Shown here: piece by piece, positions 1-64,000 of the stretch | How the letters are laid out: each line of letters begins with the position of its first letter | Numbering within the stretch: position 1 is the stretch's first letter | Source of the DNA: Takakia lepidozioides | Lineage: Eukaryota; Plantae; Bryophyta | Assembly (NCBI GenBank): GCA_030704615.1 | Contig: CM060734.1 | Location: 47,802,001-47,866,000, forward strand | Length of the DNA stretch: 64,000 nucleotides | Direction: 5' to 3' | Notes under the pieces: model-generated | Seen by the model: the letters and a program-made list of their open reading frames with translations, nothing else | What the model was told of the DNA's origin: nothing | The model's database searches: none | Position numbers and translations under genes: made by a program

Positions 1-560
1 CCTTGGAGAGCGAGGCAGAGCTATTGCCCGATTACTTTCAAACCCTATGCACATAAATGCAACCATCCACGGCCATGCTCCACCAACGTCTGCAAACTTT
101 GGATAACTTGGCCGATTTGGCCGGGACATGGAAGTTGGCCCTAAGTCGGATTTATCCAGCAGGGTCAAGACTTGCGGGCTAAAATTCAGATCCTTGAGAA
201 TCTCTTCTACTCTCCTCCACCAGGACTTGCCCTGTTTGACAAGGTGATCATGCTTCCAAGATATGTAGTCAATTAACTTAGGATATTTGCAATCCTCCAT
301 AGCAGCCACCTTATAAGTGGCTCTGTGTTTTTTCCAGATGTCAACCCAAATAGCTTTCCATGTAACAGGGTGACCAGGGAGGTGTTCCCATTTTTTGGTC
401 CACTTACGATCCAAGCCTCTCTTAGGCAACATCAGCTTATAACCTAGCTTCACGGAGTATTTGAGAAAGGGATCATGCTTCATATTTATCCAAAACCATT
501 CGCATGGGTCAAACTGCAGATAGGAACCAACAAAATGAACGATTGTACTGAAGCAGCTCA
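1..560 (-). mobile_element. LINE (L1-like) ORF2 C-terminal fragment, zf-RVT-like region, decayed
   Basis: Minus-strand translation gives PFLKYSVKLGYKLML...KWTKKWEHLPGHPVTWKAIWVDIW, resembling the Trp-rich post-RT region of plant L1 ORF2. No long ORF remains. Confidence 0.5.
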
Positions 561-1273
561 ATGGGAGGAACAGGAGTAGGTTTGCCAGATAGCAAACAAA
601 ATACTCTGATTTCAAAACAATTAGAAATGACTGGGATACTCACCAATCAGGGGCTGAAAGAAGCCCCACATGGTTCACTATGAAGCCAGTTCCACATTTT
701 CTCTTGTCAATTTTGAGATTTTAACCCCTATATAATTACATACAAAACAACCAAAGGTGAAAAATCAGTTGGATCTGCAATTTAGAGGGGTTGTGGCTTC
801 CATTTCTTCTTTCCCACTTTACTTGACACCTCACAAGTCAAATTACCCTTACCCACACCCCTTTCTGCGCCATCCCATTCGTCCGACCTTCCATCTCTTA
901 TTTTGGGACCTTCAAAAGAATCCCTTCGTTAATGAAATTGCTTTGCTCTACATATTCAGTGCACTGGTGATTTGGAAATGGTGGGCCTTGGGGCAAGCAA
1001 AATTGGATAGAGCCAGGTATTGATTTGGTCAAATCTATTTTTTTCCGCACTTTTCCTTTGGGACTTGAAATTTGAGATCCCGGCCAATGTTATAATCTCA
1101 CACTTTCCATTCTGGAATTGGCTCATTTTTTTGATATGACCTGCATAAATCAGCTGGGCCCACTTAAGTTCTATACGGCTGGAGCCTGTGGATGAGTTTT
1201 GGTGGGTTGTGGACAATTTACCGCAGCTGGGTACATACCCAAAAAGGGCTTGGGAAATTAAGGGAAATTAAGT

Positions 1274-1333
1274 GGCCTGATTTGTGAGTGGTCCGATCAC
1301 TCTGGGGTCACTCCCCTTTCTAAAATAAAAAAA
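1274..1333 (+). repeat. Isolated 3' end related to the SINE at 1654-1906
   Basis: ggcctgatttgtgag...cccctttc followed by an A-rich tail matches the 3' end of the SINE (ggcctgatttgtgag...tccctttc + A-rich tail at ~1830-1906). Confidence 0.6.
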
Positions 1334-1653
1334 CAGGTTGTTATATAAAATGATAATATGGTATAACCTGCGCGGCTTGTCTTCTCACGTGTGCCATCGC
1401 TGCTCGGATGATTAAAGTATGGATGAACAGATACGATGTCGGCAGTAGATGTGCTTTATTGCTGTCTGTCAGCCGCCTTATCCATACCGCATTTATTACT
1501 CTTTATTCAAATATTCGTTTTTCTCTTTCTTCTTTTCCCGCCATCCCTCGAAAAAAGAACTTACTAGAAGTAACTCATATTTAAACAAATTAAAATGAAT
1601 AATAAAAACGGCCCAGATACTACTCAAAATACCTCGTGGCATATGAACTAGGA

Positions 1654-1906
1654 CCAACAGTCAGTAGCTCAGTTGGTAAGGTGCGCTGAATGCCATCCGG
1701 ATGACCCTGAGGTCAAATCCTGCTACTTGACGGGTGTGGTACGCTCTTCTCCCCCTTCCCTGCGCAGTGTCGCATCGGAAAGCCTTACGGCGAGGTTACT
1801 GAGAGGTTATTTTCTCCTCTCTATCAAGGGGCCTGATTTGTGAGCTGTCGCTCCCAGGTGTTTCCCTTTCATAAAAAAATAAAATAAAAAATAAAATAAA
1901 AATAAA
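1654..1906 (+). mobile_element. tRNA-derived SINE, full length with target-site duplication
   Basis: A-box TAGCTCAGTTGG at 1665-1676, B-box-like GGTCAAATCC at 1711-1720, AAAAT-type tail at ~1871-1906, and an 8-bp direct repeat AACTAGGA at 1646-1653 and 1907-1914. Confidence 0.85.
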
Positions 1907-2692
1907 AACTAGGATAGTCACCGAGAAAACTGGTAACTACAAGAAACTTAAAAAAATGGAAGACATACATACGTGCCTCGTTCCATCCACAAACAAATGA
2001 ATATATGGAAGATGGAAGCCATGTTGTTCAGTCTCCAACGGGGACAAGTTTCATTATATTTTATTTATAACTCCAATTCTCAATTCTAATTTCATTCTAA
2101 TTGTGATTTCTTTCAACATATGTAATTCCGGCCGCCTAACATCGCAATGATTAACGTCTGGGATAATGATTTGGAGGCCAGCCCAGTACCGAGTATTTTA
2201 ATTGTGAATATCACACGTGTGAAGCGAGGCAGTTATTTGTCGGAAAGCATCATACTGCGATATGATGAATAAATTAGCAGGAATTAATTAGTGCAAGGTC
2301 GGGCTGCAATAATGTGAAGGTAAGTACGAGAAGGAGAGAGCGGCATGGCTGCCGTGCTTGCCATCGTGGCTGTCTCTCTCACGGTGTGTGTGTCCGATGA
2401 TCGATGGAGTGAGGGGAAGTGGAGGATAGAAATGATTGGAATGGAGCAGCTTCTGATGGTCTGACAGGGATTGTCCGTGTCATGGACGGTGTCTGGGACT
2501 GGATGCTGTGCTGTGCTAAAGCTGCTCCGACTCAACTGAATGATGCAATCGTTTGCCTGCATTGCATTGCGAGCGGAAGGGGAACATGGATTCTGGATGA
2601 AGGTGAGCGGGAAGGGAGGGGATGTGATGAGATCGGTGTTTGGTGGCTGAGTTAGGCATAAGGTCTCTTGGCTGCAGGAGATCCGGTCGACG

Positions 2693-5515
2693 ATGTGGAA
2701 ACTGGCTTCATCGAAGACGAAGAGCAAGCCACAACGTAATTTGTCTGGGACGTTTTGCCTGGTTCTGATCGCGGTGAGCCAGTTAGTATGGATTTTACCA
2801 GGCACTCGGTTGGTCTTGTTTCCAAGGACTAGCTATGGCATGACCAGAGATCTTTTCGTTCAGCAATTTTTCCGGGTAGGTGAGGTCGTTCACCGAAGAG
2901 CGGAGACCGAGGACCGTTCCACTAGCACAGGCGATACCAGATTGGCTGTTGAGGAAATCCCCGTAGCTCAAAGCCTAGTTTCTGCTCAGATTGATTCAGA
3001 AGGCTTTTCGGCACCCGTTCAAATTCTTACTAATGGGGACGTAAAATCACTTTCAAATGTTCTCCAATCCTGGGAAGAGTTGAAGTTAAGTTTGGACGAC
3101 TATCTGATGCAAAGTGGCTACAACAAGGTTTCGAGTAAGACTTGCTTCATTTGGCTTCCGGAGTGCTACAAATTGGCAAAGCATTCAGGGATCTTGAAGG
3201 TGAGTGCTAGCCTAACTCATGTGCACGTTCGTTTTAAGAGCTTCCTTGTCACCTTCCCACAAGATTGAAAGAAACTTACTCTTTCCAACTTAAAAACCGT
3301 GAATACCATTCTTTGCAACTGTCTGACGCCGTCTGGTCACATTGCATAACCTCCATGGAAAATGGTCTCTATTTCTACTTTAGTCGTACTTCTCTTCAGG
3401 TCTCCATGTTTGAGTGACAAGATTCTCTACCCGAAACAGATGAGTGCCTGGATTCATTGCACCTGTAAGACTGGTTAGTGCAGCCATGTGGAAAGGCTCT
3501 CCTTACTGCGTTGTATGAGTTTTGCGAGCATGCTCTGAAAGTGAAATAGGAAAACCTCAATGCCTATGATTCTGAAATTGGTGGAGTTTACCTTCTCAAA
3601 TAGGTTGTGAAGGCAGCGATTGGAGACGGGGTGCTGTTGTATGGGATGACATTGTGGCAAGATGATCGGAGGTCTACCCTACAACAGCTTCACTTGGATG
3701 TCGAGATGCAAAGATGTGCTAAGGTCATAAATGTTGTGGTTGGAGGTGGGCTGCGGGTTGTGCAAGGGTCTCACAAGATGGACTTTAGGCTGGCACATAA
3801 TGTCATGCGACAATTAATCAGCCTGCAGGCTGAAAAGGCAACTGATAATGAGACAGAGCTACAAGCTTTTGTTGAACGAGTAAGTGCCCCCACTGACTTC
3901 ACCATGAGAATCCTTGTGCTAGCTGACAGGTTATGACATGTAGACATGGGCATGACACACACCAGTTGCACAAACAAGATGAAAAATTGCATATGTATTT
4001 GCAATGGACACCTCTTAGGCTATACCGGATGATGCAACCTGTATGATGCAAGGAATGATCAAGTGCTTAGCTCTGCATTGAGGACACATTCACATGCCAT
4101 TCTTGTCAGGTAATAGCACATCATCCCATTCTGTAACCATCGCCATTCAAAGCTGCATCAATGAGGAGCCTGCATTTCAAGATAAGATCGGTTCTGCAGA
4201 TTCGCTTTTGGAATGTTGAAATTGGTAGGGGACTAACTCAAGTTGGTCTACGACTACTCGACGATGGAGTGAGCAGGATTTCTAAATGTTCAGATTTGCT
4301 CCTAAAAACATGCCTGCAAAGAGACACTTACACATTTACTGTGTTTGAACTTTTCTGGAACAGGGTGTCATTTCCAGATTAAGCAATCGTTTAAACAGGT
4401 CAAATGTGGAGTTAAAAGTCATTGAAGCAGGACCAAGGGATATCCTCCTCTTCCATGGTAGAGCTGTGTACTCTCTCAGTAACCATGGACCACAACCAGC
4501 GGTGCTGATGCAGTTTGCTTCGGATGATTGTCGAATCCGGGAACCACCAATCAGCCCCTCAACATTCCACATCATGCTAAATACGGCTGTTTTGCCTCCA
4601 ACATTACAGGTGCTAGGCAATGGCATGGACCAGGTCTTCAACGACGTTCGTGAGTCTCTGGCTGTGAAGGAAGTCTTCCCCAAGACAGAAGGAGAAGCGA
4701 ACAATGAAGGAGATGGCATGCCACTTGCTTTTTTATTAGAAGGAAGCAGGATAAGTGCATGCAATTTTTCCAGCCCTGTTGGGGAGTGGAGAAAGGAAGA
4801 AGGTCTTGAAGTTCATCGTTGCAGGGCAGCTCCCATACTTTCCAGAGTCTCTGTACAGTTCATAATGAGCCACAGGGAGAGCCCACATGCGCACCCACTT
4901 TACCAAGAAATCCCAGAGGACCAGTTGGTGATTGTACTGGAAGGTTCCCTCTTTTACCATCAGGCTCCTCCACACATCCCTGGCTTCAAACAGGTCACTG
5001 AATTGGGCATTGCCAGTGCCACTCACATTACGAGCAGGCTTCCGCATGCCTTGGTGCCTACTTCTTTACACGCATTATTTGTTTCTGTGCGCTGGACAGC
5101 TAAGTCAGACATGCGGTCAGCAAATTTGACAGACAAGGACTCAGAAACCTCCACCCTCCCACAGGCTCGCTGCACACCAACCAACGGTCTCAAGATAGTA
5201 GAGAGGCACACAGTACTACTCAAATCAGGGCAAGCCTATGACCCCAGCAATGAGAACACAAGTGATGTGGTGATAGTTGTAGTAAGGGGTTCCTCCTTGC
5301 AGCTGCTGCCTTTGCAGGTCACCATCCAGAAGTTTGACATAGTTTTCGTTCCTGCAGGGGAGCCTTGTGTGTTGTGGAACTCAGGAAAGGTGCCCGTGAC
5401 CTTTGTTGTATTACATCTCCATGGACTGAACCATTCTGCAAACAAGGGCTTGAGTGTTGATGCAGTAGAGTCCTGTGCTGGAAGTAGCGGAAAAATTATG
5501 AGGAGATCGTTTTGA
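2693..5515 (+). CDS. Spliced gene for a multi-cupin (RmlC-like) domain protein; internal exon structure unresolved
   Basis: Exon-like ORFs at 2693-3199 (GTGAGT donor at 3200), ~3605-3879 (GTAAGT donor at 3880) and ~4400-5515. The last exon has cupin motifs GPRDILLFHGRAVYSLSNHGPQPA, PHAHP...QLVIVLEGS and FDIVFVPAGEPCVLWNSGKVPVTFVVLH. Confidence 0.6.
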
Positions 5516-5964
5516 AAGATTCTTTCCTTGGCATCACAGAGTTAGACAGCTTCACACATCACTTTTGGTCCTGACTTCACTCTGCTGAGACCATTGCTGC
5601 AGGACAGGAAATCAATACAGAGCCCACTCTCCAGGAAAGCCCAACCCTCCCTCCCTCCCTCCCTCTCTCTTTTTGGATATTGCTCCTTCATCTCCTCTGG
5701 CTGCCCTTGTGAATTTCCTTTCCCCAGCTCAAACCCTAGCAATTGCCAACTCTGCATCCTCCGCTAATCAAAAAAGAAGCTCAATTCCCACGCTCACTGA
5801 ATGCTCGAACTCCCAAACAAACCTCACGCAGCCCGTAAGTATTCCTCACACAAAGTCTGCATTGCTAAAATCAAACACATTCAAACGCATGCTTCTCTCT
5901 GTCCTAAGCTCATACATAGCCATCAAATCTCGGGACCCCACCAGCCACGAGCAGTGTGAATGAG

Positions 5965-8900
5965 ATGGTTGTGGGTTCAATCCTGGAGTGCGTCCTAGTA
6001 AAGCCGGTCCCAAGGGGATGGGGGGGACTACTGAGCAGTGTGCGGGTGAGCATCGCTGGGAAGCGATGCAGGCAGCTCACTGTCTCCCTCGCTGTGTCTC
6101 GGAGGTCGCGCGACATCCAACGCAGGGATGTGCGATGGAGGGTAGAGCAGCAACTCAGTTCCTTTCTGCAATGGATGCGTCCTTGTCATGCTCAGGTGAG
6201 CATTTGTTATGCCAGTTGAGGGAATTGAAAGGATTCTCAGAGAAACTGTGTTTTAATCACTTGGTCCTGGCACTTGGTTGGACTCTTCACTAATTCCTGC
6301 ACTAAAGCGTGACTGCCTTGGGGTCTGCAAAAACTATGTTATGCATCATCCCCCGAGTTCAGTTTGTTTATCAGCAATTTCATATCAGCTTTCGTCTTGT
6401 TCTCATGAGGAAGGAGGATTCTTCCCCAGAAGAATGGTGATGTTGCGTCCTCTTTGTTGGTCATTCCCCTGTACTGCAGCGGAAAGGGTGCGAGGCGACC
6501 ATGAATGAAAGGGAGTGAAAAATGGTGGTCAACGACTAGTGATGCCTCCTTGGCTACGCTTCCTCCCCTGGAATTGAAGATGTAATGATAGATGTAATTC
6601 GGCAGTTCGTCCATGTTTTCAAATTTGGTGACGATGGTGCAGGTAATGCTGAAGCCTTGGGAGAAGGCTCTGTATTCTGCAACAAATGCAACAAGGATTT
6701 CAGCTCTTTCCATAGAAGAGTGTTAAGAAGTCCCCGGTCTTTCTATTACGGAAGTGTTATATTTCACGTGAGAGCAGGAAGACAAAAAAGACGAGGGTCT
6801 GCATCAGAATGCAAAGCGCAGGGCCGGTTCAATTTGGGTGGAGGTGCTGCAGGGCAGGCCAGGGAGGAAGACGTCTTGACTCTTCAAGAGATGTCAACCC
6901 TGAGCAATGACCTACTGTCGCTCAAGGGAGTTGTGGTTGAAGGTTATCGTGGTATAGGTCCTGATATGAGGGATAGGGTCAACAGATTGTACGACCGTGC
7001 ATCTATGCTCAAGGAGTCTGCGGACCGGATGGTAGCTGCTGGAGGAAGGGTCCCTGCACAGCTTACTGCCACTCTTAAGGTTGCCATCCTGTTTTAAATC
7101 TTTCCAGACTTTGACCTTTTTGCAATGGTGTGTGTGATGTCGTTTTCTTTTCTCTAATGCGTGTCACCCACCCAAGCTCAGGATGGGAGGCCCTGAGAAT
7201 ACACACTAGGCACATATAGGAGCCTGAAGGTGAGTTCAACACTGCAAGAATGAACTGTCACAGTAGTTGTAGTGGCAACTGCATATTTCAGAAAAATCAA
7301 CCGCGGTGTGGTAAAAAATCAAATCACTTTCTCACCTGCAACTCCAATGTGTTTACCGTGGAAACTATCCTTTGTTCTGCATGAAAATTTACAATGGCCA
7401 ATCTGGTCAGTTTTGCGTTGTTCAGATGGTGAATGGTGCATACAATTATTGAGTGATTGTGCTGATTTCCAGGCCCTACAAAGAGAACATGGTTCTCTTG
7501 AGAACATTGTTCGTTTTGCAATGGAGGCGGGACCTGTGATTTCCTCTGGGTCTGAACCTCTTGGCAGTCTCACTACCAGCAACTCTGCGAGCACTTCAAG
7601 CTTAGCTTTGGATGAAGAGCAGCAAACTTCAACAGCTTTCCAATCACTTATTCGTGAAAGTGACCTTGAACCAGTAAAGCCCCTTCCACCAGCATATGTG
7701 ATGACGTCGCCAGCAGCCAATGTAAGTATAACCACCTCACTTCAACCTCTGTGTCTGAAGTTCCAAAGCAGTGTTATACTGGGTGAGCATTAATATGGGA
7801 GTAACTAGGATTGCTAAACTTGACATTCCGGAAGGTGGTAAGAGGCAGTGGTTGGGATTGCACTTCTGACCGACAATAAAAGACTAGTTTTGAAGAATGT
7901 AAGGATGATCATCGGATATTCATGAATCTTTTTGTCAGCGCAGTTGTTCCTTCTAGTCTCTGACGCCATTTTTGTTCCCTGTATTTTTTGACGTTTCTAT
8001 TTATAAGGCTTTCTTTGAGTGTTTCACCTGTGCTAATCGTGCAGGAATCTTCACCTTTGGCAGCATTTCGAGCGGAGATTGAGCGGCGAGTAATGGAGCA
8101 GGTGTGGCATTACTTAGTTGTTGGACAAACTCTGCCATAGTCAAGGAGCCTTCTCAAACTTAACCATTGACTGCTGGTAGAGTGTCCCACACTGCGCACT
8201 AGAGTGTGCCATGAAGGATACTATCCTGATACCTTTCATTTCTCTGTTAGCCAATGTAAATATGGCGTGCTCTTCTTCACTGGCAGGCAATTTACTAACC
8301 AGGCAAGCCATCTGGACTGCTTTATCACACCTTCTGCAATCGCCCACCCAAGAAACAGATTGGTGTGGATGTCCTTTGTCCTGGGTGTTGGAAGCTACTT
8401 ACTCATGTGCCTCGAAAGGTCTGCAGCTTGTTGGAAAGAGGGTGGCGAATCAAGTAAGATCAACTGCTACGATGGTTGGAGAGAGAGAAACAGTGGGAGC
8501 TGTGTCAAGCATTGGAGGGCAGGTAGGAAACCTTGAGGTGCCTGAAGTTGCCATCGCCAGAGATGTTTTTTATTTCTGTGTCATGCCCAGTCACCTCGAG
8601 TGCCGTGGTTTTGCTGCTCTTGAGGATGATGATTAACCAGTTTATGGACAAGAGGATTTGTGGTGAACAAAAGTAGTGATTGCATGTCAGGCTTCAAGGC
8701 ATCATTATTTGTAATGGCAAACTGCCAACTTACAATGGATGAACTTGAGTTGCTATATTTTGGATTGTAGGCCCCCTCCTCTCAAGACCAAATGCTATGG
8801 GAGGGAAAGGACAGAGAAGCTGGTAATGGTGGAGCACTCTCATCTCTGATCGATGACACCACTGAAGGTTCAAGGAAGGTGGAAGGGCATAAATCACAGG

Positions 8901-11438
8901 AGGGGCTCTTGAGCAGGTATTTACAGGGTTGATGACTAGCTCTAAATATGGGCAGCTATTTCTGGTACCAAGTTGAGTGTTTATCAGTAGAAGTTATCTG
9001 ATGATGGTTTCTTCCTTCTCTGTTGTTGAGGCTGGGAGTCCTACGTTAAGTTTCTCATTGCTGAGTATGTCACTAGCACCATTGCAGAGTATGGTGTTAC
9101 CTTTCGGGATGTCTGGAAGGGCATCAGAGGGTGGAGACCTGATCACAAGGTGTCCTCTTTTGGTCAAATCATGATGCTATTATTGAACTTCTTTTGTGGG
9201 GCTACAGTGTGGCGGATGCTGAGAGGAAAGTAAGGATAGCAAAACTGGAAGGGCAAATGAAATCCATGGAGCTAGACAAGCTGCGGGGAGACTTGGCAGT
9301 CATGCAACAAGAAGTCACGAGCTTGAAACAAGAAGCAACGCGGGCTGATTTGGCAGAGGAGCAGGTGCTCAAATTGAAGGGAGAAATCGCTATGAGCGTG
9401 CCCTTGGAGATGCATGAACAAACAGTATGGTATCTCACCAATACATGTTTACTAATCTATGAAAGTATGTTCTGCAAGCATGAATTCCTGATCAGGTTTT
9501 CTTATTTTTCTGCAAAGAGTACGACTCAGTTCTACATATACGGTGCTAGTCATGTGGCTTTGTGCATGTGGGAACAAACAGCCGTAGGTAGATCAAATGT
9601 TCTGCCCGTGGTTGTGCCAAGTTGCTACATCTTTCCAACTGCAATCTTTTGACAAGCTTCATCAGTTTATAACCGCAACCCAGGTCTGCCGTCACCTTAT
9701 CGTGCAATAGAACCTTTCTGTGGTGACTGGGACCTACTCTTAGCTTCTTAGTCTTTATACAGGTCTATTGCTAATGGCTTTTGCACTCATGCTCAGGTAG
9801 GCAGAGTGAGAGAATCGTTATCAGTGGCCTGGGCCAAGGTTACACAAATTACAGGTGAAGTTAAAGAGAAGGAGGCCATCCTTGCAGCTGTCAAGCAAGC
9901 GCTCATGGCTGAACAAGAGAAGCTGGTGGAGAAGGTCAGTTCATGTTTGAAATTGACAAGTGAATCCTTTGGTGATGGAGGATGTTGAATGTGCTTGAAT
10001 TGGTGATGAGGTAATGAATTAAAGTCGTACTTATGCTCAGTTTTAGGCTTGTAGACTTACTGTCAGTATGTGAACCTATCCCGGTAGCAATGGGGCTTTC
10101 AGTGCATGTACTTCTGAGTCAGGAGTCATGCTGTCAAGGTGTTGTTCACTCAAGGGAGCTTGGGGTGCTACTTCTCTGGAAGCCCTGCCAACCCTCGCAA
10201 GGGGCCTCCAGGGGTTAGAGACATTCGACAAACTTTTTTCATGTTCAGCATTGTTGTAAATTGAAGGTGAGAGAGCTGTCTGGAGAGCTTGCAAAGCGAG
10301 TAACCATTGAGGACATGGAGGCTGCCATCAACAGTGCTGTGGAAGAGGTGGAGAGAGCGCTGGAAAAGGCCGAGGAAAGAGCACTTGCTCTTAGCCTCGA
10401 ACTGGAAAAGAAGGACAAGCTCATTGTACAGCTCCAGGCAAATTGGAACTTGGAGAAGGATGGCCTGTGCTCAGAGCTGGCTAGTGTGAAGAAAAAGCTG
10501 GCTAGCATTCAGAAGAAGCGGATTGCTGAACAAGCTCAGCTTCTTGAAGCACAGGAGAAGGTACTACAAGATGTGTGGTACCATTCACCACTTGATAGGC
10601 AGCTGAGGCATTCATTGATCCCTGCAACTCGAGTTCTTTTGGCATTCTAGTGGTTGTACACTAGTTTGGCTTGCTGCAAATCTTCCCAAAGCTGTGGAGT
10701 GCTTGATCTACGTTCTCAAAAGTTTGATTCTCTCAACTTGTTCATGGCGATTCCTTTCTTGTCAAACTGCTGTTAGGTGCGGTCACTAGAGTCATCCTCT
10801 GCAATTCGGCATAATACGACAGAAGCAGATGAATACAGGGGAAAATCAGAGCATGCCGTGCTAGCAACTGTGAGATCGCTGATCACAGATATGGTGAAGG
10901 CCATGCGTGCCAAGTCAGAGACTGGCACTGAAGCTAGCACCGTCATAGATGCAATGGAATTTTTGCAAGGGGACAACCAAATGCTTCAACTTACGAAATG
11001 GGGAGCAGAGGGGAGGGAGGGAGCAGGGGGCGAGGGTGACGGCATGAAATCCAGCGTCAATACAGTTGCATCTGAAGCAATCAATTTAGAGGGGACATTA
11101 TTTCCAGCAGAGAAAGCTGTGGCACTTGAGAAATTCTTTGTCATTATGGCCATGCTGATCAAGCAAGCGAGTGATAAATTGGACACGGATTTGATTCTAC
11201 ATGCTTCCTATGATGTGGGAATGACTGGGGGTAAGAATCTCTCATTGACCAATTCATGGCAAATGGGTGCTGCGGGTTGAGCAATAGAGAATTTGTGAGT
11301 TGGCTGTCACCTCATCCTGACATAGTACAGTGTTGAAATCTGCTACTCTGATGACCTTGTCATCATTTCTGCCCTCTTGAAGGTTCGTGTATACGAACTT
11401 TCAAGTTTTGGGGTCTTAGAAGAGTAGACTTAATGTAG
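5965..11438 (+). CDS. Multi-exon gene, uncharacterised coiled-coil protein; 3' end uncertain
   Basis: Series of GT-AG-bounded exon-like ORFs (~5965-6194, 6604-7079, 7472-7721, 9208-9424, 9797-9934, ~10250-10560, 10777-11230). The later ones encode E/K/L/A-rich heptad sequence. Confidence 0.6.
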
Positions 11439-14400
11439 AAGGTTGTGTTCCTCGCCCGCCTGTGGACATGATGAACTATGTAGGTGTCATAGCATCACTG
11501 GAGAGATTTCAGGCAGTTACTAAGGTCCTGTCTTTTAGCTCTGAAGATGCAGGACTAACAAGGTTGTACGGTTAAGATTCTAACCTAAAACTGAACCTGA
11601 AATTCTCTGTCTCGGCAAGTGCTCGTACTACTGGAAAGTGTCTGCCATACATCTGGTTTCCACTGTGTGATTGCATCTTTAGCTGTTGCACCATGGCTGT
11701 GATCCCATTGGAAGCAGCTGCAGCTTTTCAATGATAGGCTGCTTTGCCATGTGGGAGCTGTTCTCTGCCTCGTCTTCCCTCCTCTCTTGCAAGGCTGCCA
11801 AGCTACCTTGGGGGAGTGTTTGAAATGCAGCCTCCAATGTTAGCTACGGGTACCATGTGGCTCCTTTTCTTTCTTAGTGTGACCACCTTTTCAGACAACA
11901 CAGCGACGACTTAAAACAAGCTTTTTCTGAGCTGACTTTTACACCTTTGTTAGATTGACGAGCCATTTCACCGCCTGCTAGTAGGACCTGTGTCTTTCCT
12001 ATCTGTTTCTGCCTTGAAGATATGTCATACTGAACTCTGCATTGTTCACAAAGAGTGCTAGGTGTTGTGACTTAGAATGAATGCATTAGGGCTCACTGAT
12101 TCCATTAAATACTAGCAGATGGTGCCACCCAAGATGGCACAAGGACAAAGCCTACCATAACTCTGCAGTATGAGAGCAGCTGGGAATCGGTCTACCTTCA
12201 TTACTGTGCTGATGATACTCTGTAAGCCTATACTCTATCTGTGCCTCTTTTAGAAGATGTGGTCATCTGCCTTTGAAGGTCCTCACCCATCATTCTGCGG
12301 TCTACTGTTGTCAGTCTTGACTTTGTTCTATATGCTTTCAAGGAACATGTGTTGAAAATCCCACCAAATGATACCTTGTGTCCAAGTAGTTTAAAATTCC
12401 ACCCATGATTGTCTTTTAGCAGACACAAACTTGTGTTAGCTAGTTATGCTACCAGGCACAGCGGTTGACAGACAGTGGAATGGGAATGGTGGGAAGCAGG
12501 TGGACCGAAATACCGGGCGTGCTGTTGCACAACAGGATTGATGGGAATGGCAAGTCTGTAAAGGTAGGAACTCTGAATCACTCGAATGCCATATAGTAGC
12601 TGCCTGATTTATTGGTTTGATTTTACCTGTGTGAACTGATAGTCAGGGGACTGCTTTTCTGCATGTACAAACATAGCCCATCAGCATGTCATCCCTAATT
12701 TGATCTTTAATTAACACCATTTTGAGCAGTGTGGTTTTTGTTGATGGTCCATGGCTTCATGCAAGGTCTAGTAGCAACCACCTAGGAAGTCAGCACCAGA
12801 GTTACTACAAACCTCAAGTGAACTTCTGCTCAAAACATTGTACCAAGGGACTGCCAGAAAGAGCATGTGTTATGTTGTGATGGGAGGTGCACTGAACTGG
12901 TTTGAACGCAGGGCTGGGGGTCACCAGTAAGTCAATATTGAGATTTGACGGATTTGGCCGTGGGTTTGTGGGTGTCCCAGATGTTAACCATTCCAGCACG
13001 CTCACTTGAATTTGTTCTGACGGATGGAAATGGATCTTGGGATTGGTAACAAACTCAGACTCCAATCTCAATCTGTGTTCCATCGTTGTTCCTTGCTGAC
13101 TGTTGCAAGTGGACATCAAAGAAATGATTTAGTTTCCATTTTGGGGCTGTCTTGTCCAAGGGAACAGTAACTCAGGATTGTACTAGTATCGTTTCAAAGA
13201 AAAGCATAGCAGGTGTACCTAACTGCATTTCATGGATGTTCTGCAACAGTGCTCCAGCGGGTGGAAACTATCGTATTGGAACCAGTGGAACATTTTTTCT
13301 CTCTTGTGGGATCATTGAACAAAGGAAGTGAAGAGACCAGCTTTACCTTAAAAGGGTAGCAGGCTTCCCTAACAGGATAAACCTTTCCCTGGGAAGCCCC
13401 ATGCAGAGGGAAACCTCAGACGCTTAAAGCAGTGTACAGTTCTTGATGGTTGGGCAAGGTACACGTTTTAGCCCACTCACCGTCGCATTTACTAATGAAG
13501 GCTGTGCTAACATGCATAGTGAACTATTGGGAGCCTGGGCTGTCTCTCTCAAGTGTGGCTGACTAGTTCACACTTCTTCCCAATGGTACCTGGCTAGTGA
13601 AGAGCCAAAGGTTCCATTGCTACTACGGAGCAAGAACACAGTACTACCAGAGGTACGTCATGGCACAGAAAATCATTTGGGAGACATCCACAGATATCTG
13701 ATGTCTTAGTTGACCAGAAAATACCAGTTCTGCATCACCCAACAGTGTATTCATGTTTCACTAGCTGGATGCACCTCACAAATCTTTGCAAACCTATCTC
13801 TCTGGTCTCAGTTTGGTGGTGTGGACTGGGAGCCTGTGAGAAGTTGCTGTGACAGCAACAAGAGGGGCATGAGGGCATTGCCTTTGCCTCACATGGTGAT
13901 TAGTATATGAAATCATCTGAACTTCCGGCCATCTCATGCTAGCAAAGGCATAAATTTGTGATTTCCAGAGGCCCATGTACTAAAGTTTGTCTTCGATATT
14001 GCTAGAATGTGTTGGAGCTTTTTGTAGTCCGTGACATTAATTATAAAGTGTTGAAATCATCTTGCTATGCAAAGGGATGTTCCATAAGGTCCTGCAGGTT
14101 GTAATCGGTAATGCCAAAATTCGAAGATCTGGTCATCAGTGTGCACAGCAAGCTAGCTTGGATTTAGTATTAGCTTGCAAACAGCAAGTCATCTCTCTCA
14201 TGGAAATGCATGGATATCTTTGTTATATTCATTTTCTTAAAGACACCAAGAACCACACTGCAATCAAGGAATGGAGCTGCAAAACCTGCAATTGCAAAAT
14301 TCTATGGTGCACCCGAGTCTTGCACCAATCCGACAATGCAAAGCAATTGTTTATGCAGGGCACACATCCCCTAATTCTGAACAGGTGCTGGGATTCCTAG

Positions 14401-15788
14401 GAGAGCGAAGACACAAGCATATGGCCCTGCAGATATGGCACTCATTCACCAAGACTGTTAGTCCTGACAAATTAATTCAAATTGTGATGAGATGTTCTTG
14501 CCTTCCTTCTTAGAGGTTCATTTGTTCATTTGAAAGGATTTTTGTAATGCTGCAAGCTCTTGTCTACTTGATGATAAAATTAGACAAGGTTGCAAGCATG
14601 ACCAGACTCTTTATTGTATGTCTCTTACCTTAGTTTTTTGTATGTTTCTACTTAGTCTCTGTTGTTTATGTTTTTGAGTGGGCCAGAGAAGGGCAAAAGG
14701 CCAATTACCATCGCTCGAACAGTGATGATGTCCTCAGTGCCCTCAACAGCTTTATGTCTCCATCTGTGTATGACCCAACGTGTTCAATATCTTCCCTACC
14801 ACCTACTTGAAGAACTTGGGTCCCACGCCTGCTTTCAAGATGGGAGATGGGGAGGGGCCCTCCCCAACAATTTTCAAAGGTAAGTACCTTCTCACAGAAC
14901 GTCACGCCAGCGCAACACCTTTGTCATACAATTCTTGTCATTTGTTTTTCACTGAAGGAACCGTGCTGGACCATGTTCTTGTGAGCACGCCCACATGGTC
15001 CATTTTGGGGACAGGAGAAAAAGTCTATGCTCGGATCTCCTGGCCGCCATTTCTCGAATGAATTTGGGGCCAGACCAAGGTCCAGCCTCCAGACATCAAC
15101 CCAAGTCATTGTTCTTCCCCTCCATTGTATTGTATTGTATTGGCATTCTTCCCGCACCCATTGCATGTGCTTCTTCATGAGTGCTTAATTGTTTGCTTGC
15201 TGTGTGTGTGAGAGAGAGAGATCTGTGCTGAGTGGGATGTGGGATGAGAGTGTTGGTGGTGTACAAATTTACAGAAGACAAAATGGTGAGTGTCAGAAGA
15301 AGAGCAAGAGCCAGCTGTAGGTACCTACTCCTACCCATGGGACCCATGCTCTACACATCCCATCATGTAGATCTGAGTGCTTGGAACCGCAGGATGTTGG
15401 GATGCATGTATGCCATCATGGCAGACAAGCTGCTTCGGGGATATGCGTTGCCTGCCTCACCTTCTTGCCATCGTTGTTGTGTGAGCGCAGGAAAGCGAGG
15501 GCCTTGGACGTGTTCAACGCCATCGCTGCTCGGAGTTGCGCAGAGTGGATGTGAGGGAGGAGAGGCTGGATTGGGTGGTGCTCAGCTTAATCCACGTTGG
15601 GTTGTTGCGAGGGGGACGGATTGCTGTGATGGAGTCTGCAAAGGAAGGGCGAGTGTGGGAGATGGTGTTGGGTCAGTGGGACAGAGGTTGGGTCCGTGAA
15701 GCAAAGCTTGTGTAAGGTCGACGGGTAATAGTCTGTGTGTACCCCATGTGCTGCACCGTCGGGTCTACTCAGGGAGGGCGGCCGAAGC

Positions 15789-18700
15789 ATGGGATCAGGA
15801 AGCAGTCGCAATGCAACGGAGGATCCCACAGTGAGACGAGATGGTGTTGTTTCTGTTGATCGCCTTGGCCGCCCCTCATTTCACTGCAATCCCGAGGTTA
15901 CATCCATTTCTAATCTGTTGGATTGCAATTGAGCTGTTCAGTCGGATCTCTGCGGAGGGAGGGGTATGAGGCTTGCGACAATTTGCCTCGCATGTTTGAG
16001 GGGGCAGTGTGAGAGTTTTCCCCACGAGGGATCTGGCCGTGCACATGATGTGTGAGGCCTATGGCCATGCCATCTGTTCTAAGGTTTCTGTCCATTGACT
16101 GCCTAGGTATGATGTGTCAGAGAAGTTAGTGTTTTTACAACCCTTTTTTCTTTTTGGGAGGAGCATGCACTGCTGCTCCTGTTTCTCATTTCTAGGCTAG
16201 AATATTGATACCTGCTCTTTGGCTCTGTTATTTCGGTGTCTTTCATCGTTGTAGGGCATCGTTATGATTCAATGACTGATCTGAAATACACCGAGCAACC
16301 TTGAGAAATATACACGAAGTAGACATTCCATTGTAAGGCCTGAGATCGTCAACTACCACTTGCCATCCATGTGTTTGCAGGAGTGCAGAGGGAGAATGGG
16401 GGTTGGGGTAAAATTGGAGGTTGGTGCTATGATATTCAGATTTAGTCCCGAGGTATGCCAGGAAAGTGTCTGAGAGCCTACCCTGGTATAGCTATGGGGC
16501 AAGATCCGACATTTTGGATATTTTCTGCTCTTGAACTTAGAAAGTTTGGCAGGATGTAAATGGAACTTCTCCACATGTAAAAGTTAGGATTCTGAATGAC
16601 AAGGTTGGGACTCAAAGTTGTTGGGATTTCCACCATCTATGCGCATGGCCGCAAATTTGGTGGTAGTGAGTTTATTGAAGTACAACTAGGCAGTGGCTGG
16701 GTTTTTTTTTCAATGACCCTGGACTGACTTGGCAAGCCATACTGAATTAGCATCTGGGATTGGAACTTATTACACATATCCTAATTTCTTTTGTAGTGTG
16801 ACACATTCATGGCTGTGACTATTTGCAGAGAGCATTAAATCATAACTGTGATGTATGTTTGCTGGCTTGTGGTTGCGATTTATGAGTGCTGTAGATGTTT
16901 CTGCAAGTTTCAGAAGCTCTGGACAGACAACTAAGTGAAGGGTTGAATTAGACCACCAAGCGAGAGGTTGAATTAGTAGGTTGGTAAGAAGCTTTATGGC
17001 TTTGCCAGGTATGCATGGAACGCCAGAGTGTTAGATTTTCAGGGAGCAATTAAGGCATATGTGCCTTGTTGACTCCTCCCAGTAGTGATTGCCAATGCTA
17101 TTGTGAATTGATTACTTGTCAAGTAATATACTGGTATCTGTGTGATATTTTCTATTCCTGTGTGCTCTTATATGAGCACACCTATTTACTCAATTTTTGT
17201 GGACGAGACTGCAGAGTTTGAATCCCCAGGAGATGCAATCGGGAAGCCGTGTACGCACAGGTTGGCCTAATCCTGGCAGTCATGGAGAAAGGAATGGAGA
17301 TGCTGTAGGCCTGAGCACCAGAGGGGTAGCCTCTACTGTCTGCGAGCCTGGGTCACTTCATGATGCCAGCAGTAGCAGTACCTCCTTGCAATTCGAAAAT
17401 GAGAGTGTTTCAGCAGGAGTAGATCAGACAACCCAGCCCCTTGATGTGGAAATGGGAGGGGGTAGACAGCCTGGGATTTTGGCATCACAGGAGTATTCCA
17501 GTGTCTCTGTAGGGAGACCAAGAGTAGGCACTATAGGTGTGCAGGAAACAGAGGTGAGGGAGCTGACTGCTGTGGCACAAGGAAGCAGGCAACTGTCAGA
17601 TGATGAAAGGATACAGGCGGCTTGTGAAACAACTTTACGGCGGCATCAAGTGAATGAGATGCAAGAACGTTTGCGGCGGTATGCTGGGTTGCCACCCTCA
17701 GTTGACCTTGAGGTGCTGGAACGGCAAGGCCTTTTGTCTACGGAAGTAGCTTCTCCACAACACCGAATGGAGGTGATGTCTGGGACAGTTAATAGTGGCC
17801 TTTTGAGAACTTCACATAGTGAGAGAGATACATATGATATTTCTGCCTGGCCAAGCCCTGCCGCTTTGCAGGCCTGGGATGGGTCGGGTGAAGGGCAGAC
17901 CTTAGAGAATCAGCATTCCTCCTATTCAGAACCATGGGAGAGCAGCTTTGTTGCCTTTGGGCCTAGATCAGCAGATATTTTGCCGCTTGCAAGTTCAGGC
18001 CGTACCAGTGCATCTCCAGTGGAGACATCTGGAATGGGCCGTGTGAATCCATTTGGTCGGGAAGGAAGACGCAATGGTGGAAGGAGGCTCTGGGATGCTC
18101 TGTCAAGAGCAGCCTCACATAGGCGCACCACTACACCAGCCGCAACTGCAAACAGTGATGATGTTTATGATTCAAGTCCTGGAGATGAGCCTACAGTGGA
18201 CATTGGAGGCTTTCATGGAAGCAGAAGCTTGGATTTTGAGGAAAGGAGGAGGCGGGTACGGTCTCAGGTAGTTGTTGTTTCACACACCATCTTGCATGTG
18301 TTTCCTTGTTTCCCTTTTTAGTAAGTCGCCACACCTGGTATATGTTTGACCATAACCATGTGTTGGACTGCAAAGCTAGCTTTCATGTGGAAAGGTGAGA
18401 CATTGCGGGTTTAACCCATGCAGGCATTTCTCGTTTTTAGGTTAAGTCTCTTTATGCTGGGGGCTATAACTGCTACTGAGATACATGGTACAGGTTTGGG
18501 CATTGCGACGCCTAAGCAATGGTCTTGAGGGAGTGCCAGGCCATTCAAGATTGTGTGCCTCCGGAGCAAATCATCGTGGACACCGCTGCTCTTGTGAACC
18601 TCATGGCATGGGGGATGATATAAACACGAGGGCCAGCATCTCTCGCATCATTATGCTTGCAGAAGCTTTGTTTGAGGTGAGATTGTGAATGAGGTTCATG

Positions 18701-20502
18701 GATCTGACCTGTGTATGCTGGCACTACCGTCTGGATTGTGGGGAGTAGGGGAATCATGCATTGCAGATATCTGACCAAGAGCATATAGACTTCTACATGA
18801 ATCAGCAATTTTTTATTCCTGGGACTCTTGTCTGGATTACCAGATCACTTTGTTTTTGTTAAATCATTCTTCTGAGAGGTTACTAGAGAGCATTTTTTGA
18901 GTGTGGCGTGTACAGGTGCTAGATGAGATACACAGGCAGTCGGTGGCACTATCACGGTCAGCAACTGTGTCACTCGCTTCTCTTCCTGCACCTACCACAG
19001 TCGTTGACGCCATTCCAGTCCGCATTCATTCGAAGCCTTCCCAACTCTGTGATGAAACTGCACAGTGAGTTTTTCTAACTTTTTGAGCCTTAAAGGCTTT
19101 CCAGATTACTGCATTCTGGAGTCATCAAGGATGTCCTGGAGTAAGCGTTGCGTTAGTGGACTTTGAATTGCTGCTGACTCCTGCAACACATATCTATCCT
19201 GTAATTAGGTCCTATGTTAGGCATGTGCATGAGAATTATGTGCTGGCTGAACGAATAGCTGAATTCAGACGCATATGTAAGTACAGTTAGCTGGGGTGGA
19301 TTATTCCTGTTTATCTCCAAGGAATGAACCAATCAGACTTGGGTGTTCCAAGTCTGCTGACATTACAGGCCATGCAGTGTATGTGAAGATTGTGCTCGGC
19401 GATTGTCTAGTTATTGGTACTGAGCTGGTATGGAAGAGACCTCTGCATAGGCTTAGAAATATGTGCCTGTCATGCATAGCTCAGGAGTATGATGTTGTCT
19501 GGAAGGTCATTTGCCCTGTTGCCTCAGGGGTTTGTAGAGGTCTTGGCTAACTATAAAGTCTTATGATGTCTAAATCCCTTATCTGAATTGAAAATTCCAA
19601 AATTAGTTTGTTGTACATTGAGACCCTGCAGGAGTTATATTTCAGATGCAGGCTTCATACTGCAATTTAGTGGTTGACTTTGAAATCCATGTGCTGCTGC
19701 CAGATTCACTTGAACATACCCCAATGTCTGGTAGCGACATTACTGTGACTGTTGTTTCATGTATATGATCAAGAATAAGGTGATTGTGGGTAAGAACCTC
19801 CAAGTGGAGCTTCAATTTTGGAATTTGCTGGGTGCAAGGTGTTACATTTGTCTTGTGGAGTATGAGGAAGGAGACCACCTCCGGGTACTTCCATGTCGCC
19901 ATGAGTATCACATGGCCTGTGTGGACAAGTGGCTCAAGGAGGTTCACCGGTATATCTGCATCCTTCACTTCATTACATGCAGCTCTACCTGTAATTTTAA
20001 TGTTATGTTACTGGCCATTAAGTGATGATTTATTTTCTGTGCTAAATCTCCTTGGATATCCTTGATTGTCCATTCACAGGCCTGATCTTCAGGCCTGCCT
20101 TGAATGAGACATTCCCAACCGAACTTTGGGTGTCCTGCAGCATAATCAGTGCAAATAAATTGGCAGTCTCATTCTTCAGAACATTATGACTTTCATGCAG
20201 AGCTCAGGAATGCACTAGCTCCTGTATTTTGTGGTAGCTATTATTTTTGAGATATGCAGAGTATGTTGCAGGTGCGACTGCTGTAAATGACATCAGATCA
20301 GTGCAGTTTGTATTTCCCTTAGTGTCATCTGTACGGTTGACACAGAACTTCCATGCTGGTCGTGGTTTGTGCAGATGTGAGCCAATTGGATATTGACAGG
20401 CTTCTGATTCAATTTGTGTCTGTGCGCAGCGTGTGCCCTCTGTGCCGCGGGAATGTGTGTGAGCTAAATCCACTCCAGAGTGGACTTGAACCAGCTGTGT
20501 AA
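15789..20502 (+). CDS. RING-H2 E3 ubiquitin ligase with N-terminal MGSGSS myristoylation motif
   Basis: Exons: 15789-(15830 or ~15895), 17215-18267, ~18494-18676, 18916-19063, 19839-19949, 20430-20502. The spliced product contains [25 protein letters not shown] and the RING-H2 [43 protein letters not shown]. Confidence 0.88.
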
Positions 20503-22542
20503 AATAACAAGCACTCTCATAACCTTTATGCAAGCTTGCTGAGTGCTGTGTCCAATGTGTCATAGATTCCCTGGCCTGTGGAGGCTTTGCTACACAGGTG
20601 GTTGGTTTATTCATTCTTTACTCGCTCTTACTGTATGCTGGAGGTGTTTGTTAGTTACTTTTGTGCATAAATGTCATCTATGGCATCTAGGTCGACAAGT
20701 ATAGCTGAAGAATACTCAGGTGAGTTGCTTTCTCGTTGAAATTAGGAGATTTACCACGAGACCAAAGATTCTCCGTTTCATTTTGTTGTAAGGTCTGTTC
20801 ATATGTCTTCAAGAACCTTCTGTGATCAGAGGGTTTCGATGTCCCACACTTCCAGGTCATTCTCTGTTCAGCTGACAATTGCAGGTGGCTTCTGATACAA
20901 AAACCCTACTCATGTACTTGAACATGGGTATAATTGAATGAAGCCTTTAACAAAATCTGGTTTCATCAGAGGAGGTATGAACTATTGTTTATAGATCACT
21001 GCAAACTGAGACCCGGCTTGACTGAATTATGACAGTAAACAGAATCATCCCAAATCTGATTACCCAAGTGCCAGGGAAAACACTAATTTTATCTTCAAAG
21101 AAGATGCACATAGGACCTTGCCTCAATATGGCTGTGCGGACTGTCATTCACTGAGAAATGAGGGTGTGGCATGTGAACCTAGTTACCAAGATTTCTTAAA
21201 ACTGCACTGAAGGGAAAGAAAGAAAAGGAGACTTTAAAATGAGGCCCGGTTTTTGGGCTTTTAAGAAATTTGTCATGATTGTTTGTGTATCTATGCAAAC
21301 ACTGTTGATGCGGGCCTAATTGGGTCCTAACATTAGCTGGAAGTGCATGATACTTCCAAAGGTACCAATTCCGCTCTCTTTGGGTTTGGTGGTCCTTATA
21401 CACCTTCATCTTGCATGTACACTTTGGTTGATCCGGAGTTGCTCATGTTGCACTTGATCCATTGGCATATAGAACTAATGAAACAATTTGGCATCATCTT
21501 ATTTTGTGAGACTTCAAATTTGTTATGACAGGAGGGAGATCGCAGGGAGATCGCATGTGCCTGAGATGAGAACATAATACATCAAGTTGTGGGTGATTTA
21601 TGTTATTCCTTGTTTCTCTGTTGGACTTTTTCTCACTCATCAAATCATCCCAACTACAGTCTGATACCATGTGAGAATGCAAGCATATTGTGGATATGAG
21701 AGGTTTGTGTATGGTTGAGTGTGCTCTTAACCTTATTGGATTGAAGTACTCCAACGAGAAGAGCATGCAAAGGTCCAGTATCCTAATGGCCTAGCACTCA
21801 TTAGAGCACCAGATTCTGTGTTGTTGAAAGAATCCAAAGAACTTTCAATCAGTGAATTTGCTACTTCAGCATTTCTCAAAAGAAGGGTACAGAGATTGTG
21901 GTCAGATTTTGCCTCCCAATTACCCCCCATAGCTTCCATGGGAACACAAACACAATCCAAGCCAAAAGTTCTCATCGAAACTCCTGTCAATGTGAGATTT
22001 ACTGAGCAGCACTTTCGAGAGGCATCGATGGCCTTGCTTTCCTGCATAGTCAGACCTTCTGCACTCGTCCTCAACGAACGTTTGCTGCCCACAAGGTCCA
22101 AAACCCATAAGAGTGCTCAAAAGCTTCCACTTGTGGTGTTGTCCTGTGCATGTCTTGATGGTTTTAATCAAACCCATCTTGCGTCAGCCAAGGTATTGCG
22201 TTGCTGGTAGTTGTGTAGCTTGATTGATGCAAGATGGAATCTCTGCAGCTTAAATCTGCAATATCTATTCTCTACACATCAGCAAAATAGTCGCAATCTG
22301 TCACTGCGGTGACAGCTTTGCAGGCTAGCTGACAGCGGGTGCAGGGAGAAGGCCGGGTGGATGCAGGAGATGTCACATGTGACAGAATTCTCTTCTGCTT
22401 TCACAGAATTTGACCTGCATCAGCGTGTGAGAGAGATGCCATCATCAAACCCATTGAAATTGTTAGTGTGAATCATCTAGCAGCTGACTGAGGAGGGGCT
22501 TCATCACACTTGCGAGCGCCATAGCCAGCCATCGCTGGACTG

Positions 22543-24338
22543 ATGCCTGCGGTCGTAGGCAATGTGGCTGTGACGCAAAAGCTGAACCCTCCTCAACTGC
22601 TCTCTGCCACTGCCTCCCTTTCCTTACCCCGTACTGGACCCTGCCAATTATCGCACTCACACTTTCTTGCGAATGTGACTAGCTTGGAAGACCTGCACTC
22701 GAGTACTTCCAAGGTTGCACGTTTGGATAGGAGGCGAGGGCAGGAGACATGTACATGGCGCGTCCAAGCTGCACAAAGTCGGATTGCCGTGAGACTTCCG
22801 ACCTTGATAGTGAGCACAGGTTGGAAAGGAGTGGACGTCGAAGAACTAAGTGCGTTGCTGGCAGCCACAAAGCAAAATTGTGAGCAGTTCCCTGGGGTGC
22901 AAGCAGATGGTTCACTGGCAAGGGTGGATCATGTGAAGCTGCGGCGGGCATTACAACACAGCTTTGTTGTAGTGACAATACGTGTAAGGGGTGAGATTCC
23001 AGGCGGCGATTATCTGGAGAGGGCTCCATGTTCTCAACCTCCCGAGGGCTGGTTAGGACCCTGGTTGCCTCAGCCGAATCGATTGATAGCGTTTGGGCGT
23101 GCTACTTCAGATCACACTCTCACTGCTTCAATCTATGACCTGGCGGTGAGAATTGAGCAGTACATATTGAACTGATTTCAAAATTGGTATTTGCCCTGGA
23201 CATACATCTTGTTGTACCTTCATATCCTCAAACTGAGAAAAGCTCAGAATGTATGTCTTCGTTTTGCCATCAGAGTGCAGTCAATACAACTGTCCATTAT
23301 GTTGCTGTACTCGGATATGCTTTGATAAACAGACGGTGTGCTCTTCATGGGTATGAAGAATTCGAAGTTCTGTGTATCCCAACAGGTTGCACCATCATTG
23401 CAAGGGCAGGGAGTAGGTCGTCGACTTATTTGGAGAATCATCAGGTATGAAACAGCCAAGACGATGGTCACCTTGTTTCAAGTGTTGTTGTCGAGTAGTA
23501 GTGTACTTCGTTCTTGGATTGTCCACGCGATACTCTGAACTCACAGACTCCTTCAACCATCAAAAAGTATCCCACTCATCTGTCTCACTTTTCAAGCTAT
23601 CCATCATTGTATGGGTTTATCTCTGCTAGAGAGAGGCAAACCATTACTTTTTTCCAGTGACTATTAGAGTTTTATGTCTCTTTCCTTGCCTGATTCTCTG
23701 TCCAGGGAACTTACACGCCAAGGAATTTCTGATATTTCTGTGTTGTCCTCACCTGAGCAAAGGTACTTCATTGTTTCTATCTATGACCAACAGTTGCAGT
23801 TGATGTCAGGGTAGCTCCTAAATAGCTTGTTAAAAGTGCTATCTGTAAGGGGCCGTGCCACAATTTTGTGAAACTGTTCTAGTTGTGAGATGTGGTCAGC
23901 TGAGGATCCAGTTTGTATGCTTGCCCTGCAATCTGGTAATGGTAACTCCGGAGATCCATCAACTTTGCATTGGGAGGCCCACAGGCCCCTGTAGAACTTA
24001 TTTCGTATTTATATCTGATCAGCATCGTGGCTGTGTCGAGCTCTAACCTCGACAAGATGTTAGAGGGATATGAGTGTTTTCCAATCATGCCAAGGAATCA
24101 AACAGTGAGCTTTCAATGATGCAGGCCTTTTTTTGAGGCATGTGGATTTGGGCCAGATGTGTTGGGTTCTACCAGCATGGTCTACACTGCAAGGGCCAGA
24201 AGCACACAATCGCATGTGAAGCAGGTGGGTAGAAACTTGCTCCTAGTCCCTGCTCCATTAGCAGAGGCATTTAAGAAGCAACCAATCACTGCAGTCCGAC
24301 AAGAATGTACTGAGAAATCTGACAGCATAATGTTCTGA
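22543..24338 (+). CDS. GNAT3: Plastid GCN5-related N-acetyltransferase, GNAT3-like
   Basis: Exons 22543-23145, 23386-23444, 23706-23762, 24125-24338 splice in frame. Product has LIAFGRATSDHTLTASIYDLAVAPSLQGQGVG (acetyl-CoA motif QxxGxG), PFFEACGFGPDVLGSTSM and a transit-peptide-like N-terminus. Confidence 0.85.
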
Positions 24339-25521
24339 GACAGCTGGAAACCCCAAGTAGAAATACTTCCTAAGCTTGAGAAGCTCTGTATCATAATTGT
24401 TCTGATCTCTGGCATCTGCAACTGGGGATGGTAGATATTTTGCCTAGTGTTATTATTATGTTATTTTGCTTTAGGTGGAAACCTGAGCATAAGTTGTTTC
24501 TTTACCAGAAACAGAGAATTGTATTGAGAAGGTTTCTAGGAATGCCTGTACTCATGAACCTTATGAAAACTAAAGCGGAAATGGCTGCATTGTAATCTGG
24601 CTTGTTACAGTAGGTGCATTCTTGTAAACAGGATTAACAAATGGCAAGGCTGGCACTGGTGATTGGATCCTAACAACATCCTACAAATGCAGACCCATTC
24701 AAAGTGATACACCATTTGACATTGACAATGAATGTAAAATTGAGAAGTTAAAAGATATTGTAGCACTCTCTTGGGTACAAAAGCATCTCGTCTGGTACAA
24801 TTCACTTGTCTTCAGTATGGTTGTCACTGGCCAGGGTGAGGGTTCTTGATATTTGTCGTAAGTTGCTCATATATGCTATGCAGGGAGTCAGCTTTGAAGT
24901 CACCCATGGCATGATTCATTATCAACTAGTGACACTACGAAAAGTTCTTTGTCAACTTGATTGGATCAGATGCATTTGTCATTTTCAAACAGTTCCTGCA
25001 CGGAACAGCAACATTTTGAATATGAGGTTTCCAGAGATTGTGTGATGATAACAAAACAGTTTAGGAGTCGCACCAGCTATCACCCTCCCTATAATGACTT
25101 CAGCCAGCCCATTCATGGACCACAAACCTTTAAGTGGGAAGACATTTTATTACTTAGTTGAGAGTTCGATGTGTCCTTCATTGCTTCTCATCAAAAGTAT
25201 TACACTGCTCTCAGACCCAACAAACAACTGGAATTGAAGATTTGCTCAGCTTCAAGTTTTTAAGTTTCCGATAGGAGCCAAATTTGAGGGTCACTTGGAA
25301 AGTTGCGTCTCAGTACAGTACTAGAAGGAGAATGCTAAAAGTAGCAATCATCATCTTGTCCAGAGTTGCAAAGATGTTTTTAATTGGGCCTTCAGGTGAT
25401 GGGGTGATACTCCTCACTGCAGCTCTGTATCAGCACACAAGAAATTCTTCTGTGAAACAAGTGCCAAACGAGTCACTAGAGCAGTCAATCTCCATCAATA
25501 TGATGGACACTGCTTATTTGT

Positions 25522-25601
25522 ATCCAAAACAGCTCAGTGGTTAGAGCAAATGTAACCACAAAGACTTCGTCATTCCCGGGAGTCGAATCCTCTTATAGCC
25601 A
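25522..25601 (+). other. tRNA-like relic (A-box and B-box, no acceptor stem)
   Basis: AGCTCAGTGGTTAGAGC at 25531-25547 and GGAGTCGAATCC at 25579-25590. The ends do not pair, so it is not a functional tRNA. Confidence 0.3.
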
Positions 25602-26214
25602 ATAGAGGCACAGCAAAGCAGTCCACTCAATTGCAGGTTGTACTGTTCATAAAAAATCCGAGACCTTGTCCCAAGTATACTATGTGTCTCAGGCCACAGG
25701 GAAACTTTGTGCACAGCCACCGGCTCATAATGTGAAGTGGTTTAAAGAATGCCAGCCCCAATAACTGGAACCAGTCACATCATTTTCTTCGTACATATGC
25801 CAGGAAACAGAACTACAGAAATTAAGGAGGGGGCACTTATGATCAATGCATCTATTGCCTGCCGCTATCTACACACACAATTCATCTGGAGTACAACAAA
25901 ACTCCCTTCCGAAATATAACACAAACTGTACACACATAAGCAGCTGTCTACTTGAACAGCTGAGAAGCTGAAAAAAACACACCAAGATCCAATAATGAGA
26001 CCAGAAGAGTGGAGTTATCAATTGACGGCCCTGCCTTCTTTCCTTTACAAGAATAGCTGCTTGAAGAGAATTATGTACAGCGGCGGACTAATTGAAAGAG
26101 AGGAATGGCTGCGATAATATGAATGATAATCTACATGTGTACTATAGTACAAGGTTTGTAGGACTACTTACCGCCTATCTATATATGTTTTACCTAGAGG
26201 TCCAGGCTTCAGCA

Positions 26215-27707
26215 TCAAGACAGTAGTAGTGTCTCAGTTTGGCTCATTTGAGGAGGCAAAAAAACCCGCACTTCTCTCTCTTCAGTGAAGACGTGGTGCT
26301 TAGGTACCATGATCTCCAGACCTGCACAGGCCTCAGCATAGAAAGCTTTCAACTCTGCATTCTCCGGAATCCTGGTTGCCAGCCCAATCTCCCGCACAAA
26401 CTCTCCTGAAGGACAGTGTTCTGGATTCGGGTCTGTCAATTTGAAAGTCCTGTCTCCCCTCATTACAAATGGGGTCCGAGCAGTGCTTGTACAATGAATT
26501 TTGACTATGCCATGTGTTGCAGTGTTGCGCCATGATACACGCAGCCTCTGCAAGTCTGTGAAAGGCAAGCTCACCATTATCAGATATCCTTTCTCGTCTT
26601 CATATATACTTTTGGCCCCTGTTACAGGCCCACATGCTTGAGTCATCACTCCTGAAAAATTCGGAAGCCACCAGGGTTGTGCCCCTGGCTGGTGATTTTC
26701 TGTTCCTGCATAAGTGACAATAGGAACACATGATTCCACCTCATTTCCAAATGGCAACAGCCCGCTGGGAAGAAGGGGGCGCATTTTTTTCTTCTTGCCT
26801 CCCGGATTCAAACTCAGACTGCCGCTACTTGCTGGGCTCGGCAATTGGCTGGCCAATTTCAACGTTGTCCCGTTCAGCTTTCCAGACCTGGAGGAGTGCT
26901 TCTTGATGGAGCCATTTGGAGGTTTGCTCGGAGAAGGCAGACCTGTCCGCTCTAAGTCAAAGTCTGTGCTGGGAAGGTTCCGCCACTCTGAAAACGCTTC
27001 GGCATCAGGAGGTATCAAAAAATTCAGTTCTCTGCCTGTCAATTCCATCCACCGTTTTATGTCCTCCTCGCTCACATTCGAGAGATTCGGAGACCTAACA
27101 ACCTCGACGCCATGAACACACTGCGGGTTAGACAAGCCCCTGTAATGCTTCCTCTGCATTCTGTGAGACCTAGCAAAGCCTTTATCAGCGCTGAAAGGAA
27201 ATTGTGGCTCCCCAAACCTCGCATGTCCATTCATGTAACTGCGAAGTTGCATCTTGCCCAGGGCATTCTCCGGCCTTTCCTTGAAGGCCCACATGTACAT
27301 ATTCTCCATGTCGTGCTGCACCAAGAAAAGATCAAGCCGCAAATCCGATTTGTCCAGAGGACCTATGAGCCCTCCTTCTCGGCTCAGCTTATTCTGGCAG
27401 TTGTCAGTCAGCGCAGGCCGGAAGTAATGGTTGAAAAAAAACCAAGCCCCCCATATAGTGTCACCCCTCCTCACCCACCGCCTCCCTTTGGAAGGAGTCA
27501 AGCTTCCCAGATCCGGACTGTGCGTAGGCGCCAACCCAACATCCAGCAAGTCGGACGGCTTCGATCCCCATGACCCTGCTGGGCTGATTTCAACAGACAA
27601 AGGCAAATTGATGTCAGGAGGCCCCCCGCCACTGCCTGCCGCGACGACCCGCACTCATCGTGCGCGTTTGTATCCATGGACAGGGACGTAAGCAATGCAT
27701 CTGTCAT
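26215..27707 (-). CDS. SLT1/FYD-family protein with C-terminal HSP20-like domain; apparent 1-bp frameshift at 27622-27627
   Basis: Conserved blocks PPDINLPLS, WGAWFFF, FLVQHDMENMYMW, KERPENALGKMQLRSYMNGH, RSHRMQRKHYRGLSNPQCVHG and EHCPSGEFVREI. The family-like N-terminus MTDALLTSLSMD (ATG at 27707) is one frame off from the main ORF. Confidence 0.88.
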
Positions 27708-28142
27708 CTTGCTCCCCCCCCCAGCCTCTCCCCCTCAAAACCCTAGCCTCAAAACCCTATCATTATCACCCCCTGCACTGATCAGTTGCAGAACATAGAC
27801 GGGCTTTGTATAGCAGCGGGGCCTGCGTTCTTCGCTCTCTCCAGTATCCATGCACACTCACAAGCGTGCCACGGACCTCTCCGCCCCTCCCACTTGCCCA
27901 CTATCTATAATCCAAACCTGCTGCAGCGAGTAGTCGCACAAACACTCACATCCCCGCCCCACACTGAACCAATCCAACCCGACACGCATTTTCGGCTTCC
28001 AACCATCTCCTCCTCCCACACTCCTCCCCCCCAACCTCACCACACACGCACCCAAAAATCTCCCCACCACGGGATCCACCTCCGCTGAGCCTGCAAAGAA
28101 AAGCAACTGAATTTTTTGCTCAGATCGAAATCAACTCGCTTC

Positions 28143-28235
28143 TCAACACCATCGCTGCGATTCTGCAAGCAAATGGCCGTGTACGTCCAGGGCGGGGGCA
28201 GCACCCGGATGGCAGGCGGGGAGGCCGAGCGCCAT
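28143..28235 (-). promoter_or_regulatory. Candidate upstream ORF (30 aa) in the leader of the SLT1-family gene
   Basis: ATG at 28235 gives MALGLPACHPGAAPALDVHGHLLAESQRWC*, upstream of the main ATG at 27707. Confidence 0.4.
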
Positions 28236-29639
28236 CGCCCTTGTCCTGCTCGGCGAGGCTGCCTTCCTCTTGCCCCCCTCGCACTCCTTTGCACTCTCTC
28301 CGTCCCCCGTGGCACATCCCCCACCGCCCGATCCCCCATCCCACGGACCACAAGCCCCCTTCTCTCGGCGCCTACCAACGCCTCCAGAACGGACGGTGCA
28401 GACCCTCTCTGAGAAAAAGGGCACCCCACCTCACTTTCACCCTGCCCTTTTACTCCCTTTCACTCCCTCCTCACTCTTTTTCACCTTCTTCTCACAACTT
28501 GTCTTGTTATAAAGTGCGAGAAAGAAAGTCTAAGTAAGTATGTTTCATTCACTCTCTTCGTCCTCGGCCAAATGTATCCAGATTTGTCTCCCATAATTTG
28601 GGTTTTGTTAGTAATTTGTGCGACTTGCAAGCTCATTGCGGTTTCATGTGCTTCAATGTAATGTAATGTTGGGGTGCCTTTTCGTCGCAACGCACATGAT
28701 CAGTAGTGTGGAACAGTGTGTGCTCCGGAATGTAAATTGTAAATTGGGTGGATGGTCGACGAGGGAGGGAATGACGCGCTGACCTCTCTCATGTCCGGAC
28801 ATAATAGACATTCTTGTGCTTCTTGTAGCGAGATATTTTTCAGGGACTATGTCCAATGAAATGTGTGGGAACTCGGTGGCCAATCCGGCGTGGGAGGAGG
28901 GAATAAAATAATGATCAGCTGGACCTTTGCGTTCAAAAAGTTGAAAGCAAGCTGGTACTGGATGTGTGACTGAGAATCTGAACGGAATATCCTGAGTATA
29001 TATGTCACGGGCAGGAAATGTGTGTTTCCAAGAGAGGACTGGTAAAGGGAATAAGGGAAGGATGGCCAGGTCTGGAATCTGAAGGTGAAGATCTGACGTT
29101 AGTATGACTTTCTCTTTGAAGCTCCTATGTGAGCTTGTACTAAACCATAAATTAATACTTCTAATTCAGAATTATAAACCAGCTGCAAACCGCCATAGGC
29201 TCTGTCTATGAAGCAACAATTTTAACAAGCTGCCACATGGTTTATACTTGAGAGCTTTATTAGACTAAACATCGTGTAAGGTCCGTTGACCACATTTTCT
29301 CAATACAGCGTTTTTTTTATTGGCGATTTTTTGCCATTTGGCCGCCTAAAAATCCCCTTGGCGAATGAAACAAAGGGAAAAAGACGTCCAAATAAGGCAG
29401 TTTTTGCCAAAAACTAGGGGGTCTCAAGAAAGGTCCTCGGCCGTGGACCCAGGGGGCAGCACAGGTTTAGCCATGGCGGCCCCATGCAGGATGATCTGAC
29501 AGGCCAGATGAGGAGTGGGTTTAGGGCTATGGGGCCTCCTGAGTTTCCATGGAGATGCTCTCTTACCCTACACGCTGGTAAAGCTTTTAGCTTTGAGTCT
29601 ACAGTTGTGATTTTCACATAAGAAAGAGTTCCATTGCCT

Positions 29640-29818
29640 ATTTCAACTAGTGGTAATGGGCACATACCACCTCGGAAGTGGTCCTGGGTTCAATCCACCG
29701 ATTGGTGTCACAAAAGTGTCCATCTTCCTAGCGGAAGGCACTAACCTTTGGGGTGAAGAGACACCATAATTTACGCTTCCACGGGGAGGAGTCAAATATA
29801 TATATATATATATATATA
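29640..29818 (+). mobile_element. Possible second tRNA-derived SINE with (TA)n tail
   Basis: D-arm-like CTAGTGGTAATGG at ~29647, B-box GGTTCAATCC at ~29687-29696, ending in a (TA)n run at ~29797-29818. No TSD identified. Confidence 0.4.
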
Positions 29819-30549
29819 TTGGCTTTCACCTATTTCTGTACTTTAATATGATTATTTTTTTTATTTTTTTTAAAAAGCATTCTGGACTTTGCCTTCTATT
29901 GCTCCTCAACATCCATTTGATTCGCAGAATACCCCAAGAGTGGAAATACATGTAGCCTACCAATTTGAGGAAAATTACCTAGAGTGGACCACTTGCACTA
30001 CCACTTGCACTACCCTACACCCAATAATATATCCACTCGTACCCCTTTTCAAAATCCTTAAAAAAAACACTGCTTCAATATGCTGCAAAGTCTATGCCCT
30101 GCGCTGCGCTGAAGGGACAGAGCCAATAAATAAGACAACAAACTCAACCGGCCGAGTAATCGATATGATTAACCCACTCTATGTATGCATTGCATTATCC
30201 ATAAGCTTTGTCTTTATTATAGTGGTCAACCTTTGCATGTACTATTTTATTTTATTTTTTTAAAAGGGATGAAGCCCCTATAATTTATTATAATCAACTT
30301 TGCATGTACAAGTATAATAAATGCATGTAATTCATGCAAGCCCTGCTCTCTTGTAATTATGAATAGATAGTAAAAATTTGGAAGATCACACAGTATTTAT
30401 TAATAAATATCGCCGTAACAGGATTTGAGCCCTGAATCACCCGGGTGGCACGAAGGATAATATCCTCATAAGCATGCACAAGAAGTTGAACTCTAGACCT
30501 AAAGACCATGAAACTGTTCATCAAGGGGATGTCATTCATTAGAAATATG

Positions 30550-31000
30550 AACAGAATATTCGAACAAACGCGATCGACAAGGGGGACTGCCCGTGGGGTA
30601 TCGCTCCATGTAAGGGAGGGGGAATCGACGGTGGGGGGAGCGCCAATCCAATTGTGGGATCGAGCAATGGTGAGGGGGCATGGAGGGGGGATCGCTACAT
30701 GCAAGGGGGGGGGGGGATTGATAGCGGGGGAGGGGGGCGGAGGTGCGGGGGGATCGCGCCGTTCAAAGGACGGGGGATCGACGGTGAGGGGAAGCATCAC
30801 ATGGTGGAGATCGGCGTGGTGAGGCGGGCGTGGAGGGGAGATCGAGGGGGAGGGGGCTGGGCCACGTGGCAATAGTGGACGGGCGGGCAGAGGTGGAGGA
30901 CCACGGGTGAGGGGCATGGGCGGGCAGGAGGGGCGGGTGGAGGAGCATTGGACGTGGGGCGCTCCGGGCCCCCTCCGATGAGGCAGGGGGCATTCCCGGC
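30550..31000 (+). repeat. G-rich degenerate repeat block (GGGGGATCG-like units)
   Basis: Recurrent gggg(g)atcg motifs and long G runs. The proline-rich minus-strand ORFs here are low-complexity artefacts. Confidence 0.6.
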
Positions 31001-32463
31001 TGTACCTCGCGGGCCGTACCTGTCACAAGCGTGCGCCACATAGATATTGGGACCGCTCATCTTGCCGCATTTGCTAATTTTATTGGCCGGCCCCAGTGCC
31101 TTTCTAAGGCAAAACTACGCAAAGGGTTTTGATGCTTAGCACCGATACTTATGATTAAGTTCCGAATTAGATCGAGACAGGTGTAATGGAAATATTCTGT
31201 CTGTATTTGTAATGAATGAAATTCCCTAGATGAATAGTTTCATGCATGTGTGACAGGTTGACATGCTGAGTAGGTAGAATCTCATGCAGCTCGTCAAGTG
31301 GCCACAGAGGGAAAATCTCCTGAGCGTTTCAAACAAAAATAAATAAATAAATAACTTCCAGAATGATTTAGGAGGAGTGTCGAGGGCTATATCTCGGCTG
31401 TAATGTGTTGTATCTTGTTCACCCAATTTTACTAGTTTAATTCTGTATTGGAAAGCAGCTACTCCCTCGTTGTATTCTCTTCTCTATCTGTGCTTCTGGC
31501 AGGCAAACAACGCGCGTTCTGGATGCTTACCATATTCTCAGATCACATATCTATCTCCCGCTAGTTACCAGATGCTTTTATATAGTGCGTAGTAATGACT
31601 AGGACTTTCCATTGTAAATTGTAATGTACAAGCTTTCCTGCAATTTTCAAGTACGTTTGATCCATAGCATGTCAGCAACAATCATCAATGAATGGACTAG
31701 TGAACGATCTCAATTCAGGAGCTACCAGAGGAGTGTGTTGAGACTATTTCAAGGCTTAAATCAAGACTTGTATGACGCGTTGATCGAGTCCCTTCAAACA
31801 AGCAACTTTCTACTGTTTATTCATTTTCAACTATGTTGAAAAAGATCACATAAGTGGCTGCGAAAAAATTTGGTTTTATACTTCATTAGAATGTGTGCTA
31901 ATTGGTAAAGTATTTTAATACTACTTCTTATGACATTGTTTCTTGTTGAGCCTGGACGATGCCATACCTTTGTGACAATAGTCATCTTATTGATACATCA
32001 TGCACGTTACTTTGATATTGCTTGCCACAGCAACGGTTCGACAAAGAGGTCAATTGTCAATAGCAACTATTTTTACCTACTGCCCAGCAGGAACGAAAAC
32101 ATATGCAACTTGATTGTTTAATGAGCAGCAAGCTGAATTACTGAGATGTCTGCATAGGAAACTACCCGAAAGCAAATGTGAGGCATCAAAATAACTATTA
32201 AGCAATGACATCATGTTTAGGTAGTCATGGTTGGGTTACATACTTTTAACTTTTACTCCAATTTTACATGAATTTTTTAACATGGGGCATTTAACTTGTC
32301 TCGGAGCTTTAAAATGTTCAAGGATAGTAACTATGCCAAATCTTTTGTTCTCTGAAACTTTTTAGGTCTTCCTTAAAATTGTCATGGTTTTAGTCATGGT
32401 TAACTAGAATTACCTACTTCTAGTTAACTAGGATATTTTAGATATTTATATTTATATTTTGTG

Positions 32464-35200
32464 TGTTGGGACTTCATTTGGTCTCACATGGGGATGGGTT
32501 TTCCCCTTTGAGGGTTGAGGAGGCTCATCTTCTTGTAGTTGAGCCTCCATGAGCCTCTCCCACCTCCATAGCTCTAAGTATTGAGAGGGAGTGTGGTGAG
32601 GGCTTTGTAGGGTGGATTATTTTAGCAAAGGTGCCCTTGGCTTGACTTAGTTTATGTGATTGAGTGGATTCATGAGTGGAGTGTTTCCATTGTGTATTTA
32701 CTTCCACTATCACTACAAGAAGATCTCTTTATGCTTGTGAGTGCGGAGTGTAAAGGTTAGTTTAGCACTTGTGTGTTGGAGAGAGCTTGGTAGAGAGCTC
32801 TTGTGTTGCAAGGTGTTGCAGGTGTTGCAAAGGAAAATCCTTGTGGCGTGGAGAAGGTAGACACTGGGGTTTCAAGAGCAAGCTCTAGTTGTTCATGGTG
32901 TGAAAAGAGAAGCCAAAGAGCGGCACATGCTTGGGTTAGAAACACCATAGAAGGAGTACAATAAGGGTAGCTTGAGGAGCATTGAGTAGCTCAAGAGAAG
33001 CTAAGAAGTGGTTGTTCTATCCATGGTGAAATGAAGCCAAGTGGGTTTCATTTGGTTGACAAACAAGCTTGCAAGCGAAGGCGGCGCTAAAAGGGAGTGC
33101 TTTTGCTAGTTCTATGAGTTCTTGGATTGCTCTTAGTGAAGCAAGTGGTTGACCAAGCAAGTGGCGCATGTGTGAAGCATGCTTTCCAAGTGTGGCTTTC
33201 AATTCAAGCTTGAGGAGAACTAGAAGGTGAAGTGAGCAAGTTCATTCCTTGAGTATGGGGTGGTGCATGTTGTGGAAGAAAAGCCAAGGAGCTACATAGG
33301 CTAGGGCTTGAAGACATTTGGAGAGCATCAAGAAGCTCAAGATGACTCCGAAGGGAAGCATGTGGGTGAGAATTCTATCCATGATGATGTGAAACCAAGC
33401 CTAGAGCATTGAAGAGCTTAGAGCACATGTGGGAGATCATTGGAGGTGGTCTTCATGAAGAAAAGAGATTGTGACTCAAGGCATGCAATATAGCAACTTC
33501 AACCATACATTAGCATGTGACAAGACAAGGAAGGGGAAGGTGAAGCTCATGTATTCATTCCCTTTTTGCTTAAGTTTTGTGGTGGATGGTTGATCAAGCA
33601 AGTGATGCTTATGTGGAGCATGATCTTGACTTCAAATTTGAGAAGATGAGCCCTTGAATAGAGGTATGGTGAATGAAGACAACACCTAGGTCAAGAGGTG
33701 GAAGTGTGTGCGACTAGCCCATGCAAGGGAAAGCACATGGAGATGGCATACAAAATTCAAATTGAAGCAAGGCTTGGCGTTTGTCATTTGGCACATTAGC
33801 TTGCTATGAGTTCCAAGGAGATCAAGAGGAACTTGTCAATTTGGGATGAATGCATTGCAAGGTAAGATAATGCAATCTTGCATGCATGCTAGGGGGGAAG
33901 ATACCATGAAGAAGGTGTTTCTTACCATACTCTACAAACCCTAGTCTCCATACACTTCAAGAAACTGAGTATGGGCTCCCTGTGCCCAACATACACTTTT
34001 GTGAACAGAGTACGGGCCCCCTCTGCTCAACATACACTTTTGTGAACAGTGTATGGGCCCCCTCTGCCCAACTTACATTTTTTTGAGCAGTGTATGGGCT
34101 CCCTCTGCCCCACCATACACTTTTTTGAACAGTGTATGGATACAAGTGGAGAGAGTTTTCCTACCATACGTTTTCATTAAAAGTGTATGACATCTAGGGT
34201 GTATCTGGAGGAGTATTGCCTTTGGAGGATCTTTGGGGAGGTCCTTTGAGGAGCTTTTGTACGACAATTGAAGAGCTCTTGAAGGGGTGTTTGGAGGACT
34301 GTTTGGAGGACTATTGGGGGTCCTTGAAGACCAATATTTGGCAAACATTTGGAGCCTTTGGAGGGCTATTTGGAGGACTATTTGGGGTCCTTGGAGGCCA
34401 ATATTTGGCGAGCTTAAGGAGTCTTTGGCGACTTGTTTGAAGGACTATTTGGGATCCTTGAGGGCCAAGATTTGTCAGGCTCTTGGGGCCTTGGTGGACT
34501 ATTTTGAATCCAATTGTATAGGCTTTGGGGGCCTTAGTGAGATTGTTTGAGAGACATCTTGAGGGCTCTTGGAGAGTTATTTGAGAGATCTTGGAAGGCA
34601 GTCCTGTCTGTTGGTCATGAGCAAGAGCATTTAGAGATAGGGGGAGACTAGTGGGATGAGAGCATTCTGGGATTAGGAATTGCTTTAGTCTCTCTTCCCC
34701 GTAGTCTTCCACCCTCTCTGTAGGCCAAAACCTTTTCATAGGTGGAGGCAAGAGTCAGTCCAGGTGTGGGCTGGGGTGTCTTGCAGGAGCGACACTGTGG
34801 ACTGTTTGTTGGTGTGGGGGAGTTACTGTCTTGATTTTCTTGTGTTTGGATCCCCCCCACACCTGCATGCTTGACTGTGCGCCATGTCAGTTTTGTGTGG
34901 GCGCTTGTTTTCATAGGAGGTTGGTCCGGATTTGATCACTGGCCAATCCTAGAGCGTGCTGTCGGTGGTGAGGCTGGGGTGATGACCAGTCAGACCATCA
35001 TTGTTTCTCTTATGGTGAGGCTGGGTTCATGACCAGCAGACCATAGGAGTACTTGCGGTGGATGCAACCTTGCAGGTGCAGGTTTATGTTACGAACCTAG
35101 TACTAGTCTAAGCCATAGGCCGCAACAAGTTCTCTACCTGGTTACTTTGTGGAGAAGGGGATTAGAGACATGTTTACAACAGGTGTGGTTGTGAGTTTTC
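32464..35200 (+). mobile_element. LTR-like/5' non-coding region upstream of DNMT-Gypsy copy 1
   Basis: Begins TGTTGGG at 32464 with an abrupt composition change. Contains a PPT-like CTAGGGGGG at ~33889, tandem repeats, a duplicated TGGTGAGGCTGGG...GACCA motif (~34965 and ~35012) and a CAACA at ~35128. LTR boundaries are not confirmed. Confidence 0.4.
33949..34139 (+). repeat. Tandem repeat, ~41-bp unit, ~4.5 copies, palindromic
   Basis: Unit CATACACTTTTGTGAACAGTGTATGGGC(T/C)CCCTCTGCCCAA. CATACACT/AGTGTATG and TGGGC/GCCCA are inverted pairs. Confidence 0.85.
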
Positions 35201-35209
35201 ATCACGGAG

Positions 35210-38200
35210 GTGCCACCAATTGTTGAGGGGAGTGCCGGTGCGAGCACCAGCGATACTAGTGGGTACACAAGACGAGGTGTGCGGTTTAGGCCACCTTCAC
35301 CTTCAGTATCTTCTGAAGAAGGTTCAGACTCGGAGTCGGGAGGATTCTCGCCGAGGGTGCAAGCCGTTTCCGTACCATTGTTGTGGGACACGATGGAGGA
35401 GATGTATGGAGCTACCAAGGGGTCACGTAGGTACTCTGGAGCTGTGGGCACCATTGAGCTTGATGACTTCATACGGGAGTTTGATAGTTGGTGTGATTTG
35501 CAGCAAATGCGCAATCCACAGTGTTTACGCATTTTATGGCGTGGAAGGGGCTATTCCAGCACCTTGAAGGGCCGCCCATGGATGAGTACCATGAATTTAG
35601 GCAGGGAAATGAGGTGAAGATTGAGGAGTGGCGACAATATTGGTCACTTGACCCATCACTAGAGGCACAGCAGCAAGATCCACGGCAACAACGGCAGCAG
35701 CTACACCAGCGGCTTCTACAAGCAGCAGCGGAACAAGTGAGTCAGGATCAGCTGAGACATCCATTGCAGTTCCTGCCATTGCACCAACACATGTACCTGC
35801 CTTCAACCCAATTGTGGAGTTCTTCCAAGAAATGAGAATGAACTATCAGGGGGTGAGAACAGAGAAGTTGCGGAGCTTGCAAGAGTTCCAACGAAAGCCT
35901 ACTGAGAGTTTGAGGGAGGCTTACACTCGCATGAGGCGCTTGATAAATGTAACCCAAGAGGTTACGAAAGCTCAAACAGTTCAATTCTGGTATGGCATAT
36001 TGGACAAGGAGCTTAGGAGAACGGTGCGGGATGCAACTCTCCTACAAGTGGCCCAACCCACCCTAGCAAATGTGTTTTTGCTAGACGAGCGGATAGAGCT
36101 CAACATGGTGGAGGAGCGGGTGGTTATGGTGGGGTTTGGCAAGGAGACACAACGAAGTGGGGCTCCTAGCCAACAACCTCCCCAACGTGCTTAAGGCAAC
36201 AAGGGGGTGCAGATGAAGCCTAGGGAAGGTCATAAGAGAGGATCTCAGATGCAAATGTCTCTTCCTTCATTCCCAGGCCAGCAACAGACGAATGTGTCAT
36301 GTTGGGATTGTGGAGGACCTCATGTCAAGAAAGATTGCCCGGAGAGAGGCAAAGGGCCGACACATGCACAACCTACACAATTACAGTGTGGGCATTGTGG
36401 CAAGTACGGGCATGAGGAGGCCCATTGCTATGACTTGCATCCTGAGCTACGTCCAGGCCAGTTCCAAGGGAACAATGGTGGCCGAGGACGAGGCAATGTA
36501 GTCCAGAGAGGTAGAGGAGGCAGATGTCGTGGTAGAGGTCGTAACCAACATCAAGGAGCACAGGGTCAAGGTCAAGGTCATGACCAAGGTATGGTGGATA
36601 GACTTGCCCAGCTAGAGCAACGTCTTGCTGCCATGGCCACTACTCATGTTGCGCCAGCTCCAAGGCCTGAGGTTCAAGCTCCACCTGCACAATGCCTAGG
36701 GAAGACCAAATTGGTATGGGCTTTATGTGTGGAGCCGCACTTGCAGGGTCGTTGCATGTACTAGACTCTGCTGCTGCTGTCACTCGAGCAGCAACGCGTG
36801 CTTATGAGCCAAGATGAGTGGATGTGGATTTTGATCCACGAAGGGGGGAAGCAAGTCATCAGACAAGGCTTCCACAGTCCTTTACAATGGCTGAGATAGT
36901 GCTACCTACGTCATCAATGGCACCCGCTCGCCCAAGTGTGTCAGAGGTAGAACCACGAGTGTCATTGGGGAGAGTTGGTGTGGCTCAGGAAATGCCAATG
37001 GGTGGTGCTGCAAAGCAAGGTGCAGCCAGTATATTGTTGGGGGCGGCTACGGCGGCTTGCCAAGCTCCATTGTTTTCTGCAATGACCATTACAATGCCGG
37101 GGATTCGGCCAGTTGCTGTGTTTAGACTAGCAGCTAGACTCTGTGATAGTAGTGGTGATACATCGGTACTATCTGCAGGGATAGCAGATAAGGTATAGTC
37201 TATGGATGCCTTAGATTCGAGGGTGAAGTCAACCACAGTTGCGCCATGGCAAGCGGCAGTTGCACGGTTGCAAGAGTTGCCAGCTAGGCCAGCCATTGAG
37301 CGCAGCATGGTGACTCCTGGGGTAGTCCTGGTGGACAATCGGGATGAAGTGTTTCAGTTGGGTGGCCCAATCGGGAGGAGGTATAGGCCACTGCGAGTCT
37401 TGTTGGATTCGGGAGCTCAACCATTGATGTTAGGGAGAGCGGCAATTGCAGGCTTGGGCCCGGATTTGGAGCCTTGCCCTTTCCAGATTCAGACGTCTTT
37501 AGGTGGTTCAGAGAAGGCGCGAGGGATCACATGCCATGAGCTCTTCATTCGACTACAGCCAGATCATCCTACGGATGGCTAAATCATGAGAGCCAAAGCC
37601 ATTGTTACGGACGTGATGTCATACAATGTGCTTGTTGGTGGGGCGGTGTTGTACCCCATGGGATTTACTTTGGACTTTTGGGAGGAAACGGGATCCTACA
37701 GGCCAGAATGGCAGTCAGGGGATGGGCGATGTACACTGCTCCTAGTGCGATTTATTGGGAATGTAGCGGTGGATCATAGGAGCATGATGCCCACATTGGC
37801 TGCATTCTCAGAGGTACAGTGGTGGCTTGGGGTGGTGAGCTCTTGGAGGGCAATAGCCATGCAGATGATAGGCCACCACCTGATGCGGACCAACAATTGG
37901 CATATAAGGCTGAGCTGCTTCCTCATGTGCTTGTGCATAGCTCACTGTGGGGTACAGTTGGGAATTTGCATCGAGTAGTAGGCGAGTGTGTGCAACAAGC
38001 ATGGCAAGAGGCCTTTCCATTGGTGGGTGAGGGGAATTCAATGACATCACTTGGACCTCCTCAGTTAGCTCCATTGGACACAGTGCCCATTACTTGGCAA
38101 CCACCTGACTCAGGGATTTGTTTGCTAGACCTGTTTGGAGGCATGATCACTGGGCTTGTAGGAGTGTTGCAAGCTGGGATTAAAGTACGCAAGTACTTGT

Positions 38201-40980
38201 ATGTGGAGAAGGATGAGATAGCTCGGCGTATTTCTATGCGCCACGTTGCCTTGCTCACATACCATTATCCTGAGTTGCTGCCTCTCTCGGTGATTCAAGG
38301 GTACCAAAAGGCCTTGCCATCAGACATTACCTTGCTGGGGGCAGATGATTTGGGCCGGCATGGTGCAATTGACTTGGTGATAGCTGGATGGCCTTGCCAA
38401 GGATACTCGATCCCGCAAGTCATGGGAATGGCTTGCATGATGCAAGGTCTCATTTGTTTTGGGAGATGTTACGAGTGTTGTGTGACTTGCAGGTGAGGCA
38501 AGTGCAACCTACAGCTTACATCCTGGAGAAGGTTCCTCTCATGGGGGATTCTCGGGCTAGGGTTATGGCTAGTGTGCATCAGGTGCGGTCTTGGATTGGA
38601 CCAACTGTATTATTGGATGCAGCTGCAGTGGGTTCACAGGCACATAGGCCTAGGTTGTGGTGGAGCAATCTTGCACCACCAGAGTTGCTCAAGAGAGCCT
38701 AAGATTCCATTCAACGGCCACCCAACCTCACAATTGAGGGCATTTTGGACCAAGGGAGGCAACCACAGAGAGTGCGACATGATGATCATCCACCTTTGGC
38801 GGTGGTCAATCGAGTGGGGCAACCACGTGCGGCCTTAATGCCTACACTCATGAGTTTTCCCTCGTCTCATGCTTTTTGAGACAATGGTCCAGGGTTGATT
38901 TGGGACAATGCGCTACAGCAATTGGTGGAGCCTAGTGCGGATGAGCGAGAACGGGCAATGGGGTTTGCCACGGGCACTACAGCTGTGTCAGCTTTGTCAG
39001 AGGCATCACGACGCCAGGTGTTGGGTTAGGCAATGGATCTCACTTCCATTGGATATTGCACCCTCTCTGCCCACTAAGACGGTGGAGGCAGTGAGTGGGG
39101 GCGAGCACAGGCCGATCGTGGGATGCAATCACCCATGGCAGATGTGGGATGAGATGCGCAAAGAGATAATCATTGGATCTCTCAAGCAGCAGTATGAGGA
39201 GTGGGGAGAGCCATACACTGAGGATTAGTTGGAGGCCAAGGTGGCTAAGGTTTTTGAAGAGGTTGAGAATATTTCTTGCTCAGAGGATGTTCTCAAGGTG
39301 GCTATGGCAGAGCAAGTGGAGGCTATGCCACAGTCAGGGTGGGCGGATAAGGCCCAAGAGGTTGTTATCTAGCAACCAAAGGATACGTTTCCTACCTCCA
39401 AGCCTGGTGTACCCAAGGTTGTAGTCACTGAGGATAATTGGGAACCAGATGTCAGACCTACAGTCACCGAATGAGAGAGACGGAAGATCCAACGATATCT
39501 AAGGGCTTATAGAAATTTCTTTGCCTTCAGTTTGAAGGGCCAGGAGATTCGTATTGATTTGGCAAGTGACACGCCAATTTTTTGAAGGCCCTACAGGTAT
39601 AGTGACATGAAGAGGTCTTTGATCCACTCGCGGACTATGGAGTTATTCGAAGCTGGATTGGTGGAGTTGTCAGGCGGGGAGTATGCCTCGGCAATGGTGA
39701 TGTCAGCTAAGAAAAATATCTATGGCAATTGGATAGAAAGGAGGATGTGTGGGGACTACCGTCTTGTGAACCGTCAGACTAAGTCCGATAGATATGCCAT
39801 GCCAACTCCAGAGGAGATATTTGATGCCATTGGGCATGCAAAGGTGTTTAGCACATTGGACTTGCGATCCGATTACCACCAGTTGTCAATCAAAGAGGCT
39901 GACAAGCAAAAGACGGCATTCTGGGGGATTGACCAACATGGGAAGGATTGTTTACACCAATGGCGGTCCCTACCGTTTGGATTGAAAAAAAAATTAATGC
40001 TCCTACAGAGTTTCAGAGGGTCATGGATAAGATTCTTGTGGGGCTAGACTTCGTCCGGTGCTACATTGATGATATCATCATCTTTAGTGCCACGGTTGAG
40101 GAGCATGAGAGACACCTTCAGGTGGTGTTTGAGCGCTTGAGAGCGCATAGGTTGAAATTGTACTCTGGGAAATGCAAGTTCTTCCATAGCCAGATTGAGT
40201 ATCTGGGCCACATGATATACCCTGGAGGATTGGGTGTTCAAAAGACGAAGGTGGAGGCCATTGCACGCATTCCACGCCCCATAGATGTTAGCAGAGTTCG
40301 TGCTTTCATGGGATTGGCAAACTACTATCGACAATTTGTCAAGGGATTTAGCAACATTGCAAAGGCTCTTACCAAGTTGACCAAGGTGGATCAGGAGTGA
40401 CAGTGGGAGGAGGAGCAGGAAGAAGCCTTTGAGGAACTCAAAGCTCGATTGACTTCTGCACCTATTTTGAGGCGGCATTTCCAGCTACATACGGATTGGA
40501 GTATGCTGGGGATTGGAGCAGTGCTCACACATGTGGATGATAAGGGAAGAGAGTTTGTAGTGGCATATGCTAGCCGCTCGAACAATGATGCTGAGGCAAA
40601 GTATAGTTCCTATAAAAGAGAGTGTCTAGCTGCAGTATGGGCAATGGCACATTTTAGATGCTACCTCTATGGCAATCTCTTCACCGTTGTCACAGATCAC
40701 CAACCATTGAAGTGGTTGATGGAGTCGGACAAGCTTACAGGGAAGCTTGCACGGTGAGAACTTATGCTTCAAGAGTACGACTTCCAGGTGGTGCATCGAG
40801 TCGGTATAGTCAATCGGGATGCAGATGGGTTGAGTCGTAATCCATGCACGAGCGAACATGATGATACTGGAGCTTGGTGGCATGGTGAGACGGATGAGGA
40901 GATGGTGCCATGATGACATGTATCTGCCTTTTTGTGCATTCTAGCAATGGGAGCTCAAGCTGGTCCATCCCATGTGATTG
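35210..40980 (+). mobile_element. Ty3/Gypsy retrotransposon copy 1 (gag-PR-DNMT-RT-RNaseH), decayed and 3'-truncated
   Basis: Gag (ESLREAYTRMRRL); Zn knuckles CWDCGGPHVKKDC and CGHCGKYGHEEAHC; protease VLLDSGAQ; C5-MTase motifs; RT RMCGDYR...FSTLDLRS...YIDDIIIFS; RNaseH LHTDWS...ECLAAVWA...TDHQPL. Many stops and frameshifts; ends before integrase. Confidence 0.93.
38110..39060 (+). pseudogene. C5-cytosine DNA methyltransferase domain (DNMT3-like) in Gypsy copy 1
   Basis: Motif I LLDLFGG, II YVEKD, IV AGWPCQG, VI ILEKVP (ENV mutated), VIII AHRPRLWW, X RRQVLG*AM. Frameshift just after the PCQ motif. Confidence 0.9.
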
Positions 40981-41576
40981 GTAAAGCCTTATTTTGTGCC
41001 AGGATGTGATTCTCTTTTTATCTAAAGCACGATCAGATTAGGGATGTGCAACTTCAAGAAGCAACGTGCTGTGCTCAAGCAAAAATAGTAGAGGAATGGC
41101 CAGAGGCCTGACGAATGCACAAACAACCCACATCCACGGCTTTGTCACGCAATCTGTACAGTAGGTTGAGCATACATGGTCAGCAAGACCGAAATACTCT
41201 CAAGCCGGGGTTGGGATAAGGCCCCAGCTGGCAACCTGCCATAAACTAGGTGGATTTCTATGTATCCTGGCCGTAGAGCCATCAAGGGCCAAGATTAAAC
41301 CAACCTGCCCTAGGGTTTAGCTGTACATGGTATAAGTCAAAGGTGTATAACGGCTTTCCGTCGGCTTATACTAAAGGCAGTGGATGAGCCTGACAAGTCA
41401 TAATGAAAAAGATGAATGTGGGGCCAAGAGATTATGGGGCATCACAAGCTTAAAGTTGTGGCTCCGTTGGGGTCTAATGTTGGACAAATCTCACACAAGA
41501 TATTGCTGATTATTAGATAATTTGACATTCTAAAAGAAATGTGAAAAGCTCGAACAGATTGTTTATATTATGTTAA

Positions 41577-42231
41577 CCCCTAAACACCCGCCGGCCCAAA
41601 ACGGGCCATTTTCTGGGCTCAAACAGGTCTGCCAGTCGCAGATTTTGGCCGATTTTGGTTTTTTTTGTTGGGTGCACTGCGTGTCGACGGCAGGATGGTC
41701 CATGCGAGAGCGATTGCCCAGATCAGGATGGACCAGGATGGACGGCCAAAATCTAGGGCTTTTTGGGGGGGGATTCTGCTTGCGGCTGCTCCCGCCTCTT
41801 TGTCTTTCTGTGCATAGCTCACAAAAGAGTATTTCATACCCCCTGCACTTTGACCAAGTCCCTGCTCCTGCCATGGGGTCCAATTCTGGTGATTTTGGGC
41901 TTGTTGGAACAAAGGGGACGTGGGGAACACCTTTTGGGGTACAGCAGGCCGAGACAATGCCATCCCAACATGCAAAATCTTGCAAATCTCCATTTTTTTA
42001 TTTTGTTTTTACAAAAATTTCCAAAAATGGGCCCCACTCACAACGGTGGGGTCTTCGTAGCATTTGTCTGATTGGCTCGAAATTTGGGTAGGACCTGCCA
42101 GGGGTAGGTGGCAACATATTGTCCGGTTGTTTTTTGCAGATGCATTTTTTCCAAAAAATTACGCTCATTTCTTTGGCCAGGGGTCAATTTTTTGAAGGAA
42201 AAGTCAACGGAGGCCTGCGGGCGTTTAGGGG
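41577..42231. mobile_element. piggyBac-like non-autonomous element (MITE), 655 bp
   Basis: TTAA (41573-41576) + CCCCTAAACACCCGC ... GCGGGCGTTTAGGGG + TTAA (42232-42235). TIRs match 14/15 and start with CCC; no transposase inside. Confidence 0.85.
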
Positions 42232-42336
42232 TTAAATCCTCACAAAGGTATTGTCAGTGCCCTGGTGTTCGGGCCAAATCAGGTATGAGATCTATTGTCT
42301 CAAGGCTATAACAAATAGAGTATATATATATACATA

Positions 42337-42362
42337 TGTGTGTGTGTGTGTGTGTGTGTGTG
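42337..42362. repeat. (TG)n microsatellite next to (TA)n
   Basis: Direct observation. Confidence 0.9.
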
Positions 42363-42461
42363 GATTCAGAAGTAATCATAGTCATCATGGTCTAGAGCAA
42401 GACCAATGTCTATTGTGGATTTGTTGATGAAACCAAAACATTTGTAAGTACTTTACGAGGT

Positions 42462-42866
42462 TTTTATTTTTTATTTTATTTTTTTGAAAGGGGACAGAGG
42501 CCCTGAAAAATTAATTAATAAGGAAAAACAAGAGACAAGCAAGGAAAAAATAACCTTGCAGGGGAGCCATAAGACCAACAAAGAGGCACCGCTCAGTATC
42601 TAGAGTTCAGAGGTAGATCCTATCGACACACTAAAAGGACTGTCTAAGCCAGTTAAAGACTGACAATAAACAAAAGAGGATCCTACAAAACAGAACCAAA
42701 GAGCAGAGGCAACTCCTACAAAATTGAAAGGGTCATAAGAGCTTGAGCCTATCACTTCCTCAAAGGAGGCTCGAAAGAGAGATGAATCCTGGATAGGCCT
42801 CCTGCAGCTCCGATGGTGGTGCCACTTGACCCGGGGAAGTCACTTCCAAATATTCCCAACCGACGT
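42462..42866 (-). mobile_element. Probable LINE 3' end fragment
   Basis: T-rich tract at ~42462-42486 (poly-A tail on the minus strand) adjoining a non-AT-rich segment that stops abruptly at ~42866, as expected for a 5'-truncated L1. Confidence 0.4.
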
Positions 42867-44300
42867 ACAAAATAATATATGGTGTAATTTATTTTTAAAA
42901 AGATTAAAAAAAACATTGAAAATTAATAATGGGTACATTATATTGTGATTAGGGAATTTCAATGAATATTGGGTTTAAAATAATGACTCATTTTATATTT
43001 TTTTTGTAAAGATTGCTATAGGGTTGAGATAATACATGTGGACACGTGTCGTCCAGTGATTAGTCCGTGGACACGTGTCGTGTATTTGGAGTTTAGGGTC
43101 TAATGGCAATGGAGGGGGTTTGAGTGCGGGGGTTTTCTATTTTTCTAATGGTAAGGGAGGGAGTTTCTTGTCGATTGTCATCCGTGAGGGCCAGATTTTA
43201 AGCACAAGATTACATTCGAATCCATGTGGATTGATAGCTACGAGAAACCTGTTGGATAAGCAGGATTCAAAAACTGAGAAGGAAAGCAGTGGGGGATATC
43301 GCGGCAGCCTATTGATCTCCTAAATAGACTAACCACACCAATTATGGTGTTATTAAACTACTTCAAAATCTAGAGGACAATTTAAATTTAAAAAATATGA
43401 TCATACCGACAACAAGTGGATAGATGTATACTCAGTTATTAATTCAGTCACTATGACTTTCGATAGAGTGCATAACGTTTACACCTTGAATAGTGATGAT
43501 GTGAATGATTTAAATTTATTTATTTCAACCAAATAATAAATTAGTCTTGGAATTTTTTTTTAAATATATGGTATTATTATTTTTAAATAAAAATAAAAAT
43601 AAAAATAACATATCAAAAATTCATCATATTACAAAATTATGTAATTATATGATACTAAAAAAATACCCAAAATAAAAATAATACCCCCAACAAATACCCA
43701 TTTATCTCACGTGCCCTATATAAGTAATAGATAGTGAATTCCCCGGGCCAATTGACTTCTTGCTCTTCACCTTCAGCGGGGGGAGTACTTTGCACTAATG
43801 GAACTCCCAGCATGCAGGGAGGGAGTTGCTCCATGCAACTCTAAGCTCGGCAATTCTGGAGCTGAAGACGACTCCTTACTTTGTTTTTTGTCAAAATAAA
43901 AATATGAAAGTTTACGATTCGGATTTTTTATTTATTAGTCTGCATGCTTTTAGTGTGGAGGTGATGACCACCTTGGAGTACTATAGTTTTTTTTTTAATA
44001 GTTTTATGGACCGTAACTCTATGTTTGTTGTAAGAGAAGAAGGGTCAAGTGACTATACGTTTGTTTTTATTATTATTATTTAATTTATTAAAATCGGGAC
44101 CTGTCGGTCCGATTCAATTAATCTGTATGTTAAAGATCCGGAGTTAAGATCCAGAGTTGGTAAGATCAAGTAGAGTTTGATATAATTGATAATTATATTA
44201 ATTGTCAGATTGCATAAAATTATTGAAAATTTTGGGCGGGAAATGAAAGACGAGTATATATAAAGGATAATGTGGGCATATCCTTCCTTATTTTATGCCC

Positions 44301-45944
44301 CAGTTGTCAATCATGACGTGACCTTACGCAAACACAACACGTCAGCATCACGTCCAAAATCGACTTTACGTCGAGTAATTTTTAATTTGTTTTCTGTATT
44401 TTCACAAGACCCAATTTATCCCATTGTCAAGGTGACGACCTACACACATGAAGTTCTTTTTGGTTATTTTATTGTTTTTTTTTTAAAAATAGTTCGGGCA
44501 ACGGCGACTGTCGGATGACAGTTGCGCAACCTCCGGCCGACAGCAAGGCGACTTCCGGACGCTATGCAGTTTATTTATTTATTTTAATTTCTTGAGTTCG
44601 GGCAACCGCTGGGTTACGGCGATGGAGGACAATTAGGTGACCTCCGGTTGACCGTCCGAAGACAAATAACAGTAGGACGACCGCTGGGCGATGGTGACTA
44701 TATAGGTTTTGGGTTTGGTCGATCGTCTAGGCGACAGCCATTGGGGACTATGCAGTTTTGTTTTTTTTTCCAGAAATTTTATGGGTTCGGCCAAACATCG
44801 AGCGATGGCGACAGTTAGGCAATCGCTGGACAACTGTCCGGCGATGGACGATGGTGGGTATGCGATTTTTTTATTTTATTTTGGGTTTGGACGACAGTCA
44901 GGTGACAGTTGGATAACCACCGGACGATGGTCATTGGTGATTATGCGGGGTTTTTTTTTATAAAATTTATTTGGGTTCATGCAATCACTGGGCGATGACG
45001 ACTGTCGAGAACACTTGGGTGACCACCAGGTGACAGACAACTTTGTAGTGACCCTAAACTACCATATATATTTTATAAAAAGATTGAACATGTTGAACTT
45101 GATGAGGATAATTTGGTTGTTGATGAAAATGCCTTTGACACACGCCTTATCATATTACTGAACCTCCAGTTCTTCGTTATACACAGTTAAGATTGTGAAT
45201 GAGTTTATATTAATTTTTATTCAAACAGGGTTTTTAGATCTGAAAGTTTATTCGCTGTCTACATCAAATTTTCAAAGTTTAAATTGTAGTATATTTTCGC
45301 GTCGTCCATCGATACTATATCTCACGTTGACGTGGTTTGTGTCACGTCAGTTTTAGGTGTCACTACTGGGGGGTTGAAAAGTCTGACACGTAAATGTTCA
45401 CGTCCCCCGAAAATTACACGTATTTACAATAATAATTAATAATTGATAATTAAAAAGCGTCATCACGGTCGTTCGGCCATCCCCGTCGGCACTGTTGGAC
45501 GACTATCACCGTCGCCCAATAGTAACCCAAACCTACTAAAAATAAAAATAAAACACACACACACACACATAGTTACGGTCGTCTGGCTGTCATAGCGGTC
45601 CCAATTTTTTCAAAAACAGCCATACCGCCAGTTATCCAACCGTTGCTCTGGAAGAAAAATAAATAAATAAATAAAAACAAAAAACAAAAAAACACATATA
45701 GCCACCGTCGTCCGAAGTCGGACGGTTGTCCATTGTCTAACAGCTCATTTAATTTATTTTTAAAAAAACAAGAAAATAAAAAATAAAAAACAAAAAATAA
45801 ATATCGTGTGTGCAGTACACGTGGGCTGCTACTTCGACAATGAGATAAATTTGGTCCTGTAAAAGTTTAAAAAAAATTAATCGACGTAATGTTTATTTGG
45901 GACGTGACACTGTTTGCGCCACATCACATCATAATTGACAATTG
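44301..45944. mobile_element. Foldback-type non-autonomous DNA transposon with long imperfect TIRs
   Basis: 44301-44445 (cagttgtcaatcatgacgtg...tttacgtcga...caatttatcccattgtc) is an imperfect reverse complement of ~45820-45944 (gacaatgagataaattt...tcgacgtaa...ataattgacaattg). Short cgacag/ccgtcg-type repeats lie inside both arms. Confidence 0.7.
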
Positions 45945-47149
45945 AGAGACTATATGAGCAAAGGAGAATACTTGAAGTAGTTTATATACAACATTATTAT
46001 TTCAAAAATTGTTTCATTGACTACATGTTTATAAATGTACATTATGTTTGTATTTTTGAATGAATTTTGATACACACTCTTTGTTTTTTCTTTAAAAAAA
46101 ATTGTTTGCGTTTGTCAGAATGAAGAATTTTCAAGTAAGTCGACTGCTAGAGTTATTGTTGTATTATAGATTATGACAGCTCGGTTTGATTTGGATTGAA
46201 ATTTTCATTGATTGTTTTGATTCGATTACATAATGTACATTATTTGTTGCATTGCTCAGTCCTATGCCTATTTTTATGACACTTCTCACACTTTAGTAGG
46301 GCTCTTTCAACTGGACAGTACTCTGCTATATGTCATGGTTGTTGACAGTTGTTACACACCCTAAACATCCCACATGGGAGCGTCCGACTTTCAGATGGTT
46401 GCAGGTTGTGAAACCTACGAAACGACATGTGAAGGACACTACTCTATGTGCTCCTCATCCAACTAGCAACAGCAACGATGTATCCCTCATACAAGATGAC
46501 TGAGAGATAAGTAGCACTGTGTATGGATTTATATTGTTGAAGTATAATGCAAGTGTAGAAGCGTCTATTTGAAGGGGAAAATGTAGTGTAGTTTATATTC
46601 ATGTATTCTGAGTTTGTAATGTGATTGACAATGCAGTTCAACATTTGGGATAAGGTGATCATATATGATTCTCATGCACCCAGAAATAAGGCCAGTGTGA
46701 GGTATATTTATTATTGCTGGCTACCCTACTGAAACAACATCACCCAAATTCTACCGCATCCAAGTCAAAGAAGTGAGTCTAAAAAATATCGTCTGGTCAT
46801 ATTCTAACTATGGCTTTATCCCCTAATTAGACTGAACTTGGTCACACTGTTAGGAAATCCACTCCGTGGTCGGGCAATCATCTCAAAAAAACTTTATAGT
46901 GAGATGTCACAGAATATTTGAGGCAGTTATAGCTCCTGTGAGCAGTATTTGATTTCGAGGGTTTTGAACTTTGTGACAGTGGTTCATGAAAGTAAGGCCC
47001 TCGTTTGTTTTCCCACCATGACAATTTGGGATGCCAAAAATTTTAGCATCAATGGAGCATGTTGTTACATGTTGGGAACAATGTGGTCCTTGTCTTGGTC
47101 CTTGTGGCCTTGCTCTTGTACATTTGGGAACAGATCTGTTCATATTCAC

Positions 47150-47450
47150 AGTTCAGGATTGTTGCGGCACATTATAGTTAGTTACCGCTTCATCTATTGA
47201 CTGAAAGATTGCTCCCAGTAAAAGTCGTCTTATCTTTAGTCTAGCCGTGAACAATCCTTCTTTGCTCAAGATCTGCAATTGCTCCTCTCTTGAACAAACG
47301 ATTCAAACGTTCGTAGTACACTGACACTCTCTGTTTGGATTCATGTTTTACTGAATCTAACTTCAATTTTTAATTTTATTGGACATACTTATCCAAACTT
47401 CGCTATAATGACAGTCTTAAAAGCTGCCCATGTAGCTGGTGAACATTGAA
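47150..47450 (-). pseudogene. Decayed LTR-retrotransposon gag fragment
   Basis: Minus strand reads ATWAAFKTVIIAKFG*...ESVSVYYERLNRLFKRGAIADLEQRR, a Retrotrans_gag-like pattern. Confidence 0.6.
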
Positions 47451-47740
47451 AACCTGGTACGGAACATGTTAACTATTGTTCCGTGTTTCGTAACAGGTTA
47501 CTTGACAGGTTGTAGTTCAGGTTCACCTTCAATACCAAGATATTCCTTACTTAAATCCTCTGATTCTTCATCTGACCCTATTGTATTGAATTCATTTCAT
47601 CAGTTAAGACCTTGGGTACAGATAAAAGGAATGATATTGTCACACTATTGGGTTTGATTCCATAAGTGATGGTTTCCATAGCCCTATCTGTACATGCTTG
47701 GGTCTGAACTAACCATGGTCTGCCCAACAACAATACATAT

Positions 47741-49690
47741 GAGTGTCCATCTGACGGGAACTAAATTTGCTCAAATTAAAAAAAATTAAATTATATGCGA
47801 CTGTCAAAAATTGGCGGTTGCTTGAATATTCAGTATTTTTGATAAGCTGCAATAATTTGATTTTCATTCTTTTTAAAAAACTAATGCAACCGCCAAGTTT
47901 AGCAGTCGCATGTAATGTTTTATTTCTTGAATATGTACAACAACTAATAATTATAACGGTCGCATGTTTTTTTTTAAAAATATGTTCGTTCATCATAATT
48001 GGCAGAAAGCACAAGTGTGTTTTCCCTATTGATTGAACAAGTTTCCATGTTCATTTTTCAAGCCATGGCAGAAAGCACAAGTATACGGTTTCTTGATACA
48101 CACATTTCAGTGCTTTGGAAAGTATAACTTTGACTTGTGAGATTACTGTCATTGCCCATTGACCCTCTATCAGATTATGGGATTGATGCTCCTTCCGACT
48201 TGCGACTTGGGCTTAACTCTCTGTATGAATATGCATGAATGCAGGTTGTGATGGGAAGACAAACGTTGAACCCGCAATTTTGCATGATGTCAACATACAA
48301 TGACATCTGTAATGAAGATCCCCTCCCATGTCTCCTCTGAAAGCACATACACAACAGCACCTCCCTTAATTCTGTGAGTAACATGCCGCATGTCGAATTT
48401 GATGGCACGCATGAGATGTGAGAAGATGACAACTCTAGACAAATCCTCTTTACACAGTTTATAATGTCGTTCGTCACGCCATGTTCGTTCATAGTACCTG
48501 CGAATCATGGAGTCATTTGATTTACATTATGTACACAAAATAATGGACGTCGTACAACATCAATAGACACATGAACTGTGATTTGAAGTGTGTATCTTTC
48601 CACGAGAACCATGTCTCCAATTTTATATCGGTTGCCCTAGCCATCAGTGGAATTGGATTTCACCATGTGTTTCTCTTCCTCGCATTGTACAATCCAAAAT
48701 CGATCCCCCTCTTTATTATCTTTTACAGCCTTAACAGCAAAATGATCCCTCACCTCAAACAAATCAGACAATCTATCATGATGACCTCTAATGCTTGAAT
48801 GCCTACGATCTACACCCACCATTTACGCTTAATAATCTTTTCATATTCACATATAATCCATTCACAATGCAAACATAATCTAAAGAACTCGTGTAATTTG
48901 CAAACATAACAGATCAAGTTTCATCTCTCAGGTCAAAGATCCCCTTTAAATTCCCATATTTGATGGCTCTAGAAGTAACAAATGTGGTACTTTGAGGGTG
49001 TTATGAATGCTTCTTTCTGAATTTAGATATGCAAAGGTTTATTTCCATTGAGCGCAGGCAGAAGTTTCCAGCCATGCACTATCAAATGAAATGAAACCAC
49101 AAATGACTCTCTATGGACTAAATACGTCAGCGTTACGTTATACGTCACGTGATTGGTGCGACAGCAAGGATTGGCGCTTGTATGTAATTTTTATTTTTTT
49201 AATATGTGCGACCGCCAGAATTGACAGGCGCAATCATTTTTGAAAAAATAAATTTAAAACGACCATTGATTTTGGCGGTCAATTTTTAAAAATATATGTA
49301 TATATATATATGAACAGGGGGTCACACTTATTTTTCAAAAAGCTTTTATATGCGGCCGTCGATTTTGGGTGGTCGCACGTGCTTTTGAAAATAAATTATA
49401 TGCGATCGCCGAATTTTGGCGGTTGCACACATTTTTTATAGAAAAAAATCTACGACCGCCGAATTTTGGCGGTCATACATATTTTCAAATAAAAATATTA
49501 TACGACTACCGAGTTTCAGCAAACTGTTGCACGTGTTTTTCTTAAGAATATTATGTGGGACTACGAATATAGGCGGTTGTAGTTATTTTTTAAATTTTAA
49601 TTAGATGCGATTCTCAATATTATGGCAGTCGCACGTATTTAATATATATATATCGTACCAACTATTGTCCCCTCCAAATGGATGTGACTG
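47741..49690 (-). mobile_element. Degenerate DNA transposon with subterminal repeats and a possible transposase C-terminal remnant (48290-48830)
   Basis: ATGCGACCGCC-like repeats at ~47790-47970 and ~49200-49640. Weakly inverted ends at 47741 and ~49660-49685. Remnant peptides DHFAVKAVKDNKEGDRFWIVQC and RYYERTW...FSHLMRAIKFDM resemble, from memory only, C-termini of plant DDE transposases. Confidence 0.4.
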
Positions 49691-50069
49691 TCAATTATCC
49701 TGATGCGGCTTTCGACCTTTTAATTTCTTTCGACTTTTTTCTTGCAACAATTTTGACGTGAGCTCGATTGGATCAGTAATGGTCTTTTAAGCAATGGAGT
49801 TAGCATATGTCATATAAGAGTTTGCAGACCGTTTATAATGATCAGTACGATGATGTTAGCTGGTATGATCTCCCAAATCCAGTTAGTTGTCAAGGTTGCA
49901 CATTGACGTGACGTCAGATCACGTCAGATCTCATGCTGATATGGCTTGCGTATAAAAATAATTAAAATATATAGGGATTAAAAAAATCACGTAAGCTAAA
50001 AAATACGAAAAAATAAATAAACAATCCAAAAGAAATGTCATGTTAGCTGTGATAATTTGTTAGCTTGAT

Positions 50070-51670
50070 AATGCGGGACCGCCAAAATTAGCGGTCCCAA
50101 ATTATTAATATTTTTAAAAAATTGAAAAAATCAGAGCTGGTGATCGTGAATTATCAATAAATAAATAAAAACTAGCGGTGATCCCGTTTTTTTAGAATAT
50201 TAATAAATTAGAATCGCAAATTTTGGAGGTCTTGATTTAAAATAATACACCGAACTATCAAGAAAATATTTAATTAATCCCAAAGAACAAATTGAACAAT
50301 ATGCACATACAAAGGTTTGCGACGCACTTTATACACGGATACGGACACGTGCACGGCCAATATTACCCTATAAAATCGTATGAAAAAAGACAGATTGTAT
50401 GAACAACGTAGGCCGGAACGACAAAGAAGGCAACAATCAAGTGCAAGGAGTGTATAAAGTAGAAAAACATGGAAGTATTTGAGACTTCAACCGCTGCACA
50501 TGATTATACTTTACATAAGAAAACCCAACGTTTGAAAAGTAGCACAACGGCGACTGGAACAATGCACCAGATAGGCTGATCATGAAGGAAAGTATAAGCA
50601 CTAAGCGCATGACAAACGATTTAACAACGGCCGAAGAAATCACGTACCATGAAAACAGCAGTCATCAGTAAGAGACGAAAGCGCAAGTAAGACACGAAAA
50701 TACTTAGGTCAATTTCACGGTCCCAAATTATCAAGAAAACATTTAATAAATCGAAAATGCAAGCTCTGGCGGTCCCATATTTCTTAAGAATATTTAATAA
50801 ACCGGACTGCTAGATATATATTTAATTATTTAATTATTCTTACTTGGGATAAATTCGGGGACAGCCAGAGCTGGCGCCATCCCAATTTTCTTTGAGTTTA
50901 TTCAATTGATTTTCTGGATAAAATTGGGACCGTCACAGCTGGTGGCCCCGATTTTTTTTTCTCTTATGGATAAAATCGGGAGGGACCGACAAAGCAGACA
51001 GTCCCAATTGTTTTTATTTTTTAATTTTTTTAATTTACAATCGGGCCGCCAGAGGTGGCAGTCCCAATTTTTTGGCATATATTATTTTTGTTAAAATAAA
51101 AGCAGCTAAAGTTAGAGGTCCTAATTTTTTTTCAATTTAATTTTTTCAATTTAAATTCGGGACTGCCAGACCTATGGTCCCAATTGTTTTTATTTTTTCT
51201 AAGTTTGTTTAAAAAATCAGGACTACCAGAGCATTTGGTCTGAATTTTTTATTTGATTTATTTATTTTATTAAATTCGGGATTGTCAGAGCGCAATAAGC
51301 TACTAATTCATAGAAGTAGGAATTGTTTTATATGGCATAAGCTATGAAAACTATAATCATCTAACTGTAAAGGTAGAAAACTTCACACATCTTTGATACT
51401 AATCACTCCTTAGAGCTTGCGATCCTAATTTTTTATTTTTATTTTTCATATATTCTCAATTGAAATCAAGACCGCAAGTGGTGATGGACTAGATTGTTTT
51501 TGAAAAAAAATTAAATTAAAATCCGGACGGCCTAAGTTGGCGGTCCCAATTTATTTAATTTTTTATTTTTTATTTGTATAATCGGGACTGCTAGCAGCTG
51601 GCGGTCCTAATTTTACTCACAAAACACTAAAAAATAAAAAATCAGAACCGTCAGTTCCGGCGGTCCCAAT
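50070..51670. repeat. Array of GGGACCGCCAG/CTGGCGGTCCC subterminal repeats in AT-rich spacers (left block)
   Basis: Many copies in both orientations, often as palindromic pairs around a short loop, e.g. ~50075-50098 and ~51040-51066. Confidence 0.75.
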
Positions 51671-52601
51671 TTTATCCTTAAATATGTCAAGTTAAATAAA
51701 CACAGTGTAAAACTAACTAAAATAAATCTAATTATTTGTATTTAACACTTGGAGTTGAAGTGTTAAGTCAGGTGTCAAGTTTAGCTTGACACCTGAACCA
51801 TCTTATCTTCACGAGCTCATCAGTCGTGCGGCTCATCTCTCTCGAGTGATTGAAACTAGATTTACACTGTTGACACATAAACATTCAATACAACACAATC
51901 ACTCATTAAAACTACGAGTTGAGCCAAGGGCACCCCAAGCTATAGTAGCTCGTTCTAACCAACCCTCCTCCTCTTTCTGCCAGGTAGAGACAAAGCAATA
52001 TTTCCCTATCTCCCGGTCACTGAATACTAAATAAAATAAAGGTAGGGTCTGACAGTCTTTCAACTCGAAAGTTTTGAGACGGTTGCGAGTGTCCTCATTG
52101 CGAATGACTGCATCTCCTTCAAGCAGAACAAACTTGTCATTGCTAATGAACCCCCACTCGTGGTTGCCTTGTGTACAGCTCCCTGTGACATTGCCAACAC
52201 TAGCAGCCTTCACAGCTGCGCGTGCGCGTACTATAACTGCGCTACCGAGGTGATTGTCTTGTAGTGCGGGCTAACGCGGAAGCTACGTGCTTCCGTTCAC
52301 GTACTATAATCGTGTAGCCTCGGGACGAAGTCGTAGTGCGGCTTCGACGTGTTCCCGTACCTCAGGCCAGCATTCCAAGGTGGACCCAATTGTAGTGATT
52401 GGGGCGCACGGTTGGTTCAAGGTTATCTTCCTAGTCAAAGAGGGTTCAAGGTGAACCCTTGCTAGTTGGTCTGGAGGGTTGCTGGAGGGCAATGCCCATG
52501 CAGAGGATGTGTCACCTCCAGCAGAGCAGGATGACACGCATGGTACGGCGGAGTTGCCTGCCATGGTTGCTCACACTCCATTATAAGGTACGAGCAAAGA
52601 T

Positions 52602-54005
52602 TTGCAGCAAGCTGCTGATAGACGGGTGCAACAAGCCTGGGTAGAGGCCTTCGTACCGTCAGGAGAGGAGGAGAATGCGGTGATTGCACCAGGACCACCT
52701 CAGTTGTCGCCATTGGATACCACACCTCTTGGGTGGCAGTGCCCACATGAAGACATATACCTTCTGGACTTGTTTGGTGGGATCAGCACTGGATTGGCTG
52801 CAGTGCTGCAGGCAGGTGTACGAGTTCGATGTTACTTGTATGTGGAGAAGGATGAGACTGCACGACGCGTCGCACTGCGCCATGTTGCTCAGTTGGTCCA
52901 GCAGTACCATGATTTGTTGCCAGTGTCTGCAGTTCGTGGATACCAGCAAACATTGTCAGCATACATCTCTTTGCTGGGGACGCATGATTTGGAGCGGGTT
53001 GACCATATTCACTTGGTAGTGGCAGGTTGGCCCTGCCAAGGGCATTCATCAGCCGGGCATGACAATGGGTTACAAGACTCAAGGTCACGCCTATTTTGGG
53101 AGATGTTGAGGGTCCTACGCTATTTACAGCTTCAGCAGACAGACTCTCCGGCATATATCTTGGAGAATGTGCCATTGATGGGTGATTCTCGGGCCAAGGT
53201 GATGGCCAGTGTGCATCAAGTGCGGTCTTGGTTTCGGTTAGCAGTGTTTTTGGACGCAGCTGCAGTGGGGTCACGGGCTCATCGCCCACTACTATGGTGG
53301 ACCAACTTGATGCCACCTGCACTGCTCAAGCGTGCATCTGATGGGGTGCAGCGGCCACCACACCTGACGGTGGATAGCATTTTGGACATAGGGAGACAGT
53401 CTCAGCGTGTGAGACACGATGAGCGATCATCTTTGGCAGTGGTCAATAAGGTGGGTGACCAACGAGCCGCATTGCCTACACTGCTCAGCTTTCCAGGATC
53501 TCATGCTTTTCGCGATGGTGGACCTGGCCTCTTGTGGAATAGCCAGTTGCAGCAATTTGTGGAAGCCAATGCTGACGAGCGCGAGCAGGCGATGGGTTTT
53601 ACCACTGGTACCACGGCGGAGCCATCTCTTTCTGAGGCATCATGTCGTCAAGTGTTGGGGCAAGCAATGGATCTCAATTGCTTGACCTGGATTATCAGCT
53701 TGGCTATGGCTGAGCAGCGCCGAGTACGGAGTACACTTCCTTTGATGGTCTCCCTGCCTACCGAGACGGTACAGGCAGAGTGTGGGGGTGAACAGGTAAG
53801 GACCACGAGGTGTAGGCTGCATCCATGGCACACGTGGGAGGTGTTCGAGGTTCAGAAGGAGTTGGTAGCCAAGGCGACGGTGATGGATGAGGTTGGGGAT
53901 TTTTCTTGGGTTGAAGAGGTCCTTAAGGATGGGATGATGGGGCAGGATGAGACGTTGTCACTAACAGAGGAGGCAATGGTCACTGCTCAAGAGGTTGCAG
54001 CATAG
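52602..54005 (+). CDS. Retrotransposon-borne C5-cytosine DNA methyltransferase (DNMT3-like), open reading frame but probably non-functional
   Basis: Motifs in canonical order: LLDLFGGIS, YVEKD, VAGWPCQG (catalytic Cys), RSRLFWE, ILENVP, AHRPLLWW (second Arg of RxR lost), RQVLGQAM. No ATG before motif I, and an in-frame TAA lies at ~52584. Confidence 0.9.
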   Translation: MQQAADRRVQQAWVEAFVPSGEEENAVIAPGPPQLSPLDTTPLGWQCPHEDIYLLDLFGGISTGLAAVLQAGVRVRCYLYVEKDETARRVALRHVAQLVQQYHDLLPVSAVRGYQQTLSAYISLLGTHDLERVDHIHLVVAGWPCQGHSSAGHDNGLQDSRSRLFWEMLRVLRYLQLQQTDSPAYILENVPLMGDSRAKVMASVHQVRSWFRLAVFLDAAAVGSRAHRPLLWWTNLMPPALLKRASDGVQRPPHLTVDSILDIGRQSQRVRHDERSSLAVVNKVGDQRAALPTLLSFPGSHAFRDGGPGLLWNSQLQQFVEANADEREQAMGFTTGTTAEPSLSEASCRQVLGQAMDLNCLTWIISLAMAEQRRVRSTLPLMVSLPTETVQAECGGEQVRTTRCRLHPWHTWEVFEVQKELVAKATVMDEVGDFSWVEEVLKDGMMGQDETLSLTEEAMVTAQEVAA

Positions 54006-56994
54006 CAACCACGGGACGCGTCTTCTACCTCTAAGCCTGCTGGACTTAAGGTTGCAGTCACGGAGGACAACTGGGAGGCTGATGTTGGACCTATAGTCAC
54101 CGGAGGAGAGAGACGACATATACGGCAGTTCTTGAGGGCTTACAGGAACTGCCTCTTCTTCAGTTTGAAAGACTTGGGAGCACTGAAGGGTCAAGAGATT
54201 CGCATTGAATTGGCCACTGATACGCCAATCTTTCGGAGACCCTATAGATACAGTGACATGGAGAGGTCCTTGATTCAGATGAGGACTCAGGACCTCTGGG
54301 AGGCTGGTTTGGTGGAGCTATCGGTGGAGAGTATGCTTCAGCCACAGTGATGCCAGCCCAGAAGGATGTCTATGGCAATTGGACGGAGAGACGTATGTGC
54401 GGTGATTACCGGCCTGTAAATCGTCAGACCAAGTCCGATAGGTATGCCATGCCAACACCAGAGGAGATCTTTGATGCCATTGGGCATGCCAAGGTCTTTA
54501 GCACTTTGGATTTACGATCCGGATATCACCATTTGCCGATCAAGGAGGCGGATAAGCAGAAGATGGCATTCTGGGGGATCAATGAGCACGGGAAGGATTG
54601 CCTATACCAGTGGCGGTTCTTACCATTTGGGCTTAAGAACGCTCCTGCACAGTTTCAGAGAGTCATGGACAGGATTTTAGCAGGGGTAGAGTTTTTTCGG
54701 TGCTACATAAATGACATCATCATCTTTAGTGCTACGGTGGAGGAGCATGAGAGACACCTTCAGGTGGTATTTGAGCGCTTGAGGGCGCACGGATTGAAGT
54801 TAAATCCGGGGAAGTGCAAGTTTTTCCACAACCAGATTGAGTATTTGGGTCACATGATATATCATGGAGGATTGGGGGTACAGCAGACTAAGGTAGAGGC
54901 CATTGCACAGATTCCACGTCCCACGGATGTGAGCCGAGTTCGAACTTTCATGGGGTTGACAAACTATTATAGACGGTTTGTCAAGGGATTTAGTGCCATT
55001 GCAAAGGCTCTAACCAAGCTGACCAAAGTGGACCAGGAGTGGCAGTGGGAAGATGAGTAAGAATGAGCTTTCCAAGAGCTCAAGGTGAGGTTGACCTCGG
55101 CACCCATCTTGAGACGACCTATCAGGGGGCGTCCTTTTCAGCTGCATACAGATTGGAGCATGCTGGGGCTTGGAGCGGTGCTCACATAGGTAGATGATGA
55201 GGGAAGAGAGTTCGTAGTGGCTTATGTCAGTCGCTCGAACAACGCTGCAGAGGCTAAGTATAGCTCATATGAGGGAGAGTGCTTAGCTGCAGTGTGGGCC
55301 GTGGCACACTTCAGGTGCTATCTATATGACAATCTCTTCACCCTTGTCACAAATCACCAGCCACTCAAGTGGTTGATGGAGTCAGACAAGCTTACGGGGA
55401 AGCTTGCACGGTGGGCACTCATACTTCAAGAGTATGACTTTCAGGTTGTGCATCGACCGGGTTTGGTCAATCGGGATGCGGATGGGTTGAGTCGCAATCC
55501 ATGCACGAGCCAGCAGGATGACACTGAAGCTCGGTGGCATAGTGAGACGGACGAGGAGATGGTGCCCGGATGACATGCATCTGCATTTCTGTGTATCTTG
55601 GCAGCGGAAGGCCAGGTTGGACCTACAACAGGGATGACTGTAGACCGAGTGTCTGAGGACCCTGAGGCCAGCAATGAGCAAGGTGGCGCCAAAGATATAT
55701 ATGAGGATTCAGTTGTGTTGGACTACCTCCGCACTGGAGACACAGCAGCCACTGTGACTGCCAAGGAGAGGGATTGGATCCTACAATGAGCCAAGAGGTT
55801 CAAGTGGGAGGGGACACACCTGCTCCGAGTGTGGGAGGATGGTCGACTGAGGATTGTGCCTCACCCAACACAGCGGGCACGGTTAGTGCGGCATGCCCAT
55901 GAGGAGTTGGGGCATTTTGGGGTGCGACACACTCATAGTCTACTGCAGGGGTAGTATTGGTGGCGTGGTATGCACACAAAGGTGCAACAATTTGTGGCTA
56001 GGTGCATGGTGTGTGACAGGGTGCGTGCTTCATTCAACGCCCCTACTCCACAATTGCACCCTCTTCCGATCATGGGATTGGGCTACAAGTGGAGTCTTGA
56101 CTTCGCAGGGCCATTGCCATTGACCATGCGCCACAACAAGTACGTGTTGGTGATGGTAGAGCACTTCTCCAAGTGGATCGAGTTGGTTCCATTGCCTGAT
56201 AAGGCTAGTGAAGGAGCTGCGTATGCATTCTTGGATTGTGTACTTAGCCGATTCGGTGCTCCAGTTGAGGTACTCACGGACCAAGGGAGAGAGTTCTTGG
56301 GGAGTTTCAGGCTTTGTGTGACAAGGCCTTGGTAGACCACCGCACCACTTCTCGGGATCATCCTGAGGCCGATGGCTTAGCAGAGAGGGTTGTTTAAACA
56401 GTAAAGAGGGGTTTGCGCAAGTATGGCTTGCAGAAGGGACACCTAGGAGATTGAGACCTTTAGTTACCCTGGTTAGTTATGGGCTACAGGTTCAGCAAGC
56501 AAGCATCACTTGCCTCATTCTCACCATATTTTCTTCTCTTTGGCCGAGAGCCGGATTTGCCTACATCCACTCGTAAAGAAGCTGCTACAGTTCTTAACCT
56601 TGATGATCCGGACGTGTGGGCACCTGCATGAGATCAGCGTGCAGAGTTGTTCAAGAAAGTCATGCCCATGGCTTTCGAGAATCTTGTCATTGCACAACAT
56701 CGTGATACGTTGAGGTATGCTACCATACGTGGTGGGGACTATCGTCCTGGGATCCGGAGATTTAACCCTGGTGACTATATTTATCTGCAACAGGCTGCTC
56801 CTACGACCTTGGATGTGACTGCAGGACGTATTATTTTGAGGGTTCGAGAGGTACTGCCCTCAGGCGTCTTGATCTTGTAGGGTCGGGATGACATAACTTG
56901 GAAGGACCATGTGCGTAATTGTGCGTCATGTCACCTTCCGAATGTCGATGGCAGGATTGACCCAAACCTGGCAGTGGTACCTGCAAGTTTGAGG

Positions 56995-57138
56995 TGCATG
57001 TTGTGTGGGTCTGCTAGAGGGGCAGCCACCATGCTGGTGTGTGATCAATGCTCTAGAGGTTGGCATATGGGATGTTTGACTCCACCTCTTGAGATGGTTC
57101 CTGATGGGGATTGGTTATGTCCGCATTGCATTGGATAG
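56995..57138 (+). other. PHD finger at the integrase C-terminus
   Basis: CMLC...MLVCDQCSRGWHMGCLTPPLEMVPDGDWLCPHC is a complete C4HC3 PHD, in frame with the integrase C-terminal region. Confidence 0.92.
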
Positions 57139-57479
57139 TGGGAGTGGATACAACCATGGAAGGCTAACAAGAAATGTACTAGGAGACCAACACACAAGAT
57201 CCTGACTCAAGTTCACAGATTGCAAGACGACGACTAACGATGGGGTTGCTCTTGTACCCGGCCTCTTGGTCTATAGAGTTTGAGTACAATAAGGACAGTG
57301 ATAGAGGACTTAGTACGGCTGTGGCTATTACATCTTGTTAAAGGGACCTAACCACCAGCTAGGGGGGCGATTGTGGCAGACTATTTTATTGTGCATATAT
57401 GTATGGTGTGGTTTGGACAGCGATGTAGTTGTGTAGCGATACGTATGCGCACGACAAATTTGAGTAAAAAAATAAAAAA

Positions 57480-57770
57480 ATTGGGTCCGTCAGATGTAGC
57501 GGTCGCGAATTTATCAAATTAATTTCTTGAAAATCAGGACCATCAGAGCTGACAGTCCCGATTTATTAAATATTTTCTTAAAATATGGGACCGCCAGAGC
57601 TGGCGGATTTGATTCATTAATTTTTTTTAAAAAAATTATGATCGCTAGAGCTTGTAGTTTCGATTCATTAGATAATTTTTGAATATTCGGGACCGCCAGC
57701 ACTGGCGGTCCCGATTTATTAAATAAATTCTAAAATTTAAGACCACTGGAGCTAGCAATCCCAAATTTTT
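57480..57770. repeat. Right-hand block of the GGGACCGCCAG subterminal repeats
   Basis: For example GGGACCGCCAGCACTGGCGGTCCC at ~57689-57712, the same motif as 50070-51670. Confidence 0.75.
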
Positions 57771-57986
57771 CTGAAAATAATTTTTTAAAATTTCGAATCA
57801 TCGGATATGACATGTGGCTTATGTGTTACGATCGATGTAAAATGTAATATTTAAAAAGATTACACAATGTTAAGATAGTATTTGAGGTGATCTGATGCAC
57901 ATCAGGACGTAACCCTGACGTGTTAGCATCACGTCAGTCCATTTTGTGTAACTATGTTAGCTCTGTTACCAGATTGGTAGTAGTAT

Positions 57987-58860
57987 CCAAAAAATCTTTA
58001 TGAAATCTCCCTCTTCTATCTTTAATCCTTAAAGTTTGTTCTTAAATAACATTTGTCTGAAGGCAGATCTGTCATCATACATCTTTGCCAAGGCATCCCA
58101 TACTTCCTTTGGGTCAGTAAGATAAGCAAATATAGTGAATTACTTTGTTCGTGAGAGAGAGATTAATGATGGTTAGAGTCTCATATGTTTCTTTCTAAAC
58201 TCGGTCACTGCATCCAAACCTTTAGCTGACACCATATACCTAGAGATAAAATCAAGTACATCTTCTCTCAGCAAGTATTTCTTAATTTTAGACCTCAAAA
58301 CTATGTAGATAGACCAATCTTTCCTGCAAGTTTGTCTTACGGAGAAACGATTAGAATGGAACCGTTAGCTATTTTTGAATAACTAGACACACTAATACAA
58401 ATCAACTGTAACAGAGAAAAAAACAAACAAAACTACATTAAAAAAAATTTCTGGAGCAATGCTTATAAGTAAAACACACACATCTCCATGTGGCGGAGCG
58501 AAGCTGCACACCGGAGGGTTCGTCCTAGTGACCTCCTAAAACCTTGAAGAAATTATGATTCACTTTGCAACCTGGTGCTCTGATACCATGAGGAACTGAT
58601 GTACACTAACAACTTAGAGCACCGTAGGCTAGAATGAAATAACACAAGGGACCAAAGCATACATATACCTAATTAAGAGGGATAAATGGCTATCACTGAC
58701 GGTGGATCTGCTCACAAACTAAGATGATGATATAACTATTCAAAACATTCTAGAACTGAAGGCTGTTTCTCCTTTTGTAATGACCCAAATAGCCTAGTGC
58801 TTAGCCTAAACAGTAGTCAATCACCTTATGTGTAAGAAGTGAATTAGTTCAATACTAAAT
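57987..58860 (-). mobile_element. Ty1/Copia 5' fragment: LTR, tRNA-iMet PBS, truncated gag
   Basis: PBS TGGTATCAGAGC on the minus strand at 58577-58588, directly after an LTR CA end (58589-58590). Gag remnant TDPKEVWDALAKMYDDRSAFRQMLFKNKL*GLKIEEG. The far LTR boundary is approximate. Confidence 0.8.
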
Positions 58861-59669
58861 AATGAGAGATGACAAAACTTCCCGAATAACCGGGGATGAA
58901 CTATTTGGTGGTTTCATCTGTAGGTCCATGTCGGACCGTTGGCAGGGACCAACGGAGTCATGTCGTCTGTCTCCCACCAACATTTTCTTCTCCCACGTTG
59001 TTTTGTTTTTTCCTCCTCTCCTTCCATCTCTCTCATTTGGTGGAGGTATCCTCATTCATGCTGCGTTCTTCTAGTGTAGAGATAGAGAGAGTGTGACGTT
59101 AGGTCTAATGCAGGGTGATTCGATACGTACCATATTGATGCCAACCATGTTGACAAGGACAAAATGGTATCAAAACGCTCAACCACTGAGTGATGTATGG
59201 TAACGCTACACCAAGGGCAAAACGATGTGTTAGTGGCGGAGACCACACCTCTGCAAACGAGCGCGTATATACAATGTAGATCATGACACTCCACAAGATT
59301 GAAGCGTATAAAAGGTAGGGAGCATTGGTCAAACATTATTGACCATGATGACAGGGATGGCTTATATGACTCGCGTCATATGGAGGACTACACTTGGATG
59401 AATTTTCCTAGAATCGTATGACTATGACTGAATATGGTTTTGCAGCTCTAGTTATACGATTGCATCACTACACGTGTCATTTTAAAGGCACATACACGAA
59501 TGTATTCATCCATTGGGTAAGTTCATTCATCAATGATCAAAGTGCAAAAGGTTAAAACAATTCAAAATATAGGGTTGCCCATTAGGGTAGCTGTGAACAG
59601 AGGGTTGGGACTTGGCCTCCTTTTGGGCTTTTTTTTTGTCTCCCGCCACACCATATGTTTTCTAAGTAT

Positions 59670-61915
59670 CCACGAGCCTAGAGCATGGAACGCGATGATT
59701 GCAGGAAGTGTAGGGGCGTGGGATGGAGGCTTTGCAGACCTATTTTTGAGCAAATGATGCAGGAAGGGGCGAGGATAGGCATAGCAAGGATATACACAGC
59801 GTGGAGGTGGTATAGAGGCTTCGGAGACGTATAGCAAGTAATGCGGGAAGGGGTGAATCCGGACCGGGTCATGTTCATTTGTGTTTGCAATGCGTGTGCG
59901 AGCCTGGCAGCCCTAGGAAAGGGTAAAAGGTCCATGGTGCCATTGTCAAATTTGGAATTGTTCCCGATGTCATTCTGAACAATACCCTCGTGAACAATGT
60001 GGCAGTATTGAGGATACAAAGGGAGTGTTTGAGAATATGGCTGAACGAAATGTCGTGTCCCAGAGTGCGATGATCACGGGATATGCACAGCAGGGATGCG
60101 GGATGGAGGCATTGGAGACCTATGAGCAAATGATGTGGGAAGGGGTAAAGGCAGACTTGGTCACGTTTGTTTGTAGATGCAATGCTTGTGCGAGCCTGAT
60201 TCTTCTTCGACCTGTTTCAGCCTGTTTTTCCCTCTCATCAGACTCGGCCCTAGATTGCTCGGCGGAGCAGAGTTGGCATGAGTTTTTACAGGACATTATG
60301 TTATTTCTTGAGTAGAGTTTGGAGTTCGTTGTTCCTCATCGTGTAGAGCCCAATGGAGCCCAAAACAACTTGCATGAATATTGTTGAAAGCTCACTAGCA
60401 CCCCTCACTAAAGGACCATGTCAACATGTTGAGGCTATCACATGAAAGTGTAGTATCTAGAAATATTTCACGTGCGATTCCTTTTGTAACTGGCACTTGT
60501 CTCAGGACCGCAAACGCAAGGTTTGCCTTTTTCTCAATGTACGATGTGAAGAAGTTTGTCCATTCTGCAAATGTGGGCTCTTGGCTCCTGTTAGTACCAT
60601 GATTTCTTTCTGATGTTTACAAGGTTCTTGGGAGAGTCAGCTTGGTCTTAGCAGGTCGCGTTTCAATCTCTGCCCGCTCAGCTGCACTGGGGTGAATGTC
60701 TGCTGGAAGCAAATGCAAGTCAGCATAGGGACTAGTGTGATAAGTAGGTTGGGTTGTTTGCTGGAACAATTCTAGGCTGTCGTTGTCAGCTGCTAGCAGC
60801 AAGGCAAGGATATTGTATGCATGATTTGTGCAGAGGCATGGATAGCTGAAGGAGCAGGGATAGAGTGTGGGTCTAGATTCATTCAAGAGGGCCGGATTTC
60901 AAGCTCCAGATTACCTATGACTCCCTATGGAAGGATAGCTACAAGAAACCTGCATGAGTAGATGGTCAACTGGAAGTCGCAGCAGCAACAGCGACACAAT
61001 TGATAAAATTGGGTACTGCTACTCAAGGCACCTTCTTCAACATATTTTCACCCTGTTTTTCCTTCTTATCAGAATCGGCCATAAATTGGTGTGGACACCA
61101 TTTTCTTCAACCTATTTCAGTCTGTTTTGCCCTCTCATCATTAGGGTTGGGGTGTTTGCTGGAAGAGGGCCGGATTTCAAGCACAAGAATACCTATGATT
61201 CCCTGTGGATCCATTGCTACAAGAAAGCTGCATGGGTAGATGGTGAACTAGAAGCCGCAGCAGCAGCGGCACAATTGATAAAATTAGGCACTGCTAATGA
61301 AGGCAACCTTCTTCGACACATTTCACCCTGTTTTTCCCTCTTATCAAGATCGGCCCTATATTTTCATGTTGAATTTCTGTAAGTTACTGGTTGAGTGAAC
61401 CTTTGATAGTTTGCAATGCGTGTGCAAGCCTGGCAGCTCTGGAGAAGGGCAACGAGGTCCATGGCGACATTGTCAGAGCTGCAATTGTACCACATGCCAT
61501 TCTGAACAATAGCCTTGTGGACATGTATGAAGGGAGTGTTCGACGGTATGGCTGAACAAGATGTGGGTATCGTGGAGTGCGATGATTGCAGGATATGCAC
61601 AGGAAGGGCGTGGGATGGAGGCTTTTGAGAACTATGAACCTGGGGGCTCTAGGAAAGGGATTCATGCGAAAGGAGTATTCCACACTCTGGCTGAATGAGA
61701 TGTGGTGTCATGGAATGCGATGCTTGTAGGGTATGCACAGCAGGGGCACATGATGGAGGCTTTGGAGACCTATGAGCAAATGATGTGGGAAGGGTGAAGC
61801 CCGACCACATCAGGTTTGTGTGCGTTTGCAGTGCGTGTGCAATTGTGGCAGCCCTGGAAAAGGGCAAAGAGGTGCATGGTTGCATCGCCAAAGCTGGAAT
61901 TGTACCAGATGTGAT
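59670..61915 (+). pseudogene. Fragmented PLS-class PPR sequences interleaved with a local non-PPR repeat
   Basis: PPR pieces at ~59670-60198 and ~61408-61915 (AWNAMIAG, AMITGYAQQGCGMEALETYEQM, TFVCRCNACASL) with frameshifts. Repeat segments occur at ~60200-60250, ~60880-61360 and ~61915-62005. Confidence 0.75.
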
Positions 61916-62949
61916 TCCCTATGGATCAATAGCTACAAGAAACCTGCATGGGTAGATGGTCAACTAAAGGCTACAGCTGCAGCGGCACAGTTGATAAAAC
62001 CAGGCACGTCAACCATGACCACAGCTTCTGAAAGAGGATTGTCCCATTCTCCTTCTGGTTCTGCAACTATTCTCTGCTTCAACGTTTCGATTATATGTCC
62101 CACTAGCTGGTTGCATTGCAGGCAATGTAGATCCCAATGCTCTCGTATGACAAATCTTGCACATGTGAGTTTCGTGGGTATTTGGTTTGGTTGATATTTC
62201 CCTCCCGTATCGCAGTTCCTGACTTAGGCGATAGGAGTTCCTCCACATCTTCACATTTTTTTGTCACGGAATGCAGCAATCGCAATCGTAGCTCAGTCAT
62301 AACTGCTACACCCCATACACTCTTCCTTTCATTTTGGGTGTTGCTTACACTTGACGTTTCATGGGCTTGTTCTTCAGTGCTCTGCGAGCATTTTCCTCCT
62401 CCATTGTTTCCAGTCCCATCACCGATAACAGGTATGGTCTTAACTGTTTACCCGTGTGATCTGCTCTCATGTAATCAGCCTCTTCGCTGACCAGTGAGTA
62501 ATGCCCCTGGTGTTCATGCTCACTTCCAGGTAAGTCTTCTTCCTTACCCTTGTTACCTCCCTTGTTTTCCTTCTTTTCAGGCAGACTTTGCCCATCAGTT
62601 TTTACCAAGTTCTGCCCTTGTCTCTCAGCCCCGTGATTTGCCCGTGTTTGTATAACCCCAACCAAAGGCAACCTTTCACTGGCCTGATTGTTAGCAGCAG
62701 CTGATTGTGGTCTTCTTGGCAGGGTTTCCCACAAGCTCCCCTCTCTTTCAGGCAACCAGTTCTTAATCCTGCCTCTCCACTTTTCACAAGTGAAGTGCCT
62801 ATTCTCTCTTTCTTCATACTCCAGCCACTCAGGTAACCTCTTCTCCATCGGCTTGCTACTTCCACACTTCCAGGCCTTGTTTATTTTTCTCCAGCCATTG
62901 CCCTCATGCTGGACAAGGTCCTCAATGCCTCTTCTGGCTGCACTTCTGG

Positions 62950-64000
62950 GCATGTGAAGATGCTTTGCGGTAGGCACACTGATAGAGGCTCTACAGACTT
63001 TAAACCAAAGAGGCATTTCAGCAGATTCAGGTACGTATGTCTGTCTCTTGCTTAAGTGCATCAAGATGGAAGGTCTGGAAGTTGGAAAGCTGGTGCACAC
63101 TCACATTATCCAAAGTGGATTCACGCCAATGTTTTTCTACTCAACACCTTTGTCTCCATGTATGTTAAGTGCGGGAGCATCATGGATGCTCACCAAGTGT
63201 TTGTTTGTGTTTGCAATGCGTGTGCACGCATGGGAGCTCTGGAAAAGGGGAAAGAGGTCCATGGTGACATCGTCAAAGCTGGAATTGTACAAGGTGTCAT
63301 TCTGAACACTGCGCTGGTGGACATGTATGCCAAATGTGGGTGCATTAAGGATGCGACCGGGAGTTTCCAACACTATGGCTGAATATTTTGTGGTGTCGTG
63401 GAACGCGATGCTTGTAGGGTATGCACAGCAAGGACATGGTATGGAGGCTTTGGAGACCTATGATCGAATGATGGGGGAATGGGTGAAGCCCACTGACCAC
63501 ATCACGTTTGTGTGCATTTGTAATGCATCTGCAAGCCTGGCAGCCCTGGAAAAGGGCAAAGAGGTCCATGGTGACATTTTCATGGCTGGATTGCACCCGA
63601 TGTCATTTTGAACAATACCCTGGTGGATATGTATGCAAAATGTGGGTGCATCGAGGATGCAAAGGGAGTGTTCGACAATATGGCTGAACAATATATGGTG
63701 TCATGTAATGCCATGCTTGCAGGAGATGCACATTAGGGGCGCGGGATGGAGGCCTTGGAGACCTATGAGCAAATGATAGGGGAAAGGGTGAAGTGTAACC
63801 AGATCACATTTGTGTGTGTTTGCAATGCTTGTGCAAGCCTGGCAGCCCTAGAAAAGGGCAAAGAGATCCATGGTGACATCATTAAATCGGGAATTACACC
63901 AGATGTCATTTTGAACACTACCCCTGGTGGACATGTATGCCAAATGTGGGTGCATTGAGGATGCAATGGGAGTGTTTGACAGTATGGCTGAACGACATGT
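62950..64000 (+). pseudogene. PLS-class PPR (organellar RNA-editing-factor type) gene with frameshifts; runs off the window end
   Basis: TYVCLLLKC...GKLVHTHII, then near-identical P-L-S triplets of ~303 bp (VSWNAMLVGYAQQGHGMEALETY / TFVCVCNACASLAALEKGKEVHGDI / VILNTALVDMYAKCG). Confidence 0.85.

Follow-up and report, generated by a model that had tools for sequence, protein, structure and literature searches.

Why retrotransposons bear an enzyme whose usual role is to silence them has been a puzzle since 2018, and the puzzle is still open because the known hosts, dinoflagellates and Klebsormidium, are hard to manipulate. The same question is raised by a stretch of 64,000 nucleotides from the moss Takakia lepidozioides (GenBank assembly GCA_030704615.1, contig CM060734.1; to be referred to as the window). 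Two retrotransposon copies are found here, each with an unpermuted, DNMT3-like DNA methyltransferase (DNMT) domain immediately 5′ of the reverse transcriptase (RT). The features are listed below, with their positions in the window.

32380..35190, + strand: copy 1, tentative 5′ end, with a TGTCATG motif at 32380 that resembles how repeat A begins in relatives, then a long leader.
35195..36760, + strand: copy 1 gag with zinc-knuckle region, frame changes and one stop (Retrotrans_gag, E 0.0013, under the Pfam cut-off).
37319..37750, + strand: copy 1 aspartic protease (LLDSGA) with a single stop at 37580 (Asp_protease_2, E 5.5e-4).
38095..39056, + strand: copy 1 C5 methyltransferase domain of DNMT3-like type, broken by a frame change and three stops, and with EKV in place of ENV.
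39370..39378, + strand: copy 1 in-frame TAG CAA CCA, at the boundary of the DNMT linker and Pol.
39373..40973, + strand: copy 1 RT and RNase H (RH), broken; the copy is truncated here before the integrase (IN).
52734..53720, + strand: copy 2 DNMT3-like domain, within the open frame 52587-54005 (PF00145, E 3.4e-11).
54003..54011, + strand: copy 2 in-frame TAG CAA CCA, the predicted read-through site.
54006..55570, + strand: copy 2 RT and RNase H, broken (RVT_1, E 5e-32; RT_RNaseH, E 4e-26).
54015..54120, + strand: copy 2 predicted RNA stem downstream of the stop, formed over a long range between arms near +13..+31 and +97..+118.
55700..56877, + strand: copy 2 DDE integrase (H2C2, rve), broken (rve, E 1e-11).
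56881..57138, + strand: copy 2 C-terminal PHD finger (PF00628, E 1e-11).
57361..57456, + strand: 3′ end of copy 2, with a polypurine tract at 57361-57370 and then terminal repeat B, which runs from TG at 57372 to CACGACA at 57456.

The domain order in copy 1 is gag, protease (PR), DNMT, RT and RNase H; the copy stops at about 40973, and the integrase and PHD finger are absent. Copy 2 has the order DNMT, RVT_1, RNase H, integrase and PHD finger; gag and protease are missing, and its pol is interrupted by a frame change and many stops. The two copies share 68% identity across the DNMT and 77% across RT-RH. The gag of copy 1 shows 40-53% identity to ORF1 of a related locus, L003 (tblastn), and its leader contains tandem repeats of 41 bp and 67 bp. 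No match to positions 33600-35400 is found in the loci of relatives, and none to positions 51684-52470 in these loci, Pfam or Atlas. Both window copies are broken and dead.

Profile searches confirm the preliminary description of this DNA, which had placed a C5 DNMT domain directly before RT in both copies, and after the protease in copy 1, with the right coordinates. The PF00145 search that it proposed matches the open frame of copy 2 with 43.6 bits (cut-off 22 bits). The full set of catalytic motifs is present in neither window copy. In copy 1, EKV replaces ENV, a frame shift follows right after the PCQ motif, and stops are located at 38700, 38877 and 39027. The DNMT of copy 2 has an open frame, but the second Arg of motif VIII is replaced by Leu. 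The motif list drawn up earlier combines motifs from both copies.

The DNMT profile is collinear with DNMT3A over three stretches (best E 1.7e-19), and the matches to DRM (E 1.9e-9) and M.HhaI (E 5e-6) are weaker. As the motifs of plant DRM are circularly permuted, a DRM identity was rejected, in agreement with the original assignment. At the family level the catalytic residues are kept, with each window copy lacking at least one. The catalytic Cys is found in 136 of 140 protein homologues and the Glu in 158 of 167, and the two motif VIII Args in 158/175 and 154/171. The dN/dS values of the DNMT are 0.08-0.17 in 10 divergent pairs and 0.48 and 0.52 in two close pairs, with one further pair saturated and dS above 1 in most pairs. 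The domain evolves under purifying selection. Elements with PR-DNMT-RT form a single clade with 100% support in both the DNMT and the RT tree, in trees built without host DNMT3, DRM, CMT or MET1 sequences. The DNMT tree follows the RT tree, and the DNMT is co-inherited with RT. Because of this co-inheritance and the purifying selection, the domain is likely functional.

The death of both window copies would be expected if a piece of a host DNMT3 had been captured by chance, without function, or had entered as a nested insertion. This explanation is highly improbable, as the domain has the identical position in many loci, with dN/dS of about 0.1 and congruent trees, and is present from Closterium through liverworts and mosses (190 clusters at an identity of 50% and E-values up to 1e-30). 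The earlier view of the DNMT as a feature of a Gypsy family instead of a chance insertion is upheld.

The DNMT of the family is likely to be catalytically active. Conservation of the SAM-binding, Cys, ENV and RxR residues reaches about 90% or higher among protein homologues, compared to a median column conservation of 69%. These values argue against retention of the domain for binding (of DNA, an RNA-DNA hybrid or SAM) or for particle structure, which is improbable as a substitute for methyl transfer, although the PC motif has E or S in place of P in some distant relatives and the enzyme of the Klebsormidium element KnitGypsy-Dnmt3 produced no methylation in yeast, a result that its authors deem inconclusive (PMC5890265). 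The SymbioDIRS-Dnmt3 enzymes are described in the same paper as carrying out de novo CG methylation in yeast. An AlphaFold model of the DNMT has a mean pLDDT of 59.8, with values below 50 for the target-recognition stretch (208-266), and therefore no specificity is read from it. The CpG observed/expected ratios of the copies are 0.45 and 0.53, a depletion no stronger than that in positions 1-30000 of the window (0.42). CpG/CHG depletion was rejected as a sign of self-methylation, since it does not discriminate the copies from host DNA.

The PR-RT-RH-IN order and the DDE integrase identify the family as Ty3/Gypsy (Metaviridae). Relatives have 5′-TG...CA-3′ ends with target duplications, which are exact 4-bp repeats in 7 of 10 cases, have one mismatch in two and are lacking in one (0 of 90 cross pairs match in the control). 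Of these ends, the window contains just the 3′ CA of copy 2. Paired identical LTRs are not found; instead, the ends have the arrangement A-internal-B or A-internal-B-A-B, the latter complete in L046 and L080 and seen as a 3′ end in L036. A single terminal B is present in 21 of the 30 loci with a 3′ B, as in window copy 2. Both in the window and in relatives, B is directly preceded by the polypurine tract AGGGGGGCGA; the tract and the start of B in copy 2 match those of relatives at 80-92%, and the end motif is the same. As for a tRNA primer-binding site, a TGG start after repeat A is absent in the five loci viewed (5/5). The element works like Gypsy yet is not of the canonical paired-LTR type. 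A DIRS/PAT tyrosine-recombinase type was rejected in view of the rve integrase, the lack of a recombinase match and the 4-bp duplications. Troyka was rejected as the lineage, having CG...CG ends, a 3-bp duplication and animal hosts (PMC12440569), compared to TG...CA and 4 bp here. LTR-finding tools would miss this family because its repeats are split, with true target duplications.

The DNMT is parted from RT by an in-frame TAG, at 39370 in copy 1 and 54003 in copy 2, with the context TAG-CAA-CCA in both. A stop is located at this point in 58 of 60 junctions (43 TAG and 15 TAA), which amount to about five independent lineages, as most of the 58 loci belong to one Sphagnum-like group and several are apparently the same insertion. 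The next codon is CAR in 55 of the 60 junctions and the one after it is always YYN (60/60), encoding Pro, Leu or Ser; CAR-YYN together is found in 55 and the exact CARYYA in 7. In the large Sphagnum-like group the stop is followed by CAA CCC and then by an in-frame ATG at +7. UAG followed by CAR-YYA, the type I read-through motif (PMC5382211, PMC3159437), is present in both window copies and in L003, L055, L056 and L059. In comparison, CAR-YY follows 7 of the 819 decay stops in the same loci, and CARYYA none. No difference of 1% or more is listed for positions 54001-54011 among the 641 contigs of run X1, while eight nearby places vary. Among the long non-type-B homologues in which motif X is detectable, 26 of 33 end 70-190 residues past this motif (three of the 26 being gene models that extend into Pol); the distance in copy 2 is 110. 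Stop-less sister elements (P0313) carry PR-DNMT-RT-RH-IN in a single frame, and a joined DNMT-Pol protein is therefore a natural form.

An RNA stem is predicted downstream of the stop. For the arm at +13..+31, the best partner in 7 of 8 junctions is an arm 79-120 nt downstream, compared to 48-49 other windows, in a test whose windows were picked after the folds were seen. The duplex in copy 2 (-16.7 kcal/mol) beats all 48 other downstream windows. Copy 1 fails this test, with 8 of 48 windows equally good. From the bryophyte lineages to the L055/L059 lineage, both arms change in step: the latter has energies of -18.7 and -21.2 kcal/mol for its own pairs, and mostly -5 to -12 kcal/mol for cross pairs with arms of the bryophyte group. 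The 3′ arm also codes for conserved residues. RNAalifold gives no consensus pairs for a 12-row junction alignment, and the register of the stem shifts between lineages. Folding z-scores for the 110 nt past the stop are weak in most rows (-3.2 to +1.0), and whole-segment folding of both window copies is worse than that of shuffles (z of +1.8 for copy 2 and +1.1 for the other).

The conserved in-frame stop with its tobamovirus-type context, together with the predicted stem, shows ORF1 to be Gag-PR-DNMT, with RT-RH-IN-PHD likely arising via read-through. The in-frame UAG, the CAR-YYA context and the predicted extended 3′ stem resemble those of tobamovirus type I and MuLV gag-pol read-through, while the predicted site in the moss family follows protease and DNMT, not Gag alone (PMC5382211, PMC3159437, PMC5009743).

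Pol could also be produced by reinitiation or by splicing across the stop. The latter is found in Ogre/Tat elements, and would be consistent with a pyrimidine-rich tract ending in AG after the stop in bryophyte lineages and with gene models from Marchantia, Sphagnum and Closterium (P0126, P0161, P0187) that fuse DNMT to RT and skip part of the linker; the ATG at +7 in the Sphagnum-like group also speaks for this pair of routes. However, the join points differ among the gene models, and the tract is missing in L055, L056 and L059, where the 5′ arm matches the altered 3′ arm. Moreover, L055, L059 and L003 keep a single in-frame stop between open frames. In L055, an ORF1 of 1369 codons is separated by one TAG CAG TTA from an in-frame ORF2 of 1047 codons, and the first Met of ORF2 is residue 117 (within RT), compared to residue 48 in L003. 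Both routes are considered unlikely here, and read-through remains the preferred source of Pol.

The window copies are dead members of a moss Ty3/Gypsy family in which ORF1 carries a DNMT3-like enzyme after Gag and PR and ends at a likely leaky stop; the family would supply DNMT at capsid levels, probably to methylate the element's own cDNA before integration. ORF1 would terminate at the conserved stop, with low-frequency read-through giving RT-RNase H-integrase-PHD, and a DNMT placed ahead of the stop would be packaged in the particle at the abundance of the capsid protein. The protease may free the DNMT inside the particle. The cDNA of the element is the favored substrate, with reasonable though limited confidence. 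Once pre-methylated, it could give a new insertion that resembles host DNA, or one that arrives silenced and lessens damage to the haploid host. The PHD finger may read chromatin and steer integration.

On the other hand, free ORF1 product could act on chromosomal DNA in the nucleus, methylating existing copies or host loci and thereby curbing expression of the family or adding to host methylation. The placement before the stop would give more DNMT than is needed by a particle with two cDNAs, the Physcomitrium host DNMT3b makes de novo CG and CHH methylation (PMC6453930), and options of host benefit and stray activity are proposed by de Mendoza et al. (PMC5890265). A nuclear target is nonetheless unlikely, as fusion to Gag would pull the DNMT into particles, no targeting domain is detected in ORF1, and the PHD finger sits on the integrase side.

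The moss host of both copies fits the land plant anticipated in the preliminary description. Homologues are found in Marchantia, Calypogeia, Riccia, Sphagnum and Closterium, with the Closterium elements placed in the PR-DNMT-RT group, and the order gag-PR-DNMT-RT-RH-IN-PHD recurs across metagenome loci. Gene models of Marchantia polymorpha, including Mp4g09160 and Mp8g17980, correspond to the Gag-PR-DNMT frame. The homologue matches include no sequence named Klebsormidium, and viral contigs gave just distant phage-type methyltransferases (56 loci, E 3e-11 or weaker). What had escaped notice at first reading was the wide bryophyte range, the split repeats, the PHD finger at the C-terminus and the read-through context of the conserved stop, along with the stop itself.

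The family is best read as a land-plant branch of the streptophyte Gypsy-DNMT3 elements. As described by de Mendoza et al. (2018, PMC5890265), KnitGypsy-Dnmt3 of Klebsormidium nitens shares with it the Gypsy domains, the unpermuted DNMT3-like domain, purifying selection and a streptophyte host, as well as repeats that are split in the DIRS manner (A-coding-B-A-B) around a Gypsy set of domains; the 10 divergent pairs lie within the Ka/Ks limit used there (<0.2). According to that description the DNMT is in the Pol ORF. In the moss family it is the last domain of ORF1, behind Gag and protease, and read-through of the stop would join it to RT. The read-through signal, PHD finger and target duplication of the moss family are not given in the KnitGypsy-Dnmt3 text, and its land-plant host is a further difference; this comparison is with the published description.

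Other systems are similar in part. SymbioDIRS-Dnmt3 and SymbioLINE-Dnmt of Symbiodinium are also retrotransposons with a C5 methyltransferase, of the DNMT3 type and with split repeats in SymbioDIRS-Dnmt3, but they are described with tyrosine recombinase or LINE machinery and no DDE integrase, and are an independent capture (PMC5890265). RT-RH-DNMT-IN-PHD Gypsy elements from green algae and metagenomes (P0163; Scenedesmus pol, P0322) have a DNMT with 33-41% identity, a related RT and a PHD finger after the integrase, but their DNMT is located between RNase H and integrase in a single Pol frame. EpiLTRs (Fernandez-Moreno et al., bioRxiv 10.64898/2026.05.21.726589) likewise combine a C5 DNMT with a chromatin reader in an LTR element; in comparison, their enzyme is DNMT4-related and is accompanied by an adenine methyltransferase and a chromodomain. 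Their authors set them apart from streptophyte Gypsy-DNMT3, and moss, Marchantia and bryophyte are unmentioned in the available text. The moss host enzyme PpDNMT3b has an unpermuted DNMT3-type catalytic domain as well, but is a host gene product with its own N-terminal domain, while the element DNMT is intronless and inside a retroelement polyprotein (PMC6453930).

The literature searched describes such elements only in algae, with no land-plant description found, and according to a 2019 opinion paper DNA-methylase transposons do not occur in such land plants as tracheophytes (PMC6338049). The novelty claimed earlier was overstated, since Gypsy-DNMT3 was already known from a charophyte.

How an element with split repeats and true target duplications replicates is a separate puzzle. 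A broader and tentative reading is that of an old streptophyte lineage surviving in mosses and liverworts, including Marchantia, in which read-through fills every particle with numerous copies of an active DNMT3 and the cDNA is pre-methylated, and whose A-B-A-B ends with internal CA-nn-TG may point to an undescribed integrase-based route, with either B as the right attachment site. Given the placement of the stop, far more DNMT than RT and integrase is predicted to be made, a stoichiometry that the literature searched does not describe for such elements. As the family is present in Marchantia polymorpha, the question of why retrotransposons bear this enzyme is testable in a plant with knock-outs and methylomes.

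The two copies of the retroelement, both decayed, represent one family, and they are flanked by an SLT1-like gene in a single frame. Identity of this gene to its Sphagnum balticum counterpart is 85%, against 80-81% for Physcomitrium and 66-70% for lycophytes, an indication that the host is a moss.

Features of the two copies and their surroundings (window positions)
26215-27654, - strand: SLT1-like gene
~35195-40973, + strand: copy 1, with gag, protease (PR), DNA methyltransferase (DNMT), RT and RNase H (RH); ends after RNase H
38095-39056, + strand: C5-methyltransferase domain of copy 1
50730-51680 and 57460-57770: arrays of AT-rich units flanking copy 2, partly inverted relative to each other
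~52587-57456, + strand: copy 2, with DNMT, RT, RNase H, integrase (IN) and PHD finger
52734-53720, + strand: C5-methyltransferase domain of copy 2

Both copies are dead. The DNMT of copy 1 has a frame change past PCQ, EKV replacing ENV, and three stops. In copy 2 the DNMT frame is open, yet the second Arg of motif VIII is Leu, and the pol region carries 11 stops and two frame changes. The place of the missing 5′ half of copy 2 is occupied by about 790 bp of unrelated sequence (51684-52470) that begins TGTCA; its 123-codon minus-strand frame has no Pfam or Atlas match. The array units on either side of copy 2 are 50-60 bp long with a palindromic GC core. Several decayed fragments at 59800-64000, arranged as a direct repeat, presumably resemble PPR repeats.

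The enzyme is DNMT3-like with unpermuted motifs, as the preliminary description had read it. With the PF00145 profile (cut-off 22), the frame of copy 2 reaches 43.6 bits. A family profile of 17 members finds DNMT3A, 3B and 3C as its top matches (best E 1.7e-19), followed by DRM (1.9e-9) and bacterial enzymes (2e-6), and these matches are collinear, which establishes the motif order. A structure model of the DNMT, of medium confidence (mean pLDDT 59.8), likewise points to DNMT3, which accounts for all 36 rows listed (best E 4.9e-13).

The catalytic Cys is retained in 136 of 140 protein homologues and the Glu of ENV in 158 of 167; for the two Args of motif VIII the figures are 158 of 175 and 154 of 171. 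The metagenome loci were picked by patterns including motifs IV and VI, so locus counts for those motifs are circular. For 10 of 13 pairs, the dN/dS of the DNMT is 0.08-0.17; among them are copies 1 and 2 (0.10) and the related loci L055 and L056 (0.14, at dS 0.26). It is about 0.5 in two close pairs, both of decayed copies, and one pair is saturated. In 35 and 25 of the 80 loci (L001-L080), the two Arg codons of motif VIII have decayed and now read His, Cys, Tyr, Gln or stop, as would be expected if methylated CG had been deaminated in old genomic copies.

The methyltransferase had been proposed to be a family feature, and this is borne out by the recurrence of the order gag-PR-DNMT-RT-RH-IN-PHD in the best 80 of 140 metagenome loci, as far as the contigs extend. 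In the sequencing run X1, 4525 contigs match 701 bases of copy 2, so the family is large and varied. In the 50%-cluster library there are 190 clusters at E up to 1e-30. Named DNMT homologues come from Marchantia polymorpha, M. paleacea, Calypogeia fissa, Riccia sorocarpa, three Sphagnum species and Closterium; no vascular-plant name is found among the matches listed (120 of 161 and 69 of 69), most of which carry no species name, so absence from vascular plants does not follow. One member of this eukaryotic family, P0023, is filed under a bacterial metagenome bin as a DNA cytosine methyltransferase, probably from a contaminating contig.

DNMT and RT trees were built solely from 24 elements having both domains, with neither an outgroup nor a host DNMT. 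In both trees the 13 PR-DNMT-RT elements group as a single clade with 100% support and nearly identical branching inside it; overall, the trees have 10 of 21 splits in common. In a second and larger architecture (P0162-P0185, P0319-P0447), a related DNMT lies between RNase H and integrase. The order RT-RH-DNMT-IN-PHD is seen in 27 of 138 new representatives, with one further having a protease; one such member bears the name Scenedesmus pol, and some have E for P in the PC motif.

Both copies carry an in-frame TAG CAA CCA at the same site, between the DNMT linker and the RT leader (39370 and 54003). Sixty junctions were compared, from 58 of the 80 loci and the two copies; four were placed by hand, and five were shifted by one codon, the CAR codon there having decayed to a stop. 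The stop is present at 58 of 60 junctions, the next codon is CAR at 55, and YYN follows at all 60, with exact CARYYA at 7. Among 819 decay stops in the same loci, CAR-YY follows 7 and CARYYA none. UAG-CAR-YYA is the read-through motif of tobamovirus (PMC5382211). Because most loci fall in one Sphagnum-like group, the stop-bearing junctions amount to about five independent lineages: the window family, L003, the Sphagnum-like group, L071, and L055/L056/L059. The last have only 43-47% DNMT identity and read TAG CAG TTA or TAG CAA TCA. The stop is not a private mutation, as among 641 X1 contigs no difference of at least 1% is listed at 54001-54011, and 8 other places of the 111 vary. Some related elements are stop-free: P0313, P0326 and P0441, which the RT tree places as sister to the clade with the stop (FastTree 0.98 and 0.998), and also P0159, P0160 and P0332.

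Read-through cassettes commonly have an extended 3′ stem (PMC3159437). For 7 of 8 junctions examined, the best pairing partner of bases +13 to +31 is an arm 79-120 nt downstream, in windows picked after the folds had been seen, and both predicted arms change together between lineages. RNAalifold finds no common structure across the junctions, and copy 1 failed the pairing test. Less probably, Pol is made through splicing, for which Ogre/Tat elements are a precedent, or through reinitiation. In L055, a single stop stands between an open frame of 1369 codons and one of 1047 codons, whose first Met is located within RT.

Paired LTRs are absent in the relatives, whose terminal repeats are known mainly from the Sphagnum-like group. 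They open with a 340-bp repeat A (first bases TGTCATG), and on the 3′ side a polypurine tract precedes a 112-bp repeat B closing in CACGACA or a near variant. A 3′ B is seen in 30 loci: in 21 it closes the element, in 5 the end is A-B following an earlier part, in 3 the sequence continues into A, and in 1 the contig runs out. Copy 2 has the polypurine tract and a single B, to 57456. Single-B copies could arise by recombination between the two Bs or by integrase using the inner B end. In the 10 loci with both ends, a 4-bp target duplication is exact in 7 and has one mismatch in 2, compared to 0 of 90 cross pairs, and it is seen in both end forms. The B/A junction reads GACA-nn-TGTC, resembling two joined attachment sites (L008:12618, L046:10488, L080:10344 and, in a divergent locus, L059 near 8230). 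A neighbouring, different RH-IN-PHD element (L052:12622-15207) also has a repeat-spacer-repeat 3′ end of its own, which takes the layout beyond a single family.

In the proposed mechanism, translation of genomic RNA would give Gag-PR-DNMT, and occasional read-through of the stop, which we consider quite likely, would add RT-RH-IN-PHD. The protease would free the DNMT within the particle, where the new cDNA, as the only DNA, would be its substrate, as de Mendoza et al. hypothesized (PMC5890265). The CpG content of the two copies gives no support of its own for cDNA methylation. With cDNA as the substrate, the DDE integrase would insert the methylated product, perhaps directed by the PHD finger, a role proposed for a PHD in a Chlamydomonas Gypsy (bioRxiv 2022.06.16.496473). 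Less likely alternatives are that the DNMT acts in the nucleus or that the domain is used non-catalytically.

The DIRS-like repeat layout described for the Klebsormidium element KnitGypsy-Dnmt3 (PMC5890265) is the same as in the ends of the relatives. No description of a DNMT-bearing retrotransposon in a bryophyte, or of a read-through site in such an element, was found in the openly accessible literature searched. In two of its papers, the de Mendoza group writes 'streptophytes' for Gypsy-DNMT3, citing the 2018 work, so bryophyte members may sit in their supplementary trees. What is new here is the bryophyte range of these elements, the place of the enzyme at the Gag level before a conserved stop that is predicted to be read through, and the target duplications seen with split repeats. 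The methyltransferase-bearing retroelement is real and family-wide, and, likened to the Klebsormidium elements by their published description, the family is best placed with the streptophyte Gypsy-DNMT3 elements, as their land-plant variant.
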